A stretch of DNA of 64,000 bases from Candidatus Latescibacterota bacterium (GTDB lineage Bacteria > Latescibacterota > UBA2968 > UBA8231), in contig CBDCNM010000002.1 of assembly GCA_965219385.1 (NCBI GenBank), positions 3,296,305 through 3,360,304 on the forward strand, given 5' to 3'. This document shows, one piece after another, positions 1 through 64,000 of the stretch. Each line of letters opens with the position of its first letter. The stretch's first letter is position 1. Under the pieces are notes generated by a model. That model saw nothing but the letters and a program-made list of their open reading frames with translations, searched no databases and was not told the DNA's origin. A program made the translations under genes and the position numbers.

Positions 1-1
1 C

Positions 2-3000
2 GACAGCGGGGCCGACAAGATCCAGCGGGCCAACCTGGACGGCAGCCACATCGAAGACCTGGTCACCGAGGGCCTGAACGAGCCCTACGGCATCGCCCTC
101 GATCTGGCCGGTGGGAAGATCTACTGGACCGACTGGCGTATCGACAAGATCCAGCGGGCCAACCTCGACGGCAGCCACATCGAAGACCTGGTCACCGAGG
201 GCCTGAACGAGCCCTACGGCATCGCCCTCGACCGCGAAGGGGGCAAGTTGTACTGGACCGACTGGGGCACGGACAAGATCCAGCGGGCCAACCTCGACGG
301 CAGCCACATCGAAGACCTGGTCACCGGCCTCAATCAACCCCGGGGCATCGCCCTCGACCTGGCTGACGGCAAGATCTACTGGCCCGACTGGGGTACGGAC
401 AAGATTCAGCGGGCCAACCTCGACGGCAGCGAGGTGGAAGACCTGGTCACCGAAGGCCTGCGAACCTCCCAGGCGATCGCCCTCGACCCGGCAGGCGGCA
501 AGATCTACTGGACCGACTACGGCACCGACAAGATTCAGCGGGCCAACCTCGACGGCTCCGAGGTGGAAGACCTGGTCACCGAGGGCCTGAAAGAGCCCTA
601 CGGCCTTACCCTCGGCGCCGGCTTACCGGCGCAGATCCTCACGGTGGAGGGCGAAGCGGCGACCCTGGACCTGGCCGGCCGCTTCCGCGACCCGGAGGGC
701 GGGGCCCTGACCTACACGGTCTCGTCGAGCGACGAGGCGGTCGCCACCGCGAGTCTGATGGACTCGGAGCTGACCATCGCGCCGGTCGCCCCCGGCCGGG
801 TGACGGTCGCGGTCACCGCCCGCGATGAAGGGGGCCGGGAAACCACTCTGCCGGTGGCGGTGACCGTGGAATCGGAGACACCGGAAACATCAGACGATGG
901 CGCCGTGACCGTGGAACCGGAGACGCTGGAAACATCGGGAGGTGGCAGCGGTGGCGGTGGCAGTAGACCCGGTACGTCACCACCCCCACCGCAAGCTGGA
1001 ACAGGCAATACAGAAGGGCTGCACATCCCCGGAGAGAGAGAGGTCGTTGAGGTCAACGACGAGACCCCGCAGGTGACGATCTCGGCAAGTTCTACAACTA
1101 TCACCGAAGGTACGGCTGCGACCTTCACGATCACAGCGTCTCCTGCCCCGACGACCGCATTGACTGTGACCGTGAAGGTCAGCGAGACCGAAGAGGTCAT
1201 TAGTGGCACACCGGCCGCGTCAGTCACCATCAACGCCAACGCGACCACCGCCACGCTGACGGTAGCAACAGACGACGATGATGCAGATGAGTCCAATAGC
1301 GTGGTGACAGCGGAGTTGGAGACCGGAACAGGCTATACAGTAGAAGCCATATCCTCAGCGAGCGTGACCGTTGAGGACAACGATGAAACCCCACAGGTGA
1401 CCATCTCGGCAAGTTCTACAAGTGTCACGGAAGGTACGGCTGCGACCTTCACGGTTTCAGCGTCCCCTGCACCGACGACCGCATTGACTGTGACGGTAAA
1501 GGTCAGCGAGACCGAAGAGGTCATCAGTGGCACACCGGCCTCGACAGTCACCATCAACGCCAACGAGGCCATCGCCACGCTGACGGTCAATACCGCCAAT
1601 GATCAAGCAGATGAGTCGAATAGTGTGGTGACCGCGCAATTGCAAGCCGGAACAGGCTATACCGTAGGAGCCACATCCTCAGCGAGCGTGATCGTTGAGG
1701 ACAACGACGATCCTTCGACAATCATACCGCCTTCAACCCCACAGGTGACGATCTCGGCAAGTTCTACAAGTGTCACGGAAGGTACGGCTGCGACCTTCAC
1801 GGTTTCAGCGTCCCCTGCACCGACCTCCCCGCTGACTGTGACCGTGAAGGTCAGCGAGACCGAAGATGTCCTAAGCGGCACACCGGCCTCGACAGTCACC
1901 ATCAACGCCAACGAGGCCACCGCCACGCTGACGGTCAATACGGTGGATGATCAAGCGGATGAGTCGAATAGTGTGGTAACCGCGCAATTGCAAGCCGGAA
2001 CAGGCTATACAGTAGGAGCCACATCCTCAGCGAGCGTGACCGTTGAGGACAACGACAATCCACCTCCGCTACCGGCGAGCGTGGAGGTTACCCCGCGCGA
2101 GGTGACGTTGACGGCGTTGGGCAATACCGCCACGTTGACGGCACGCGTTCTGGACGCGCAGGGCAATGTAATTTCCGGGGAGGCGGTGTCGTGGTCCTCC
2201 GTCTCCCCCGAGGTGGCGACCGTGGATGCGGCGGGCGTGGTGACGGCCGTCGTGAATGGCAGGGCGACGGTGACGGCGTCCGCGTCCGGCGTCTCCGGTG
2301 AGGCAACCGTAATCGTGGACCAGCATGCGGTTTCCGTGGCTATCGATCCCGGTGAGGTGGAGTTGACTTCGGTGGACGAAACCACCGAGCTGACGTTGCG
2401 CGCCTTTGACGCCAACGGCCACGAAGCCCCCGGCGGAGGGGACATCACGGGGATCTTCGCCTGGCGATCAGCCGACCTGAATGTGGCAAGAGTATCGTCT
2501 GTCGGGGGTCTGACGGCGGAGGTGCGGGCAATCGGGGCCGGGACGACCACGGTGACGGTGACGGTGACTTTGGACGACGGGAGATTGAGCGCGACGGCCA
2601 CGGTGACGGTGCTGAAGTCGTCGCTCCAAGGGGAGGGAAACCCGGAAGACGAAACTCCACAGGTGACAATCTCGGCAGGTACCACACCTGTGACGGAAGG
2701 CACTGCTGCGACGTTTACGATTACTATATCCCCAGCGCAGCTAACAGCACTGACAGTGAGTGTGAAGGTGACTGAGACTGGCGATATTATCAGCGGCACG
2801 GCGCCCTCGACAGTGACCATTAATGCTGGTGAGACCACCGCCACGCTGACAGTAGCGACGGACAATGATGAGGCAGATGAGTCCAATAGCGTGATAACTG
2901 CGGAAGTGGAGAGTGGAACAGGCTATACGGTGGGCAGTTCATCCTCTGCAAGTGTGACTGTGAACGACAACGACGATTCGCCACCGTCGGACAATTCACC

Positions 3001-4606
3001 AGACCTGACGTTTATTGCTCTTGTCGTGACCCGCAGCCCCTTCATAGAAGATTTGAGTGTACCCTTTGCATTTACGCTGGAAGCGACTGTCGAAAACGAG
3101 GGTAATGGTCCGTCGGCAGCTACGACGCTGCGCTATTACCGTTCAACGGATGCGACGTATTCTAATGACGATACGCAAGTCGGTACGGACGCTGTGGATG
3201 GTCTTGCGGCTTCTGGCACCAGTACAGAGGCGATTGATTTAACCACCCAGCCGAGTGCTGGCACGTATTATATTGCGTGTATCGATGCAGTTGCTGGAGA
3301 ATCGAATACCGAAAATAACTGCCACCGGATTCAAGTCGGCACTGCCCCGCCACCACCGCCGCCTCCAACCCCACAAGTGACAATCTCGGCAGGTACTACA
3401 CCTGTGACTGAAGGCACAGATGTGACTTTTACGATCACAGCGTCCCCTGCCCCGACGTCTGCCCTGACGGTGAATGTGGATGTGGACGTCACCTATGCCG
3501 ACCATCTGACCAGTGGGACACCGCCCTCGACAGTGACCATCAACGCGAACGCGACCACTGCTACGCTGACGGTCGCAACGGAGGATGATGATGTAATTGA
3601 GATCAATGGCCAGGTAATCGCGGAAGTGCAGACCGGGACAGGCTACACGGTGGGTAGTTCCTCCTCTGCGCGCGTGGTCGTTGAGAACAATGACCATCCG
3701 ACGCCGGTGGCTTCCGTGGAGATCGATCCCAACTCCGTGGAGTTCACGGAGGTCGGCGCCGGAAAAACCTTGACGGCACGGATCCTTGACTCCGAAGGCA
3801 ACGAGACTCGGGCCACGTCCTGGGGATGGTCGTCAGCCGACGAGGAAGTGGCGACGGTGAATAACCTAATTGGAACGGGGGTGCGTGGATGGGTAACAGC
3901 GATCGGGGCCGGGACCACCACGATAACACTGAGCGCAAGCGGGGGAGGAGGGCAGGCGACCGGGACAGCCACGGTGACGGTGACGGTATCCGGGCCCCGA
4001 GTGGAGATCTCACCGGGCTCGCTGACCTTCGAAGCACTGGGCGAGACCCAGACGGTGACAGTCAAGGTCCTGGATGCGAACGGCGATGAGGATGAGGACG
4101 CGACATTCTCCTATATCGGTATCTTCAGTCCGTGCTGCGGTTTTAGACCGGGAGACCCGATAAAGTCATGGCACATCGAGAGAGTGGACGATGGCCTGGA
4201 GATGACCGCAGAAGGAACGGGGAGCGGCCGACTCACGATCAGTTCGGATGGCGCCGAGTCAGCGATTCTGCTCGTAACTGTGTATCAAAAACCGGCGTCC
4301 TTGACGCTTTCGCCGAGTTCGGTTGACCTGACAGTAGGCGGGACGACGACGCTGAGTGCGACGATCAAGGATGCAAACGGTCACAGCATCGGCGTGGCCC
4401 AGGGCGACAAAGGTGGTCTCGTGGTGTATTGGGAAACGAGCGACTCGGCGGTGGCGACGGTTGATGGCTCTGATGACGAAGAGGACAGGAATATGGGCGG
4501 CACTGCCATGGTGACGGCGGTGGCTGCCGGTACCGTTACCATCACAGGGCGGCACCCAGGAGATATTACAGGTACGGCCACGGTGACGGTGACGGGCAAT
4601 AACTGA
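2..4606 (+). CDS. Giant modular surface/secreted protein (5'-partial): LDL-receptor class B (YWTD) repeats, cadherin/Ig-like, Calx-beta-like x5, Big_2-type Ig repeats, CARDB
   Basis: Frame is open from base 2 (DSGADKIQRANLDGSHIEDLV...). Repeated YWTDW-DKIQRANLDGS units, repeated TPQVTISA...SASVTVEDND units, WSSxxxxVATV Big_2 motifs and an ATTLRYYRSTD CARDB-type motif. Confidence 0.85.
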   Translation, partial: DSGADKIQRANLDGSHIEDLVTEGLNEPYGIALDLAGGKIYWTDWRIDKIQRANLDGSHIEDLVTEGLNEPYGIALDREGGKLYWTDWGTDKIQRANLDGSHIEDLVTGLNQPRGIALDLADGKIYWPDWGTDKIQRANLDGSEVEDLVTEGLRTSQAIALDPAGGKIYWTDYGTDKIQRANLDGSEVEDLVTEGLKEPYGLTLGAGLPAQILTVEGEAATLDLAGRFRDPEGGALTYTVSSSDEAVATASLMDSELTIAPVAPGRVTVAVTARDEGGRETTLPVAVTVESETPETSDDGAVTVEPETLETSGGGSGGGGSRPGTSPPPPQAGTGNTEGLHIPGEREVVEVNDETPQVTISASSTTITEGTAATFTITASPAPTTALTVTVKVSETEEVISGTPAASVTINANATTATLTVATDDDDADESNSVVTAELETGTGYTVEAISSASVTVEDNDETPQVTISASSTSVTEGTAATFTVSASPAPTTALTVTVKVSETEEVISGTPASTVTINANEAIATLTVNTANDQADESNSVVTAQLQAGTGYTVGATSSASVIVEDNDDPSTIIPPSTPQVTISASSTSVTEGTAATFTVSASPAPTSPLTVTVKVSETEDVLSGTPASTVTINANEATATLTVNTVDDQADESNSVVTAQLQAGTGYTVGATSSASVTVEDNDNPPPLPASVEVTPREVTLTALGNTATLTARVLDAQGNVISGEAVSWSSVSPEVATVDAAGVVTAVVNGRATVTASASGVSGEATVIVDQHAVSVAIDPGEVELTSVDETTELTLRAFDANGHEAPGGGDITGIFAWRSADLNVARVSSVGGLTAEVRAIGAGTTTVTVTVTLDDGRLSATATVTVLKSSLQGEGNPEDETPQVTISAGTTPVTEGTAATFTITISPAQLTALTVSVKVTETGDIISGTAPSTVTINAGETTATLTVATDNDEADESNSVITAEVESGTGYTVGSSSSASVTVNDNDDSPPSDNSPDLTFIALVVTRSPFIEDLSVPFAFTLEATVENEGNGPSAATTLRYYRSTDATYSNDDTQVGTDAVDGLAASGTSTEAIDLTTQPSAGTYYIACIDAVAGESNTENNCHRIQVGTAPPPPPPPTPQVTISAGTTPVTEGTDVTFTITASPAPTSALTVNVDVDVTYADHLTSGTPPSTVTINANATTATLTVATEDDDVIEINGQVIAEVQTGTGYTVGSSSSARVVVENNDHPTPVASVEIDPNSVEFTEVGAGKTLTARILDSEGNETRATSWGWSSADEEVATVNNLIGTGVRGWVTAIGAGTTTITLSASGGGGQATGTATVTVTVSGPRVEISPGSLTFEALGETQTVTVKVLDANGDEDEDATFSYIGIFSPCCGFRPGDPIKSWHIERVDDGLEMTAEGTGSGRLTISSDGAESAILLVTVYQKPASLTLSPSSVDLTVGGTTTLSATIKDANGHSIGVAQGDKGGLVVYWETSDSAVATVDGSDDEEDRNMGGTAMVTAVAAGTVTITGRHPGDITGTATVTVTGNN

Positions 4607-4705
4607 TGTGATCGAGGGGTCCGCCGCTAAGCCCGAAGCACCTACGACACCGGCTGGCACCGTGACGTTGGGCGGGCGAACCGCGACCTCTCCCCCGACG
4701 AGGAG

Positions 4706-5040
4706 ATGGCCCTTCTCAACAAGCCGAAAACGAACTTCCGCTGGCAGCCGGCCCTGATCGACGACCCCTGCCTGTGGCTGGTTCCCTGGAGCCAGAGCCG
4801 CTACCGCACCGACGAGGAGCGGGACAGGCACAGGGACCTCCCCGGCATGGAGAACGTCGTCCTCAAGCGCGGCCAGACCCTGTTCTGGGACGGCAACACC
4901 ATCTACCGCGGCAAGCTACCCCCGGGAGGGAAGGAGCGGCTCGTCCTGGCCGGCGGGCTGTGCAAGTACGACCCGGACGAGCCCAAGCTGGATCCTGACA
5001 ACCGCTTCCAGTGGCGCGTGGCGGAAAACCGGACCTGCCC
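4706..5040 (+). pseudogene. Probable fragment of a PhyH-like dioxygenase
   Basis: CLWLVPWS...LKRGQTLFWDGNTIYRG resembles the C-terminal strands of PhyH-type enzymes; no N-terminus, and the distal His appears replaced. Confidence 0.3.
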
Positions 5041-5314
5041 TGCCAAACCGGGTGCGGCTGTGGTGGGAACGCTGGCTGGCCCTCCTGAGTCCGCTCCTTC
5101 GGGGGCGATGTCCCTGGTGAACTGTTGGTGTACTCCTTATTTAGGGGAGATAGCACACCATTCCCGGACTTCCCAACAAGGAAGCCACCTGCCCCAATGT
5201 CGAATTTTATTTACTTGATGTTGCTTGATGGTAGAACCCTGATTTCTTATCCTAGCTTATTAGTCATTTATCACGAATACAATTGGGCGATTCACAACCC
5301 ATGGGAGAGAGGAT

Positions 5315-6391
5315 ATGCAAGGTTACGACGAGGTTGATCTGGAATTCGAGAAGGAAAAGGAGGAGGACGAGATACCTGTCGAGTACGACATCGCAAGCTA
5401 TCCGTCTGATTTCACCCTCTCCGGAATCGCCCAAATGTGGGCAGATGGAGATATCGTCATTCCTGATTTCCAGAGAGAGTTCGTTTGGACCATAAAGCAA
5501 GCATCGCTATTGATCGACTCGTTTCTATGTGGTTTGCCGGTTCCACCTGTGTTTTTCTATGTCGACGAGCATAACAAGAACCTTGTCGTGGATGGTCAAC
5601 AGAGAATCCTGAGTGTGGCTTTCTTTCTCGAAGGGTACTTCGGGAAGGAGAGTACGCAGGGCAAGCGTCAAGTGTTTCGACTCACCGGACTCGATGAACG
5701 TAGCCCTTATTACAATCGGCGATTTGAGGATCTTGGAGATGATGATCAACGTAGACTCCGCCACGCTGTCCTCCGTGCGATAAACATCCGTCAGTTGAGC
5801 CCGGAGGGGGAAAACACCAGCGCATATCACATCTTCGAGAGACTAAATACAGGTGGTACGGCCCTGAGACCACAAGAAATCCGCAATTGTGTGTTCCGCG
5901 GAGAACTCAATACACAACTTCGTAATACGAACCAGGACGAGAGTTGGCGTCTATTGCTTGGGAAGCCCTACCTCGACAAGCACCAGAAGGATGTAGAGCT
6001 ACTATTGCGTATCTTTGCCCTGGTTGGTTCGACAGCACTCTATGAAAAACCAATGAAGGAGTTCTTGAATAGGGCAATGAAAATTCACATCAAGGGGAAT
6101 ACAAAGAAGGCGAGGAAGTTTCTCGATTTATTCCCAAAAGTGGCCGAAATTGTTGCCGATTCACTTGGGGACAAGCCGTTTCACCTACGGGGTCCCCTCA
6201 ACGTTTCTGCTCTCGACTCAGTCATGTGCGTCCTCATCGAGAAATACCGGAGTTTGAAGGGCGACGACCTCAATGAACGGTACAAGGCACTCCTTAAAGA
6301 CGACGATTTCGAGGGTTATACCCGCTACAACACGACGGATACTAAGACAGTACTTGACCGCATAAAGAAGGTCCGGGAGTACATGGATTGA
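5315..6391 (+). CDS. DUF262 (ParB/GmrS-like) domain protein
   Basis: IPDFQREFVW, LIDSFLCGLPVP, VVDGQQR and IFERLNTGG are DUF262 signature motifs. Confidence 0.85.
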   Translation: MQGYDEVDLEFEKEKEEDEIPVEYDIASYPSDFTLSGIAQMWADGDIVIPDFQREFVWTIKQASLLIDSFLCGLPVPPVFFYVDEHNKNLVVDGQQRILSVAFFLEGYFGKESTQGKRQVFRLTGLDERSPYYNRRFEDLGDDDQRRLRHAVLRAINIRQLSPEGENTSAYHIFERLNTGGTALRPQEIRNCVFRGELNTQLRNTNQDESWRLLLGKPYLDKHQKDVELLLRIFALVGSTALYEKPMKEFLNRAMKIHIKGNTKKARKFLDLFPKVAEIVADSLGDKPFHLRGPLNVSALDSVMCVLIEKYRSLKGDDLNERYKALLKDDDFEGYTRYNTTDTKTVLDRIKKVREYMD

Positions 6392-6395
6392 CCAC

Positions 6396-6902
6396 ATGCC
6401 ATACGCAGACAACTTCACTCACGCAGACGACTTGGTCGCTCACTTGGACACAATCGTCCCGACTATTAACGATCCCATTCTCAAGGCCAAGTATGTAGGG
6501 TTTCTCTCAGTAGCCGCCGTCACTGTTTACGAGTTGGCTCTAAAAGAAATATTCGTCGAGTTTGCTCGCCAAAAGCACCAAGTTTTTGGGAACTTTGCTG
6601 AATCCTACTTTAGGCGGATCAACGGACGAATTCGTGTCGATGTGATCAAGGATGAGTATATACCCCGCTTTGGGAGCAAATACCAGAAGCGATTTCAGCG
6701 AAAAATTGAAAAGGTGGTCTCTGACTTTCTGAGGTCAAAACGTAGAGACCCGAGAGCGGCCTACGGCAACTTGATCACTTGGCGGAATGAGTTTGCACAC
6801 GAAGGAAAGATCAATAAGACAGCGACATATACCGAGGCCGCCCAGGCATATGAGGATGGTGGCCGCCGGTACCGCCACGATCACGGGCCGTTGGGGCAAT
6901 GA
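6396..6902 (+). CDS. HEPN-domain protein, 3' end replaced by foreign sequence
   Basis: RNEFAH (RxxxxH) motif, 4 bp downstream of DUF262; the last ~14 codons run into a surface-protein repeat. Confidence 0.7.
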   Translation: MPYADNFTHADDLVAHLDTIVPTINDPILKAKYVGFLSVAAVTVYELALKEIFVEFARQKHQVFGNFAESYFRRINGRIRVDVIKDEYIPRFGSKYQKRFQRKIEKVVSDFLRSKRRDPRAAYGNLITWRNEFAHEGKINKTATYTEAAQAYEDGGRRYRHDHGPLGQ

Positions 6903-6957
6903 AATTCGCGGTACAGCCACGATTGCGGTGACGGGCAACTGATGTGACCGAGGGGTC
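6858..6957 (+). repeat. Diverged direct repeat of 4519-4621 (3' end of the surface-protein gene plus downstream bases)
   Basis: ggtggccgccggtacc...gtgacgggcaactgatgtgaccgaggggtc vs ggtggctgccggtacc...gtgacgggcaataactgatgtgatcgaggggtc; encodes VAAGTATITGRWGNEIRGTATIAVTGN*. Confidence 0.8.
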
Positions 6958-7079
6958 TTCCGCGTGATCGGTTCGTGGCCTGGGACGGCCGTCTGATTGG
7001 TCGCAAAGGCCGCTCGGGCCGGATCTACTTGCGGCTGTGGTGCGGAAGCAGGTCGATGTCCTGGAGACGCGACGGCAGT

Positions 7080-7320
7080 CGCAGGACCGCCCGGACCTGG
7101 TGGTGGCGTCACCTTCGGTAAGCAATAGCCGTCCAGCCCTTGGGGCGACGGTGTGGAACTCTGCGTCGTCGGACGCCGGAGTCTCGGGGGCCACAACGCT
7201 GCGCTATTACCGGTCGACGGACAAATCGATCACGAACATCCGACACAAAGGTGGGCACGGACGCGGTGCCGGGGCTTGGCGCTCGGGAGAGCAGCAGCCA
7301 GTCAGTGGATCTGACCGCGG
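7080..7320 (+). pseudogene. CARDB-domain surface-protein remnant (frameshifted)
   Basis: PDLVVASPSVS...ATTLRYYRSTD, then in another frame SDTKVGTDAVPGL; parallels the CARDB segment at ~3000-3300. Confidence 0.65.
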
Positions 7321-7360
7321 ATAGGGAACAAACCAAACAGGACGACGGGATACAAGCTGC

Positions 7361-10300
7361 TCAGGCTGGGGCCTCGGCCCGCGCTAGCAGCTTGGCGAAG
7401 TCGTAGTTGACGCTGGTGACGCCAAAGTCGGGTTCGCGCTGGAAGGGGTGGCGCAGATACCTTACGCGGTGACTGCCGCCGTCCAAAAACTCGACTATAG
7501 CGAGAATGAAGCCGTCGGGTTTATTGAGGCTGTAGAGAATTTCGTTTTTGGTCACCGTGATGGTCGCCGCTCCGCTTGCGCGGCCCTTGACCTCGATGAA
7601 GCGCAGCCGCCCCGTGTCGGGCGCCCGCGACTCGATATCGTAGCCGAGTTTGTCAAACTCTCGATCCGTCGGCTCATAGCCGAGGCCGCGTTCTACTTCC
7701 ATGACAATAGCCCGCGCCCGGGCGGCAACCTCCTGCGTATCCACAGGTGATCGGCGTCCCGCCATGGCGTCCACCAGTCCCTGCGGCACCACTAGCAAGC
7801 CGCCGAACACCACCGGTGGTAACGGCGAGAGTTGAGCTTCGAGTTGCAATTCCTGTAGCCTCTTGTGCAGCCGGGCCTGCAACGTATCGGCCCGTTTGCG
7901 AGTTTCGTCCGAGTTGAGCCGAGCACCACTCGCACCGGCCTGTTCCTGTAGCTTGAGTTGTTCGGAGCGGTGGTCCCAGTAGGAGATTTCCTTGGTCAGA
8001 CGGTCCTTGACCGCAGCCTCAGTCCTGGCGATCAACGCCAGCTTGGGATCGCGGACTTGGGCTAGATGCTCGGGGACGACTTGAGCCACTGCATAGGCTT
8101 GCGCCTTCTGCTCTATTTCTCGGTTGATCCACGCGCATTCCGGCCGCTCCAAGATGGCCTCAACGCTAGGTTCGTCTTGGGCCAGCGGCCGATAGTCCAA
8201 GTAGGGGGCGTAGTGGAGGTGGCGGGCGTTGCCAGCGGCGTCGATTTCGACGTAGAGCATCTGCTTGGAGATAATCCGGCGGTCGCCCGCCCGCGTCCGG
8301 CCCGCGTCTTGAATGGCGTGTTCGAGATAGAAAAGCACTCGCGGTGTCTGCCCTGGATCGCGCTCGTCAACGAGCACTGCTCCGCGCTTGAGTAGATCGC
8401 GGTGCTGCTCCAGCGTCAGGTCGAGGACGGCGTCCAGCAAGGGGTGTCCTGGGCAGACGAATGCCGCCGCTGGCTGGCCCGGCAGCGCGACCAGCGATTT
8501 GTCGAAGGCGATCCGTTCGTAGCGGGAGAGGACCGGCGTGCTTTGGTTGCGGGCCAGCGCAGGAACACGCGTAACCTCATAGCGGCGTGGCTCGCGCTGC
8601 CGGGCCGATCCACCGATTCGCTGGAACGCCTCTAGAAAAAACGCCTCAATGTAATGCGGCTGCAGGCGGCGCGCCTCGGCCCGCTCCATCTCTTCGCGGA
8701 CCCTCTGCAAGCGGCTGGCGTCCATCGCGTCATGGACGAGCTGCCGCTCTTCCAGCAGGTCCTGTAGCGCGCTATGGTCGAGCGCCTGATCGACCGCAGT
8801 GTCGAGGCGCGCGCGAACGTCTGGCTGCTCGCCGTAGCGGATGGCTTCGAGCAGGAGGTCGCGCAACGGTCTGCCCTCGAATTCGAGCTTGCCAAGCACG
8901 TCAAATACCTGACCACCCAGGGTCTGCCGCGCCTGTTCTAGTTTGGTCAGCAGTCGCTGGTACACGTCGCCCTCGCGGGTTTCGTCCGCGACCAGATTCC
9001 ACAGGTGGCACACTTCCGTCTGGCCGATTCGGTGAATGCGGCCAAAGCGCTGCTCTAAGCGGTTCGGGTTCCAGGGGAGGTCGTAGTTGACCATCAGATG
9101 CGCCCGCTGGAGGTTGATTCCTTCACCAGCGGCATCGGTGGCCAGCAGCACCTGTACCGCTGGGTCGTGGCGGAAGGCTTCCTGCGCTTGGTGGCGATCC
9201 TCGCGGGCCATACCCCCGTGAATGACGACTACCGACTCCGCACGTCCAAGCAAGGTGGTGATGCGGTCTTGCAGATAGTGGAGCGTGTCGCGGTGCTCGG
9301 TGAAGAGCACTAGCTTCTGTGTAGGGGAGGGCACTGGACGCGGGATCTCGCCACCGCCGTAGGGAGTTGCCGGCTCCCCGATCTTGCCTGTTATCCCGGA
9401 CGCTGTAAAAACCTCGCTGAGCAGGCTTGCAAGCTCCCGCCACTTCGCGTCTCCACTGCGGCGACGGACGTCACGAGCACGATCTTCCAGCATCTTCAGG
9501 GTATCGATCTCCGCCTTCAGTTCGGCGATGGAGCGGGCGGCGGTCGCTTGGTCGAGGATGCGCGTTTCGGCGGCTTCGACCTCGTGCTCTGGGGCGTCGT
9601 CGAGATCTTCGACGTCTTCGGCATCGAGCTCTGGGGCTGTGGACGTGACCGCGTTGTCGCGCCGGGATTCCTCCAACTCGTACCGGCGGCTCTCCAAGCG
9701 CTCGCGCCGCCGGCGTAGCGACTGGTAGATTGCCTCGGGAGACGAAGCGAGCCGCCGCTGGAGGATCGTCAGGGCGAAGCCGACCGTGCCGGCCCGCTTG
9801 GCGTTGGCGAGTGCGTCCGCCCGATTGAATTCCTCCCGCACATAGTCGGTGACCGCCTCGTAGAGCTGGGCTTCTGCCTCTGAGAGCTGGTACGGCACTG
9901 TATAGGCGATGCGTTCGGGGAACAACGGCTTGCCATCGAATTTGAGCAGCCGCTCCTTGACCATGCGCCGCATCAAGTCCGAGACATCGGCCACGTGGAC
10001 GCCATCGCGGAAGCGGCCCTCGAAGCGGTCGCTGTCGAGCAACGCCATGAAGAGTTGGAAGTCCTCTTCCTTGCCGTTGTGCGGCGTCGCCGTCATCAGC
10101 AGGAAGTGGCGCGTCAGCCCCGACAGAAGCTGTCCCAGCCGGTAGCGTTTCGTGTAATGGATCTCGCCTCCGAAGAAGCTGGCCGACATCTTGTGCGCCT
10201 CGTCGCATACTACCAGATCCCAGCCAGTATCGGGTGCCTGGAGCTTCTGCTGGACCTGTTCGTCGCGTGCTAGCTTGTCGAGGCGCGCGATGACGAGGTC

Positions 10301-10894
10301 GGCCTCCAAAAACCAGTTGCCGGTGCGGGCGGCTTCGAGCTTGTCGTTGGTCATAATCTCAAAGGGCAACTGGAAGCGCTGGTAGAGTTCGTCCTGCCAT
10401 TGCTCGGCGAGGCTGCCGGGGCAGACGATGAGACACCGTTCGAGATCGCCGCGGGCGATCAGCTCCCTGATAAGTAGGCCCGCCATGATGGTCTTACCGG
10501 CACCTGGATCGTCGGCGAGGAGGAAGCGCAGGGGCTGGCGCGGTAGCATGGATTCGTACACCGCGGTGATCTGATGGGGCAGCGGCTCGACGACCGAGGT
10601 GTGGACTGCCAGTACGGGATCGAACAGATGCGCGAGGCGGATGCGCAATGCTTCAGATACCAGCCGGAATAGGTCCCCGTCGCCGTCAAAGCTCCACGGC
10701 TGCCCTTGTTCCACCACTTCGAGCCGCGCCTCGTCAGAGCGGTAGAGCAACTCATTGGCCACCTTGCCGTCCGGTGTCTTGTAGGTCAGTTCCAGGGCCT
10801 CGGAGCCAAACCACTGCACGCTGACGACCACCACGAGGCCATCGGTGAGAATGCCGCGCACTGCGGCGTTAGGCTGGAGATCTTCGAGCGTCAC
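7361..10894 (-). CDS. SNF2-family helicase with C-terminal DUF3883 PD-(D/E)xK nuclease
   Basis: LLADDPGAGKT, DEAH, TATPH, QRFGRIHRIGQ; C-terminal GYDIES...FIEVKG. Likely GTG start at 10894, just after the DUF499 stop. Confidence 0.9.
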   Translation of the reverse strand: MTLEDLQPNAAVRGILTDGLVVVVSVQWFGSEALELTYKTPDGKVANELLYRSDEARLEVVEQGQPWSFDGDGDLFRLVSEALRIRLAHLFDPVLAVHTSVVEPLPHQITAVYESMLPRQPLRFLLADDPGAGKTIMAGLLIRELIARGDLERCLIVCPGSLAEQWQDELYQRFQLPFEIMTNDKLEAARTGNWFLEADLVIARLDKLARDEQVQQKLQAPDTGWDLVVCDEAHKMSASFFGGEIHYTKRYRLGQLLSGLTRHFLLMTATPHNGKEEDFQLFMALLDSDRFEGRFRDGVHVADVSDLMRRMVKERLLKFDGKPLFPERIAYTVPYQLSEAEAQLYEAVTDYVREEFNRADALANAKRAGTVGFALTILQRRLASSPEAIYQSLRRRRERLESRRYELEESRRDNAVTSTAPELDAEDVEDLDDAPEHEVEAAETRILDQATAARSIAELKAEIDTLKMLEDRARDVRRRSGDAKWRELASLLSEVFTASGITGKIGEPATPYGGGEIPRPVPSPTQKLVLFTEHRDTLHYLQDRITTLLGRAESVVVIHGGMAREDRHQAQEAFRHDPAVQVLLATDAAGEGINLQRAHLMVNYDLPWNPNRLEQRFGRIHRIGQTEVCHLWNLVADETREGDVYQRLLTKLEQARQTLGGQVFDVLGKLEFEGRPLRDLLLEAIRYGEQPDVRARLDTAVDQALDHSALQDLLEERQLVHDAMDASRLQRVREEMERAEARRLQPHYIEAFFLEAFQRIGGSARQREPRRYEVTRVPALARNQSTPVLSRYERIAFDKSLVALPGQPAAAFVCPGHPLLDAVLDLTLEQHRDLLKRGAVLVDERDPGQTPRVLFYLEHAIQDAGRTRAGDRRIISKQMLYVEIDAAGNARHLHYAPYLDYRPLAQDEPSVEAILERPECAWINREIEQKAQAYAVAQVVPEHLAQVRDPKLALIARTEAAVKDRLTKEISYWDHRSEQLKLQEQAGASGARLNSDETRKRADTLQARLHKRLQELQLEAQLSPLPPVVFGGLLVVPQGLVDAMAGRRSPVDTQEVAARARAIVMEVERGLGYEPTDREFDKLGYDIESRAPDTGRLRFIEVKGRASGAATITVTKNEILYSLNKPDGFILAIVEFLDGGSHRVRYLRHPFQREPDFGVTSVNYDFAKLLARAEAPA

Positions 10895-10901
10895 TCCCGA
10901 C

Positions 10902-13900
10902 CTACTCCCGTTCAAAACCCTGACTGGAGAACTTGAGCGTCCGGCTGTTCTCGGTGACGGTGCGCACGACGTGATCGGGGGCACCCGAGGGGATTTCGGC
11001 TTCTATCTCCAAGGTCACGGTCACTTTCGCACCCACCAAGCCGGCTAGATGGGCAATGACCTCATCGGCAATCTGGCTCGCGTCGCGGCCGACGCGGGTG
11101 GCATCGAGGGTCACGGCCCCGTGAAAGCGCCGCGCTTTCTGCTCAGGTGGGGTAGGCGTTGACTCTGGACTGGTGCCGGCAACCGGATGGGAACCGGCTG
11201 ACCCACTGGCAACCGGCTCAGCGACGCCCGCCCCGGTTACCGCTGCCGCTGGCTCGGCTTCCTGCGGTGCGATTGCAACTTCAGGCTTGACCAGCAGCCC
11301 ATCGCTTTCAGGGCTAAGCAGGGCGACCTCGCGGCCACAGCGGAGTCCGCGATAGCGGCCCGTGTCCTCGTCGAAGGCATCGGCGTAGGCGAACGATTCG
11401 TCTCTCCAGAGGAGAAGTCCCAAGCCATCTTGGATGGCTGCAATTAGGACCTCTGGGCCAGCGAGGCGGGGGAGATAGAGGTAGCGGGCGAAGTGGTCTG
11501 CTAACTGCCGGATTTCCACCTGACCGCCGCGCCACAAGGGCACCCGGTCGAGTTCCATTCGCAGGCGCGTGCCCGCGAGCGCCGGTACCAACAGCTCTTC
11601 TGATCGTAGCTTCTTGCTGGCGCGCACGGCGAGCGGGTCCTGCCCAGCCAGCCGCAGGGCCTGCCACTCGACTGCCGCCTCGGGCGTGGACTGCACCGGC
11701 GCTAGGAGCCACTGATAGGCTTCCGGTAGCCGTCCAACCACGGCACCGTCCTCCGACTTCAACTGCGCTTCGGCCTGCCGCACCTGATGCGGGTCGAGGT
11801 TCAGGGTTTCTTTGTCTTGGAGGATGGACGACCACGCCAAGTAGCGACGAACCGCTTCATCCAGGTCCTGTAGACGGGTCTGGTCAACGGCGAGGAAGAC
11901 CAGCGTATTGCGGAAGAGGCGCGGGGTGTTGCCGCGATTTTCGAGTATGGCGGTGGCTGCGGACTGGGCCTTGCTGTTCGACCCGCTGCTGTGCGGGTGC
12001 TCAGTCCCCAGCACCACCAGGCGAGCGTCCATGTCGTCGGGGATGTCAGCGCCGGATTGCGGCACCGTATGGATGCGCTGGAAGTCGCCCGTGGCGCGCA
12101 GGTCGGAGCGCAACCGCTGCTCGATCTCGGCCACCACTGGCGCAGGATCGCGCCTGAATTGATCGGCCCGGTCTTCTGCCAGCTTGGTGACGGTCGGCTG
12201 CGTCGAGTACCAGTAGCGCGGGCCATCCTGATAGAGGAAGGTCGCCTGCGTACTTAGGCGTCGCAGGGCATCGCCAAAGATCGCTGGTGTTTCACCCGGC
12301 ATTGCGGAGCCGAGCTTGATGCGGCGGTCCTCAATACCACGATTGGCCACCGAGGTCGTCGGTGCGGAGCCGAGGTACACGGTGCGCGCCACCCGGCGGG
12401 TCGCCGAAAACTTGCCCAAGTTCGCCACCTCGCCGTCAATGCGCTGCGGCAGTGCATTCGGGCCATCTACATCCGCCTCGATGATCGGCGTCCAGTTGTC
12501 GGACAGATAGCGGGTCAACTCGTTGCGGACGTGCGGGTCGTCGATGGGGATGTGCGCTGGCATGATCAGCGGGTTGCGGTCGCCGCGGTCCCACAGACTG
12601 TGGATGACTGCGGCCATCAGACGCAGGACGCCTCGGGTGCGCTGAAACTTCACCAGCGCGGACCAGTCCGTATAGAGCCGGTCGAAGACCTCTGGATGGA
12701 TCGGATAGGCGGCGCGCAGGCGGCGCTCGTAGTCGGCGTCCCGGCATTCGGCGGGGAACTCCTGCTGCTGGGCGCGGTAGAAGTCGGCGAAGGTGCGCGA
12801 GACATTGTCGCGGGCAGTGAATTGCTCGCGCTCGCTCAAGGGTTCAAATAGACGGCGGCGCACGATCTCGAAGCCTTCTTCGGTACTCGCTGGCGTCCAG
12901 GAGGATTCGACCCGGCCAATGACGTTCTTGAGCCGTGCCAGTGCGGCCCGGCCACGGAGGCCACCGACTTCCTCGTCTTCACCTTGAGCATGGGGAGAGG
13001 TCGCCGTATCCGAGGACGGCAAGCTGATCACCAGCAGGCAACTGTTTGCCGCGCGCGCGGATTCGGTCAAGGTCTGGGCGAAGCTGAAGTGGGTTTCAAA
13101 ACTGCCGGCTGGCAGGTCGGCGTCGTCGTGCAACTGGCGGGCGTAGGCGACCCATTCATCGATCAGAATGAGGCACGGCCCATATTCGTTCATCAGTTGG
13201 CGGAGGGTGTCGCCTGGGTTGGTGGCGCGCTCGTCGTCCTGCCGAACCTTGTCGAATGCCGCTTTGCCGCCGAGTTGCCAAGCCAGTTCGCCCCACAGCG
13301 TTTTGACCACGGTGCCATCTTCCTTTGCCGATGGGTTGCCGGGCGAGATCTTGTTGCCGACCAGTACGACCCGTTTGACGTGGTCGGGCCGTGCAGCAAT
13401 TTCGGCTGACGCTATCAGGTCGTCGATGCCCAGCAGCTCACCGGTTGGCATGCCAGAGAATAGATGGTACAGGGCCAGCATCGAGTGGGTCTTGCCGCCG
13501 CCGAAGTTGGTCTGGAGTTCCACCACGGGATCGCCGCCCCGGCCGCTCAGCCGCTGCATCGCTCCGCTCAGCAGGCTCTTCAGGCTTTCCGTCAGGTAGG
13601 TGCGGCGAAAGAATTCCACTGGGTTGCGGTACTCGTCCGTTCCTTCGCCGAGATGGACCTGCCACAGGTCCGCGGCGAACTCGGCCTGCTGGTAGCCGCC
13701 GCTGGCCACGTCGCGATGCGGGTCCACGACCTCGCGCCAGGGCTTCAGGCTGCCGGTGGCTTGGCTCTCGACGGTGGTACCCGCGCCGCGACGGCGCTCG
13801 CTGCGCGCTTGTTCCTCGAAGACCAGACGGCGCAGCTCCATCTTCATGCGATTGACCTCGTCTGCTTGCGGTGCGGAGACGGCCGTTAGCAGACGAGCGA

Positions 13901-14246
13901 TAGAGTCGAGGGTGCGGTCGGCGTCGTCGCTGGAGAAGCTGTCCTGGTGTGCCCACTTGTTGCGGTGGTCGCGGATCTCGCTGACGAGGCTGCGCTCGGC
14001 GTGGCCCAGCACAGTGCGGAACACGTCGTTCCACGTTTCCCACATCAGCTTGAGGAGGGCGGCCACATCCCACTGATCTATGGGCTTGTCGGTCCGGTGT
14101 GGATCATCGACAAAGCGCCGGATGGTGTCCATGTGTACGCCACCGGCCTTGATTTTGTCTTGGACCTCGCGATCGACAAATGGGCCCAGCCCGTCCTTGA
14201 GGAGTTCGAGTGCTTTACCAACGCGTTCTTGATTTGTAATGGCCAT
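10902..14246 (-). CDS. DUF499 AAA+ ATPase with N-terminal Swt1-like HEPN domain
   Basis: LQTNFGGGKTH Walker A, LIDEW Walker B, EFAADL, YPIHPE, FQRTRGVLR; RNKWAH in the N-terminus. Confidence 0.9.
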   Translation of the reverse strand: MAITNQERVGKALELLKDGLGPFVDREVQDKIKAGGVHMDTIRRFVDDPHRTDKPIDQWDVAALLKLMWETWNDVFRTVLGHAERSLVSEIRDHRNKWAHQDSFSSDDADRTLDSIARLLTAVSAPQADEVNRMKMELRRLVFEEQARSERRRGAGTTVESQATGSLKPWREVVDPHRDVASGGYQQAEFAADLWQVHLGEGTDEYRNPVEFFRRTYLTESLKSLLSGAMQRLSGRGGDPVVELQTNFGGGKTHSMLALYHLFSGMPTGELLGIDDLIASAEIAARPDHVKRVVLVGNKISPGNPSAKEDGTVVKTLWGELAWQLGGKAAFDKVRQDDERATNPGDTLRQLMNEYGPCLILIDEWVAYARQLHDDADLPAGSFETHFSFAQTLTESARAANSCLLVISLPSSDTATSPHAQGEDEEVGGLRGRAALARLKNVIGRVESSWTPASTEEGFEIVRRRLFEPLSEREQFTARDNVSRTFADFYRAQQQEFPAECRDADYERRLRAAYPIHPEVFDRLYTDWSALVKFQRTRGVLRLMAAVIHSLWDRGDRNPLIMPAHIPIDDPHVRNELTRYLSDNWTPIIEADVDGPNALPQRIDGEVANLGKFSATRRVARTVYLGSAPTTSVANRGIEDRRIKLGSAMPGETPAIFGDALRRLSTQATFLYQDGPRYWYSTQPTVTKLAEDRADQFRRDPAPVVAEIEQRLRSDLRATGDFQRIHTVPQSGADIPDDMDARLVVLGTEHPHSSGSNSKAQSAATAILENRGNTPRLFRNTLVFLAVDQTRLQDLDEAVRRYLAWSSILQDKETLNLDPHQVRQAEAQLKSEDGAVVGRLPEAYQWLLAPVQSTPEAAVEWQALRLAGQDPLAVRASKKLRSEELLVPALAGTRLRMELDRVPLWRGGQVEIRQLADHFARYLYLPRLAGPEVLIAAIQDGLGLLLWRDESFAYADAFDEDTGRYRGLRCGREVALLSPESDGLLVKPEVAIAPQEAEPAAAVTGAGVAEPVASGSAGSHPVAGTSPESTPTPPEQKARRFHGAVTLDATRVGRDASQIADEVIAHLAGLVGAKVTVTLEIEAEIPSGAPDHVVRTVTENSRTLKFSSQGFERE

Positions 14247-14314
14247 GGTTTTACTTCCTTATAGATAGCCTCACGGGCGAGCTTGGCCGCCGTGCGACTG
14301 GCTGCACAACAGGT

Positions 14315-14449
14315 GATGCTCTTCTCCAGGTCCTGCTTGCCCCCGTGGGGTACGCACTGGAAAGACAATCCAGGAAACAGCCGGGGCAGCAAGACTTCCA
14401 GCAGGCCACCCATCGAGGACTCTTCCAACAGAAAAACTATGCGCCTCAT
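14315..14449 (-). pseudogene. Truncated DUF4276-like (TOPRIM-like) partner of the upstream ATPase
   Basis: MRRIVFLLEESSM...VPHGGKQDLEKSI resembles the DUF4276 N-terminus; similarity stops after ~45 codons. Confidence 0.6.
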
Positions 14450-15627
14450 CGTAGCCCGGCACCCTCGAAAAGCCTCTGCTTCCAGAGGGCACCTGGCAGA
14501 TCGCCTTCAGCAACAAGATCGTGTAGCAGTTCGCTATCGGACGCCCGGCGCCCGGTCGTAAAGCCGTCCTTCTTGACCAGATAGAAGATTTCTTCGAGTT
14601 GCGCCCCGTTGAGGAAGTCGGGGGAGTGGGTTGAAACAAACACTTGACCACCGCGCCGGGCGTAGTCGCGAAACTCCTCGGCCAACTCTATCAGCAATTC
14701 GGGATAGAGCTGGTTTTCGGGTTCCTCGACCGACAGCAGCGGATGGGGCTTCGGGTCGTATAGCAACACGAGGTAGGCAAACATCTTGATCGTACCGTCG
14801 GATACGTAGCGGGCGATGAAGGGATCCTTGAAGCTGCCGTCCTGAAAGCGGAGGACGAGACGCCCGTCCTCCGTAGGTTTGGCCTCAACCCCGCTCACGC
14901 CCGGGACGCGCTGGCTCATGGCCTCCAACACTTGGTCGAAGCACTCGCGGTGATTCTCGTAGAGGTAGTGGGCGACCTGGGCGACATTATCGCCACGGTT
15001 AGACAGATGCTCGGCATAGCCGGCCTCACTGCTCGGTCGGGCGTCGGCGATGTGGAAGTCCGAGACGTGCCAGTTCTCGATCAGCCTACGGAACTCGGAG
15101 ACGACCTGGAACTCGCGGAACTGGCCCAAGCCCTTGATGGCAAGGACGCTCGGCTCGTCGAGCTTGTACTCCTCCTTTTTCTCCTCAGCGCCCTCCTCGC
15201 CATAGAGCGATTCATTGGTGATTGCGCTGCCGAGGCCACGGCTAAAGTCCACAAAGTGCCAGGGCTTGCCGTACTGGCCCCGGCGGTAGCGCAGAATCTC
15301 GCGGTCCACCACTACCCGCCCACCGTCCTCGGCCACTTGGAGGACATAGGTGGCCAGACGCCCGCCGCTCTCGCGGAATTTGATGGTGATCCCAATCGGC
15401 CCCTTTTCTCCCCGGCTGACCAACTCGCGGAACCCGCCGCGCCGCGCCACCGCTGTGGCAACATTCTGGGTCAGGGCGTCCTTGAGAAAGCTGAATACGT
15501 CGAAGAGGGTTGACTTGCCCGAGCCATTGGCACCAACGACCACGGCCATGGGGGGAAGATTGTCGAGCACGGCGTGGCGAAAGGGCCGGTAGTTCCTGAT
15601 TTCGATGCGCTCAATCTGCATGGTCAT
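14446..15627 (-). CDS. ABC-type ATPase (AAA_21/AAA_15, defence-associated)
   Basis: GANGSGKS Walker A, VSDGT signature, VEEPEN Walker B, STHSP H-loop. Confidence 0.85.
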   Translation of the reverse strand: MTMQIERIEIRNYRPFRHAVLDNLPPMAVVVGANGSGKSTLFDVFSFLKDALTQNVATAVARRGGFRELVSRGEKGPIGITIKFRESGGRLATYVLQVAEDGGRVVVDREILRYRRGQYGKPWHFVDFSRGLGSAITNESLYGEEGAEEKKEEYKLDEPSVLAIKGLGQFREFQVVSEFRRLIENWHVSDFHIADARPSSEAGYAEHLSNRGDNVAQVAHYLYENHRECFDQVLEAMSQRVPGVSGVEAKPTEDGRLVLRFQDGSFKDPFIARYVSDGTIKMFAYLVLLYDPKPHPLLSVEEPENQLYPELLIELAEEFRDYARRGGQVFVSTHSPDFLNGAQLEEIFYLVKKDGFTTGRRASDSELLHDLVAEGDLPGALWKQRLFEGAGLR

Positions 15628-15653
15628 ATTCCTCTCTTCACCTTGCCCGGCGT

Positions 15654-16889
15654 TTATGCTGCCGCCCAAATAACCAACCGCAACTCACTGTCGTCAAGCA
15701 GGTCGTACTCGGGGAGACGGCCCGAGAGTTCGCGGCTCTCGTTTAGAATGATCGGCACTCCGTCACCTCTTCGGTCCATTATACGTGCCCGCCCCAGATT
15801 CTCGCCCTCCCAAACGGGGCAACGCGCCAAGAGAGAAACGATCAGCTCGTTCCGGCTGTATTGCCGCAAGTCCATACTATCCGGTGTGAGCGTATTCGCC
15901 AGGGCACCAGGGACGTATAGCTCAAGGCGGTCCCCGAACAGATGCAGACGAATCCGCGCACCCGCCATCGAGTAGTCACGGTGGGCCACCGCGTTGACGA
16001 ACGCTTCGAACACAGCTCGCTCGCTGAACTGCGGGAGATCGACCCGGGCCGTGGTCTTGGTCGCTCGCACGAGCATGTTCCGCCGCACAAAGTGCAGTGC
16101 TTCCGCAACCTGCTCGTCGAGTGGTCCCTCTATATCGCGGGCATCGGTCTGATAGTCGGAATCGGTGCGCTCACCCGCATAGCTGACGGCTTGTATGTAG
16201 GCGTGGGGGAGCCACTGTTGCGGTTGGCGTGTACCCAGCAGAACGCCGGCGAGTGTGAGACGTGCGACATCGTCCTCGTCATCGGCCACGAGGCGGAGCT
16301 TGCGTGCTGCCTCCTCGGTGACACCTTCCTCAATGGAATCCTCCCGCAGGAACCGGCGTGTCAACGAGTAGTTCAGATCGCCCGGCTCGGTGCGGGGCAC
16401 CAGCGATTCATCGAAGCGGATCATGCGGCTCTGGCTGCGCTCCTGGAAGAGCCGGGCCAGTACCTCGGGCGACATCTCGCGCTTCGAACTGCCGATCCTG
16501 CGGAAATAGCCGCCCGGACTCTTGTGAACGAACAGGCTGCGGGCGATGTCGATGCGAATGACCGGAACGAGCGTTCCGGCGGCGTCCGGTAGTTCGAGCT
16601 TGAGGATGTCGACGTTGAGCGCGGGGTTTACCGAGTCGTTACAGATTTCGCGGACCCACGCTTCGACCACATCCAAGCCCTCTAAAGGGATACCCAAGAC
16701 CTCGCGGGTCGAGTCGTCCACTCCCAGGACGAAAGACCCCCCTCGCCCGTTGGCAAAGGCAGCGAGTTCGTCAGCGAACTCGTTCCGATTCGGGCTGGTG
16801 ACGCGGCCACCGGACAGCAGGACACGCTTGAGTTCCAGGGTGGAGTCCTCGCCGAGGCGGAGGCGGCGAGCTAGGTCAGCAACGCTCAT
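15654..16889 (-). CDS. AlbA_2 (Schlafen-like) + HATPase_c_4/RecG-C protein
   Basis: GEDSTLELK, AAFANGRGG.FVLGVDD, EAFVNAVAHRDY and RGDGV motifs. Confidence 0.85.
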   Translation of the reverse strand: MSVADLARRLRLGEDSTLELKRVLLSGGRVTSPNRNEFADELAAFANGRGGSFVLGVDDSTREVLGIPLEGLDVVEAWVREICNDSVNPALNVDILKLELPDAAGTLVPVIRIDIARSLFVHKSPGGYFRRIGSSKREMSPEVLARLFQERSQSRMIRFDESLVPRTEPGDLNYSLTRRFLREDSIEEGVTEEAARKLRLVADDEDDVARLTLAGVLLGTRQPQQWLPHAYIQAVSYAGERTDSDYQTDARDIEGPLDEQVAEALHFVRRNMLVRATKTTARVDLPQFSERAVFEAFVNAVAHRDYSMAGARIRLHLFGDRLELYVPGALANTLTPDSMDLRQYSRNELIVSLLARCPVWEGENLGRARIMDRRGDGVPIILNESRELSGRLPEYDLLDDSELRLVIWAAA

Positions 16890-16921
16890 CTGTTTTGTTC
16901 CCCTTTTTTAAGCCCTCACCA

Positions 16922-19615
16922 TCATGCCCGACGGGCCGCAGTTTCTAGACGACGATATTCTGGATTTCGAGCGAGATTGGGGGCGACTTTTCGCACCTGC
17001 TCAAGTGCATCTCTCAGATCATAAGGGATTACCGCATTTTCCGCTGTCCCGATCGTCCGATCCAGAAGGCGCAATAGTGCTTTGGCTTTGGCCTCATCGT
17101 CAATCATTTCCAGTTTTGGTGTTTCATCTTCATTCATTTTCAGGGTTTCTATTTCGTCGTCTCTATACAGTCCATAATCGATCATTGACCAGCAATTGAA
17201 CGGCACGAGGAAACGCTCGATAGTGTGCACCGCTTCGGCGAATTCTCCGCGAGCGATTGCTGGAAGCCTAGAGAGTCTATCACTGATCCCCGGCGACGTC
17301 AGCGAGCGCTCTTGCGGCCATACATTTTGGAGGAAAGGCTTGACCAATGATTGGAACAGATGTTCTGGTGACGGTGGATTCGGTTCTCGCTCGTTCGCTT
17401 CCGAAAGATCACTTACAAAGCTAATAATTGCTTCCACTAAGTATGAACGTCCTTCTTCGTCCTGGGACCGTATCATTTGCTGAACGCGGCCTTGCGCGAC
17501 CGCAGGGTCTCGTCCTTCCCGTAGGGCATGAAGGGACTCGATCACAAGACTGAACGCGAGCGAATGGCGGGTCTGGCGGTTAAGTCGGTGGTCCGTGGAT
17601 CGGTCCACCATGTCGTTGCCAATAATTCTCAATACGTCCGTAAATTGCGTCTGACGACCGACGGCACGCCAGAGGGCCAGTGTTTCAGCGTCGTCTGCGC
17701 GAAGTGGCTCAATAAGATGTTTTTCCGTCCATTTTTGGTCGGCGCACAGGAAATACCTCAGCGGCTCAAGCATCCGATGCTTGGCGATCAATCCCGACCG
17801 TTCCGAAGCATTGATAACTTCATTCCTCATTTTTCCCAAGTCGCTAGGGCTATCAAATGGTCGAGGATTTTCTTCGAGATTCGGACGAGCAGCCAAGAAC
17901 ACGCCAACGAGTTCTCCCACGGGTGTATTGAGGTCAGGCTCTTTATTCGGTGGCTTCATTCTATTCGTCGTCTCGACAGCTAATGGCCAAGCACGGTGCC
18001 AGACCACAGACCAGTTCGGCACGGCGACAACGTATTTTTCCCAAATACTGAGCCAGTAGGAAATGCCTTTTATCGCTTTGGATATGGCTTCGTCCGGCAG
18101 TTTTGTAAGGAGATTGATCACCCGGTGGGCTTCCGAGGGCAGATCGCGCGTATTGGTTTCCTGCTCCGGACCCGCTGGAGGCAAATGTGCCAAACTGAAG
18201 CGTTCCCAGGTTTTTGGGAACCCCGCTCCGCCGTCAGAGCTTGATTCAAGATCCTCCAAAATCCGCACAGGGTCTTCTCTGAGCCAGTCCCATGCCCGGT
18301 CTGCCGGGTCATCATCCCATCCACGGCGCGGGGATAAGAGTGCTTGTTCTAGTGCTTGCAGGCGATCAATACCAGTCAGGGAATCCAGTGAGCGATCAGG
18401 AATTGTCGGATCACTCTGCGCCTTCGGGAAATCCAAGAACCCCTCATCGATTCGGTTCATTTCAGCTAAATCGGTAAACTGTCCAATGTTCGATTCGAGC
18501 CAGGCTTTGTCGCGACTCGGGAGGGTGGCCCCGGCGACCTCGATGCGTTTCAGTTCCCGGACAGCCCAGTAGAAGCAAGCGGCCTCAATATGGTCCGCTG
18601 CCACGTTTCTAAAAAGATTACGAGGCCGCCCCCTGCGTATTCTTCTGGTAATCGCCTTTTGTGTAGCATTGTCGAATTCGGAGAAACGCCGGGCTCGCAG
18701 TTCGGCAATTTCTGGATGGTGATGTACGTCCCAGAAGACCTTATAATTCAAATGAAGGATAAAATCACCTACCTCAGCATCGGGTGTAATCCGAGAATCA
18801 CACGACATAGCGGCCCAGAGTCGCAAATGAATCGGAGAATCTTTCCGTTTCCAGCGGCTAATAAAACCAAGCGCGGCGGAGCGATCGATATCGACAAGCT
18901 GCGAAACGACTGCGTGAAGGAGCTTTACCGATGGTGCCATTTTTCGGTTATACTTATCAGGTTCGTGCATTCCCTCGCCGCGTTCAGGCTCTGATACGTA
19001 ATACACGCGACGTAGAGAGAGGTCCACTCGCCCCCATCCGATACGCCGCGCAATGTCCAGCCCGCCCATAACTACGGCGTCTAGCGCATTGGCTAGAGAA
19101 ACGATAAACTCAACTTCGGTCAGCTTTTCCAATTTCAAGGATGCCGGATTGATCGCTTTGCCACTTGTCAGCGTGGCATCAAATAGATCGTGGACCTTTT
19201 TGGGTCTGTTGGGAAGCTTGAGGAGATTAAGTAGCCCACTCGAGTAGGCTTCAATCTCCAGCCTCGGCTCAACAAGATCGACGATAGCTGCGACAAGTGC
19301 CTCGGAGCGTTCCCCTGAGCGCAATCGCTGCTTAACTTGGACCTCAAGCATTCCGTAAGAGTCAGCAATTGGCTCATTCCAACTCTCCTTGATAAGCCAC
19401 CAAGCGGAAAGCCAAGGTTCGCGGAGGTTCACGCCTCCCGGCCTGTCAAGTAAATGCAGAATCGCCTGTTTCTTGACAATATCAACATCACCGGAACCAA
19501 GACCCAATGCCCATTCGATAGTTTCTTTTTCTTCAAGACGGCCTTCGAGAAACGCGACTATGGAGCGCACCGTCGCTTGGTCCCTTGCATTTAGACTAAG
19601 AGAGAGTAGTCTCAT
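16922..19615 (-). CDS. Large helical protein, probable C-terminal (sensor) half of a DSR1-like sirtuin
   Basis: ATG overlaps the SIR2 stop (ATGA) with GGAGG upstream; ~897 aa with no catalytic motif recognised. Confidence 0.55.
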   Translation of the reverse strand: MRLLSLSLNARDQATVRSIVAFLEGRLEEKETIEWALGLGSGDVDIVKKQAILHLLDRPGGVNLREPWLSAWWLIKESWNEPIADSYGMLEVQVKQRLRSGERSEALVAAIVDLVEPRLEIEAYSSGLLNLLKLPNRPKKVHDLFDATLTSGKAINPASLKLEKLTEVEFIVSLANALDAVVMGGLDIARRIGWGRVDLSLRRVYYVSEPERGEGMHEPDKYNRKMAPSVKLLHAVVSQLVDIDRSAALGFISRWKRKDSPIHLRLWAAMSCDSRITPDAEVGDFILHLNYKVFWDVHHHPEIAELRARRFSEFDNATQKAITRRIRRGRPRNLFRNVAADHIEAACFYWAVRELKRIEVAGATLPSRDKAWLESNIGQFTDLAEMNRIDEGFLDFPKAQSDPTIPDRSLDSLTGIDRLQALEQALLSPRRGWDDDPADRAWDWLREDPVRILEDLESSSDGGAGFPKTWERFSLAHLPPAGPEQETNTRDLPSEAHRVINLLTKLPDEAISKAIKGISYWLSIWEKYVVAVPNWSVVWHRAWPLAVETTNRMKPPNKEPDLNTPVGELVGVFLAARPNLEENPRPFDSPSDLGKMRNEVINASERSGLIAKHRMLEPLRYFLCADQKWTEKHLIEPLRADDAETLALWRAVGRQTQFTDVLRIIGNDMVDRSTDHRLNRQTRHSLAFSLVIESLHALREGRDPAVAQGRVQQMIRSQDEEGRSYLVEAIISFVSDLSEANEREPNPPSPEHLFQSLVKPFLQNVWPQERSLTSPGISDRLSRLPAIARGEFAEAVHTIERFLVPFNCWSMIDYGLYRDDEIETLKMNEDETPKLEMIDDEAKAKALLRLLDRTIGTAENAVIPYDLRDALEQVRKVAPNLARNPEYRRLETAARRA

Positions 19616-20793
19616 CTGTGCCCCTCCCGGTTTTCCTCCGACGATACGTCTGAGATAGCGTCGAGCCATCCCAAATCCGCTTTGTGCTTGGAAACTAATT
19701 CAGATAAGCGGGTACGTTCGTTTGAATCACTTCGACGAATGAAATGGTCGAACAAATTACGATCTTCCTCTCTCGCCTCAGACCTTTTGCCCCTCACAAT
19801 TTTCTTCAGTACGCTATCGATGTGGCGATTTTCATTAATTTTAGAGAATTTGACCCATTGAGCCAGTGTACCCTGAAGCTGAGAGTGATCATTGTCTTGA
19901 ACGTCGTACCGAATCGGCGTGATCCCGCGAGCCCGCCAGTCTTCTAATTCTACTGGATCGTCCTCACTCATTCCAACGAATATGAACCGTTCCTTGAGGT
20001 CAGGAAAACGCACCCTATCCGCAGCGACAGCATCCAGCAGGTATCTCATCGGTGGGTCGTTCGCGCTGTAGCCCACGAGAACTAAGTTATACAGTCGTGC
20101 AGCGTCGTAAATCAGATCGGGAACGATTCGTCGGCGCAAATAGAACTCGCCGAAATCCTGATCAGAAATAATAAGGTCAGGCGTTCGCTCAGGGTTTCGG
20201 TCCAAGGTACCATGTATGTGCAGAACACCGTTGAATTCTTGTCTCAGCGTTGGTCTGGGTATGCCTCCAAGTGCGTACGTCTGGACCGGTGATTTCATGT
20301 TTCTAGCGGCGTTTTCAAAGAGGAGATCGAAATTCGTCGTGATGATTGTTACCGCGCCGCCGCGATCGGCGAGACGCATCAATGCTCGATGAATTGGAGC
20401 CGGCTTATTCTTGGAACGGATGATCGCGCCAACCTCTTGTCTAACCGGACTCCTATTGCTCGCCTCTCCTTCAAGCCTTCTCTCAAGCATACCCAAGGCG
20501 ACATCGTATTCGCCTTTGCGGAAACGCTTGACCTCGGCCTTTTGGCTAGCATTCAATTTCGAGGTTTCTTGACCATCATCTGAAATAACGGAATGGACCA
20601 CCGAATCTAGTTTCTCGTACACACTTACGACCAGCTTACGAAAGTCAGGCAATCCTGCATCCCTTGAAACGCCGGCTCCAGCGATGAAGAGAACTTTACC
20701 TCGTGCATGGGCGCGAAGCAGGTGCTCTGGAATCGGTGCCAAGTCTTGTCCCAACGCAATGTCTCTGCTGCTGATGTCTGATGTTTGAGTCAT
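19612..20793 (-). CDS. SIR2 (SIR2_2) NADase, DSR1-like N-terminal half
   Basis: IPEHLLRAHARGKVLFIAGAGVS...GLPDF, ITTNFD, LHIHG, DFGEFY, LVGYSANDPPMRYLL. Confidence 0.85.
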   Translation of the reverse strand: MTQTSDISSRDIALGQDLAPIPEHLLRAHARGKVLFIAGAGVSRDAGLPDFRKLVVSVYEKLDSVVHSVISDDGQETSKLNASQKAEVKRFRKGEYDVALGMLERRLEGEASNRSPVRQEVGAIIRSKNKPAPIHRALMRLADRGGAVTIITTNFDLLFENAARNMKSPVQTYALGGIPRPTLRQEFNGVLHIHGTLDRNPERTPDLIISDQDFGEFYLRRRIVPDLIYDAARLYNLVLVGYSANDPPMRYLLDAVAADRVRFPDLKERFIFVGMSEDDPVELEDWRARGITPIRYDVQDNDHSQLQGTLAQWVKFSKINENRHIDSVLKKIVRGKRSEAREEDRNLFDHFIRRSDSNERTRLSELVSKHKADLGWLDAISDVSSEENREGHR

Positions 20794-20836
20794 GTCAATA
20801 CATCATCCGCCTGCTCATCGAGCTTCGTCAACGAGT

Positions 20837-21163
20837 TCAGGGTCGTTCATAAATAACCTTCCCTTCGCGGAGTGCTGAACGCAACGCGGTTCCCACAAGG
20901 TGCCCGCGACGAGCGACTTCTTCGGGAGTCGCTACTACTATGTCTTTGCAGACCGGCAGATCGCCCAAGGCCCGGCGGATCTCGATAGCCGTGTCCCGCT
21001 TGTTGGACACATTGGGCAGAATCACGAGCAAATCCACGTCGCTCCATTCGGTTGCTGTGCCCCGTGCATGGGACCCGAAGAGGACGACCCGCGAAGGCTG
21101 GAAGCCTCTCACGATGCGGTCCACCATAGTTGATATGAACGTTTCCGAGGCGGCCACATTCAT
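20837..21163 (-). CDS. Minimal nucleotidyltransferase (MNT)
   Basis: LFGSHARG...SDVDLLV; ATG at 21163 overlaps the DUF1156 stop. Confidence 0.85.
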
Positions 21164-24060
21164 CTTGCACCTCCCGTAGCTGCATCGCCGAACAACCCGC
21201 CCTGCTCGGGCGGCACCTCCTTCCGTGCCAGATCGGAGATTTCGGGCCAGCTCTGTACTAGGCTGTTGTAGGAGAGGGCTTCGGCGGCGCGGTTTTTGCG
21301 CTCGCAGACGGTGTAGAGTCGGTAGGCCAGTTCGCGGGCGGTGTCGGCTGGTGCGCCGAGGCGGGCCACGACCCGCGCTGCGCCTTTTTCGCCGCCGGTT
21401 TCCAGAGCGCGGATGAGGTGGTGGACCGCTTCCCACACGGTGAGCCGGGCGTCGGTCGTCGGGTCCCAATCGTCGGCTAATTCATCCGGGCGCAGCAGGC
21501 GCACCTTGCCGGCGCTGGAGGCGAGGATGCCGCCCTCGACGATGCCGGCGATACTGGTATTTTTGGCTTTGGACAGGGTTTCGGCGACGCCGTATTCGCC
21601 TTCGTCGAAGCCTTGCTGCTCAAACCACGCCAAGGCCCAGCGGCTGTCGGCGTCGAAGTCGCCTTCCTGCTCGGCCAGCACTTCATCGAGCATCTGGTTG
21701 ATGAGCGCCAGGGCCTCGCGCACCGAGACGGGCTTGCCCTCGGCGTCGAGCACCTTGGCGTAATGGGTGAACACGGCCATGCCGGGGCCGATGGCGGCTT
21801 GGGCGAGATCGACGGGGGCGATGTTGCTGGATTGCAAGTGGGCGAGGGCCGTGGGGAGCTCGGCTCTCAATGCGGCGACGATTTCGCGGCGGGTGGCCAT
21901 TGGTGCGGCTGCAGGGCGCTGGCGGCAGACGAGGACGATGCTAGAGGCGAGGGCAGAGACGGACTTTTTCAATTTTTCGGTTGTCTCAGTGCGCATCGGC
22001 CAAGTGCCAGTGACCGCGAAGCCTGAGTCGATCACTGCTTCAAGGAAGGTTTCCCAACCAGTACTGGAAGTACCCGCGTCACCTTTAGTCTCGGACTGCT
22101 TGAAGGCATAGTATATGGTAACAGGAAAGCTGGGATGCACTTGCTCGGCAAAGCGGTGCACCGCCTGTCCCATGCCGTCGAGGAAGAAGGCTTCCGCTTC
22201 GTCCTTACTACCATGTCGGTAGGGCGTGGCCACTAATTCCTCAGCCTTCGGTACAGCTACCGTAGCAAATAGCTCAGGAAAGATTGGCTTCATTGATTGG
22301 CGTAGCCAAATGTAAAAGAAATCGGACAGATCCGCGTAGCCTATGTTGTCGTAGTAGGGGGGATCGGTGGAGATAACTCTGTCTATTGCAATAAGTTGCG
22401 ATTGGGCTTCCGCTTGGGTGCTGACGCCATAAGGATAAGCAGGTACCGATGCCAGCCCCGAGATAATCGACACGATCCCTCCCTCGAAGTTACCGCTGGA
22501 ATTTGAGAGCGGATTGCTTTCAGAGAAATCCCACACCATTGGTAGAGCTTGTCTCCCAAAGGTATTGCTGACGTGTTCGCGCAACCTTGCCCAAGCACAT
22601 ATAGTTGAGTTTCGATCCGCTACCTTATCGGTAGCCATCGCTAGATACACCCCCACCGCCTCCGCATACGCCGTCGCTCCCGCGCCTCCATCCCGTAGCG
22701 GTCGTCCGTCATCAGGCAAATCGGCGTTGGCTGCATCCTGCTCGACGCGCTCTATCGCTTCCGCCACCAAGTCGGAGAAGGTGCTCAAGGCGACAAGTTG
22801 ACGGGAAGTAAAGAGGTCACGCCACATAATCATGCCGTATTCCTGCACGCGGAAGCCGAGCGCCCGCTCCGGTAAGTTCGTGTCAGGTGTCCACTTCGGT
22901 TCTGCCTCTTCTGCGACGGCTTCATGCTCCGACGTTGGCGTCAGATACACTCGCCCCCGGTCTCCTTCGGCTACAATGGCCATCAAACGCGCACCCATCC
23001 GCCCGGATTTTGCCTCCGAGCGCAAGTAATCAAACGGCATGGGTGTACTCGACATGAGGCAGAGAAACGGTTTACCACTACCGCCAGCCTTCGTCCCCGC
23101 CTTCGCCGCCTCCGCATCCTCCGGCATTCCCACCTTCACCGCAAACCGATACCCACGCCCCTCAATCACCGGCTCGACATACGCCTCCTTTCCCTTCTTC
23201 GTCGAAAGCATAAAGGTCGAGGCCAGCGGCACCTCTACATCGGCAAACGCCGGATTCGGGCTTCTCACCGTCCGCGCCCACAGCCACGCAATCACCGTCA
23301 GCTTCCGGCCCTTGTAGCGTTCAAGATCGGGCCGCTCCCGCACCATCTCCTCGGTAATCTCAACCTGCGGATACAGATGCCCAATGCGCCGCTCGGCCTC
23401 GTCGCGCATCCACTGGCCATAGTAGCGCACATCCTCGGCTAAGCCCTTCGCCCCCTTCCATTCGTGCTCGATCAGGCTCCTTTCCTCACGGGACGCCGGA
23501 TTCACCGGCGACTGGCCGGCGAACTTCGGCGGTATCTCGATCATCGCCTTGTTGATGAGCACCGCCACCGGATTGAGGTCGCTGGCATGAGCTTCAAGCC
23601 CCAACCGCTGCGCTTCCAGCGGCAAGGCACCGCCGCCAGCAAACGGATCGTGAAAGGCCGGCAGCTTGTCCGGGTCGAACAATTCGGCGGCGCGCGGGTG
23701 ATCTGCATGGTCGGCGCAGGTCCGCCGCCAGCTCTTGCGAATCTCCGTACGCGCCCGCTCCAGCACCTTCTCGTTCGTGGTGTTCTCCCAGAGGACCAAA
23801 TCTTTCAAGATGGCGAACAGCCGCTCGCGCTCCTTTTCTTGGTCGGCCTCCGTGGGAAACAGATCGGGCCTGGCCGACGGATCGTCGACCAGCTGCGCAA
23901 AAATCACCGCCCGCGCCGCGGCCAACGGCCGCCGCGCCCACCACAGATGCAGGGTGCTCGGGTGTCCGTGCCGAATCGACTTCTCCCGCGCCGACGCGGC
24001 GTTGATCGCGTCGAGGGGCAGGGCGACTTCAATGAGCTTTTTGCGTTGCACCCCAACCAT
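21160..24060 (-). CDS. DUF1156 amino-(likely N6-adenine) DNA methyltransferase
   Basis: [31 protein letters not shown] motif I, TDPPYYDN motif IV. Confidence 0.9.
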
Positions 24061-24340
24061 TTTTTACGGCTCTCCTTTCACCCACAAACGCTCATCACTG
24101 CGGGGCGCGTCGACACCACAGCCCGGGCAGTGAACCATGTCCACCAATCATAACGAAACAAGATGCGCCGGCATCGGTAGCAGGACCCCAGACGGGTGGC
24201 CTGTCTGAAGGTGGCTCCGGCTGTACGAAGGGCACCCAAACAATCCACGACAACCGTTTGGCGTACCGCCGTGTGCAGTGACTCCTCACGCCCGTCTCAG
24301 TACTCTTAGGGGAGCCATTCCTCCCAGGACGAGCGTGGCT

Positions 24341-26438
24341 TCATTGCATCTGCTCCGACAAGTCGGCGTATGCGGTCTGAAGCATCTCCACAAAACGGTT
24401 CCTTTCTTTCTTATCCAGATGCCTAGACTGCTTCCCCGTTTTCTTTTCGTAAGGATGCGTCCCTGGCAGACGGTTACGCCGATCGTTCATCTCCCGGAAG
24501 CAATCTGCGATACGCGGGAATTGCTTGGAGAATTTGCGCGTCGCATCAAGTGTAACTCCGAAGTCTAGGAGTTGTCCGTTCTTGTCGGTTATACTGCCAG
24601 CAGCTACGTGACTCGTCGCAGCCAAATGACGCTGGAGCGCATGGAACAGTATCTGGTTGAACCCGTTCTGAGAGCTGAGCCAGTGTGACCTCCCAACATC
24701 GAACGTAGCTTCTGCCTCCTTGAGGAGGCCAAGTGCATGCCCGTATTCCGCGCCAAGCAACTCGTGCCATGACCTCGCCTTAGGTAGCTCGTATCGAGCT
24801 TGAAGAATCTCGGCGATTGGATCTACCGGTTTCGAGGGCGTGGGAACGACTCCGAGCTCATGTAGCGTATTGACCACTTGTTCCGCAAGATCGTCTATTC
24901 GCACCCCAAGACTCGCTGGCGTCAGGCCACGTTGGTGCATGGCGGGGCACACCGACAGTCCGGGCTCTGGCTTCTTCCTTCGCAGGTACTTCTCTACCAA
25001 TTGCCCATGTTCGAAAGCTCCATCGGGTAGTACGGGAGCCAAGAGAGATTGCAGCAGAGGCTTCTGATATGTTACGAACTTCGTGAATCTTCTTCCAATC
25101 ACGTCCTCCGATGCGCATAGAAAATGACACGCGCCCCACTGCTCCATGAAACCTTCCGTTACGTTGCGTTTGGCAATTTCAATCGCTTCATTCGTCAAGC
25201 CCTCATGGTTGTACACAGCGGAACGAACTTCCCTGCGATAGCGGGCAAGCACGTGCCAAGCTTCACCACGCACGTACGCGTACGGGTTCCGCTCAATGAT
25301 ATCAAGGCACAGATGCTCGATGGGCTTTCGGTAATCGAAACGATTGAGATATACAAAGAAGACGTCTGCATGTTCCGGGTGACGAGGGATGAGCCGCAAT
25401 ACTAACTTGAGGACACTGCTCTCCGGTTCTGCTCGGTACAGGACGTAGCGAAGCCTCGTCTTATCCAGAACCTTTTGCGGTTTGCCACCGATCGCTAAAG
25501 ATAGCAGTTCTTGAGCTCGCTCCTTGTCAAGCGTCTCGCTGCCTTCATGATGCTGAGGATCGGAAATACTGGGGAGCATTCCCAACGCTTCCTGTATATT
25601 TTGGGCTCTCTTAATCGCAAACTTACCCGTCTGCGGGATGAGGCCCCGTTCTCGACAGCGATGCTCAAGCTCGATTACGTTCTTACGTACGACACTCTCA
25701 GTGGTACCAAGAAAGCGTATGTCGTCAACGTACCTCACATATCCGGGGTCTGCCTGTAGTTCGAGGTCAATCGGGAGCAGAAAACACTCGGCCAGGAAAT
25801 CTGACGCAAGTGGTCCCTGGGCTAACCCGTGGCCGTGGCCAGACACAGGGCGATCAGAGCTCCACGTTTGTAAACAGTGAGCTATCCATTTCAGGTCATC
25901 CCCCTTCGTTCGTGGATACAATGTCTTAAGCAGAAGCTCGTGGGAAATCGTGTCATAGAATGCGTGCCAGGTCGAAGTCTGCGACCCAGCGCATCCCGTC
26001 TTGGTAGAAGAGCTTTTGGATTCGGCGCTGGAACGCGGCGTAGGTAGCCTGCCACTTGCGAAAGAAATAGATACTATCCGACTTCTGAAGAATATTGCTG
26101 AAGACAGTCTTGAACTGCATTGGTTCACGGCGTTTCTGCGTCTTCTTTGCTGCGAGATTTGCAAACGCCTGAAAGACGACCTGATCCTCAATGTGGAGTA
26201 ACGAAAGCGGACGATGAAGTCCCGAGACTTTTGGGATGTATATCCGTTCGGGAAGGCTCGGTTCAAATGTTCCTCCGAGGATCCTATCCCGAAGATTCCT
26301 CAGATTGGCATCAACCGCTACTTCATAGGCGTAGTAGAGATTCCGATACAGCGTCTTGTACTGATAATTGCTGCCGGTTGTGATTCTCCGCCAAGCCAAT
26401 GCAAGATTCGGATGGGTTGCAAGCTGATTCAGTTTCAT
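24341..26438 (-). pseudogene. Defence-type (Abi/UG-like) reverse transcriptase with helical region and putative C-terminal HEPN; single +1 frameshift near 25964
   Basis: PKVSGLHRPL, ADFDLA|AFYDTISH, GLAQGPLASDFLA, YVRYVDD, C-terminal RNRLPGTH. Removing one C in GCA-C-GCA-TTC restores a ~698 aa ORF. Confidence 0.8.
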
Positions 26439-26668
26439 AACTGCTTCACCCCTAACCAGAAAGTACGCGGGGTGCGGTAGACGGATCTGACACAGGAGTC
26501 ATCGACCATCTGCGCAAAAATCACCACCCGCGCCGCGGCCAACGGCCGCCGCGCCCACCACAAATGCAGCGTACTCGGATGCCCGTGCCGAATAGACTTC
26601 TCCCGCGCCGACGCGGCATTGATCGCGTCGAGCGGCAGGGCGACTTCAATGAGCTTTTTACGGGTCAT
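26435..26668 (-). repeat. Truncated 5' copy D of the DUF1156 gene (77 aa ORF)
   Basis: [13 protein letters not shown]...VIFAQMVDD; homology ~26498-26662; stop overlaps the RT ATG. Confidence 0.9.
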
Positions 26669-26688
26669 GTTTTTCCGTTAGCTCTATA

Positions 26689-27204
26689 TCAATTTGTTCC
26701 AGCGGCTGAATAGCGTGCGAGACACTTGCGGGTTTCCGGCTTGGGCAGCCTGCACCGTGGGTGAGCGCAGATCGCCTTCAGGCCCGCGCATAGCTTACTC
26801 GTGCTAGTAGCGGAAGTCTTGAACATCCAGTCGAGCAGCCACAGAACGCCGTGACAATCGACATGCGCGTCGTTGGCCAACCCACGCAGCACACGGTCGC
26901 CCGTCAGCAGGGTCCAGGTGTTCCTTGCCGCAAGGGCAAGAGCAAAGCTATCCGGTAGCGAAAGCGCCGGTTGCTTGCGCCGGTAGCGAAGGGCACAGGC
27001 GACCCCGGTGCCGTCCAGTTCCTCGATTCTTAGGCCGAGCTTGAGCAAATTATCGTCCCCGTGGTTTTTTAATTCGCGTTCGTACAAAAGGTCCGGGACG
27101 GCAAACTTGAACGGGAGGAGGAAGCCAGCCTCCAGCAACGCCCCGCGCTCAAGATCAATCAGGATGGACGTGTCGGAGACCAGCACCTTCATTGGCTTCA
27201 TCAT
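26689..27204 (-). CDS. PIN-domain protein
   Basis: VLVSDTSILIDL, LSLPDSFALALA, LLTGDR; the true start may be 27192. Confidence 0.75.
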   Translation of the reverse strand: MMKPMKVLVSDTSILIDLERGALLEAGFLLPFKFAVPDLLYERELKNHGDDNLLKLGLRIEELDGTGVACALRYRRKQPALSLPDSFALALAARNTWTLLTGDRVLRGLANDAHVDCHGVLWLLDWMFKTSATSTSKLCAGLKAICAHPRCRLPKPETRKCLARYSAAGTN

Positions 27205-28276
27205 ACCCCAGGCCTGGCGGCTCCTCCATGCGCTGGTTCAGCTCGTGGACCGAGGTTTCCAGTAGCTCGGCAGCCTTGGCCTCGGAGACCGCGCCCTCAG
27301 CCAAGGCGCGGAAGCACAGACGCTCGAAACGTCGGGGCACCTCGCCCGGCATGGCGTGGGGCTCCTGATAGGGCGGTCTGCGCCAGCCTAAACGGGAAAA
27401 TTCGTTAAATAGCCGCCGGAACAGGGTTGGGCTGAAGATACCGAGATCCTTGCACCGATAGGTCAGTGCCTGAACGCTCACGCCGAATAGCCGCTTGAGG
27501 AAGAAAAGTTCACCCCATCCGATGGATGTGCGGTGCTTGCCTATGGCGTCCCACAGCGCTTCGGCAGGCATCAGGAACGCTCCGGCGAAACGGTAGGCGG
27601 CCTTTTCGTCGTCTACGTTTGTGGCGTCCAGGACCAGATGTCCAAGCTCATGCGCCATCGTTAAACGCTGGCGCTCCCCCCAATCGTTGTCGTTCACAAC
27701 GAGGACGGGCACCGGGCTCTTGCCGGGGCGGCGCACCCGCGCCATAAGGCCGTCGATATTCCCCAGATTGATCGAGAGGACCTTAATGCCGCGTTCCTCC
27801 ACCAACTCCACTAGATCCTGGATCGGGTCGAGCCCCAGGCCCCAATATAAACGCAGGTTTTGAGCGGCACGGTCGGCTTCCCCAAGATCGCTGACGACGG
27901 GATAGGGTGCCTCCCGGGGCTTGTCCCAGTTGACGCTCGTCAGGCCGAGAAACTCCTCGACCATGAGGTAGCGTTCCAGCAAGTGCAGGACTTTGGCTTC
28001 GACCTGCGCCTCCTCGCGCTTCCTCGTGATCTTCTTTTTGCGGAACTCGACGGCCTCCAGCGCCATTTCCTGGTCTCCGACCAAGTAATCCACTGGAACT
28101 GAGAGGGCGTCGGCCAGCGCAATGAGGACGCCCGAGCTTGGCATGGATTCGTCGCGCTCGTACTTGCCGATTGCCTGCGCGGTTACGCGACTTCCAATGC
28201 GTTCCTCCAGGCCGCGAAGGGACAGGCCGGCTGCGGCGCGAGCGAGCTTGAGTCTTTGGCCTAGCATGGATGGCAT
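27155..28276 (-). CDS. XRE HTH + ImmA/IrrE (M78) metallopeptidase fusion
   Basis: N-terminal RLKLARAAAGLS...IGKYE HTH; RQRLTMAHELGH zinc motif; FAGAFLMP. Confidence 0.9.
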   Translation of the reverse strand: MPSMLGQRLKLARAAAGLSLRGLEERIGSRVTAQAIGKYERDESMPSSGVLIALADALSVPVDYLVGDQEMALEAVEFRKKKITRKREEAQVEAKVLHLLERYLMVEEFLGLTSVNWDKPREAPYPVVSDLGEADRAAQNLRLYWGLGLDPIQDLVELVEERGIKVLSINLGNIDGLMARVRRPGKSPVPVLVVNDNDWGERQRLTMAHELGHLVLDATNVDDEKAAYRFAGAFLMPAEALWDAIGKHRTSIGWGELFFLKRLFGVSVQALTYRCKDLGIFSPTLFRRLFNEFSRLGWRRPPYQEPHAMPGEVPRRFERLCFRALAEGAVSEAKAAELLETSVHELNQRMEEPPGLGYDEANEGAGLRHVHPD

Positions 28277-28283
28277 ACTCTTC

Positions 28284-28325
28284 TTGACAGTTTACAAAAC
28301 AGGTATATATTATTAATATTGTAAA
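28284..28325 (+). promoter_or_regulatory. Putative sigma70 promoter and inverted-repeat operator between XRE-ImmA and CBASS
   Basis: TTGACA 28284-28289, 18 bp spacer, TATTAT 28308-28313; TTTACAA (28291-28297) and TTGTAAA (28319-28325) form an inverted repeat. Confidence 0.5.
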
Positions 28326-28512
28326 TGGACGGAATTGGGTTTTGTCATGCGACTCCAGTTCACGACCGGCTACAGAAGCCGACGATGAAGATCGCAGCGA
28401 CATTATCCTAAACACAGAGAAAATCATGGAACGAAATTTCTACGTTCGCTCTGGCGGCTCCCAGTGGCTGCCTTTATTTCAATTTACAAATATATTTATT
28501 ATTCCACAATAT

Positions 28513-28572
28513 ATAAATCACGACCGCCGGAGATAAATCACGACCGCCGGAGATAAATCACGACCGCCGGAG
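28513..28572 (+). repeat. Perfect tandem repeat, 3 x 20 bp (ATAAATCACGACCGCCGGAG)
   Basis: Three identical adjacent units ~50 bp upstream of the likely CD-NTase start. Confidence 0.95.
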
Positions 28573-28623
28573 ATGGACGATGCTTCCTGCACCAGCGGTA
28601 CAATCATAAGGAGTACTATTACA

Positions 28624-29889
28624 ATGAACTCTAGGACGATTCCACCGCAACTGACCGAACCGACGGATATCCTCTTGGCCGATGTGGCGATCCGCGTCCA
28701 ACTCAGCCGGACGGACTACAACAAGGCCGTTAATAAGTATCAGACGATCAACGATTGGATTGAGCGCGACGGTAGCCCGCTCAAGGATCGTGTTTATCTA
28801 TTATACCCGCAAGGGTCTATGGCGATCGGCGCAACCATCGCGTCGAGGCTCAAGACGGACGAGTTCGACATCGACGTGGTAGCGCAGCTCAATCTGCCGA
28901 AGTACGTATCACCCCACGAGCCTTTGGACCTGCTTTTCGAGGCGATCAGGGGAGAGCCGGGTTCCCGGTACTATCGGATGACAAAGCGGAGAACTCGTTG
29001 TGTCACAGTCGATTACAGCGACGCCATGCACATCGACGTTACGCCGGTTCTTCGCCGATGGGGCACTCCAGAGCGCGAGAGCTGGCTCTTCCATGACCGG
29101 CCAGAAGCACCCCACGAGCCGGGTAAGAAGCTTATAGCCAATCCCTACGGCTTCGCCGAGTGGTTCAAGGCTAACACGCCGTCCGATCAGGACTTTGCAA
29201 ATATCTTTGAAAAACGTGCAGCCGAATACGAGCAACTGATGTTTAAGGAGGCGGCGGACAGCGACCCCGTCCCTCCGCAGGAACCGCCATTCCAAAAATC
29301 GAAGGCAGTAATCGTGCTCCAGCTCCTGAAGCGTTGGCGCAATGTGCAATACGATGCGCGGTCTGGGCGACGGCCCCCGTCGATCCTGATTGCGAAGCTG
29401 GTGGCCGATGCCGCTAATCATACGGACCGACTTTCGGAGGAATTGCTGCTTCAGGCACGGCATATGCTGTCCGAGTTCCGGCGTTGGCACGGCGCGGGGT
29501 GCCGCATTCACGTCGCTAACCCCGTTTGTGAACAGGATGTTCTGACCGATCGCTGGCCGGGGTCGCTGCAAGACCAAGCGATCTTTATCCGCGACCTTGA
29601 AAATCTCGTTGTGCAGGTCGAGAGGCTGGTCTCTGGATGTGATCTTGAGGCGATGAAGGCAATTATGGTTGATCTGTTCGGCGAAGTGCCGACAACGGAC
29701 GCCTTCCAGGCATTTAATGAGCGTCTGGGCAATCAAGTTCAACTAGGGCAAAGCCAGCACTGTCCAGATACTGGCAGTCTCGTCCTTCCGACAACAGTGG
29801 CGATAGGCACGACCACCCCGCCGGGTGCGCTAAAAACGTCCAAGCACACCTTTTTCGGCGGCGAACTACCAGATAATTCCAGACAATGA
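28624..29889 (+). CDS. CBASS cGAS/DncV-like nucleotidyltransferase (CD-NTase)
   Basis: YPQGSMAIG...EFDIDVV, HIDVTP, ANPYGFAEWF, QLLKRWRN, C-terminal HTFFGG; AGGAG precedes the ATG at 28624. Confidence 0.85.
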   Translation: MNSRTIPPQLTEPTDILLADVAIRVQLSRTDYNKAVNKYQTINDWIERDGSPLKDRVYLLYPQGSMAIGATIASRLKTDEFDIDVVAQLNLPKYVSPHEPLDLLFEAIRGEPGSRYYRMTKRRTRCVTVDYSDAMHIDVTPVLRRWGTPERESWLFHDRPEAPHEPGKKLIANPYGFAEWFKANTPSDQDFANIFEKRAAEYEQLMFKEAADSDPVPPQEPPFQKSKAVIVLQLLKRWRNVQYDARSGRRPPSILIAKLVADAANHTDRLSEELLLQARHMLSEFRRWHGAGCRIHVANPVCEQDVLTDRWPGSLQDQAIFIRDLENLVVQVERLVSGCDLEAMKAIMVDLFGEVPTTDAFQAFNERLGNQVQLGQSQHCPDTGSLVLPTTVAIGTTTPPGALKTSKHTFFGGELPDNSRQ

Positions 29890-30332
29890 GTTTGAAGATT
29901 AATAAGCAGATCGAACTCATGCGGCAAAGGTGGCCAGATTTCCGTGTGACCAACCGGACGGGTCGCTTGGTACGATGGGAGGGACAGCTTCGACCCCTGA
30001 GCCAAATGTATACGGTTCAGATCGCTTTCTGCCGAGAACGCAAACAAGGTAGTGCCAAATGTCCACTGTTTCCGCAAGTGATAGTGATTAACCCGCCTTT
30101 GCGCCGACGAGATGAACAGCCAGAAGAGCCAATCCCACACCACTACCCCAACCAAGACTGCCCTGAACAGCCCATTCTCTGTCTCTATGACCCAGCCACT
30201 GATGAATGGCATCCTCGCCAATCAATCGCCCATACCATCGTCCCCTGGACGATTGATTGGCTGGCTTGCTATGAGGGCTGGCTTGCAACAGGTAAATGGA
30301 TGGGTGGCGGGCGTCATCCAACAAGTGAGTAG
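29886..30332 (+). CDS. CBASS stand-alone ubiquitin E2-like protein
   Basis: IPHHY...LCLYDP..EW...IVPW..DWL..YEGWLATGKW.GGG; ATGA-coupled to the cyclase. Confidence 0.75.
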   Translation: MSLKINKQIELMRQRWPDFRVTNRTGRLVRWEGQLRPLSQMYTVQIAFCRERKQGSAKCPLFPQVIVINPPLRRRDEQPEEPIPHHYPNQDCPEQPILCLYDPATDEWHPRQSIAHTIVPWTIDWLACYEGWLATGKWMGGGRHPTSE

Positions 30333-30340
30333 ATCCCACA

Positions 30341-31405
30341 ATGTTCGATAGCAGTGGGGAAGGGGGAGCACCCCCGAAACGATCATCCGGCGCGCTCAAG
30401 CACCGCCGCGTCCCACTTCCTTGGCCAGAAGATCGGGAATTTCGCATTCTTGCGATTGATGGGGGTGGCATTCGCGGTATTTTCCCGGCCACTTTCTTGG
30501 CGGGATTAGAGGAACGCTATCTCGGCGGAGTCTCTGTGGCCCAATACTTTGACCTCATCGCCGGGACCTCAACCGGGGGTATCATTGCCCTTGGGCTCGC
30601 TGCTGGGCTTACAGCCGCCCAACTGCGCGACCTCTACATTGAGCGCGGATGCGAAATCTTCCCACCTATTCGTAGCGATGTTATTGGGTCGGCAAAACGC
30701 TGCTTTTGGGGCCTCTACCAGTATTTCAAGTTTCGCTACGATCATAGGGCACTCATGTGCATTCTGCGCGAGACCTTCGGCAACCGAAAATTTGGTGAGG
30801 CGCAGACGCGGCTGTGCATACCCTCCTTTGATGGCCGGCACGGAGAGGTGTACATCTTCAAGACCCCACATCACCCAGACTTTAGCAATGACGCCAAGGA
30901 GCAAATGACAAAGGTAGCGGCGGCAACATCAGCCGCGCCGACGTTTTTTCGTCCACTTGAGGATAGCGGCTACACCTTCATTGATGGCGGAGTCTGGGCA
31001 AACAATCCAATCATGGTCGCTTTAGTCGATGCCTTGTCCTGCTTCTCCGTCCCACGTGAGCGCATCCGCATCCTGAGCCTAGGCTGTGGGGATGACCAGT
31101 ATGCCGTTGGTAAAACGAAGACGCTGCTAGGCGGCATATTGGCATGGAGGGACATCATATATGGTGCGATGCGGCTTCAATCGCTCAACGCTCTTGGTCA
31201 GGCCGGACTGCTGATTGGCGCGGACAGGATTATCAGGGTCAACGCGCCTACGTGTGAAAAGAAAATCCGACTGGACGACTGGAGCCGTGCTGTGGCGGAG
31301 CTGCCCGGTGCGGCAGAAGTGGTCCTCGACGAACTCGGCGAAACCGCGGCGTCCGTATTTCTAATGGAACCCACTGCCTCTTACCAGCCAATTATCACCG
31401 GGTAG
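30341..31405 (+). CDS. capV: Patatin-like phospholipase CBASS effector (CapV-like)
   Basis: DGGGIRG, GTSTG, SAAPTFF, DGGVWANNP; directly follows the cyclase and E2. Confidence 0.85.
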   Translation: MFDSSGEGGAPPKRSSGALKHRRVPLPWPEDREFRILAIDGGGIRGIFPATFLAGLEERYLGGVSVAQYFDLIAGTSTGGIIALGLAAGLTAAQLRDLYIERGCEIFPPIRSDVIGSAKRCFWGLYQYFKFRYDHRALMCILRETFGNRKFGEAQTRLCIPSFDGRHGEVYIFKTPHHPDFSNDAKEQMTKVAAATSAAPTFFRPLEDSGYTFIDGGVWANNPIMVALVDALSCFSVPRERIRILSLGCGDDQYAVGKTKTLLGGILAWRDIIYGAMRLQSLNALGQAGLLIGADRIIRVNAPTCEKKIRLDDWSRAVAELPGAAEVVLDELGETAASVFLMEPTASYQPIITG

Positions 31406-31407
31406 TC

Positions 31408-31566
31408 TTAAAGCGCCCGCTTGGTATGCAGATGCCTCGCGTTGATCATTTCTAAGGAGGGCCTAACTGTGCGGGGCGAGCTTTTCTTGGACTTCCAGGA
31501 GTTGGCATCGAGTAGGAAAGTTTCTTCGATGAGCTTTTTGCGGGATCTAGCTGGCGGCGTAATCAT
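31408..31566 (-). repeat. Short degenerate 5' copy C of the DUF1156 gene
   Basis: MITPPARSRKKLIEE..LLDA; ttcgatgagctttttgcggg is shared with copy A; ATG overlaps the upstream stop. Confidence 0.65.
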
Positions 31567-32030
31567 AGCTTGAGTCCCTTCGTCAATTGCTCGCCGCACT
31601 TGATCAGCATAGTTCCTTTTTTTTGTCCACGTAGTTGTATTTTCCTAGAGCGAAGCACTTTGAGATCGTTCCGATGGATCTTTTTCCCATGCGCAAGGGC
31701 TGGAACCAATTGGAACGAAACTCCTTTTGGGAGCCAGATGTCAGCCATTCGGACACCTCCCTCAAGTTGCTCCAATACCGCGTTGCCGCTCAATCTGCCG
31801 CTCTTTAGTTCAATCGGTGCTACCCAAGTCTCATTGCTTTCTTCGCCGACGAATAGATAGTCGCACCGTTTCCAATTATTCGGAATTGACAGTGCGTCGC
31901 AGTCCATATCGACGAGAATGCGCATCGGTGGTGCTCCTGCCAAATCAATTCGGCATCCGTTTTTATCGCAGTGAGTCTCATGGCAGTCATTGGGTACTTT
32001 GTTGGCAACTACTGCAACTATTCCGTTCAT
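31563..32030 (-). CDS. Small protein, possible PD-(D/E)xK nuclease, partner of the ATPase
   Basis: RCDYL...PIELKSG; ATGA-coupled to the ATPase. Confidence 0.5.
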   Translation of the reverse strand: MNGIVAVVANKVPNDCHETHCDKNGCRIDLAGAPPMRILVDMDCDALSIPNNWKRCDYLFVGEESNETWVAPIELKSGRLSGNAVLEQLEGGVRMADIWLPKGVSFQLVPALAHGKKIHRNDLKVLRSRKIQLRGQKKGTMLIKCGEQLTKGLKL

Positions 32031-33538
32031 TCGGCTCTACTGTCCTCGATGCGATTAAAAATACTCACGCTTTCGTTGTACAGCGCCGCACTGACTGCAT
32101 CGTAATCGGTCGGATAGAGGCCGGTTTCCGAATCCAGCTTCACTTCCTCCACTACCGAGCCCTTCGGGCGGGACTTTGGCTTGAACAACCATGCCCCCAC
32201 TTGGTCGGAATGCAGCGCGAAATCGCCTCGGGGGATATCCTTACGGCGAGCCTTGGGAAGTTTGGAGCGCTGCACGATGTTGGCGAGTTCCTCTAGCACC
32301 CATTCGCTGTGCGTCGTGATTATCACTCTGACGCCCGCATGAATGAGTGCCGCGATTTGGCGGGTGAATTCGACCTGCATGGCTGGATGCAGATGCGATT
32401 CCGGCTCTTCGATGATCAAGGTTTCGCCGGGTTGGACGACATGGCGCAGATACAGCACCACCGGTGCGAGCTCCGACACCATGGACGAGGCATTCATCAG
32501 GGGCAGGGAATCTTTCCATCCCTTTGGCAGGTAGGTGAAGTGCGGGTAGCCGATCGTCTCCGATCTGTCGACGCGCACCGACCCGTCGAGAATGGCTTCT
32601 TCGATCTGCGCGCCGAGATCGCGTCGAGATCTGCGTCGCCGATACGGCGGACGGTCGAGTTCAATCAACTGTTGGAGGAAATCCGCCAGAACACCCGAAA
32701 GCATAGGCGTACCGGCAGCCGGACGGAGCCCTGTCATCGGCGCGCTTCCGATCATGGCGCTGACGACCACGCTGTGCGCGTGCATCACGCCCGTGCGGGC
32801 GGCGGGAAGGTAGAACGCGGGAACATGCAAAGGACCGGCGAATAGAGGCAGGATGGGATCGATCAGGTGTTCCATCAGTTCCCCAGTAAAAAAAATCCAA
32901 TCTTCGTCTCTTTGGCCAGCCCTTGAGATCATATCCGCCGCCATGCGGTGCAAAAAATGGTTGATTCTCTTATTAGTCCCCCCAGTATCGATCCGAATCG
33001 GAGTCTCTTCGGGAATTGTTGTCTTGAATTTGGACCCCTGTGTCCCGACCATCAACTCGTGCTCGAAGGGTGCCAAATTGTTCGAGACATGCCTTCGGAA
33101 AACAACGCGAGCGCCATTCCTGTTTCCCTTACGGATCAGCGCGCTAGTTTTGCCAATGCCGAAACACCGGCCGATTTCATTGCCGAGTTGGTCGCCCTGC
33201 GCATCGAATACGGAACGAATCTCATCCACGATCAAATCGGGCAGAACAATGCGCCTTTCGCCCCTCTTGTTCATAAACGTCTGCTCCGCCCATTCGGCAA
33301 GAACATCAATGGTTTTCCGGTGCAGTTTACGAGGCGCGTAGTCCCGGAACATCCGGTAATCCCGAAAGCCACTGAAAAACCGATGCAGCGCATAAATCAG
33401 CATCGCCAGATAGGATTTCCCCGTGTTGCTCGGACCGACGAATACCGTCAGCGGACGCAGATCAATCTTGGCTTCGACGATCGGCCCGAAATTGGCTACT
33501 TCGAGTTCAAGTGAGTCTTGCTTGGTTAGATCGTCCAT
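32027..33538 (-). CDS. ABC-type ATPase (AAA_15/AAA_21)
   Basis: NFGPI, GPSNTGKS, ASSMVSELAP, IIEEPESHLHP, TTHS. Confidence 0.85.
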   Translation of the reverse strand: MDDLTKQDSLELEVANFGPIVEAKIDLRPLTVFVGPSNTGKSYLAMLIYALHRFFSGFRDYRMFRDYAPRKLHRKTIDVLAEWAEQTFMNKRGERRIVLPDLIVDEIRSVFDAQGDQLGNEIGRCFGIGKTSALIRKGNRNGARVVFRRHVSNNLAPFEHELMVGTQGSKFKTTIPEETPIRIDTGGTNKRINHFLHRMAADMISRAGQRDEDWIFFTGELMEHLIDPILPLFAGPLHVPAFYLPAARTGVMHAHSVVVSAMIGSAPMTGLRPAAGTPMLSGVLADFLQQLIELDRPPYRRRRSRRDLGAQIEEAILDGSVRVDRSETIGYPHFTYLPKGWKDSLPLMNASSMVSELAPVVLYLRHVVQPGETLIIEEPESHLHPAMQVEFTRQIAALIHAGVRVIITTHSEWVLEELANIVQRSKLPKARRKDIPRGDFALHSDQVGAWLFKPKSRPKGSVVEEVKLDSETGLYPTDYDAVSAALYNESVSIFNRIEDSRAE

Positions 33539-33669
33539 ATCTTCATTCTCCGTTTCGGCAATAGTCCGGCTCGCCTTTCCTTATTCCGGCATCTCTCCCG
33601 CACCGACGCGGCGTTGATGGCGTCGAGGGGCAGGGCGACTTCGATGAGTTTTTTGGGGTGGATATTCAA
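33526..33669 (-). repeat. Truncated 5' copy B of the DUF1156 gene (47 aa ORF, not in the ORF track)
   Basis: [27 protein letters not shown]...; homology ~33594-33655; the ORF ends overlapping the ATPase start. Confidence 0.85.
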
Positions 33670-33678
33670 AAGATTGCC

Positions 33679-34344
33679 TCACACAGGAATGGCCACGTGA
33701 ACAATAGCTTGTTCTTCCGGGAGTATCGATTGATCAAAATTGTTGCTAGGACGAGGAAGTCGCTCAGCGTATTTCTCGAACGCCGTGTGATAAAAATTGC
33801 GGAGGATAAAATCGATAAACCAAAACGGTGTCATAGGGGCAGTCACCGGAATCCTGCAATTTTCGTATTGGCCGAGTGTGAGGTGCGATTGGGGATGCAC
33901 CAACTCTCGGTCATCATCTAGAGCACCGTAGTCGAAACGCAGTGGGAACGGAACGATGTTCCTGGCGACCACGTCAGCATAAAGTTCGTCTTCCAAGTAG
34001 ATTGCTGGGTCGTTCTGGAAATTTTCGAGGTGGGGCGCAGAAAAAAACGCAAGTCGGTGGCGTTGGAGCGTTCCGTCAGCAAATATATACATCATCTGAA
34101 TCAAGGCTCCGTCGAGCATTTTCACATTGTACGCACGCTCTTCCACGAGATGCTGGTATATCTCATCATAGCTGCGATTTCTCAATGCGAACTGCACATG
34201 CTCAGATCCTTCAAAAGTGACCTGACGCAGATTGCCATCCACGGTCTTTTGGAACGCGAAGCGTTGATTATCCGCGAGACCAATCTCTACCAAGTGTCCG
34301 ATGAGTTCGTTGATTTGCCTTTCAGTCTGGCTAGGGCTTGGCAT
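33679..34344 (-). CDS. DUF2290 family protein
   Basis: LDGALIQMMY, HRLAF, PLRFDY, HPQSHLTLGQYENCRIPV..P..P..FIDFILRNFY. Confidence 0.75.
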   Translation of the reverse strand: MPSPSQTERQINELIGHLVEIGLADNQRFAFQKTVDGNLRQVTFEGSEHVQFALRNRSYDEIYQHLVEERAYNVKMLDGALIQMMYIFADGTLQRHRLAFFSAPHLENFQNDPAIYLEDELYADVVARNIVPFPLRFDYGALDDDRELVHPQSHLTLGQYENCRIPVTAPMTPFWFIDFILRNFYHTAFEKYAERLPRPSNNFDQSILPEEQAIVHVAIPV

Positions 34345-34350
34345 GAATCG

Positions 34351-36516
34351 TCACGCGTCTTCCGACAACAGCTCTCGAAGTTTGATTCTCGCCTGTTTAT
34401 TCAGGTCTTCCTTGTGAATCCTGCCAGACGCGAGATCATTGACCAGATCAATCAAGGCCCGATCTTTGCTCTTTAGCTTTTTGCGCTCTTTCTCGGTCAT
34501 ATCGCGATGGATGACTCGCAGATTCTGACGCTCCTCATCGGTTGGATATCTGAATTGTAACTCAAAATTTTGAGAACGCAGTCTTTCATACTCTTCTTTC
34601 AGCTTTACCATCTTATCGCCGACACCAAGAACGCGAACCCATGCCTTGCTTCTCGTGATCGCCGTGAAGAGACGATTGCGAATACTGGCCAAATTCCAGC
34701 CGGCCGATTGGCAGTCTTGAGCGTTGATAATGTAAACCATTCCGGCCTCATTACCCTTGGCGCGAAAAATTCCAGTAAAAGTCACAGAATGCAAAATCGG
34801 TTGAAAAAAAGTGTCTGGATCGGTATCCACCCCGGCAAGGTGGCAATCGATGCCCATCTCCAGCAGTTGACTCCGTATGGGGCCGACTTTTTCGCGAGTC
34901 GTAAGGGGATCCGGATTAATTACGATAATATCATCATGTCGGAGTTGGTCTTTCTCCAAATTCTCTTTGATCTCATGCACAAGCCAATTACTTTGAGCCT
35001 GTTCGTCTTTGAACGGAATGAACCGGATTAGATCGTCGATTTGCGAGTGATCTTCGAGAAACTTGGGACTGGTCTCATCTGTTCTTTGCAGTGTCACAGG
35101 CGAACCGCTATTAAGCTCACCATCTTTTATTCGGTAGCCGATGTCCTCCCACAACTGCGGGGAATCGAACATCTGCACAAGACCCTTCGCCTCTTTTTTC
35201 TCCCCATATCGGTAGATCCCGAACCCAAGCGCATGAGCTGCCACCAGTAACGGGCGCGAGTTGCGATAGCAGACATTGAGAATGACGTCGCGCCGCCGGT
35301 CGTCATCCGTTTCATTGTCTAACCTTACTTTGGGGAAACCATCAGTACCACTCCCAAATATGTCCTCTGGCGACGGAAGAGATTCTCCAGCCAAGTTCTG
35401 TAGCTCATCGTATGCGTAAACCAGCCGCTTGGGGTTATCCAGCAATTGATAGCAAAGCCGTAAGAACTCGGGTGGAAAATCCTGAGCCTCATCTACTAAG
35501 ATCGCATTGTAAATGGCCTCGGTTTTTCTCGCTTGTGTGAGTGCGTGGTTACATGCTCCATAGAACTCTCTTCCGCGATCAAAGACTTTTCTCGCTGCCC
35601 CAAAATCGAAGTACTCGACGTCGTGGGTGCGACAAAATTCGTAATAGATTCCATCGCGGTCATCACGACCAGAAGCACCCCACGCATTGAGGATTCGCAG
35701 GTTGTTCCAGTCGGGCTCTTCGCCTGTCTGTTGGAGAAAGAAATTGTTTATGAGATAGCGAAACTGTCCTTTGAGCGAACGGGTGTTGAATGTTACCGCA
35801 ATGCGCCAGTCGGGATGTTGGGTGTGTAAATAGGCGGCCTTCAACGCGAGTATTATCGTCTTGCCCGACCCTGCAAGCCCTCGAATACGCTGTACACCAT
35901 CTACGGTCTCGATGACCGCTCTGCTTTGTTGACGGTCAAGCGTAGCAATTGAATCCTCCAGACGTTTTAGCTTTGCTCCCCGAGAGTCGTCTCGGGTTCC
36001 TGGCCGCATCGTCCTGCTTTTGCGAATCGTGGAAATGCTCTGTATCGCTGACAGAGCGGTTCTGTACATGTCTTTCTCATTATCCTCCCACTCTTCAATC
36101 TGGGCGATCTTCTCCTCCAGCGAGTCGGAATTTGCAAGCAGGTACTCATCGTCGCTATAAGGGACTGGTTGGTACACTCCCGGTGCAAAAGAAATCATCT
36201 GAATGGGTACGATGAGTCTTCTGCGCCGCGTCAATTCGCGATATGTTCTAAGCCGAGCGTCGAGCTTATTGAACAAATCGTCCTGTCGCTCTTGGTAATT
36301 GCCCGGATCGGAGCCTTCGATCAGGTCGAAGATGACAAGCCCCTTGTCGGGAGATACCCAGAGCGCATCAATCGGATGCCTTCCTTCAGGCGTGCTGATG
36401 ATTGGATAGCCGATGAGCAGTTCTCCAGACAGATCGGCACATCCCGAAAAGGATTCAACCAACTTTTGGCTCGACACGGGTTTGTCGTTGGTACCTCGAA
36501 CGATAGAAACGCTCAT
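34351..36516 (-). CDS. SF1 (UvrD-like) helicase of a helicase+DUF2290 defence system
   Basis: RGLAGSGKT, LVDEAQD, YRN, RAKGNE, LFTAITRSK; adjacent to DUF2290. Confidence 0.8.
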   Translation of the reverse strand: MSVSIVRGTNDKPVSSQKLVESFSGCADLSGELLIGYPIISTPEGRHPIDALWVSPDKGLVIFDLIEGSDPGNYQERQDDLFNKLDARLRTYRELTRRRRLIVPIQMISFAPGVYQPVPYSDDEYLLANSDSLEEKIAQIEEWEDNEKDMYRTALSAIQSISTIRKSRTMRPGTRDDSRGAKLKRLEDSIATLDRQQSRAVIETVDGVQRIRGLAGSGKTIILALKAAYLHTQHPDWRIAVTFNTRSLKGQFRYLINNFFLQQTGEEPDWNNLRILNAWGASGRDDRDGIYYEFCRTHDVEYFDFGAARKVFDRGREFYGACNHALTQARKTEAIYNAILVDEAQDFPPEFLRLCYQLLDNPKRLVYAYDELQNLAGESLPSPEDIFGSGTDGFPKVRLDNETDDDRRRDVILNVCYRNSRPLLVAAHALGFGIYRYGEKKEAKGLVQMFDSPQLWEDIGYRIKDGELNSGSPVTLQRTDETSPKFLEDHSQIDDLIRFIPFKDEQAQSNWLVHEIKENLEKDQLRHDDIIVINPDPLTTREKVGPIRSQLLEMGIDCHLAGVDTDPDTFFQPILHSVTFTGIFRAKGNEAGMVYIINAQDCQSAGWNLASIRNRLFTAITRSKAWVRVLGVGDKMVKLKEEYERLRSQNFELQFRYPTDEERQNLRVIHRDMTEKERKKLKSKDRALIDLVNDLASGRIHKEDLNKQARIKLRELLSEDA

Positions 36517-36615
36517 ATACGATCCTCCGTGTGCTGCAAATATGAAGGTTCAAATGCTTCGGAGACTTGGGAAATCTGCGGAAAGCGGTATCGAAAAATG
36601 CGCTAGCACTGTCGG

Positions 36616-36921
36616 TCACTCGTTCCCGTCACGCCTAATATTGAAGGTACGGGATTTAAGGATTCGTGCAAGGCACCCGAACAGCCGCTCGCGCTCCTTT
36701 TCCTGGTCGGCCTCCGTAGGAAACAGATCGGGACTGGCCGACGGATCGTCGACCATCTGCGCAAAAATCACTGCCCGTGCCGCGGCCAACGGCCGCCGCG
36801 CCCACCACAAATGCAGCGTACTCGGATGCCCGTGCCGGATTGACTTCTCCCGCGCCGAGGCGGCGTTGATGGCGTCGAGCGGCAGGGCGACTTCGATGAG
36901 CTTTTTGCGGGGAGGCGTCAT
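36616..36921 (-). repeat. Truncated 5' copy A of the DUF1156 gene
   Basis: [15 protein letters not shown]...[10 protein letters not shown], then unrelated; homology ~36679-36909. Confidence 0.9.
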
Positions 36922-37002
36922 GTGCCGAGCGCCTTGGTCAATTGCTCGCCGCATTTGCTCAGCTCAGTTCCTTTCCTTTGTCCGCGCAGTTGTATTAGTT
37001 TC
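36918..37002 (-). pseudogene. 3' remnant of a homologue of the 31563-32030 gene
   Basis: [23 protein letters not shown] vs [23 protein letters not shown]. Confidence 0.8.
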
Positions 37003-37005
37003 GCC

Positions 37006-37800
37006 TCAAACCCTCCCGGGAAAAGACCGTCCCCGCACCTGCTTAAAGGGGGGCATCCTGGGCGCGTCGGTGACCGCCTCGTCGCGCCAGGAAGTCGCGC
37101 GCATGTAGTGCACGGCATAGCCCCTGCGCCGCGTGCCGGTCCGATTGGCGTTGCTCTGGTGCAGCGTCAGGCTGTGGTGGAAGCTGATGCTGCCGGGCCG
37201 GATGGGAGCGGGCCGGATGGGCCACCCGCCGCTTTCCAGATCGGCGACAAAAGGGGCCAAGCGCTCGCCCCGCAACATGCCCCAGCGGTGGGTGCCCGGG
37301 GCAAAGTTGAGGCAGCCGTTGTCGAGGGTGGCCGCGTCAATGGCGGTCCAGGCAGAGACCAAGTCCATGGGGAAAATATCGCGCCAAGAAGCCGAATCCT
37401 GGTGCCAGCCCTGCGCCGTGCCGGTGCGCGGAGCTTTCATAAAGAGCTGGTCGCCGTACAACTTGATGTCGTCGGTGCCGAGCAAATCGGCGGCGATGTC
37501 GGCGATTTTGGGATGGGTGACGTGGGCCCACATCACGTCGTCGTACACCGCTAGGTTGTACAGTTTGCGCACCGCCAGCACCTGGTTGGTGACGGCTTTT
37601 TCGCCGTGGCGGAAGACGGCTTCGAGCTGGATGCTGGTGGCGGGGATGTGGTCCAACTCGCCGGTGGCGATGCGGTCGGTATGGGCTGCTAAAGCGGCGA
37701 CCTCGTCGGGGGTCAGCACATCTTCGACGGTCAGACAGCCGTCGAGGCGAAAGCGCTCCACTTGGGCGGGAGTGAGGCGGCGCGGGGTTTGCTCGGTCAC
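37006..37800 (-). CDS. Phytanoyl-CoA dioxygenase (PhyH) family protein
   Basis: WHQD, WTAID, NGCL.F.PGTH, HHSLTLHQS..N...RR. Confidence 0.9.
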   Translation of the reverse strand: MTEQTPRRLTPAQVERFRLDGCLTVEDVLTPDEVAALAAHTDRIATGELDHIPATSIQLEAVFRHGEKAVTNQVLAVRKLYNLAVYDDVMWAHVTHPKIADIAADLLGTDDIKLYGDQLFMKAPRTGTAQGWHQDSASWRDIFPMDLVSAWTAIDAATLDNGCLNFAPGTHRWGMLRGERLAPFVADLESGGWPIRPAPIRPGSISFHHSLTLHQSNANRTGTRRRGYAVHYMRATSWRDEAVTDAPRMPPFKQVRGRSFPGRV

Positions 37801-37929
37801 GGTCCGGGCTCCTCCTTCAGTCGATAGTTATTTTTTTGCCCTGCCGGGCTCTGTCGTACGGAGCGTCGAGTAATGGTCCGATCAATAATATAGATAAATA
37901 TAGGAATCCGGGCGCGGGGGATCAACGCG

Positions 37930-38130
37930 ACGAAGCGCCGAGCCCACCGCCCCGGTACACTACCTTCGAGCGGCGGGGACGACGATGAGGGGCCTTGACG
38001 GGGGGCCTTGACGGGGCGGGAGGAAGACGATATTTTGGACCTAACAAGGCTTCTTGGAGGAAGGGGCACTGGGTTTCTTGGAAAAAAGTCCATGTCCAAT
38101 CTAACAAGGAGCCTGTCTTCATTCAAGGGC
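37930..38130 (-). mobile_element. Degenerate IS5-family (IS903-like) left-part remnant
   Basis: Nucleotide similarity to 41705-41820; reads ...SKVVYR on the minus strand. Confidence 0.4.
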
Positions 38131-38167
38131 GCTACGGAACAAGCCGCTCCGATTCATGCACCAAATA

Positions 38168-38440
38168 AGAAGCCATTGCCAATATTAAAGAACTTAAATT
38201 CGACAGGTTTCGACCTGTGTGTTCTCGTAATCCTTTGTCCAACAGCATATTAGAGCTGGAAATCGTTGGAAATGGAAAACCATTGATTTCACTCCTGTTT
38301 TTCTCGGTTTCCCTCTGGGAAACAAGCCGGATTAGCCCGTTTTGAGACAAACCTGTCGTTTTCAAGTAAAGAAGCGATTGAAGGATGCATCGTTCCTCTT
38401 GAGGAAGATGGACTGCCAGTTCCAGAGGAACGCTTTGAGG
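38168..38440 (+). pseudogene. hicB: hicB C-terminal fragment interrupted by a MITE
   Basis: EAIANIKE|AIEGCIVPLEEDGLPVPEE; nearly identical to ~46080-46150. Confidence 0.7.
38193..38366. mobile_element. 174 bp MITE with terminal inverted repeats and target-site duplication
   Basis: Ends CTTAAATTCGACAGGTTT and AAACCTGTCGTTTTCAAG; TAAAGAA on both sides; removal restores the hicB sequence. Confidence 0.85.
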
Positions 38441-38715
38441 CAAAGGAGAGATATAAGTGGCCAGACTACCAACAGAACCCATAGATTAGGGAGAGCCCAT
38501 GACCAAATGCACAATCGTCGTCACTGGTGCCCGCCGGAGCGAAGAGGTAGAGGACGAGCAGTTCGCCGACCTGCTCGACCGAGACCACCGCACCGCTTCT
38601 CGCCGGGCAACCTTGCCTATGTGCCCCACAACCGGCCCGAGGACATGCTCGCTCTGATGCCCGACGAGCCGCCCTATCACGCGCGGCTCGACCGTCCCGT
38701 GTTGGAAGCATCGTC

Positions 38716-41587
38716 GTGACGCCGGGGACGTTCATCGCCAAGTGGCGTGCCGCCGAACTCAAAGAACGCTCGGCCTCGCAGGAGCACTTCATCGACCTGT
38801 GTCGGCTGCTCGGCGAGCCTACCCCGGCCGAGGCCGACCCCCACGGGCGAGACTTACTGCTTTGAGAAGGGTGCTCGTAAGGACACCGGCGGCGATGGCT
38901 GGGCCGACGTGTGGAAGCGTCATCACTTCGCCTGGGAGTACAAGGGCCAGCGTGCCGACTTAGACGCGGCCTTTGCCCAACTCAGGCAATACGCGCTGGC
39001 TTTGGAAAACCCGCCGCTTTTGATCGTCTCCGACATGCGACGGTTCCGCATCCGCACCAATTGGACCAATAGCGTCAGCGAGACCCACGAGTTCGGGATC
39101 GACGATTTGGCCGATGCCGCCGTGCGCGACAAGCTCAAGTGGGCGCTCTCCGCTCGGTGAGCGGCTGCGGCCCGGCGAGACCCGGCAGGCGCTCACCGAG
39201 CGCGCGGCGGCGACCTTCGCGGCGCTGGCGCAAGCCTTGCGGGAGCGCGGCCATGACCCGCAGGCGGTAGCACATTTTATCAACCGTCTGGAGTTCTGCA
39301 TGTTCGCCGAAGATGTGGGCCTGCTGCCGGGCGACATGTTCACGCGGATGCTGCAACAGGCGCGGCAGCGGCCAGAGGAGTTCGCCAATATGGCCCGCGA
39401 TCTGTTCGGTGCGATGGCGGAGGGTGGCCGGGTCGGCTTTGAACCGGTGGCGTGGTTCAACGGCGGCCTGTTCGACGACGACTCCGCCCTGCGGCTGGAG
39501 CCAGCCGAGATCGAAACGGTGCTCCAGGCGGCAGCCCTGGAGTGGTCGGAGATTGATCCTTCGATCCTGGGCACGCTGTTCGAGCGCGGCCTCGACCCGG
39601 ACAAGCGGGCGCAATTAGGGGCGCACTACACCGACCGCGACAAAATTATGGCCATCGTCGAGCCGATGGTGATTCGCCCGTGGCTGGCCGAGTGGGAGAA
39701 GGAGAAAAAGGAGATCGCCGCCGCGCTAAAACGAGCCGAGACCGCCCGATCCGCCGCCGCCCAGACCCGCCAACGCAGTCAGGCCGAGCAGCAGAAGGAC
39801 GCTTTCCTACAGCGCCTCAGCTCTTTCACTGTCCTCGACCCGGCTTGCGGCTCCGGCAACTTCCTCTATGTCGCCTTGCACGCGCTCAAGGACCTGGAGC
39901 ATCGGGTGCAACTGGAGGCCGAAACCTTCGACTTCCAGCGCTCGTTTCCCGAGGTCGGCCCGGCCAACGTCAAGGGCATCGAGATCAATCCCTATGCCGC
40001 CGAATTGGCCCACGTGTCGGTGTGGATCGGCGAGATCCAGTGGATGCGGCGCAACGGCTTTACCGGAGCGCGCGATCCGATCCTCAAGCCGCTCGACACC
40101 ATCGAATGCCGCGACGCGATCCTGACGCCGGAGGGCGACGAACCGGAATGGCCAGAGGCCGATGTGGTGATCGGCAACCCGCCGTTTCTGGGCGGCAAAC
40201 TTTTGCGCGGCGGTCTGGGCGGTGAGTATGTGGAGTCTCTGCACCGCCTCTATGGCTCACGGATTCATGGCGAGGCCGATCTTGTGTGCCATTGGTTCGA
40301 CAAGGCGGCGCGCTTGGTTGCTGAAGGAGCGATTGCCCGCGCCGGACTCGTCGCGACGAACTCGATCCGGGGCGGGCGCAACCATCCGGTGTTGGATCGG
40401 ATCGTCGAGCATGGCGTCATCTTCGATGCTTGGTCGGATGAGCCATGGGTGATCGACGGGGCGGCTGTGCGGGTCTCCTCTCCCTAGTGTGCTTCGCCGC
40501 GGGCGGCTTGGGGCTTCCGGTACGCCTGAACGGCAAGAATACGTCTCAAATCAACGCCGACCTTACGGCTGGCAAGCTGAATCTTGCGAAAGCGCCCCGC
40601 CTGCCATGCAACGCGGGCATCGCTTTCATGGGCGATACTAAGAACGGTCCCTTCGACGTTCCTGGCGACCTGGCGCTCGCATGGCTGCGCCTGCCTGCGA
40701 ATCCGAACGGACGGCCTAATTCCGACGTGCTCAAACCCTGGGCCAACGGCATGGACCTGACGCGGCGTCCCGCTGGCAAATGGATTATCGACTTCGGCTC
40801 CGAAATGAGCGAAGCCGAAGCGGCGTTGTATGAAGCACCCTTCAGCTATGTTGAAGAACATGTAAAACCCGTCCGCCAGAAGAACCAGGAGAAAACGAGC
40901 CGGGATTTCTGGTTCAGGCATTGGAACTCACGCCCCGCCATGTGGAAGGCGCTCGACGGCCTGTCGCGCTACATCGCTACGCCCACTGTCGCCAAGCACC
41001 GCCTATTCGCTTGGCTTGATGCACGGATATGTCCCGACCATCAACTGATCATCATCGCCCGCGACGACGACACCACCTTCGGCATCCTGCACAGCCGGTT
41101 TCACGAGGCGTGGTCGCTGCGGCTCGGCACGTGGCTCGGCAAGGGCAACGATCCGCGCTACACGCCGACCACCACCTTCGAGACCTTCCCCTTCCCCAAA
41201 GGGCTATCGCCCGACATTCCGACTTCGGATTACGCGAATGATCCGCGTGCCGTTGCCATCGCCGAAGCAGTGCGGCGATTAGTCGAACTACGCGACCGCT
41301 GGCTCAACCCACCCGAATGGGTAGAGTGGGTGGACGAGCCGGTTCCCGGCTGTCCCAAGCGCCCGATGCCCCGCAACGAAGCGACGGCGAAGGAACTCAA
41401 GAAGCGCACACTGACCAATTTGTACAATGCCCGTCCTCAATGGCTCGCCGATGCTCATGCAACGCTCGACGCGGCTGTGGCGGAGGCGTATGGTTGGGAC
41501 GCGGGCATTTCGGAGGACGAGGCGTTGGGGGAATTGCTGGCGTTGAATTTGGCGGGTGAAGCCGGCAACGGATTCTCTCCCGCGTAG
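38716..41587 (+). pseudogene. Type IIG/IIL (MmeI/YeeA-like) restriction-modification enzyme with three frameshifts
   Basis: MTPGTFIAKW, AD...FAWEYK, LGAHYT, LDPACGSGNFL, IGNPPF, C-terminal TRD; frame breaks near 38840, 39150 and 40480. Confidence 0.85.
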
Positions 41588-41639
41588 GGCTGGTCGCCCA
41601 CTTGCTTAGCTGCCAACGCTGGTCGCACAACCCCTTGAG

Positions 41640-41830
41640 CAGTGTTTTAGGCCGGGAGATGGCCCTGCTTTTGAGCCCGGCCTCGTAGGCCGATCCGTTC
41701 CGCACCCGGTACACGCTGTTCGAGGGAGCGACGGCGGCAGCGGGGCTTGACGGGGGGCGGGTGATACGATACGTTGGGAATGACAGGCCCCTTGGACGAG
41801 CGGGCATCGGTTTTCTTGGGTGGAAGTTCC
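41640..41830 (-). mobile_element. IS5-family (IS903-like) transposase N-terminal remnant
   Basis: VYRVRNGSAYEAGLKSR; same motif as at ~59380. Confidence 0.55.
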
Positions 41831-41858
41831 GTTTGAATGGATGGGCAAAATATTATTA

Positions 41859-42033
41859 CTTAAAAACGACAGGTTTGCCTCAAAATGGGCTAATCCGAGC
41901 TTGTCTCCCAGAGGGAAACCGCGAAAAACAGGGGTGAAATCAATGGTTTCCCGTTGCAACGATTTCCAACTCTAACATACTGTCGAACAAAGAATTACGA
42001 GAACGTGCAGGGCGAAAACCTATCGATTCCAAG
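41859..42033. mobile_element. Second diverged copy of the MITE, inverted relative to 38193-38366
   Basis: cttaaaaacgacaggtttg...cccagagggaaacc...gaaatcaatggttt...aaacctatcgattccaag aligns end to end with the reverse complement of copy 1. Confidence 0.85.
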
Positions 42034-42221
42034 TAGCTTGATCACGCGGGACAGACTTCTTGCCTCGTTGGATGCTTGCTGCTATATTTGCCATCAAAAT
42101 TTCTTGTGGGTTGGTCGCCAAAGGCATTGATCTGTGATCCAGTGGTGGATTTTCGATACGTCCGTGATTTTTATTATGAGTTTCGTGATAATTAACCGAT
42201 ATATCCCCTATAGCTGGCAAA

Positions 42222-43346
42222 ATGAAAGAAAGACGCAAAAGCTTGAAAATAATAGATTTATTTAGTGGTGCTGGTGGATTTGGTCTGGGCGCAAAACGAG
42301 CCGGATTCGATATAGCAGGGTCAGTAGAGATCGATCTACAAGCAATTTCAGTACACAAGAAAAATTTCCCAAAATCACCGCTTTGGGAGAAAGACATATC
42401 AACCATCTCAGGAACAGAAATATTACAAGCTTTCGATCTCAAAGTTCGTGAGGTTGATGGCATAATTGGTGGCCCTCCTTGTCAAGGTTTTAGCCATATA
42501 GGTCATAAGGATACATGTGATCCGCGTAATCAGCTATTTATTCACTTTTTTGAAATTGTCAACGATGCATATCCAAAATTTTTTCTCGTTGAAAATGTAC
42601 CAGGAATTTTAAGTCAAAAAAATTCTCAAATTATCGAACTGGCACGATCTAAGTTGTCACATAGATACGAAATCTTGTCACCTCTAAGACTTATTGCCAA
42701 AGAATTCGGAGTTCCTACAACGCGAAAAAGAGTATTTTTCTTTGGGTATTTAAAAGACCAAATAAATCCGATTAGAGATGCAGAGTTTGTACCCAAAAAT
42801 ACGGAACCCGTTTATGTAAGAGACGCTTTGAGAGGTTTGCCTCAGAGAATAGATCCATTTTGGCTTCGAGAAGAGGATGGGTGGAGAGAGATAGAAAAAG
42901 TAGTAGAAGGCGTCTTTGGCCTGAAGTTGCATGATCAAATTCCTGATGGTGTTGGGCATGAGGAAGCAATTATACGTCTAAAAGAAAACTGTGAAGTATC
43001 AGGATGCCTTGGAACTCGTCATACTAAAGAGGTAATAGATAGGTACTCTAAAATCAAACAGGGCGGAATTGATCAGGTTTCAAAAAGCTATCGTCTTGAC
43101 TATAATGGACTCTGTCCAACGTTGAGAGCAGGTACTGGCAAAGACAAGGGTAGTTATCAAGCGGTTCGTCCTTTACATCCCACGGAAAATCGCGTGATAA
43201 CACCCAGAGAAGCTGCAAGACTCCAAGGCTTTCCAGATTGGTTTCAATTCCACTCTACGAAATGGCATAGCTTCAGACAAATAGGAAATAGCGTGAGTCC
43301 TATTCTGGCGGAACATATTTTAAATGTGATAAAAAAGGCATTCTAA
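42222..43346 (+). CDS. DNA (cytosine-5) methyltransferase
   Basis: DLFSGAGG, GGPPCQGFS, ENVPG, RKRVF, REAARLQGFPD, QIGNSV. Confidence 0.95.
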   Translation: MKERRKSLKIIDLFSGAGGFGLGAKRAGFDIAGSVEIDLQAISVHKKNFPKSPLWEKDISTISGTEILQAFDLKVREVDGIIGGPPCQGFSHIGHKDTCDPRNQLFIHFFEIVNDAYPKFFLVENVPGILSQKNSQIIELARSKLSHRYEILSPLRLIAKEFGVPTTRKRVFFFGYLKDQINPIRDAEFVPKNTEPVYVRDALRGLPQRIDPFWLREEDGWREIEKVVEGVFGLKLHDQIPDGVGHEEAIIRLKENCEVSGCLGTRHTKEVIDRYSKIKQGGIDQVSKSYRLDYNGLCPTLRAGTGKDKGSYQAVRPLHPTENRVITPREAARLQGFPDWFQFHSTKWHSFRQIGNSVSPILAEHILNVIKKAF

Positions 43347-43357
43347 AGGAGGCTGAG

Positions 43358-44770
43358 ATGGCAAAAAACAAGTACGATACAGTTAATGCTAGCCCTGTTA
43401 AATCGTTTTTTGTTGAAATGTTGACCAGGGACATCGAATTGGTCGATGCCATTTTAGATTTACTAGATAACTGTGTTGACGGGATTTTGCGTCAACAGGA
43501 AAATAGTTCAGGTCAAGATCCTTATAAAGGATTTGAAGCTAAAATAAAGTTTGATGAAAATTCATTTTCTATTTCTGATAACTGTGGTGGCATACCTTGG
43601 AATCTTCACGATTATGCTTTCCGGATGGGTAAAGAAAATCAGAATATAGACCGCGAATTACCAACTGTTGGTGTTTATGGAATAGGTATGAAAAGAGCCA
43701 TTTTTAAAATTGGCAAACAATGTTTAATAGCGACCCAAAATAAAGGAGACTGTTATGAAGTTAAGATAACACCGGAATGGATAGAGAATCAGGATGACTG
43801 GAATCTGCCTGTATCTGAATCATCTCAATCTGATAAAGAAGATGGAACGACTATTTTTATCGATGAATTAAATGAGAATATTGAAATACTTTTTGGCAAG
43901 GATAAAGAAAATTTCGCTCGGGAATTAACCCGAAAAATTCAGACACATTACGCTTTTATTATCAATAAGGGTTTTCAAATTGAAATAAATGAAAAACGAG
44001 TTGTGCCTAAACCGACTGAATTGGTTTTTAATGAAACCCAAAATGAAAAAGGCACTGATACGGCAATAAGGCCATATATTTATCGAACGAATAGAGATGG
44101 CGTTAACATTTTTTTGAGTGTAGGTTTTACGAGACCGATACCATCTCAAGAGGAAGTAAATGATGAACAAGAAGAAAAGAGATATTCATCACTGGATGCT
44201 GGATGGACGATAATTTGCAATGATCGCGCTGTTTTATACTGCGATCGTACAGAACTTACGGGGTGGGGAGAAGCAGGTGTACCAAGATATCATACACAGT
44301 TTATAGCTATTTCTGGTATTGTTGAGTTTCAAAGTAATGATGCCTCAAAACTTCCCACTACGACCACGAAAAGAGGGATAGATGCATCTTCGTCTCTCTA
44401 TTTACAGGTAAAAAATAAGATGAGAGAAGGGATGTCCATATTTACTAATTATACCAATAAATGGAAAGGAAATGTGAGTAAATCACAGCAACACATAGCT
44501 TCAGGAACTCCATATACTTTAGAAAAAATAAAAACAGAGTCTGAAAAATTGAAACTGAATCCTGTTCGGTCAGGATTGCAAGGGAAGCAATTTAAGCCTA
44601 AACTGCCTCTGCCTAAATCGGAATTATCTTCAAAAAAAACAATATCATATAGCAAGGATTCAGATGAAATTCGGATAGTTCAAGAATATCTTTTTGGTGA
44701 AGATGAAGTCAGTCCTTCCCGAGTTGGAGAAAAGTGTTTTGATCAGATGTTGAGGGAGGCCCAACAATGA
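43358..44770 (+). CDS. GHKL/MORC-type ATPase (HATPase_c_3)
   Basis: AILDLLDNCVD, DNCGGI, GVYGIGMKRA, DGT. Confidence 0.85.
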   Translation: MAKNKYDTVNASPVKSFFVEMLTRDIELVDAILDLLDNCVDGILRQQENSSGQDPYKGFEAKIKFDENSFSISDNCGGIPWNLHDYAFRMGKENQNIDRELPTVGVYGIGMKRAIFKIGKQCLIATQNKGDCYEVKITPEWIENQDDWNLPVSESSQSDKEDGTTIFIDELNENIEILFGKDKENFARELTRKIQTHYAFIINKGFQIEINEKRVVPKPTELVFNETQNEKGTDTAIRPYIYRTNRDGVNIFLSVGFTRPIPSQEEVNDEQEEKRYSSLDAGWTIICNDRAVLYCDRTELTGWGEAGVPRYHTQFIAISGIVEFQSNDASKLPTTTTKRGIDASSSLYLQVKNKMREGMSIFTNYTNKWKGNVSKSQQHIASGTPYTLEKIKTESEKLKLNPVRSGLQGKQFKPKLPLPKSELSSKKTISYSKDSDEIRIVQEYLFGEDEVSPSRVGEKCFDQMLREAQQ

Positions 44771-45726
44771 AACATCCTCCCTACCATCTAAGAGTGAATA
44801 AAGCAATCGATAGATTTCTTTTGGTCGAAATTCTTGATATACTTAAAAAGCGTTGTGAAATATCTGATTATACATACTATGGGTTTGGTGGTCCTTTTTT
44901 AGAAGATTGTCGACTTATTCATAATCATTGTCCTGAAATTAAGATCGTTTCAATTGAGAAAAACGAACAAACTTTCAAAAGACAAAAATTTCATCGATTC
45001 TCAAAAAATCTGGATCTGAGACGTGAAGATTTTGCCAGTTTCCTTGCGGAGTTCTCAAGTAGTGGTAGAGAAATTTTTTGGCTTGATTATACCGATCTAA
45101 AATGGGAGCACTTCGACGATTTTATGGATGTTTTAGGAAAAGTATCGGAAAATAGCGTCGTCAAAATTACCATTCGATCAGAACCTTCCTTAAATGCCTC
45201 ATCTTCAAATGAGGATCGCGATAAAGAATGGGAAGATTTTCGGCAAAAATATGGTCAAATACTGCCAGCATCAGCACAGCAAAAAGATATTGAGAAACCA
45301 TCGCTTTTTGTAAAATTACTACAGGAAATGTGTAAGATTGCATCGCAAGAAATACTTCCTGCATCAGGTCAAAGTGTTTTTCAGCTTTTAAATTCATCGC
45401 ATTACAATGATCAGATCCAAATGTTAAGTATAACGGGGATGGTTTGTAATAAGAGTGAAGTTTCGGAAATTCGGAAGTGGTTCAAAGATTGGGAGTTTAG
45501 AAATTTAGACTGGGATGCTCCTCGTAGAATCGATCTTCCTATCTTAAGCATCAAAGAAAGATTACATCTTGAGAAGTATCTGCCGACTAAAAAAAGAACA
45601 GGGTGTTTCCTTTCACGAGCTTTGGGGTATAGAATAGATGATACAAATCCAAAACATCTTGAAAAATTGAGGCAATATGAAGAATTTTACCAGTACTATC
45701 CTTACTTTGCACGATTATCTATCTGA
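44767..45726 (+). CDS. Putative SAM-dependent (O-)methyltransferase-fold protein
   Basis: YHLRVNKAIDR, YYGFGGPFLED, IVSIEK, IFWLDY; ATGA-coupled to the ATPase. Confidence 0.55.
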   Translation: MKHPPYHLRVNKAIDRFLLVEILDILKKRCEISDYTYYGFGGPFLEDCRLIHNHCPEIKIVSIEKNEQTFKRQKFHRFSKNLDLRREDFASFLAEFSSSGREIFWLDYTDLKWEHFDDFMDVLGKVSENSVVKITIRSEPSLNASSSNEDRDKEWEDFRQKYGQILPASAQQKDIEKPSLFVKLLQEMCKIASQEILPASGQSVFQLLNSSHYNDQIQMLSITGMVCNKSEVSEIRKWFKDWEFRNLDWDAPRRIDLPILSIKERLHLEKYLPTKKRTGCFLSRALGYRIDDTNPKHLEKLRQYEEFYQYYPYFARLSI

Positions 45727-45849
45727 ACCCCAAGACCCACGCCCGTAGTTGGCTGTCGAAGCTCTGCTTGTAGTGGGCCATCTGGGTTTTGGCCGAGGAG
45801 CGAGATGATAGCCGCTCTGCCAACGACTTTACTGATAGAGTGATCACGG

Positions 45850-45866
45850 GTTCATGCAACAACGCC
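45850..45866. mobile_element. Possible orphan IS5/IS903-type terminal inverted repeat
   Basis: TTCATGCAACAACGCC resembles IS903-group ends; it sits at the edge of the AT-rich block. Confidence 0.35.
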
Positions 45867-45985
45867 TCAAATAGCCATCAAGTAAAATTTGGTATTTGTC
45901 CATCACGCCTATTTTGGCACATATCGCATAAATTTCCGGCTGGCAGATTCGTCTTGCCGACGGATTTGCTCGGCTTCCTGGAACA

Positions 45986-46171
45986 ATGAGGCGAGTGCTT
46001 ATGTACCCAGGCGAAGATGGCTATTGGGTTGCCGAATGTCCTGGTTGGCCCGGTTGTATTAGTCAAGGAAAAACAAAGCAAGAAGCCATTGCCAATATTA
46101 GAGAAGCGATTGAAGGATACATCGTTCCTCTTGAGGAAGATGGACTGCCCTTAGATGGAAATCTCCCTTAA
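45986..46171 (+). pseudogene. hicB: HicB antitoxin, probably C-terminally truncated; no hicA seen
   Basis: EDGYWVAECP..PGCISQGKTKQEAIANIREAI. Confidence 0.7.
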
Positions 46172-46844
46172 ATTGACGCCTTTACACCCCACGACCCGGG
46201 GTCTCGGAGCACAATTCGTCGAAGTGTACGGCTGGTCCGTTCCCCAGGTCTACACCACTACAGAGGCCGAGGTCGAAGCCGCGCGCCAGGGGGTCGCGCT
46301 GGGAGACGATACCCCCAATGGACGGCTCACCATCCAGAGCCTGCAGGCCGAGGCCCTGGTAGAGGCGGCCTTCCAGTCCCCCGCACTGGCCATTGGCGCC
46401 GGAGTAGCCAGGGCGGGGATTCGTCTTTATCGCTTGCGCCACGACCTTTTTTTTATTAGTACCCCACCGGGGGAAGAACAGATGGCCCAGGAGAAACTGC
46501 AGACGGCCACCGAGGAGGCCGGCCATTTCGCCACGGTCGCGGACATCACCCATGGACGCGCCGAAATCCGCATGGTCGGCCCGGCCAGCCAGGCCCTGTT
46601 GAGCAAGCTCTGCGGCCTGGATTTCGCTTCCGGGGTCTTTCCCAACGGCACCGCCAAACAAAGCAGCCTGGCCCGAACCACCCAGCTGATCATCCGCCGC
46701 GATGCGGGCTCTTTGCCGGGTTTTTCCATCATCGGCAAACGCTCTCTGGGACTTTATGTCTGGGAGGTTATCGCCGAGGCGGGTGGCGAATGGGGGCTGG
46801 TTCCGATCGGCCGGGCGGCCCTGGATGTAGTGGAAGAGAGTTGA
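46155..46844 (+). CDS. Aminomethyltransferase / sarcosine oxidase gamma-like folate-binding protein
   Basis: TPLH...GAQFVEVYGW..PQVY, GPASQALLSKLCGLD, GLVPIG..AL. Confidence 0.75.
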   Translation: MEISLKLTPLHPTTRGLGAQFVEVYGWSVPQVYTTTEAEVEAARQGVALGDDTPNGRLTIQSLQAEALVEAAFQSPALAIGAGVARAGIRLYRLRHDLFFISTPPGEEQMAQEKLQTATEEAGHFATVADITHGRAEIRMVGPASQALLSKLCGLDFASGVFPNGTAKQSSLARTTQLIIRRDAGSLPGFSIIGKRSLGLYVWEVIAEAGGEWGLVPIGRAALDVVEES

Positions 46845-46878
46845 GCAACCAGACCAACCGCAACAGGAGGGATGAATC

Positions 46879-48213
46879 ATGACAGTAGAAGAAGTAAGAA
46901 CGCTCATCGCGGAAAAAGGCGTCGAATTTTTCCTCTGTTCCTTCGTGGAAATGGGCGGCCTGCCCAAGGCCAAGGTGGTGCCCTCGACCCACCTGGACGA
47001 CATGGCCGAGGAAGGTGCCGGTTTCGCCGGTTTCGCCGCGGGTGAAATGGGGCAGGGGCCCCACGATCCGGAGATGGCCAATATCCCGGACTTCAATTCC
47101 CTCACTATTGTGCCGTGGCGCCCGGATATGGCCTGGGTGGCGGGCAACATCCAGGTCGAAGGAGAGCCCTACGATTACTGCCCGCGCACCATCCTGCAAC
47201 GGCAGCTGGAAAAAGCCCTGGACCAAGGCTACTTCCTCAATGTGGGGGTCGAGGCCGAGTTCATGCTCCTGAAGCAGGACGAGGGGGGCAACTACGTGCC
47301 CTACGATCCGCTCGATATCCTGGAGAAACCCTGCTACGACTTGGTGACCCTGCACCGCAACCTGGATGTGATGACCACCCTGATCAAGTACATGCAGGGG
47401 TTGGGTTGGGGTCCCTATGCCAACGACCACGAAGACGCCAACTGCCAGTTCGAGATCAACTGGACTTACGCGGACGCCCTCACCACCGCGGACCGGCACA
47501 TCTTCTTCAGGTGGATGGTCAAGTCGGTGGCCGAAGAACATGGGCTGCGGGCGACCTTCATGCCCAAGCCCTTTGCCAACCTGACGGGCAGCGGAGCCCA
47601 TTTTCACATGAGTTTGTGGGACCCGCAAAACCAGACCAACCTCTTCCTCGACGAGCAGGATGAAAACGGCCTGTCGCAGGAGGCCTACTGGTTCATGGGA
47701 GGTCTGCTCAAACACGCCAAGGCCCTGGTGGCGATCAACGGTTCCCTGGTCAACAGCTACAAGCGCCTGACCCGCGGGGCGCCGCGCTCCGGGGCTTCGT
47801 GGGCGCCGGTGTACGTGACCTATGGCGGCTCCAACCGGACCCAGATGATCCGCATCCCCGGACCGGGCCGCCTGGAAAACCGCTCCGTGGACGGGGCGGC
47901 CAATCCCTACCTGTCCTGCGCCGCCATGCTGGCGGCCGGTCTGGACGGTATCGAGAACGAGATCGATCCGGGCGAGCGCAACGACGACAACCTCTACGAG
48001 GTCCCCGAAGACGAGCTGCAGCGGCGAGGTATTGAGCTTCTGCCTGCCACCCTCAAGGAAGCCGTCGACTGCCTGGCGGAGGACGAGGTCGTCAAGCAGG
48101 CCCTGGGGGAGGAATACGCCGATTATTACGTCGAGGTTAAACGCGCCGAGTGGCAGCAATACCACCTCAGCGTGAGTCAGTGGGAGACGGAGCGCTACCT
48201 GCCGATCTACTGA
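46879..48213 (+). CDS. glnT: Glutamine synthetase family, GlnT/GmaS-like (gamma-glutamylmethylamide synthetase type)
   Basis: GAGFAGFA, GVEAEF, NDHEDANCQFEINW, TFMPKPF..TGSGAH, NRT..IR, RLENRSVDGAANPYL. Confidence 0.8.
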   Translation: MTVEEVRTLIAEKGVEFFLCSFVEMGGLPKAKVVPSTHLDDMAEEGAGFAGFAAGEMGQGPHDPEMANIPDFNSLTIVPWRPDMAWVAGNIQVEGEPYDYCPRTILQRQLEKALDQGYFLNVGVEAEFMLLKQDEGGNYVPYDPLDILEKPCYDLVTLHRNLDVMTTLIKYMQGLGWGPYANDHEDANCQFEINWTYADALTTADRHIFFRWMVKSVAEEHGLRATFMPKPFANLTGSGAHFHMSLWDPQNQTNLFLDEQDENGLSQEAYWFMGGLLKHAKALVAINGSLVNSYKRLTRGAPRSGASWAPVYVTYGGSNRTQMIRIPGPGRLENRSVDGAANPYLSCAAMLAAGLDGIENEIDPGERNDDNLYEVPEDELQRRGIELLPATLKEAVDCLAEDEVVKQALGEEYADYYVEVKRAEWQQYHLSVSQWETERYLPIY

Positions 48214-48454
48214 TTGTTTGGAAGAGTTGTGGACAGCGCCCTCGAAGATGAGCCATCGTTTGCACCTAAGAAGCCTTCTTAAAATTCCCGGTGTGCCCCG
48301 AGCGTGCGCGAAACGGGCGTGGGCAAGGCGCCCGATGGAGCCATATTGACCAAATATAGCGACTGAAGGGCAACGCCGATCCACGCCCGTTGCAGCCAGG
48401 CGAAGGCCAGCGGGGGTTTTGAGACGGCTTCTCAAGACAAAGGAGCGAAAAGCC

Positions 48455-49402
48455 ATGGAAGCCACGAGCCTTGCAGACAGCGATGTACAGACGACGCTCT
48501 CCACCCTGAACCAGCGCGGCTACGCCGTGATCGAAGGGGTGCTGGATCCGGCCACGGTAGAGCACTACAAAAACCTGGTGGCCGAACTCTTCGAGCAGGA
48601 ACGGCGGCAGCCCTACGACCCCGACGACGGCACGGAACTGCCCGACGACGAGGAGATCCACCGGTTTCTCAAGGACAATTACCACGTGACCCAGGACGAA
48701 CTGGAGCGGCTTATGCGGCGGATCCGCTCCTCCCGGGCCGAGAACCTGGACACCCCCTGGCCGGTGCCTCCGGATCAGGTGAACAAGTGCTTCCTGCATT
48801 TGCCCACCCTCTTCGATTGCGACCAGTCGCAGCGCATCTGGAACATCGTCGCCAAGGCCCCGGACTGCGGCCGATTGATCGAACACCCCTTTCTGTTGAA
48901 GTTAGTGCGGGGCGTTCTGGGGGCCGACTGTGTGCTGGCCGATTGCAGCGCCACCAGTATCGGGGCGCACACCGGGGGCGGGGCCTGGCATGTGGACGTC
49001 CCCTTGGGCCAGTTGCCCGAGCCCCTGCCGGATTTCCCGCTGACCGTGCAGAATGCCTGGGTGCTGGATGAATTCACCGAGGAGAATGGCGCCACCCGGG
49101 TGGTTGAGGGCAGCCATCTCTGGCGTAGGAAGCCCCGGTGGCAGGAGGGGCAGCAGGAAGGAGAAGCGATCCTGAAGGCCCCCCCGGGTTCGCTGGCCAT
49201 CTGGCTCTCGAATACCTGGCACCGCTCGGGTCCGAATTCCACCGATGGGCCGCGCCGCGCCCTCCTGTGTTACTACAGCCGCTCGTGGGTCAAGCCCTTT
49301 GTGAATTGCGCCGCCAGCCTGGACCCGGAAACAGCCCGGAGCTTCTCGCCGCAGCTGCGTTATTTGCTGGGGTTTTCGGCCTGTGCGCCCAGATGGAGAT
49401 AA
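48455..49402 (+). CDS. Phytanoyl-CoA dioxygenase family protein
   Basis: WHVD, LDEFTEENGATRVVEGSH, WHRSGPN...RR. Confidence 0.85.
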   Translation: MEATSLADSDVQTTLSTLNQRGYAVIEGVLDPATVEHYKNLVAELFEQERRQPYDPDDGTELPDDEEIHRFLKDNYHVTQDELERLMRRIRSSRAENLDTPWPVPPDQVNKCFLHLPTLFDCDQSQRIWNIVAKAPDCGRLIEHPFLLKLVRGVLGADCVLADCSATSIGAHTGGGAWHVDVPLGQLPEPLPDFPLTVQNAWVLDEFTEENGATRVVEGSHLWRRKPRWQEGQQEGEAILKAPPGSLAIWLSNTWHRSGPNSTDGPRRALLCYYSRSWVKPFVNCAASLDPETARSFSPQLRYLLGFSACAPRWR

Positions 49403-49424
49403 ACCCCCATTCAAGGAGATTGAA

Positions 49425-50501
49425 ATGGATTCAGGCCTGTTCATGATGCCGCTGCATCCACCGGAAAAGTCGCGCACCGAGTGTTTCGACGAAGACCTCG
49501 AGCTGGTGGTGCTGTGCGACGAGCTGGACTTTAAAGAGGCCTGGATCGGCCAGCACCACTCCATAGAGTGGGAGCCCATTCCGTCCAACGACGTGTTCAT
49601 CGCCAATGCCCTGCCGCGCACCAAAAACATCCGGCTGGGCACGGGGGTGTCCATCCTGCCCCAGCACCATCCGGTCAATGTGGCCGTCCGCCTGGCCTTT
49701 CTGGATCACCTGGCTCACGGACGCTTCAGCTGCGGCTTCGGGCAGGGGGGCGTGCCCACCGACTGGACCCTGTTCGACCTGCCGGATCCCAAGACCCAGG
49801 GGCTGATGACCCTGGAGGCGATGGACATGATCCTCAAGATGTGGACGACCGAGCCGCCGTTCGACTTCGAGGGGGACTACTGGCACATCAAGCTCGAGAC
49901 TCCGGACCGGAAGCGCGGCATGGGGGTCATACTCCAGCCCTACCAGAAACCGCATCCGCCCGTGGCCATGAGCATTGTAAGGGGAGGCTCCATGGCCGCC
50001 CGCACCGGCGGCAGGCGCGGTTTCCTGCCCATAAGCACCAATCTGGTGCCCGGCAATGTCCTGGCCGATCACTGGCAGACCTATTGCGCCGGGGCCGAAG
50101 AGGCCGGCCGGCCGGCCCCCGACCGGACTACCTGGCGGATCGGGCGCAGCATCTTCATCGGCGAAACCACCCGGGAAGCCCGCGAGTTTGCCCTGAACAG
50201 CGTCTTTGCGCGCTCCTTCGACTACCTGATTCACATCCTCACCAGCGCCAAGATGCTGGGTGTGGTAAAACGGGATCCGGACATGGCCGACGCGGATGTG
50301 ACACCCCAGTACTTCATCGATGAGGTATGCATCGTCGGGGATGTGGAGGAGGTCAAACGCCAGTTGCACAAGGTGTGGGACGAGGTCGGTGGTTTCGGCA
50401 CCCTGCTGATGATAGCGCACGACTGGGACGACCGGGAAAGGTGGATGCGCTCCATCGACTTGCTGGCCAAAGAAGTGATGCCGGCCCTGCCGAGTATTTG
50501 A
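49425..50501 (+). CDS. LLM-class flavin-dependent monooxygenase
   Basis: GLFMMPLH, AWIGQHH, IRLGTGV, LDHLAHGR, PYQKPHPP, LAKEVMP. Confidence 0.9.
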   Translation: MDSGLFMMPLHPPEKSRTECFDEDLELVVLCDELDFKEAWIGQHHSIEWEPIPSNDVFIANALPRTKNIRLGTGVSILPQHHPVNVAVRLAFLDHLAHGRFSCGFGQGGVPTDWTLFDLPDPKTQGLMTLEAMDMILKMWTTEPPFDFEGDYWHIKLETPDRKRGMGVILQPYQKPHPPVAMSIVRGGSMAARTGGRRGFLPISTNLVPGNVLADHWQTYCAGAEEAGRPAPDRTTWRIGRSIFIGETTREAREFALNSVFARSFDYLIHILTSAKMLGVVKRDPDMADADVTPQYFIDEVCIVGDVEEVKRQLHKVWDEVGGFGTLLMIAHDWDDRERWMRSIDLLAKEVMPALPSI

Positions 50502-50504
50502 ACC

Positions 50505-51428
50505 ATGATCGTCGATGTCCACGCCCACATCTTTCCCCGGGTGCACGGCCTGATTGGCACCGGCCCCACCCGCGGCCTGGGCTACGGCCGCATCCTCTTC
50601 GGGGACCAGGAAACACAGCTACTGCCGCCCTACAACGCAGAGACGGTGTACACCCCTGAAATGCTGGTGGCCAATATGGACTGGGCCGGGGTCGATAAGG
50701 TGGTGCTGCTGCAGGGAACGGCCTACGGGGAGTGCAACCACTACGTGCGCCAGGCGCTCTCGCGCTATCCGGATCGCTTGATCGGCGCGGCCTTCTTCGA
50801 TCCGTGGGCCGAGGACAACCGCGCCTTCTTCGAGACCATCGTGGAGCGCCCTGGCTTCAGGGCCGTCAAGCTGGAGTGCTCGGTGGCCGCCGGTCTGTGC
50901 GGCCTGCACCCCCAGGCCCGGCTGGACGCGCCCGAGATCGCCTGGCTGTGGGACGAGATCGACCGGCGCGGCCTGCTCCTGGTGCTGGATCTGGGCGCCG
51001 TGGGCAGCCTTTCCTACCAGACCAGCGCGGTGCGGGCGATGGCCGAGACCCATCCGGATATGCGGATCGTCATAGCCCACCTGGCCCAGCCGCGACCAGA
51101 GGCCGAGGCCGATCCGCGGTTGTGGAGTTTGTGGGAGGAACAGATCGACCTGGGTTTGCTTCCCAATGTGTTTTTCGACAATGCCGCCCTGCCGGCCTAC
51201 CTGCCGGAGGAGGATTTTCCCTACCCTACGATAGAGCGCTACATGCGTCTGGCGGTGGAGCGGATCGGGGCGCACAAGATCATGTGGGGCACGGATCAGC
51301 CGGGGCTGCTGGGGGTTTTGAGTTACCCGCAACTGGTGCGGCTGGCTCATCTGCACACCCGGTTTCTGTCGGCCGCGGAGCAGGAGATGGTGCTGGGCGG
51401 CACGGCCATGCAGGTGTACGGCGGTTAG
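50505..51428 (+). CDS. Amidohydrolase_2 family protein
   Basis: VDVHAH, IVIAHLA, IMWGTD.P. Confidence 0.85.
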   Translation: MIVDVHAHIFPRVHGLIGTGPTRGLGYGRILFGDQETQLLPPYNAETVYTPEMLVANMDWAGVDKVVLLQGTAYGECNHYVRQALSRYPDRLIGAAFFDPWAEDNRAFFETIVERPGFRAVKLECSVAAGLCGLHPQARLDAPEIAWLWDEIDRRGLLLVLDLGAVGSLSYQTSAVRAMAETHPDMRIVIAHLAQPRPEAEADPRLWSLWEEQIDLGLLPNVFFDNAALPAYLPEEDFPYPTIERYMRLAVERIGAHKIMWGTDQPGLLGVLSYPQLVRLAHLHTRFLSAAEQEMVLGGTAMQVYGG

Positions 51429-51527
51429 GCCTTGACTTTCTGGTCTGGTCTGGCCGGACTAATTTATAAGAGAGGGCGATTGCAATGCAGACAACCAATA
51501 TTTTGACGAATTGCCGGAGGTATCGCC

Positions 51528-52640
51528 ATGACTGAGACCATTTCACCGGCGCCGACCAAACAGGCGTCGACCAACGGCCGTACGGCGCTTTCCCTGATCG
51601 ACGCCGACGTGCACAACTACCCCAATGACATCGACGATTTGCTGCCCTTTCTGTCCCGGCGCTGGCAGGCCTATATCGAGCAGTCGGGTTTCAAGGGCCC
51701 CAACGTCCTGCGCTATCCCAAGGTGTACGAGTCGGCGGCGCGCAGGGATGCCTGGCCGCCCAATGGCAAGCGGCCCGGCGGCGATCCGGAGTTTGCCCGC
51801 GAGCAACTTCTGGACACCTGGGACATCGACTACGCCATCCTGAATCCCCTCTACAGCGTGTCCGTGATCCACAACATCGATTTTGCCAATGCCCTGATGC
51901 GGGCCCTCAACGACTGGCACGCGGCCGTCTGGCTGGATGCGGACCCGCGCTGGCGCGGATCCATCATCGTCAACCTGCACGACGGCGAGGCCGCGGCCGA
52001 GGAGATCCGCCGCGTCGCCCAGGATCCGCGCTTTGTCCAGATCCTGCTGCTGGTGCGCTCGCACGCGCCCTACGGACGGCGGGAATTCCGCCCCATTTTC
52101 AAGGCTGCCTGCGATGTGGATCTGCCGGTCGGCATCCACTTTGGCGGCAGCGGCGACAATCCCATCACCGCCTGCGGCTGGCCTTCTTATTATATCGAGG
52201 ATCACACCGGCATGTCGCAGGCCTTCGAAGCCCAGGTCATCAGCCTGGTGTGCGAGGGGGTATTCGAGGAACTTCCGATGGCCCGGGTGGCGATCATCGA
52301 GGGGGGATTCGCCTGGTTGCCGCCGCTGATGTGGCGCCTGGACAAAAACTACAAGGGACTGCGGAGCGAGGTGCCCTGGCTCAAGAAGCTGCCCAGCGAG
52401 TACATCCTGGAGCACTTCCGCGCCACCACCCAGCCCATGGAGGAGCCGCCCAATCCCAAACACCTGCTGGATGTTCTGGCGATGATCGGACGCGACGATT
52501 TCCTGGTGTTCGCCACCGACTACCCGCACTGGGACTTCGATGCCCCGGACCGCATACTTCCCGCGCTGGTACCCGACGACCTGCGCCGGCGCATCATGGT
52601 CGACAACGCCGCGAGTTTTTATGGATTCGAGCGCGCGTGA
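51528..52640 (+). CDS. Amidohydrolase_2 family protein (decarboxylase/hydratase-like)
   Basis: IDADVH, GIHFG, IEGGFAW, FATDYPHWDFD. Confidence 0.85.
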   Translation: MTETISPAPTKQASTNGRTALSLIDADVHNYPNDIDDLLPFLSRRWQAYIEQSGFKGPNVLRYPKVYESAARRDAWPPNGKRPGGDPEFAREQLLDTWDIDYAILNPLYSVSVIHNIDFANALMRALNDWHAAVWLDADPRWRGSIIVNLHDGEAAAEEIRRVAQDPRFVQILLLVRSHAPYGRREFRPIFKAACDVDLPVGIHFGGSGDNPITACGWPSYYIEDHTGMSQAFEAQVISLVCEGVFEELPMARVAIIEGGFAWLPPLMWRLDKNYKGLRSEVPWLKKLPSEYILEHFRATTQPMEEPPNPKHLLDVLAMIGRDDFLVFATDYPHWDFDAPDRILPALVPDDLRRRIMVDNAASFYGFERA

Positions 52641-52983
52641 TATCGGCGCCATAGCCGACTTCGAGGACGGCAAACCTCACCATGTCGAAGTGGATGGGCG
52701 GGCCCTGGTGGTGGTGCGCCGGGACCAGCAATTCTACGCCCTGCGCGATACCTGCCCGCACCAGGGGGCGCGGCTGTCCAACGGCAAAGTGGGCGGTACC
52801 TCCCTGCCGTGTCTGCCCGGCGAAGAAATCCACTACGGCCGCATCGGCGAAATCCTGACCTGTCCGTGGCACGGCTGGGAATACGATATTCGTACCGGGC
52901 AATCCCTGATCAATCCGGAAAAGGTCCGGGTCGCCACCTACGGGGTGCGGGTCGAGGGGGGCCGGGTCGTCGTCGATATATGA
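52621..52983 (+). CDS. Rieske [2Fe-2S] ferredoxin
   Basis: CPHQG...CPWHGWEYD. Confidence 0.9.
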   Translation: MDSSARDIGAIADFEDGKPHHVEVDGRALVVVRRDQQFYALRDTCPHQGARLSNGKVGGTSLPCLPGEEIHYGRIGEILTCPWHGWEYDIRTGQSLINPEKVRVATYGVRVEGGRVVVDI

Positions 52984-53010
52984 TAGCTTCTCCACTCGGC
53001 AAGGAGTGCC

Positions 53011-54255
53011 ATGCTTTTTAACAAAACGCGCGCCCTGGAGATGATGCAAGGCTGCTCCCTGGATGTGCTGGTCGCCGCCTCTCCCGTCAACGTGACCTAC
53101 TTCACCGACTACAGCTGCTGGATTGATCCCCTCTTCAAAGACTACATGATGTCGCCGGGAGCCTCGAGCCATCTCTCTCCCATCTACGGCGCCTTTTGCA
53201 GCGATGGCGCCGGGGCCCTGGTCATCAGTCCCGTCTTTGCGACCAATGCCACCGATGTGTGGGTTGCCGATTTGTGCACCTACGATCCAGCCACGGTGGA
53301 TCTTTCTGGCGTGTCCGAGGTCGCAGAGGAAGCCGATCAAAGGCTATATGCCAGCCTGCGAGAAGCAGCCGGCACCGAAACGGCCAGCGAAGCCCTGGTG
53401 CAATGGCTGCGCAAACAGGGGGCGAGCACAGCCCGGATAGGGATCGATATGGAGGGGCTCCATCCGCAGGCCGAGGAGGAGATCCGCCAGGCCCTGCCCG
53501 GGGCCCAAGTCAAGGATGCTTCGAACCTGATCCGCATGATCCGCATGGTCAAAAGCGCCGCGGAGATCGAGCTGCTGGAAACGGCGGCCCGGATCAGCGA
53601 GGAGGCCGCCATGGAGACCCTGAAACCGGCCCGTCCAGGCACCCATATAAAAGAGCTGGTACAACGCTATCGGGAGGTAATTTCCGCGCGCGGAGCGGAT
53701 TTCGATCATTATGCCTACGGGGTGCGGGGCACGGGTCTGGCCACCCGGGTAGACTATTGGTTGGCGGAAGGGGACTACCTCTACGTGGACTACGGTTGTA
53801 TTTACCAGGGTTATTTCTCGGACACCGGATTTACCCTGGCGATGGGAGACCCGCCCCAGCAGGCAATCGACTGGTACCGGGCGCTGCTCGAGTGCCATGC
53901 AAGCGCCGTGGAACTGATGCGTCCCGGGGTGAAATCATCGACCCTGGCGGATGCGATGCAGGCCGCGCTGGAAGGCAATGGAATCACCGGTAGCTTTCCG
54001 CATGGGCACGGCGTCGGGCTCGAGGTCCGCGATTATCCCATCATCGTGCCGGACAATGGACTGCGCATCAAGGACGATTGCATCGATCTGGAATCGGACT
54101 TGCCGCTCGAAGAAGATATGGTCGTCAATCTCGAGGCCAGTATCGCCTGCTTTGGGAGGGGAGATACGCATCTGGAGCAGAGCCTTCTGGTCACCGCCGA
54201 TGGCTGCCGGCCGCTGGTGCCCCACGAGCGCTCGCAGCCTTTTATTGTGGGTTGA
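53011..54255 (+). CDS. M24 (Xaa-Pro peptidase/creatinase) family protein
   Basis: RMVKSAAEI, VDYGC.YQGYFSD, HGHGVGLE, NLE, LEQS. Confidence 0.85.
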   Translation: MLFNKTRALEMMQGCSLDVLVAASPVNVTYFTDYSCWIDPLFKDYMMSPGASSHLSPIYGAFCSDGAGALVISPVFATNATDVWVADLCTYDPATVDLSGVSEVAEEADQRLYASLREAAGTETASEALVQWLRKQGASTARIGIDMEGLHPQAEEEIRQALPGAQVKDASNLIRMIRMVKSAAEIELLETAARISEEAAMETLKPARPGTHIKELVQRYREVISARGADFDHYAYGVRGTGLATRVDYWLAEGDYLYVDYGCIYQGYFSDTGFTLAMGDPPQQAIDWYRALLECHASAVELMRPGVKSSTLADAMQAALEGNGITGSFPHGHGVGLEVRDYPIIVPDNGLRIKDDCIDLESDLPLEEDMVVNLEASIACFGRGDTHLEQSLLVTADGCRPLVPHERSQPFIVG

Positions 54256-54347
54256 TTGCAGGCGCGCGCGCTTCCAGCAGGGGATTTCCAGTTAAAATGA
54301 CGTATTCGACATTCCCACCCATTATTTGAAATTGGAAGGAGGTAGCG

Positions 54348-54950
54348 ATGAGACTGTTATGGGTCAGCTTGGTCCTCGGTACAGTATCAGCGTCGCCGCT
54401 CTTTTCTGAAGACGAATCTTGGAAAATTGCGATCCCAGGTGACCGCCTTGCGTCCGACCAGGTCCTTTCTGTTGCGGTGGACAAAAACAACGTCACGTGG
54501 ATAGGCACGGCAGATGGCGTGTCTCGGATCGAGGCATTGATGGGGGGGAAAAAGATCAAAGGACGTAAACGCCACGTGGCCACCGATACGCTGGGCAATA
54601 TGCTCACCGTCCAAGTACATGCCGCCCATATCGCCGATACAAGCCAAGGATGGGAAGTATGTGACCGGGTAGTAGAAAAGTATGATTTGGTGGAAGCCTT
54701 CTCCGGTGACCGGGGGTATCGCGGCACCACGGTTGAATTCGTAGAGAACCTGTTGGGGTTGCGACTCGATATAGCCTCTAAACCACCCCAGGGGTTCCAA
54801 GTGGTGCCCAAACGGTGGATTATCAAACGGACCTTTGCTTGGTTGGGCGGATTTCGCCGCTGGGCTAAAGACTTCGAGATCCTCACCCACTCCGCAGAGA
54901 ACATGATTCGTATCGCCATGATAAAGATTACCGTCGCTAAATGCGTCTGA
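54348..54950 (+). mobile_element. IS5-family transposase C-terminal remnant fused in frame to the start of a secreted beta-propeller gene
   Basis: Signal peptide + VLSVAVDKNNVTWIGTADGVSR, then from ~54545 GKKIKGRKRH..TDTLG, DRGYRG, RWIIKRTFAWL. Confidence 0.75.
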
Positions 54951-55074
54951 ATAACCCAACAGCTTCTTACTTTGATTAAGTAACCAGGGGGGGCACCAAC
55001 TCTCGTTGGCGGCCCCATTTCACCGCATTGCATTAGACCAAACGGCTTGCTGTCATAGCAGAGGGGCACCTCTC

Positions 55075-56463
55075 ATGATGGGACTGTTGATCCGCAAAGA
55101 AATACTGACGCATCTGCTTAGTTATCGCTTTGTGCTGACCTTCTCCCTCTTCTTCGTACTGGTAGTCAGTTCGGTGCAGATTATCGCGCTGAACTACAGC
55201 CGGCAGATGGACAATTTCACCGAGGCTCGGCGCGCCCAGGAGGAGAAACTGCGCGAGAGCGGCGATTTCAGAAGAATGCGCTGGACCGGCATCCAGACCG
55301 AGAAGCCGCCAAATCCGCTCAGCGTCTTCGCCACCGGCTTGGAGCGGGAGATGTCGCGCACGATCCGCATCTCCAACTCTCGCGAAGTCAAACTCGGCCG
55401 CAGCAAATACGCCAACCCGCTCTTCGTGCTGTTTTCAGCCCCCGACCTGCTCTATATCGTCAATATCGTCGGCAGTCTGCTGGCCCTGCTCTTTGTCTTT
55501 GACACAATCTGCGGCGAAAAGGAAGAGGGCACGCTGCAGTTGATACTGGCCAACGCCGTACCGCGGCATGTGGTGCTGTTGGCCAAGTGGATCGGCGGAT
55601 ACGCCGTCCTGGTGCTGCCTTTCATCGTATCCATACTCATCGCCGTACTCTTCGCCCAGTTGACCACGGCACTGACCTTTACCGGTGCGGAATGGACGGC
55701 CTTCGCCCTTATACTGGGAGTGGCGGCACTCTATCTATCGGTCTTTTTTGCCCTTGGCATGATGATCTCCGCCCTCACCCATCGCGCGACCGTTTCGCTG
55801 GTCTTCAGCTTCCTGGTCTGGGTCATTCTGGTCCTGGTGATTCCCAACACCGCGCCCATCATCGCCCGGGCAGCCTCTCCAGTGCCTTCCGTCGGCGTCA
55901 TGGCCAGCAAGCGCGAGGCGGTCCAGCGCCAGGTCTGGAGCGAGATGCGGGGCAACCGAAACTGGCGCGCGATGTCGAGAGAAGAGCGCGGCCAGCAACG
56001 CGACGAAATGAGGGAGCGCATCGACGAGGAAACCGGAAAAATACTTGGCGCCTACATGAGTAAAATCGATGACCAGATCGCCATGAGCATCCTCATGGCG
56101 CGGATATCGCCGTCGGCCAATTACGTCTACGCCACCGCCAATATCGCCGGTAGCGGACTCGACGGCTTCGCCTCTATGCGCGACGTAATCCAGCGCTACC
56201 GCCGCGATTTCATGGCGTGGTGGCAAGCGGAGTCGCAAGCCCGGGAGCAACTGGCCGAGGGCGCTGAAAGCCAGGAAGAGCGCCAAGAGCTGCGCAATGC
56301 GCCCATCGACTTAGACGATCTGCCTGAATTCGCCGTGACACGAGCGGGAGTCGGCGATATACTGGCCAGCATACAGACGGATTTGCTCCTGCTCCTGCTG
56401 CTCAATGCCGCGTTCTTCATGGGCACCTATATGAAATTTCTCCGCTATGATCTGATGGAATAG
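55075..56463 (+). CDS. ABC-2 type transporter permease
   Basis: LIRKE, DTICGEKEEGTLQLILAN.VPR..VLLAKW, several TM helices. Confidence 0.85.
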   Translation: MMGLLIRKEILTHLLSYRFVLTFSLFFVLVVSSVQIIALNYSRQMDNFTEARRAQEEKLRESGDFRRMRWTGIQTEKPPNPLSVFATGLEREMSRTIRISNSREVKLGRSKYANPLFVLFSAPDLLYIVNIVGSLLALLFVFDTICGEKEEGTLQLILANAVPRHVVLLAKWIGGYAVLVLPFIVSILIAVLFAQLTTALTFTGAEWTAFALILGVAALYLSVFFALGMMISALTHRATVSLVFSFLVWVILVLVIPNTAPIIARAASPVPSVGVMASKREAVQRQVWSEMRGNRNWRAMSREERGQQRDEMRERIDEETGKILGAYMSKIDDQIAMSILMARISPSANYVYATANIAGSGLDGFASMRDVIQRYRRDFMAWWQAESQAREQLAEGAESQEERQELRNAPIDLDDLPEFAVTRAGVGDILASIQTDLLLLLLLNAAFFMGTYMKFLRYDLME

Positions 56464-56474
56464 GAAGGGTCGCT

Positions 56475-57890
56475 ATGCTCTGGGTGATGATTCGCAAGGA
56501 ATGGTTGAGCAACTTGCTAGAACTGCGGTTCCTAGTCTGTGGCGGGCTCTGTGTTTTCCTCGCAGTGATCAGCGTGCTGGTCCTGCGTGCCGACTTGGTC
56601 GCCAAACAGGCCGACTACTATAGCAACCGCGAGATCTACCGCAATGAGGCCGAAGAATACGGCGGCTATGAAAACCTAGCCCGAGAAGGCGTCCGGGTGG
56701 ATCGACCGCCGCAGAATTTCCAGGTTTTGTTCTACGGCACCGAAAAGACCCTGGACCGCACTGCCGTCGTCTCCCGCGACTTTTTGCCGGGTTTCGAAGG
56801 CAATAGCGCGGGCAACCCCATCGTGCTGCTCTTTCCCGCCGCCGATATGCTCTTCATCGTCGGGGTGGTGCTCAGCTTGCTGGCCTTCTTTATCTCCTAT
56901 GACGCGGTGGCCGGTGAGCGGGAAAGGGGCACCTTGAGACAGTTGCTGTCGTACCCGTTGCCGCGTGACACTTTGATTCTGGCCAAATGGATCGGTGGGT
57001 ATTTGAGTTTGGCCCTGCCCTTCCTGGTGGCGCTGGGCATCGGCGCGCTCTTAATCGGCCTCTCGAGCGAGATCGCGTTCACGACCGAAGATTGGCAGGC
57101 CTTCTTGATATCAGGGTTGGTGTCGCTGTTGTTGATCGCGGTGATGTTTTCCATCGGTCTCTTCGTATCGGTGTTGGTGCGCCGTTCCTCCACCGCCATT
57201 TTGAGTCTGCTGGCCATCTGGGTGCTGGTGGCCCTCGTAGTGCCCAACGCAGGCCCGTATGTGGCTGAGGCCGTGGCCCCGATTCCAGACGTAGGTGCGG
57301 TGGAGCGCCTGATCGCCGAACGGACCAAGGGAGTCAATGACGAATTCCGCCAGCAATGGCGCAGAGGAGGCGGTGGCAGGGGTGGCGGATGGCGTGGCCG
57401 CAACCGCAATATGACACCCGAGCAGCGCGCCGAGATGTTCCAGCAGATGCGGCAGCGCAGGGAAGAGGTGCGCCAGAAGGTCAACAAGCTTACCGCAGAG
57501 ATCATCCGCGATTACGAACAGCGCCTGCACCGCCAGGTCGACATCGCCCGCATCCTCACCCGCCTGTCGCCGGTTGCGGCTTACGCTTACGCCAATACCG
57601 ACATCGGCGAAACCGGAGTGCGCCACGAACGCAACCTAGTCAACGCCCTACGGGTCTACCAGCGCCAATTCAGCCGCTATATACTCGAACAACAGGCGGA
57701 TATGGTAGGCTTCGGCAACGAGCAGGACGGGGAGTTTCGCATCGACGACATGCCCGTCTTCAAGTTTAGATCAGAAGATCTCGAAGGCCGGTTGTCGGCG
57801 CGGACCACGGATATATTGCTACTGGCCGTGTTCGGGGTGCTGTTCTTCATGGGAGCGTTTATGTCTTTTCTGCGGATGGATATCGCCTGA
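56475..57890 (+). CDS. ABC-2 type transporter permease
   Basis: DAVAGERERGTLRQLLSYPLPR..LILAKW; paralogue of the upstream gene. Confidence 0.85.
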   Translation: MLWVMIRKEWLSNLLELRFLVCGGLCVFLAVISVLVLRADLVAKQADYYSNREIYRNEAEEYGGYENLAREGVRVDRPPQNFQVLFYGTEKTLDRTAVVSRDFLPGFEGNSAGNPIVLLFPAADMLFIVGVVLSLLAFFISYDAVAGERERGTLRQLLSYPLPRDTLILAKWIGGYLSLALPFLVALGIGALLIGLSSEIAFTTEDWQAFLISGLVSLLLIAVMFSIGLFVSVLVRRSSTAILSLLAIWVLVALVVPNAGPYVAEAVAPIPDVGAVERLIAERTKGVNDEFRQQWRRGGGGRGGGWRGRNRNMTPEQRAEMFQQMRQRREEVRQKVNKLTAEIIRDYEQRLHRQVDIARILTRLSPVAAYAYANTDIGETGVRHERNLVNALRVYQRQFSRYILEQQADMVGFGNEQDGEFRIDDMPVFKFRSEDLEGRLSARTTDILLLAVFGVLFFMGAFMSFLRMDIA

Positions 57891-58211
57891 TCGAACTCCT
57901 ATGAACATCGATGCCATCCCGGCCTTCGACATCTCCATTGGCGACGAATCGGAGCCGGCCATAGTCGGACCTGCCAGCAAATTTGGTGGCGAGGATCGCC
58001 CAGTTCCGTCTCGTCCAGTATATCAACTTCAATGTCGAGGCCATTGATCCTGAGGGCGCCCTGGCGGAGATCGGTCCGGTCCGCAAGGTGTAGCCGACCG
58101 CGCCCCGCCGGCGCCCAAGGCGCGCGGGGGGCGGAAAGATACCGACGCGGCTTGACCCGGCATCCTGGAAGGCCTTTTATTGTTCCTGCACATTCACATT
58201 TGAGGACCGCC

Positions 58212-59354
58212 ATGAGCCGTTTGGAATTTGACGTCAGCACACAGCCCACACTTGGTGTGGAAATCGAACTGGCCTTAGTCGACGCGGATACAATGGCCTT
58301 GAAAAATGCCAACAGCCAGATTCTGGCCCGCCTGCCGCCTGCTTTGCAGGAAACCATCAAGCCCGAACTGATGCAGTGCTACTTGGAAATCAACACCGGC
58401 GTATGCGCCACCATCTCGGAAACTGAAGTCGATTTGCGGGAAAAGCTCGGCGCTGTCGAAGCTGCCGCGGACGCGGTACACACTCGCCTGTTCTGGTCGG
58501 GTACCCACCCCTTCTCAAAGTGGGGCGATCAGGCCATTACTCCCAACGCGCGTTACCAGGGCCTCATCAACCTGCTTCAGGACACCGCTCGGCAACTGCT
58601 CACCTTCGGGCTGCACGTCCATGTGGGCGTAGACGGGGGCGACAAGGCCATCATGATCTGCGATCGCATCCTGCGCCACCTGCCCACGTTGCTCGCCCTG
58701 TCGTGCAACAGTCCCTTCTGGGAGGGCCGCATGACCGGGCTGCACTCCTGGCGCTCCCGGGTCATGGAGGGCCTGCCTACCGCGGGACTGCCGCCTTTCA
58801 TGCGCAACTGGAGCGAATATGTCTGGCTGATCAATCACTTGATCGATACCGGCTATATCGAATCCATCCGGGAAATCTGGTGGGACGTGCGCCCCCATCA
58901 TCGATTCGGCACCGTGGAAATCCGCATTTGCGACATCCCCGGCTCCCTGGAAGATACCCTGGCGCTGGCCGCCCTTATTCAGTGCTTGGTCAAAGACCTC
59001 TCCAACCAAGTCGACGAAGGCACCTACCAGCACGACTGCCATCCCATGCTCGTCCGACAAAACAAATGGCACGCCTCCCGCTATGGCTTGGGCGCCCGCC
59101 TGGTCGATTCCAACACCCACGATCTCAAGTCCGTGCCCCAGATGGTTCGAGAACTGGTCGCTCACCTTTCTCCTATTGCGGAGCAACTCGATTGCCAGAC
59201 CTATTTGAATCGCGTGTTGGACCTAGCCAAACAGCCCACTTGGTCCCAGCGCCAGATGGACCTGTTGAACCAGACTCGAGATCCCGCCGAAGTCGTTCGT
59301 CGCCTGACCGCCGACACCCGCTTGGCCCCTGTGCCTGCCCCATCTACCCCCTGA
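58212..59354 (+). CDS. ybdK: YbdK-family carboxylate-amine ligase (GCS2)
   Basis: TLGVEIEL, GTHPF, FGLHVHVG, NSPFW, IWWDVRP, GTVEIRICD. Confidence 0.9.
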   Translation: MSRLEFDVSTQPTLGVEIELALVDADTMALKNANSQILARLPPALQETIKPELMQCYLEINTGVCATISETEVDLREKLGAVEAAADAVHTRLFWSGTHPFSKWGDQAITPNARYQGLINLLQDTARQLLTFGLHVHVGVDGGDKAIMICDRILRHLPTLLALSCNSPFWEGRMTGLHSWRSRVMEGLPTAGLPPFMRNWSEYVWLINHLIDTGYIESIREIWWDVRPHHRFGTVEIRICDIPGSLEDTLALAALIQCLVKDLSNQVDEGTYQHDCHPMLVRQNKWHASRYGLGARLVDSNTHDLKSVPQMVRELVAHLSPIAEQLDCQTYLNRVLDLAKQPTWSQRQMDLLNQTRDPAEVVRRLTADTRLAPVPAPSTP

Positions 59355-59374
59355 GCCGATCACTCAACTGCCGT

Positions 59375-59520
59375 GCGGGGGTGTACCGAGTGCGCCATTG
59401 GGCCGCCTACGAGGCCGGCCTCAAACAGCGGGGTAGTCTGACCGTGTGGTTTAGCCAGCAAGCGGTGCAGGGCTAGTATTATCAAGGGCCGCCCCAGCGG
59501 GGGGCGCCATACACCTTGTC
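59375..59520 (+). mobile_element. IS5-family (IS903-like) transposase N-terminal remnant
   Basis: YRVRHWAAYEAGLKQRGSLTVWF followed by a stop. Confidence 0.7.
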
Positions 59521-59536
59521 GTAGAGGAGTTTCAAC

Positions 59537-60631
59537 ATGAATCCATTGGAACAAAAAGCGATAGTCATATGTATTTTGTCATTCGTGAGTTCTCAGTGCT
59601 ATCCAGATCTTGTATATTCTCCCGACTCTAATTCCTTTGATACCATAACAGACCCACGAAGCATAGCGATGGGGGAATCATTCGTTGCCGACGCGGGGAA
59701 CCTGACTGCAGCTTTTAGTTCCAACCCTGCAACCCTGGCTTATATTTTGCGGCCAGAAATCTTTTACAACTACAGATCCTACAACTGGATCGACGATGAC
59801 GATTTGGACATCGATCGTCTCTTTTCATGGTCCCTTGGAATGGCTTCGGCCTTTCGCTTTGGTAAGGTCGCATTTTCTTTTAATAGGAGGGAGGAAGGCA
59901 AGACCAGCGTAGCTCGCTTCTACGGCCAAACTTTTTCCCTGGCATATGCCATGGCCCATGGGAATATCGGCGCAGGATCGATGCTCAAGTTGTTCAACAA
60001 GTACATCGAATTGTTTTCCGATTATACCTATAAGCCTGAGCCCAGGTATGTCTCGGCCCTTGACTTGGGTGTGCTGTACCGCGCAAAACGGTCTACAAGC
60101 GAATGGGACGAAAGCATCTCCATCGGTATTGCGTTACAAAACATATCCTCGGGACACGAGTTCAGATACACCACCCCCGACGGAGAATCCGAGGAAAGCA
60201 TAACGTTGCCGATGTACCTCCGGATAGGGTTCAAGTACAACCTCAACCGCCCTTCTGCAGGCGGCTTGCCGCCGCTTCAATTCATCGCCACTGGTGAATA
60301 TCGACGATTTCTGAATCCAGAGAAAAGATCGGGCCTCGAAGATTCAGGAATCGTCGAGTATCCAGAGTTTAGAGACGATGATTTCGGAGGGATCGGTTTT
60401 GAACTTACCCTTTACAACTGGCTTTCCCTGCGAACCGGTTGGATCAATAAATACGCGGATCGATACCGGCGGCTGTACAACCGCTATGGGCTGGGAATCC
60501 ATCTTTCGTCAAGGCGCGTGTTGTTTCCCGGGAAGGTCACTTTCGACTATTCGCCGATCAGGCGACCTGAGCATGATTTATACGAGACAAAAAGATATGT
60601 ACACTCTTTCGGCATGCGGTTGTTCTATTGA
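59537..60631 (+). CDS. Putative outer-membrane beta-barrel (PorV/PorQ-like)
   Basis: Signal-like N-terminus, RSIAMGESFVA...NPATL, alternating beta strands, terminal aromatic residue. Confidence 0.6.
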   Translation: MNPLEQKAIVICILSFVSSQCYPDLVYSPDSNSFDTITDPRSIAMGESFVADAGNLTAAFSSNPATLAYILRPEIFYNYRSYNWIDDDDLDIDRLFSWSLGMASAFRFGKVAFSFNRREEGKTSVARFYGQTFSLAYAMAHGNIGAGSMLKLFNKYIELFSDYTYKPEPRYVSALDLGVLYRAKRSTSEWDESISIGIALQNISSGHEFRYTTPDGESEESITLPMYLRIGFKYNLNRPSAGGLPPLQFIATGEYRRFLNPEKRSGLEDSGIVEYPEFRDDDFGGIGFELTLYNWLSLRTGWINKYADRYRRLYNRYGLGIHLSSRRVLFPGKVTFDYSPIRRPEHDLYETKRYVHSFGMRLFY

Positions 60632-60784
60632 CACGGAAGAGGCACGAGACTCGTAACTCAGCCCGGGAACAGGGGTATCGTTACAGCCACTTTCACCGTC
60701 CGGTGCCTCCAAAAACGCGAAGGATTACAAAGATGTCGGGAAAAATGAACGTGCAAAAATTCATACTCTCAAACGGCGCAATTA

Positions 60785-61171
60785 TTGGCCCCAGGGCATT
60801 CATCGGTAACTCCAAGTATAAGCCGCCAGGCATTCATTGATGGAAATGATTTGGATTATACTGACGGGTTCTCGGTTGCGGATGTGCAAATCCGTCATGG
60901 GCTGGAAAATTACGAAATAGGATGTAGGATCAGCCGTATAAATCTCGAACACGGATATCAGTTTGTCTCCTTCGATCCCAAGATTTCCCTGGTAGAAGAT
61001 CGATTGGCCTTTTTTTCTCCAATCGGATTTTTCTTCAGCGATCCCTTCCCCAGTGACGGCGAGTCCATCAACTCCCTGGAATCCATCCAGATTCACCCTG
61101 CTCTCATTGCGAGTATTCCTTTCGGAAAGTCGAAAAACCAGCTCAACCTGGCATTAAAGAGCATCGTCTAA
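60785..61171 (+). pseudogene. Possible fragment of an outer-membrane/secreted protein
   Basis: Short ORF with a beta-strand pattern, no clear start or signal peptide. Confidence 0.25.
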
Positions 61172-61467
61172 TAGATAGCCCGGCGGATTATCTCTCGGGA
61201 ATTAATATTGGATTGCGATTGATCCCCGATGCGGATACAGAAGGGCATACAATCCATCCAGAAATCGGATTGTTCACGGGCCCGGAGGGGCATTATTACT
61301 TCTCCTGGGGTATGGGATTCTCCTATGCCTTGGGCGGGCACTGAACGAGTAGGCCGCAATCGCTTTTTCTCTGCAAGAAAAGCGAAACGGATCCCATCCA
61401 GTTTCACGTGTTTCGGTACCATTGAAGAGCACGAGAGTAGCAATACGCAGATGCTCGCTGTGGCTCG

Positions 61468-61660
61468 GTGACCTTCGTGCCGGCGCCGCGACTGACCGCT
61501 GACAACGTGCGCCAGATCGTCGAGACCGCGGCCCAGCGCGACTTTAGCGCAAAGGAGCCAGATGTGTTGTGGGTGGCCGACATTACCTATATTCCCACTT
61601 GGCGGGTTTTCTCTACCTGGCCGTGGCGTTGGATGTGGGCCATGGCGGCTCACTTTGAAC
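61468..61660 (+). mobile_element. IS3-family transposase (rve) remnant
   Basis: QRDFSAKEPDVLWVADITYIPTW. Confidence 0.7.
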
Positions 61661-61718
61661 CCCAAGTGTTAAACACTCCACTAAACCGGGGCAACTCCAG
61701 TAAGATGAGGGGATCAGC

Positions 61719-63194
61719 ATGAGTTACATCCTGGGTATTGATCTGGGCACCAGTGGTATCAAGGCGGTGCTGGTAGGCGATGAGGGCGGCATCGCCGCCA
61801 CCTCCAGCGCGGCTTACCCGCTGCTGAAACCCCGGCCCCGCTGGGTGGAGCAAAATCCGGAGGACTGGTGGCAGGCCCTGTGCCGGGCGGTGCGGGCGGT
61901 GCTGGAAGAGGCCGGCATTTCCGGACCACAGATCAGGGGCGTGGCGCTTTCGGGCCAGATCAACGGAGCGGTCTTCGTAGACCAGCAGGGCGACCTGCTG
62001 CGCAACGCCATGATCTGGCTGGATCAGCGCTCTCAGGCCGAGTGCGACCAGGGCAACGAATTGGCCGGGACATTGATCCGCCAGCAGGCCATGATTCATC
62101 TCAGCCCGGTCAACACCCTGGCCAAGGTGCTCTGGATACGCCGGCATCAGCCCCAGGTCTACGACCAGGCCCGCGCCCTGCTGGCGCCCAAGGACTGGCT
62201 GAACTTTGCCCTCACCGGAGTCGCCAGAGCGGAAATAACCGATGCCTCGACCACCGGTGCCTTCAACCTGTACCAGCGCGGCTGGTCGGGCGAAATTCTG
62301 GAAAGCCTGGAACTGAAGGCCGAACTCTTTCAGCCATTGGTCGAATCGACCGAACGGGTGGGAGAGGTGCGCCCCGCCGCGGCAGAGGCGACCGGCCTGG
62401 CAGTCGGGACGCCGGTATTTGGCGGCGGCGGGGACATCCCCTGCATGGTCCTGGGCAGCGGGGTAATACGTCCGGGGATTGTGAGCGTGGGTATTGGCAC
62501 CGCCGGCCACGCCATTGCCTTTGCCGAGCGCCTAGACGAGGCGGCCTTCAATAAACTCTGGCCCATGTGCCATGTGAGTCCCGGCAACTACGCCTGGCTG
62601 GGCTGCACCCTCACCGGCGGCGCTTCCATGAACTGGTTCCGGGATACCTTCGACTGTACCTACGAGGAGCTGAACCGGGAAGCCGAGGAGGTGCCGCCGG
62701 GGGCCGAAGGCCTGGTTTTCATGCCCTGGCTCGAGGGCACGGGTACGCCCCACCCCGATCCTCGCGCCCGGGCCGGTTTCCTGGGCTTGAGCCTGCGCCA
62801 CACCCGCGGCCACATGGTCCGGGCGCTGATGGAGGGGGTAGTGCTGGACCTGCGCCACTCGCTGGAATGCTTCGCGTCCCTCGGATTGCCCATCGAGGAG
62901 GTGCGCATGGGCGAAGGTGGCTCGCGCTCGGCCCTGTGGCGGCAGATCCACGCGGATGTGTTCGGGCGGGATTTGCGGCTCATCGAAACCGAGGATCTGT
63001 CGGCCGTAGGCGCCGCCCTGCTGGCCGGGGTGGGGGGCGGGGTTTTCGCGGATTTTGCAAGCGCCTGTGAGGCGGTGATCAAGCTGGGTGATACGGTGCC
63101 GTGCAATCCAGAGCGGACGGCGTTTTACCGGGAAGCGTACCAGAGTTACTGCCAGCTCTACCCCACCTTGAAGGGATGGTATGGCCGGGCCTGA
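61719..63194 (+). CDS. xylB: Xylulokinase / FGGY carbohydrate kinase
   Basis: LGIDLGTSG, EQNPEDWW, WLDQR, GTAG, RALMEGV, GGSRS.LW.Q. Confidence 0.85.
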   Translation: MSYILGIDLGTSGIKAVLVGDEGGIAATSSAAYPLLKPRPRWVEQNPEDWWQALCRAVRAVLEEAGISGPQIRGVALSGQINGAVFVDQQGDLLRNAMIWLDQRSQAECDQGNELAGTLIRQQAMIHLSPVNTLAKVLWIRRHQPQVYDQARALLAPKDWLNFALTGVARAEITDASTTGAFNLYQRGWSGEILESLELKAELFQPLVESTERVGEVRPAAAEATGLAVGTPVFGGGGDIPCMVLGSGVIRPGIVSVGIGTAGHAIAFAERLDEAAFNKLWPMCHVSPGNYAWLGCTLTGGASMNWFRDTFDCTYEELNREAEEVPPGAEGLVFMPWLEGTGTPHPDPRARAGFLGLSLRHTRGHMVRALMEGVVLDLRHSLECFASLGLPIEEVRMGEGGSRSALWRQIHADVFGRDLRLIETEDLSAVGAALLAGVGGGVFADFASACEAVIKLGDTVPCNPERTAFYREAYQSYCQLYPTLKGWYGRA

Positions 63195-64000
63195 GCCGAA
63201 TCTACCCCTTCCTTGCCCGGTGCCACTAGGGCGTCCAGATCCCAGTCCAGAGGAATCCGCAGGCGGCCCTCGCCCTTGCGGTCGAAGAGCAGGTAGCCGT
63301 GATCCAGACCGAACTGGAAGAGGTTGCGGGTGACTTCCACATCCTTCTTGCAGTACTCGGCGATCAGGTCCATGCGGCCCTCCCTGTACCACTGCAGAGC
63401 CTGCAGGCCATCCGCCGATTTTGGGGTATCCAGGGTGGCCCTGGCCAAAGCGTCCAGACTGATGCGGTATTTGAGACGGCCGTGCACCTCCCGCAGGATG
63501 TCCAGGGTATTGAGTTGGCGGAAGTCGAACCTGGTATACCCTCTGAGCACGCTGTAATCGAAGCCCATGATGTTGAAGCCGATCACCAGGTCGGCACGCT
63601 GCAGGTGCTGGACCAGGGCCTCGGCGTCCTCTTCGAGGTAGGTCTCGAAATCCCCCCGCAGACTATCCCAGACAATGCCCACGGACATGCCCATCAAATA
63701 GGCCTTGTTCCAGCCGCCCACTTCGGCGGCGCTGCGCTGGGTCTCCAGGTCGAATACCACCAGGTGCGGCCCCTGCTTCTTGGGGGCTTCCTCTTCTTCG
63801 GGTTCTTCCTCTTGCTCCCAGCCGGCAAAAATAGGAGGTTCATCCTCCTTGGCCCCGACGGACAGGGACTGGATATCGATGGTTTTGCGGCCGGTGAGGA
63901 TCTGCAGAAGGTGGAGCGAACCGGGCTTGTCCAGGGGCACGTTGCCGGCCCCGCAGGTGGGGAAGTGGATGCAGGAAGGACAGCCGCTGGCGCACTCGCA
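63158..64000 (-). CDS. C-terminal part of a DEAD/DEAH helicase with DUF1998 and RNase H-like exonuclease domains (5'-partial)
   Basis: ECASGCPSC....CGAGNVPLDK, VFDLETQ, GFNIMGFDY, YCKKDV. Confidence 0.8.
   Translation of the reverse strand, partial: CECASGCPSCIHFPTCGAGNVPLDKPGSLHLLQILTGRKTIDIQSLSVGAKEDEPPIFAGWEQEEEPEEEEAPKKQGPHLVVFDLETQRSAAEVGGWNKAYLMGMSVGIVWDSLRGDFETYLEEDAEALVQHLQRADLVIGFNIMGFDYSVLRGYTRFDFRQLNTLDILREVHGRLKYRISLDALARATLDTPKSADGLQALQWYREGRMDLIAEYCKKDVEVTRNLFQFGLDHGYLLFDRKGEGRLRIPLDWDLDALVAPGKEGVDSAQARPYHPFKVG

What the first reader, a model, noticed from the sequence alone, without database searches (positions are those of the whole stretch)
23814..37002. Defence-cassette array punctuated by repeated 5' ends of the DUF1156 methyltransferase gene
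Seen: four truncated copies of the DUF1156 5' end (starting 36921, 33669, 31566, 26668) lie in direct orientation upstream of the intact gene (24060). Between them sit different modules: helicase+DUF2290; ATPase+putative nuclease; CBASS plus XRE-ImmA/PIN; RT-HEPN. The copies break off at different points and differ mostly at synonymous positions, so they look like distinct once-functional alleles, not a fresh duplication. No integrase is recognisable in the window. Inference: the conserved gene start acts as a recombination anchor. An incoming 'cargo + DUF1156' segment recombines homologously downstream and joins illegitimately inside the resident 5' end, giving X-M'-Y-M. This would build an integron-like, possibly chronological array with the newest cassette (RT) next to the intact gene. 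I do not know a description of this architecture.
Basis: partly seen in the sequence, partly recalled or inferred. Interest (0 to 1): 0.9.

Follow-up and report, generated by a model that had tools for sequence, protein, structure and literature searches.

The report
Defence cassettes stacked between methylase-gene stubs
A known anti-phage operon (Hma) has collected four extra defence modules upstream of its methylase gene, each still followed by a broken-off start of an earlier methylase allele; these stubs look like recombination scars that show how such operons pick up defence genes without any integrase.

Summary
The intact DUF1156 methylase is HmaB of an Hma (HmaA/B/C) defence operon. Four direct 5' stubs of hmaB lie upstream, broken at about nt 244, 76, 64 and 175. 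Each directly follows a defence cassette: helicase+DUF2290, ABC-ATPase+ORF155, CBASS+RosmerTA-like pair, and a frameshifted UG19 reverse transcriptase next to the intact gene.

The stubs are distinct alleles (dS about 0.3, dN/dS 0.04-0.15). No integrase or transposase domain was found in any window ORF scanned.

The pattern recurs. A second, distantly related Hma locus of the same genome has two stubs. In that subtype 10 of 18 loci carry 5' stubs, against 0 of 18 for middle and 3' control probes. Three other loci of the window's subtype have them too.

Public-run contigs support three of the four stub-to-cassette junctions. They also reveal a co-occurring haplotype that lacks the distal block.

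Best reading: differently loaded versions of the slot are spliced by one homologous crossover in a conserved flanking gene plus one illegitimate joint. Stubs later erode. Chronological order is not shown.

Embedding in Hma is published, and similar displacement arrays are published for T6SS, Rhs and CDI loci. I found no publication of the stubs. This scan noted the same idea before on other DNA.

The parts
7361..10984 (-). hmaA (SNF2 helicase with NOV_C), core gene; lies after hmaC here (order B-C-A)
   Evidence: PADLOC HmaA 1648.5 bits; Pfam SNF2/Helicase_C/NOV_C. The order A-B-C is the usual one in 39 of 79 related loci, and 19 more show A-B.
10902..14246 (-). hmaC (HEPN_Swt1 + DUF499 ATPase), core gene
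   Evidence: PADLOC HmaC 1138.8 bits; Pfam HEPN_Swt1 and DUF499
14078..21170 (-). Cargo between hmaC and hmaB. It holds HEC-01-like ATPase (14446-15669) with a small partner (14078-14449), Schlafen/AlbA_2 (15654-16889), a split Dsr1-like SIR2 (19612-20793 plus 16922-19669) and an MNT nucleotidyltransferase (20837 to about 21170). No stubs were found here.
   Evidence: PADLOC and Pfam. No hmaC or hmaB fragments were found by tblastn or self-blastn.
21160..24060 (-). Intact hmaB (DUF1156 N6-adenine methylase, 966 aa)
   Evidence: PADLOC HmaB 1552.6 bits; Pfam DUF1156 3.9e-33
24341..26438 (-). Cassette 4: UG19 reverse transcriptase (DRT class), broken by a frameshift near 25960
   Evidence: ORF 25953-26438 matches RT_UG19 profile positions 2-155. 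ORF 24341-26266 matches positions 156-559.
26494..26668 (-). Stub c26: hmaB' nt 1 to about 175 (aa 1-60), with its own ATG
   Evidence: Pfam DUF1156 profile 1-52, 2.8e-26. 93% nt identity to the intact gene, dN/dS 0.14.
26689..28276 (-). Cassette 3a: RosmerTA-like pair, RmrA (XRE HTH + M78 peptidase, 27155-28276) and a PIN-like partner (26689-27204)
   Evidence: PADLOC RmrA 6e-51. Pfam HTH_3 and Peptidase_M78, plus a weak PIN hit.
28573..31405 (+). Cassette 3b: CBASS (cyclase, E2-like, patatin phospholipase effector), on the opposite strand
   Evidence: PADLOC Cyclase 7e-151, E2 7.5e-50, Effector 2.5e-112. The same CBASS+RmrA+RmrT composite lies upstream of hmaB in L021.
31503..31566 (-). Stub c31: hmaB' first 15-20 codons of a more divergent allele. 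Its start overlaps the ORF155 stop (ATGA).
   Evidence: 42-nt repeat family D3. The 31524-31641 to 36891-36996 match has E 1.8e-16. Alignment.
31563..33538 (-). Cassette 2: ABC-type ATPase (PD-T4-4_A-like, 32027-33538) plus ORF155 (31563-32030, no family)
   Evidence: Pfam AAA_15/AAA_21; PADLOC PD-T4-4_A 1.6e-37. The pair lies directly upstream of hmaB in L019, L052 and L101.
33594..33669 (-). Stub c33: hmaB' about nt 1-76, 10 nt after the DUF2290 stop
   Evidence: (E 3.9e-6)
33679..36516 (-). Cassette 1: UvrD-like helicase (34351-36516) plus DUF2290 (33679-34344)
   Evidence: PADLOC Helicase 1042.6 bits and DUF2290 2.5e-93. A contig of a second study spans 33626-36706 with 12 differences.
36678..36921 (-). 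Stub c36: hmaB' nt 1-244 (aa 1-84)
   Evidence: (E 1.5e-34). Pfam DUF1156 4.2e-34. dN/dS 0.04 against the intact gene.
36922..36996 (-). Relic of the 3' end of an ORF155-like gene, natively joined to stub c36 (ATGA overlap)
   Evidence: 84% identical to 31572-31641 (family D4). Sequence.
37006..37800 (-). PhyH-family dioxygenase gene: the left border of the cargo slot in this lineage
   Evidence: Pfam PhyH 2.7e-38. Homology with L058 ends at 37002 and the variant-haplotype joint lies at 37000. Different cargo follows in each.

Best explanation
The region is the cargo slot upstream of hmaB in an Hma (helicase-methylase-ATPase) anti-phage operon. It holds four stacked units of the form 'defence cassette + start of hmaB'.

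Each unit was once the upstream neighbourhood of a working hmaB allele in a related genome. Units were spliced together when two differently loaded versions of the slot recombined. One crossover was homologous, in a conserved flanking gene. That gene is either the conserved first ~1 kb of hmaB or the gene on the other side of the slot (PhyH here, hmaA in canonical operons). The other joint was illegitimate and fell inside the 5' part of one partner's hmaB. This is homology-facilitated illegitimate recombination, or an equivalent unequal exchange.

The product is X-hmaB'-Y-hmaB. No integrase is needed. The stubs are scars, not genes. Later deletions shorten them, and they may also act as internal homology for gain or loss of cassettes.

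Shown: the stubs, their allelic divergence, their native link to the cassette upstream (directly for c31 and c36, and through relatives for two cassettes), variable breakpoints, recurrence in many genomes, restriction to the 5' end, stub erosion, and a population variant.

Inferred: the recombination mechanism itself. Which partner was resident, and therefore the order of acquisition, is unresolved.
For: 1) Four stubs of distinct alleles. dS is about 0.3 and dN/dS 0.04-0.15 in the pairs that do not involve the short c31. They group with the intact gene, a paralogue in the same genome and a same-family relative at 90-94% nt. Alleles from other phyla reach 89.7% or less.

2) Native cassette-to-hmaB junctions. 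The ORF155 stop overlaps the hmaB start (ATGA) at c31 and at the relic before c36. ATPase+ORF155 lies directly upstream of intact hmaB in L019, L052 and L101. CBASS+RmrA+RmrT does so in L021.

3) Breakpoints differ: nt 244, 76, about 64 and about 175 here; 39 and 172 in the second locus of this genome.

4) No integrase or transposase domain in any window ORF scanned.

5) Recurrence, with an internal control. In 18 loci of a second Hma subtype, each locus's own 5' 300 nt of hmaB finds upstream same-strand stubs in 10 of 18 loci, up to 3 real stubs per locus. Probes from the middle and the 3' end find 0 of 18 each. In the window's subtype, 5'-only stubs occur in 4 of 51 loci (L021, L039, L061 and the window). 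Two further hits are doubtful 15-16-nt matches. Leaving out the two tandem full copies, the middle probe hits 1 locus and the 3' probe none.

6) Composite scars made of an hmaB 5' stub plus the end of the left flanking gene. G109 has hmaB aa 1-98 followed by hmaA aa 1099-1132. L058 has a 30-nt hmaB piece followed by the last 100 nt of PhyH.

7) A homology anchor exists. The first ~330 codons of hmaB have pS 0.16-0.41 between paralogues, against 0.5-0.8 in the central target-recognition part. The N-terminal 130 aa are 72-86% identical across phyla.

8) Erosion. G146 and G130 share the same stub-to-cassette joint, but the stub is nt 1-123 in one and nt 1-250 plus 697-741 in the other.

9) Reality of the array.
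- The genome has only 2 contigs.
- Contigs of run X2 cross the c26, c31 and c36 breakpoints with 0 differences.
- The listed X2 records along the array have depths of 7.9-10.5.
- A run of another study holds 33626-36706 with 12 differences.
- A variant joint 33578/37000 is seen in 3 runs of 2 studies.
Against: - No event was caught in the act. No donor-recipient pair defines a fresh joint, so microhomology at the joints could not be examined.
- The first-subtype survey shows that stubs are uncommon there (4 of 51), so most cargo exchange leaves no scar.
- Cargo between hmaB and hmaC in the window has no scars at all.
- L101 stacks the same two cassettes in the same order without an hmaB scar.
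- Contigs cannot phase all four cassettes on one molecule, and run X2 may be the source of the assembly.
- Stubs within this genome are closer to each other than to any outside allele. Gene conversion or sparse sampling could also give this.
- Comparisons meant to reveal the direction of growth gave conflicting hints.
Confidence: 0.6

Rival explanations
1. Decay of tandem operons. Whole Hma operons or whole hmaB genes were first duplicated or acquired in tandem (X-B-C-A-Y-B...). Deletions then removed everything except the cassettes and short pieces of hmaB.
For: Tandem full-length hmaB copies exist. L057 has A-Schlafen-B-C-B2. L073 has a frameshifted hmaB followed by an intact one. G052 has two full-length DUF1156 reading frames 5.7 kb apart. 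Stubs do lose internal parts by deletion. A second locus in this genome has a decayed hmaC.
Against: What survives is almost always the 5' end. Middle and 3' control probes give 0 of 18, and 1 and 0 of 51 once tandem full copies are set aside. No hmaC or hmaA fragment lies between the window's cassettes. Partial hmaA or hmaC copies beside a full copy were found in 0 of 56 and 0 of 48 loci of the window's subtype. Four independent deletions would each have to start in the first 250 nt of hmaB and stop 52-160 nt before the next cassette gene (about 100 nt beyond the patatin stop at c31). The tandem state would itself need the same kind of recombination to arise.
Confidence: 0.2
2. Site-specific accretion. 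A recombinase encoded elsewhere uses a site in the hmaB start, as integrons use attI/attC or SCC elements use the end of rlmH, and adds cassettes one by one.
For: The arrangement of repeated gene ends between cassettes resembles tandem islands at tRNA genes or at rlmH (recalled). The repeated core is highly conserved.
Against: Stub ends differ in every case: nt 39 to about 300 across loci, and internal-only pieces in L061, L021 and G056. No integrase or transposase is in the window. Composite scars include ends of the other flanking gene. The stubs are 7-30% diverged alleles, not copies of one att core.
Confidence: 0.05
3. Assembly artefact. The array is a chimera of strain haplotypes joined at the conserved hmaB start.
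For: The genome comes with metagenome-type runs in which several haplotypes of this locus coexist. Contigs break inside the conserved stub core, so no single contig spans two stubs.
Against: Each stub has a unique 3' joint to the next cassette, which a join at the shared core would not create. Three of those joints are crossed by contigs with 0 differences, and one of them also in another study. The listed X2 records along the array have even depth, 7.9-10.5. The genome has 2 contigs. The same architecture is found in other genomes, some of them single-contig chromosomes.
Confidence: 0.03
4. The stubs are working small genes. They would encode the DUF1156 N-terminal domain as free peptides, for example regulators or decoys of the methylase.
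For: Two stubs sit in open frames of 77 and 112 aa with start codons, and the substitutions are mostly synonymous.
Against: Lengths vary from about 13 to about 100 codons. Several stubs lack the start (L061 aa 13-43, L021 aa 54-72, G056 aa 30-50). The frames run on into unrelated sequence. One stub has an internal deletion. The synonymous bias is explained by divergence before truncation.
Confidence: 0.04

Closest known systems
[quoted passage not shown]
   Same: The host system is the same (Hma), and defence cassettes sit between or next to its core genes. 931 of 1,485 Hma systems carry embedded genes. HEC-01, found here, is one of their Hma-embedded candidates.
   Different: The paper leaves open how embedding arises (the 'genomic sink' idea; 'remains to be explored'). 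Its curation kept only loci where each hma gene occurs once and none is a pseudogene. The text has 0 occurrences of truncat-, recombin- or remnant. Stubs, arrays and a recombination model are not described there. Its supplements were not seen.
T6SS effector-immunity arrays of Vibrio cholerae built by sequential displacement (Kirchberger et al. 2017, PMC5361080; passages read)
   Same: Arrays grow without an integrase. The model is homology-facilitated illegitimate recombination with a conserved neighbouring stretch as the anchor. The authors themselves draw the comparison with integrons.
   Different: There the array lies downstream of the conserved part and holds orphan immunity genes of one toxin system. 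Here it lies upstream of the conserved gene start and holds unrelated, self-contained defence systems, separated by 5' stubs of the anchor gene.
Rhs C-terminal displacement and CDI orphan cdiA-CT/cdiI modules (Poole et al. 2011, PMC3150448, passages read; Jackson et al. 2009, seen only as a reference)
   Same: There are strings of modules, each keeping a piece of the conserved gene. Those pieces can serve as homology for swapping modules.
   Different: Orphans there keep the 3' part of the conserved core and encode alternative ends of the same protein. Here the stubs keep the 5' start, and the cargo is not part of the methylase.
Integron cassette arrays; tandem SCC or tRNA-gene islands (recalled, not read here)
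   Same: Ordered arrays of cassettes separated by repeated sequence next to a fixed gene.
   Different: Those need a site-specific recombinase and a fixed crossover site. Neither is present here.

Membership tests
Hma defence system (PADLOC; also called type-1 DUF499-centred BREX-related system in PMC12839542) | HmaA SNF2-type helicase | tested here: met
   PDLC00659, 1648.5 bits, residues 32-1206 of 1207
Hma defence system (PADLOC; also called type-1 DUF499-centred BREX-related system in PMC12839542) | HmaB DUF1156 N6-adenine methylase | tested here: met
   PDLC00660, 1552.6 bits; Pfam DUF1156
Hma defence system (PADLOC; also called type-1 DUF499-centred BREX-related system in PMC12839542) | HmaC DUF499 ATPase | tested here: met
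   PDLC00662, 1138.8 bits; Pfam DUF499 and HEPN_Swt1
Hma defence system (PADLOC; also called type-1 DUF499-centred BREX-related system in PMC12839542) | Core genes on one strand in one cluster, in the usual order hmaA-hmaB-hmaC | tested here: inconclusive
   The genes are on one strand and in one cluster, but the order is B-C-A, with about six cargo genes between B and C. A-B-C is seen in 39 of 79 related loci, and 19 more show A-B.
Hma defence system (PADLOC; also called type-1 DUF499-centred BREX-related system in PMC12839542) | Anti-phage activity | not testable with these tools
Integron | IntI tyrosine recombinase next to the array | tested here: not met
   No integrase or recombinase domain in any window ORF scanned
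Integron | Cassettes bounded by attC sites with a fixed crossover point | tested here: not met
   The separators are hmaB 5' fragments of unequal length, about 64 to 244 nt. attC-type folding was not tested.
Displacement arrays made by homology-facilitated illegitimate recombination (T6SS E-I, Rhs, CDI) | Repeated pieces of one conserved gene between variable modules, from different alleles | tested here: met
Displacement arrays made by homology-facilitated illegitimate recombination (T6SS E-I, Rhs, CDI) | No dedicated recombinase; variable, non-homologous joints | tested here: met
Displacement arrays made by homology-facilitated illegitimate recombination (T6SS E-I, Rhs, CDI) | Modules are alternative toxin ends with immunity genes, downstream of the conserved core | tested here: not met
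   The cargo is independent defence systems lying upstream of the conserved gene start.
Displacement arrays made by homology-facilitated illegitimate recombination (T6SS E-I, Rhs, CDI) | Dependence on RecA and on a homologous anchor | not testable with these tools
   This needs a genetic experiment.
Site-specific island accretion at a gene end (SCC, tRNA islands) | Identical att core at every boundary, plus an integrase | tested here: not met
   Boundaries differ and no integrase is present.

The most novel reading that the evidence does not exclude
Multi-gene restriction-like operons such as Hma act as integrase-free cassette-capture platforms. The conserved ends of their core genes would serve as portable homology arms, so that 'cargo + gene start' modules are passed between genomes, even across phyla, by general recombination. 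The stubs left behind would stay active as internal recombination sites through which cassettes are later added, lost or reshuffled. This would be a RecA-driven counterpart of the integron, and it would explain why defence genes become 'embedded'.
Probability: 0.3. Interest if true: 0.8.

Novelty: new variant of a known kind. Interest (0 to 1): 0.62.

Why it matters
Embedding of defence systems inside Hma, BREX, DISARM and type I R-M operons is used to discover new defence genes. How the cargo gets there without mobility genes is stated as open in the paper that described it.

The stubs are a physical trace of that process. They show that cargo travels together with the start of the neighbouring core gene, and that loads from different lineages are spliced together. 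They also give breakpoints and alleles from which histories can be reconstructed.

The idea is directly testable by a pangenome survey and by a recombination assay. There is also a practical consequence: pipelines that discard loci with duplicated or broken core genes discard exactly the most heavily loaded operons.

Tried and rejected
- L073 was first read as 'stub + unknown 858-aa cassette'. PADLOC showed that the 858-aa ORF is HmaB residues 148-958, so the locus is a tandem pair of full-length hmaB genes with the first frameshifted. It was dropped from the stub count, as was L057.
- Two 15-16-nt hits (L036, L059) and one inside hmaA (G145 8958-8973) were treated as chance matches.
- Joints between hmaB copies in the laid contigs (23798/36738, 23952/36824, 23952/26577) have sides of about 22 nt or unknown filler. 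They may be third alleles, so they were not used as evidence of loop-out.
- Zero depth over the RT cassette in runs X6 and X1 is not evidence of absence.
- Other joints (X1 21360/37008; X6 36910/27155) hint at further arrangements but were not followed.
- hmaA or hmaC stubs in the window: none found.
- An hmaB scar between DUF2290 and the ATPase in L101: none found. A DUF4325 gene and an HTH remnant lie there instead.
- A HEPN domain in the RT and a nuclease domain in ORF155: none found.
- tRNA genes as possible att sites: none in the window.
- Direction of array growth. The G146/G130/G000 comparison showed that the unit next to hmaA is shared at 93% across genera, while the cassette next to hmaB is shared at 95% between two genomes. 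This can be read either way.
- An exact alignment of the variant joint beyond 33578 rests on too few bases to be sure.
- The search of earlier findings by place in this genome returned nothing that fit.
- No structure or complex prediction was run, because none bears on the question.

Full report
**What is there**

All genes of interest lie on the minus strand except the CBASS operon. The intact 966-aa DUF1156 gene (21160-24060) is HmaB. HmaC (HEPN_Swt1 + DUF499, 10902-14246) and HmaA (SNF2 helicase, 7361-10984) follow it (PADLOC 1552.6, 1138.8 and 1648.5 bits; Pfam). So the finding sits in an Hma anti-phage operon.

Between hmaB and hmaC lie further cargo genes:
- an MNT nucleotidyltransferase
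- a split Dsr1-like SIR2 protein
- a Schlafen/AlbA_2 protein
- an HEC-01-type ATPase with a small partner

Reading 5' to 3' on the minus strand, the region upstream of hmaB holds, in order:
- a PhyH-family gene (37006-37800)
- a 75-nt relic of the end of an ORF155-like gene (36922-36996)
- stub c36 (36678-36921)
- helicase + DUF2290
- stub c33 (33594-33669)
- ABC-type ATPase + ORF155
- stub c31 (31503-31566)
- CBASS (opposite strand) plus a RosmerTA-like RmrA/PIN pair
- stub c26 (26494-26668)
- a UG19 reverse transcriptase
- intact hmaB

**Check of the observation**

Repeat finding, a motif search and an ungapped alignment in register show five copies of the hmaB start in direct orientation. 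tblastn of the intact protein gives E 1.5e-34, 9.5e-28 and 3.9e-6 for c36, c26 and c33.

c31 is too short and too divergent to be significant alone (E 4.4). It is carried by a 118-nt match to the c36 region (E 1.8e-16) that spans the end of ORF155 and the hmaB start, with the same ATGA stop/start overlap.

The copies end at different points. In the pairs that do not involve the 39-nt c31, they differ mainly at synonymous sites, with dS about 0.3 in most pairs and dN/dS 0.04-0.15. They therefore diverged as parts of working genes. They are not a recent duplication.

- The RT is split by a frameshift near 25960 inside a conserved RT motif.
- No HEPN domain was detected in the RT, and no nuclease domain in ORF155.
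- No integrase or transposase domain was found in any window ORF scanned, and no tRNA gene.

**Is the array real?**

The genome has 5.81 Mb in 2 contigs. Seven public runs from three studies hold the stretch or part of it. Four of them were laid as contigs.

- In run X2, single contigs cover 24016-26556, 31273-31896 and 33626-36706 with no differences. They cross the breakpoints of c26, c31 and c36.
- The listed X2 records along the array have depths of 7.9-10.5.
- A run of a different study (X6) holds 33626-36706 with 12 differences.

Two limits apply. Contigs break inside the conserved stub core, so they cannot phase the whole array. X2 may also be the source of the assembly.

The same runs show another haplotype. 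A joint between 33578 and 37000, with 9 other letters between, is present in three runs of two studies at depths of 18-51. This haplotype has the PhyH gene next to the ATPase cassette, without the ORF155 relic, c36, helicase, DUF2290 or c33.

**Recurrence in the same genome**

The genome has four full-length DUF1156 genes. A second Hma locus, whose HmaB is only 30% identical, has the canonical order. hmaA comes first, then about 11 kb of cargo, then hmaB, with two hmaB 5' stubs of 39 and 172 nt among the cargo. The cargo there includes:
- a Schlafen-type fragment
- FitA/PIN
- a DUF1016 gene
- an ABC ATPase
- an MNT
- a methylase + kinase/ORC-like + CARF-like trio

**Recurrence elsewhere: the window's subtype**

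Seventy-nine loci from many phyla encode the first 130 aa at 72-86% identity. Each locus's own hmaB 5' 300 nt was used as a probe against its upstream DNA, for the 51 loci that have an intact gene and at least 1.5 kb upstream.

| Probe | Loci with a hit |
|---|---|
| 5' 300 nt | 8: true stubs in L021, L039, L061 and the window (3 stubs); two doubtful 15-16-nt hits; two tandem full-length copies (L057, L073) |
| middle 300 nt | 3: the two tandem copies and one other locus |
| 3' 300 nt | 2: the two tandem copies only |

At the protein level, partial hmaA or hmaC copies beside a full copy were found in 0 of 56 and 0 of 48 loci.

**Recurrence elsewhere: the second subtype**

A Pfam scan of 153 genomes of the phylum found DUF1156 in 68. 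Eighteen loci of the second subtype were then fetched, counting this genome's own second locus.
- The 5' probe found stubs in 10 of 18 loci, up to three real stubs per locus.
- The middle and 3' probes found none in 18.
- Cargo between stub and gene includes OLD-family, HerA, Ppl-like, PDC-S02 and HEC-05 proteins.
- Stubs differ from the neighbouring intact gene by 7-18% nt over the first 120 nt, leaving out two very short or rearranged stubs. Some are closer to another genome's intact gene: the G130 stub is 96% identical to the G146 gene against 92% to its own.

**What the stubs are joined to**

Upstream, each stub keeps what looks like a native junction with its cassette. Relatives of two cassettes lie directly before an intact hmaB elsewhere:
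- ATPase+ORF155 in L019, L052 and L101
- the whole CBASS+RmrA+RmrT composite in L021, a member of another phylum, where it too is followed by an hmaB fragment

Downstream, each stub breaks off 52-160 nt before the first gene of the next cassette. At c31 the break lies about 100 nt beyond the patatin stop, because CBASS is on the other strand.

Two loci show composite scars. In G109, hmaB aa 1-98 is followed at once by hmaA aa 1099-1132. In L058, a same-family relative, a 30-nt hmaB piece abuts the last 100 nt of the PhyH gene, followed by a different cassette and hmaB.

In the window and L058, homology in the PhyH flank ends at 37002, and the variant joint lies at 37000. Different cargo follows in each. 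So in this lineage PhyH plays the part that hmaA plays in canonical operons: it is the left border of the slot.

**Mechanism**

The simplest process that gives X-hmaB'-Y-hmaB is recombination between two differently loaded versions of the slot. It needs one homologous crossover in a conserved border gene and one illegitimate joint inside the 5' part of one partner's hmaB. This is homology-facilitated illegitimate recombination, or an equivalent unequal exchange.

A suitable anchor exists. The first ~330 codons of hmaB are much better conserved between paralogues (pS 0.16-0.41) than the central target-recognition part (pS 0.5-0.8).

The product is the same whichever partner was resident, so the structure alone does not date the cassettes. 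The variant haplotype differs from the assembled one by the whole distal block, bounded on one side by the slot's left border and on the other within 16 nt or less of the end of c33.

Stub length is partly secondary. G146 and G130 share the same stub-to-cassette joint and 95%-identical DNA beyond it. The stub is nt 1-123 in one and nt 1-250 plus 697-741 in the other, so an ancestral stub of at least 741 nt was cut down twice.

My inference is that short, diverged stubs survive because long ones invite loop-out by homologous recombination.

**Rivals**

- Decay of tandem operons is possible in part, since tandem hmaB copies exist (L057, L073, and two full-length reading frames in G052). It does not explain why almost only 5' ends survive, nor the lack of hmaC or hmaA remains between the window's cassettes.
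- A site-specific recombinase is unlikely, given the variable breakpoints and the absence of such a gene.
- An assembly chimera is unlikely, given the unique joints seen in contigs and the recurrence in other genomes, some of them single-contig chromosomes.
- Working mini-genes are unlikely, given stubs that lack starts or carry internal deletions.

**Comparison with what is known**

Payne et al. (bioRxiv 10.1101/2024.01.29.577857; sections 5 and 11 read, term search) showed that 931 of 1,485 Hma systems carry embedded genes. They leave the origin of embedding open. They curated away loci with duplicated or broken hma genes, and the words truncat-, recombin- and remnant do not occur in the text.

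The BREX-diversity paper (PMC12839542, term search) renames Hma a BREX-related system. It has no occurrence of truncated, remnant or recombination.

The closest published architecture is in toxin loci. Sequential displacement arrays in Vibrio cholerae T6SS clusters are explained by the same recombination model and compared with integrons (PMC5361080, passages). Rhs and CDI orphan modules are a second example (PMC3150448, passages).

My searches for a description of stubs in defence operons found none. The library lacks most subscription journals, and the preprint's supplements were not seen.

Earlier notes of this scan describe the same idea on other DNA: Hma in e1-6684444 and e1-4371452, type I R-M in three notes, and BREX-3 in two. 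I treat them as leads, not as support. One of them led me to look for hmaA-end stubs, which I then found in G109 and G142.

**Verdict**

It is right about scars of distinct alleles, the absence of an integrase and recombination at a conserved gene start. It is unproven on chronology, and 'integron-like' holds only as an analogy.

This is a new variant of a known kind: a displacement array of the Rhs/T6SS type, mirrored and applied to defence-gene embedding. It is of real interest to people who study defence islands.

Noticed in passing
window 25940-25990 (minus strand): The UG19 reverse transcriptase is split into ORFs 25953-26438 and 24341-26266 by a one-base frameshift inside a conserved RT motif. 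A run contig matches the sequence exactly, so the cassette next to the intact hmaB may be a pseudogene.
   Followed up: partly
window 38747-41587 (+): An MmeI-like type IIG restriction-methylase is in three consecutive ORFs (MmeI_N; helicase spacer + MTase; TRD + C-terminal domain), so it is apparently broken by frameshifts.
   Followed up: no
window 38167-38417, 41856-42034, 46080-46149: A local repeat of about 180-250 nt occurs directly at 38.2 and 46.1 kb (96%) and inverted at 41.9 kb (86%). It brackets the broken type IIG gene and a low-GC island (36-41% GC, 42-46 kb) that holds a C5 cytosine methylase, an HATPase_c_3 protein and a Methyltransf_35 protein. Only two weaker copies lie elsewhere in the genome.
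   Followed up: partly
window 5315-6902 (+): A GmrSD_N-domain protein and a RiboL-PSP HEPN protein lie just beyond hmaA on the opposite strand. This is another likely defence pair at the edge of the operon.
   Followed up: no
window 16922-20793 (-): A Dsr1-like defence protein appears split into a SIR2 part (393 aa) and a 915-aa C-terminal part with overlapping ORFs. It is either a two-gene form or a frameshift.
   Followed up: no
G000:C2:1494467-1498061: A third Hma-type locus of the same genome has an hmaB paralogue (78% aa identity, 93% nt in the first 228 nt). Only two fragments of hmaC follow it (aa 320-351 and 1029-1114) and no hmaA was found nearby, so the operon is decayed.
   Followed up: partly
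L118 (G109) 19663-19779; L109 (G145) 19575-19709, reverse-complemented coordinates as: Stubs of the hmaB 3' end (aa 950/956-994, 92-98% identical to this genome's second HmaB) lie about 0.7 kb downstream of the intact gene. The slot between hmaB and hmaC can therefore be scarred too.
   Followed up: partly
L019 9950-13657: In a same-class relative, the hmaB reading frame is 1235 aa long and carries an IS200-like Y1 transposase domain (Pfam Y1_Tnp, residues 332-408) inside the methylase. An IS1595 transposase lies in the cargo slot.
   Followed up: no
window 1-4606 (+): A very large surface-type protein with LDL-receptor class B repeats and Ig-like domains contains long internal DNA repeats of 72-86% identity.
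   Followed up: no
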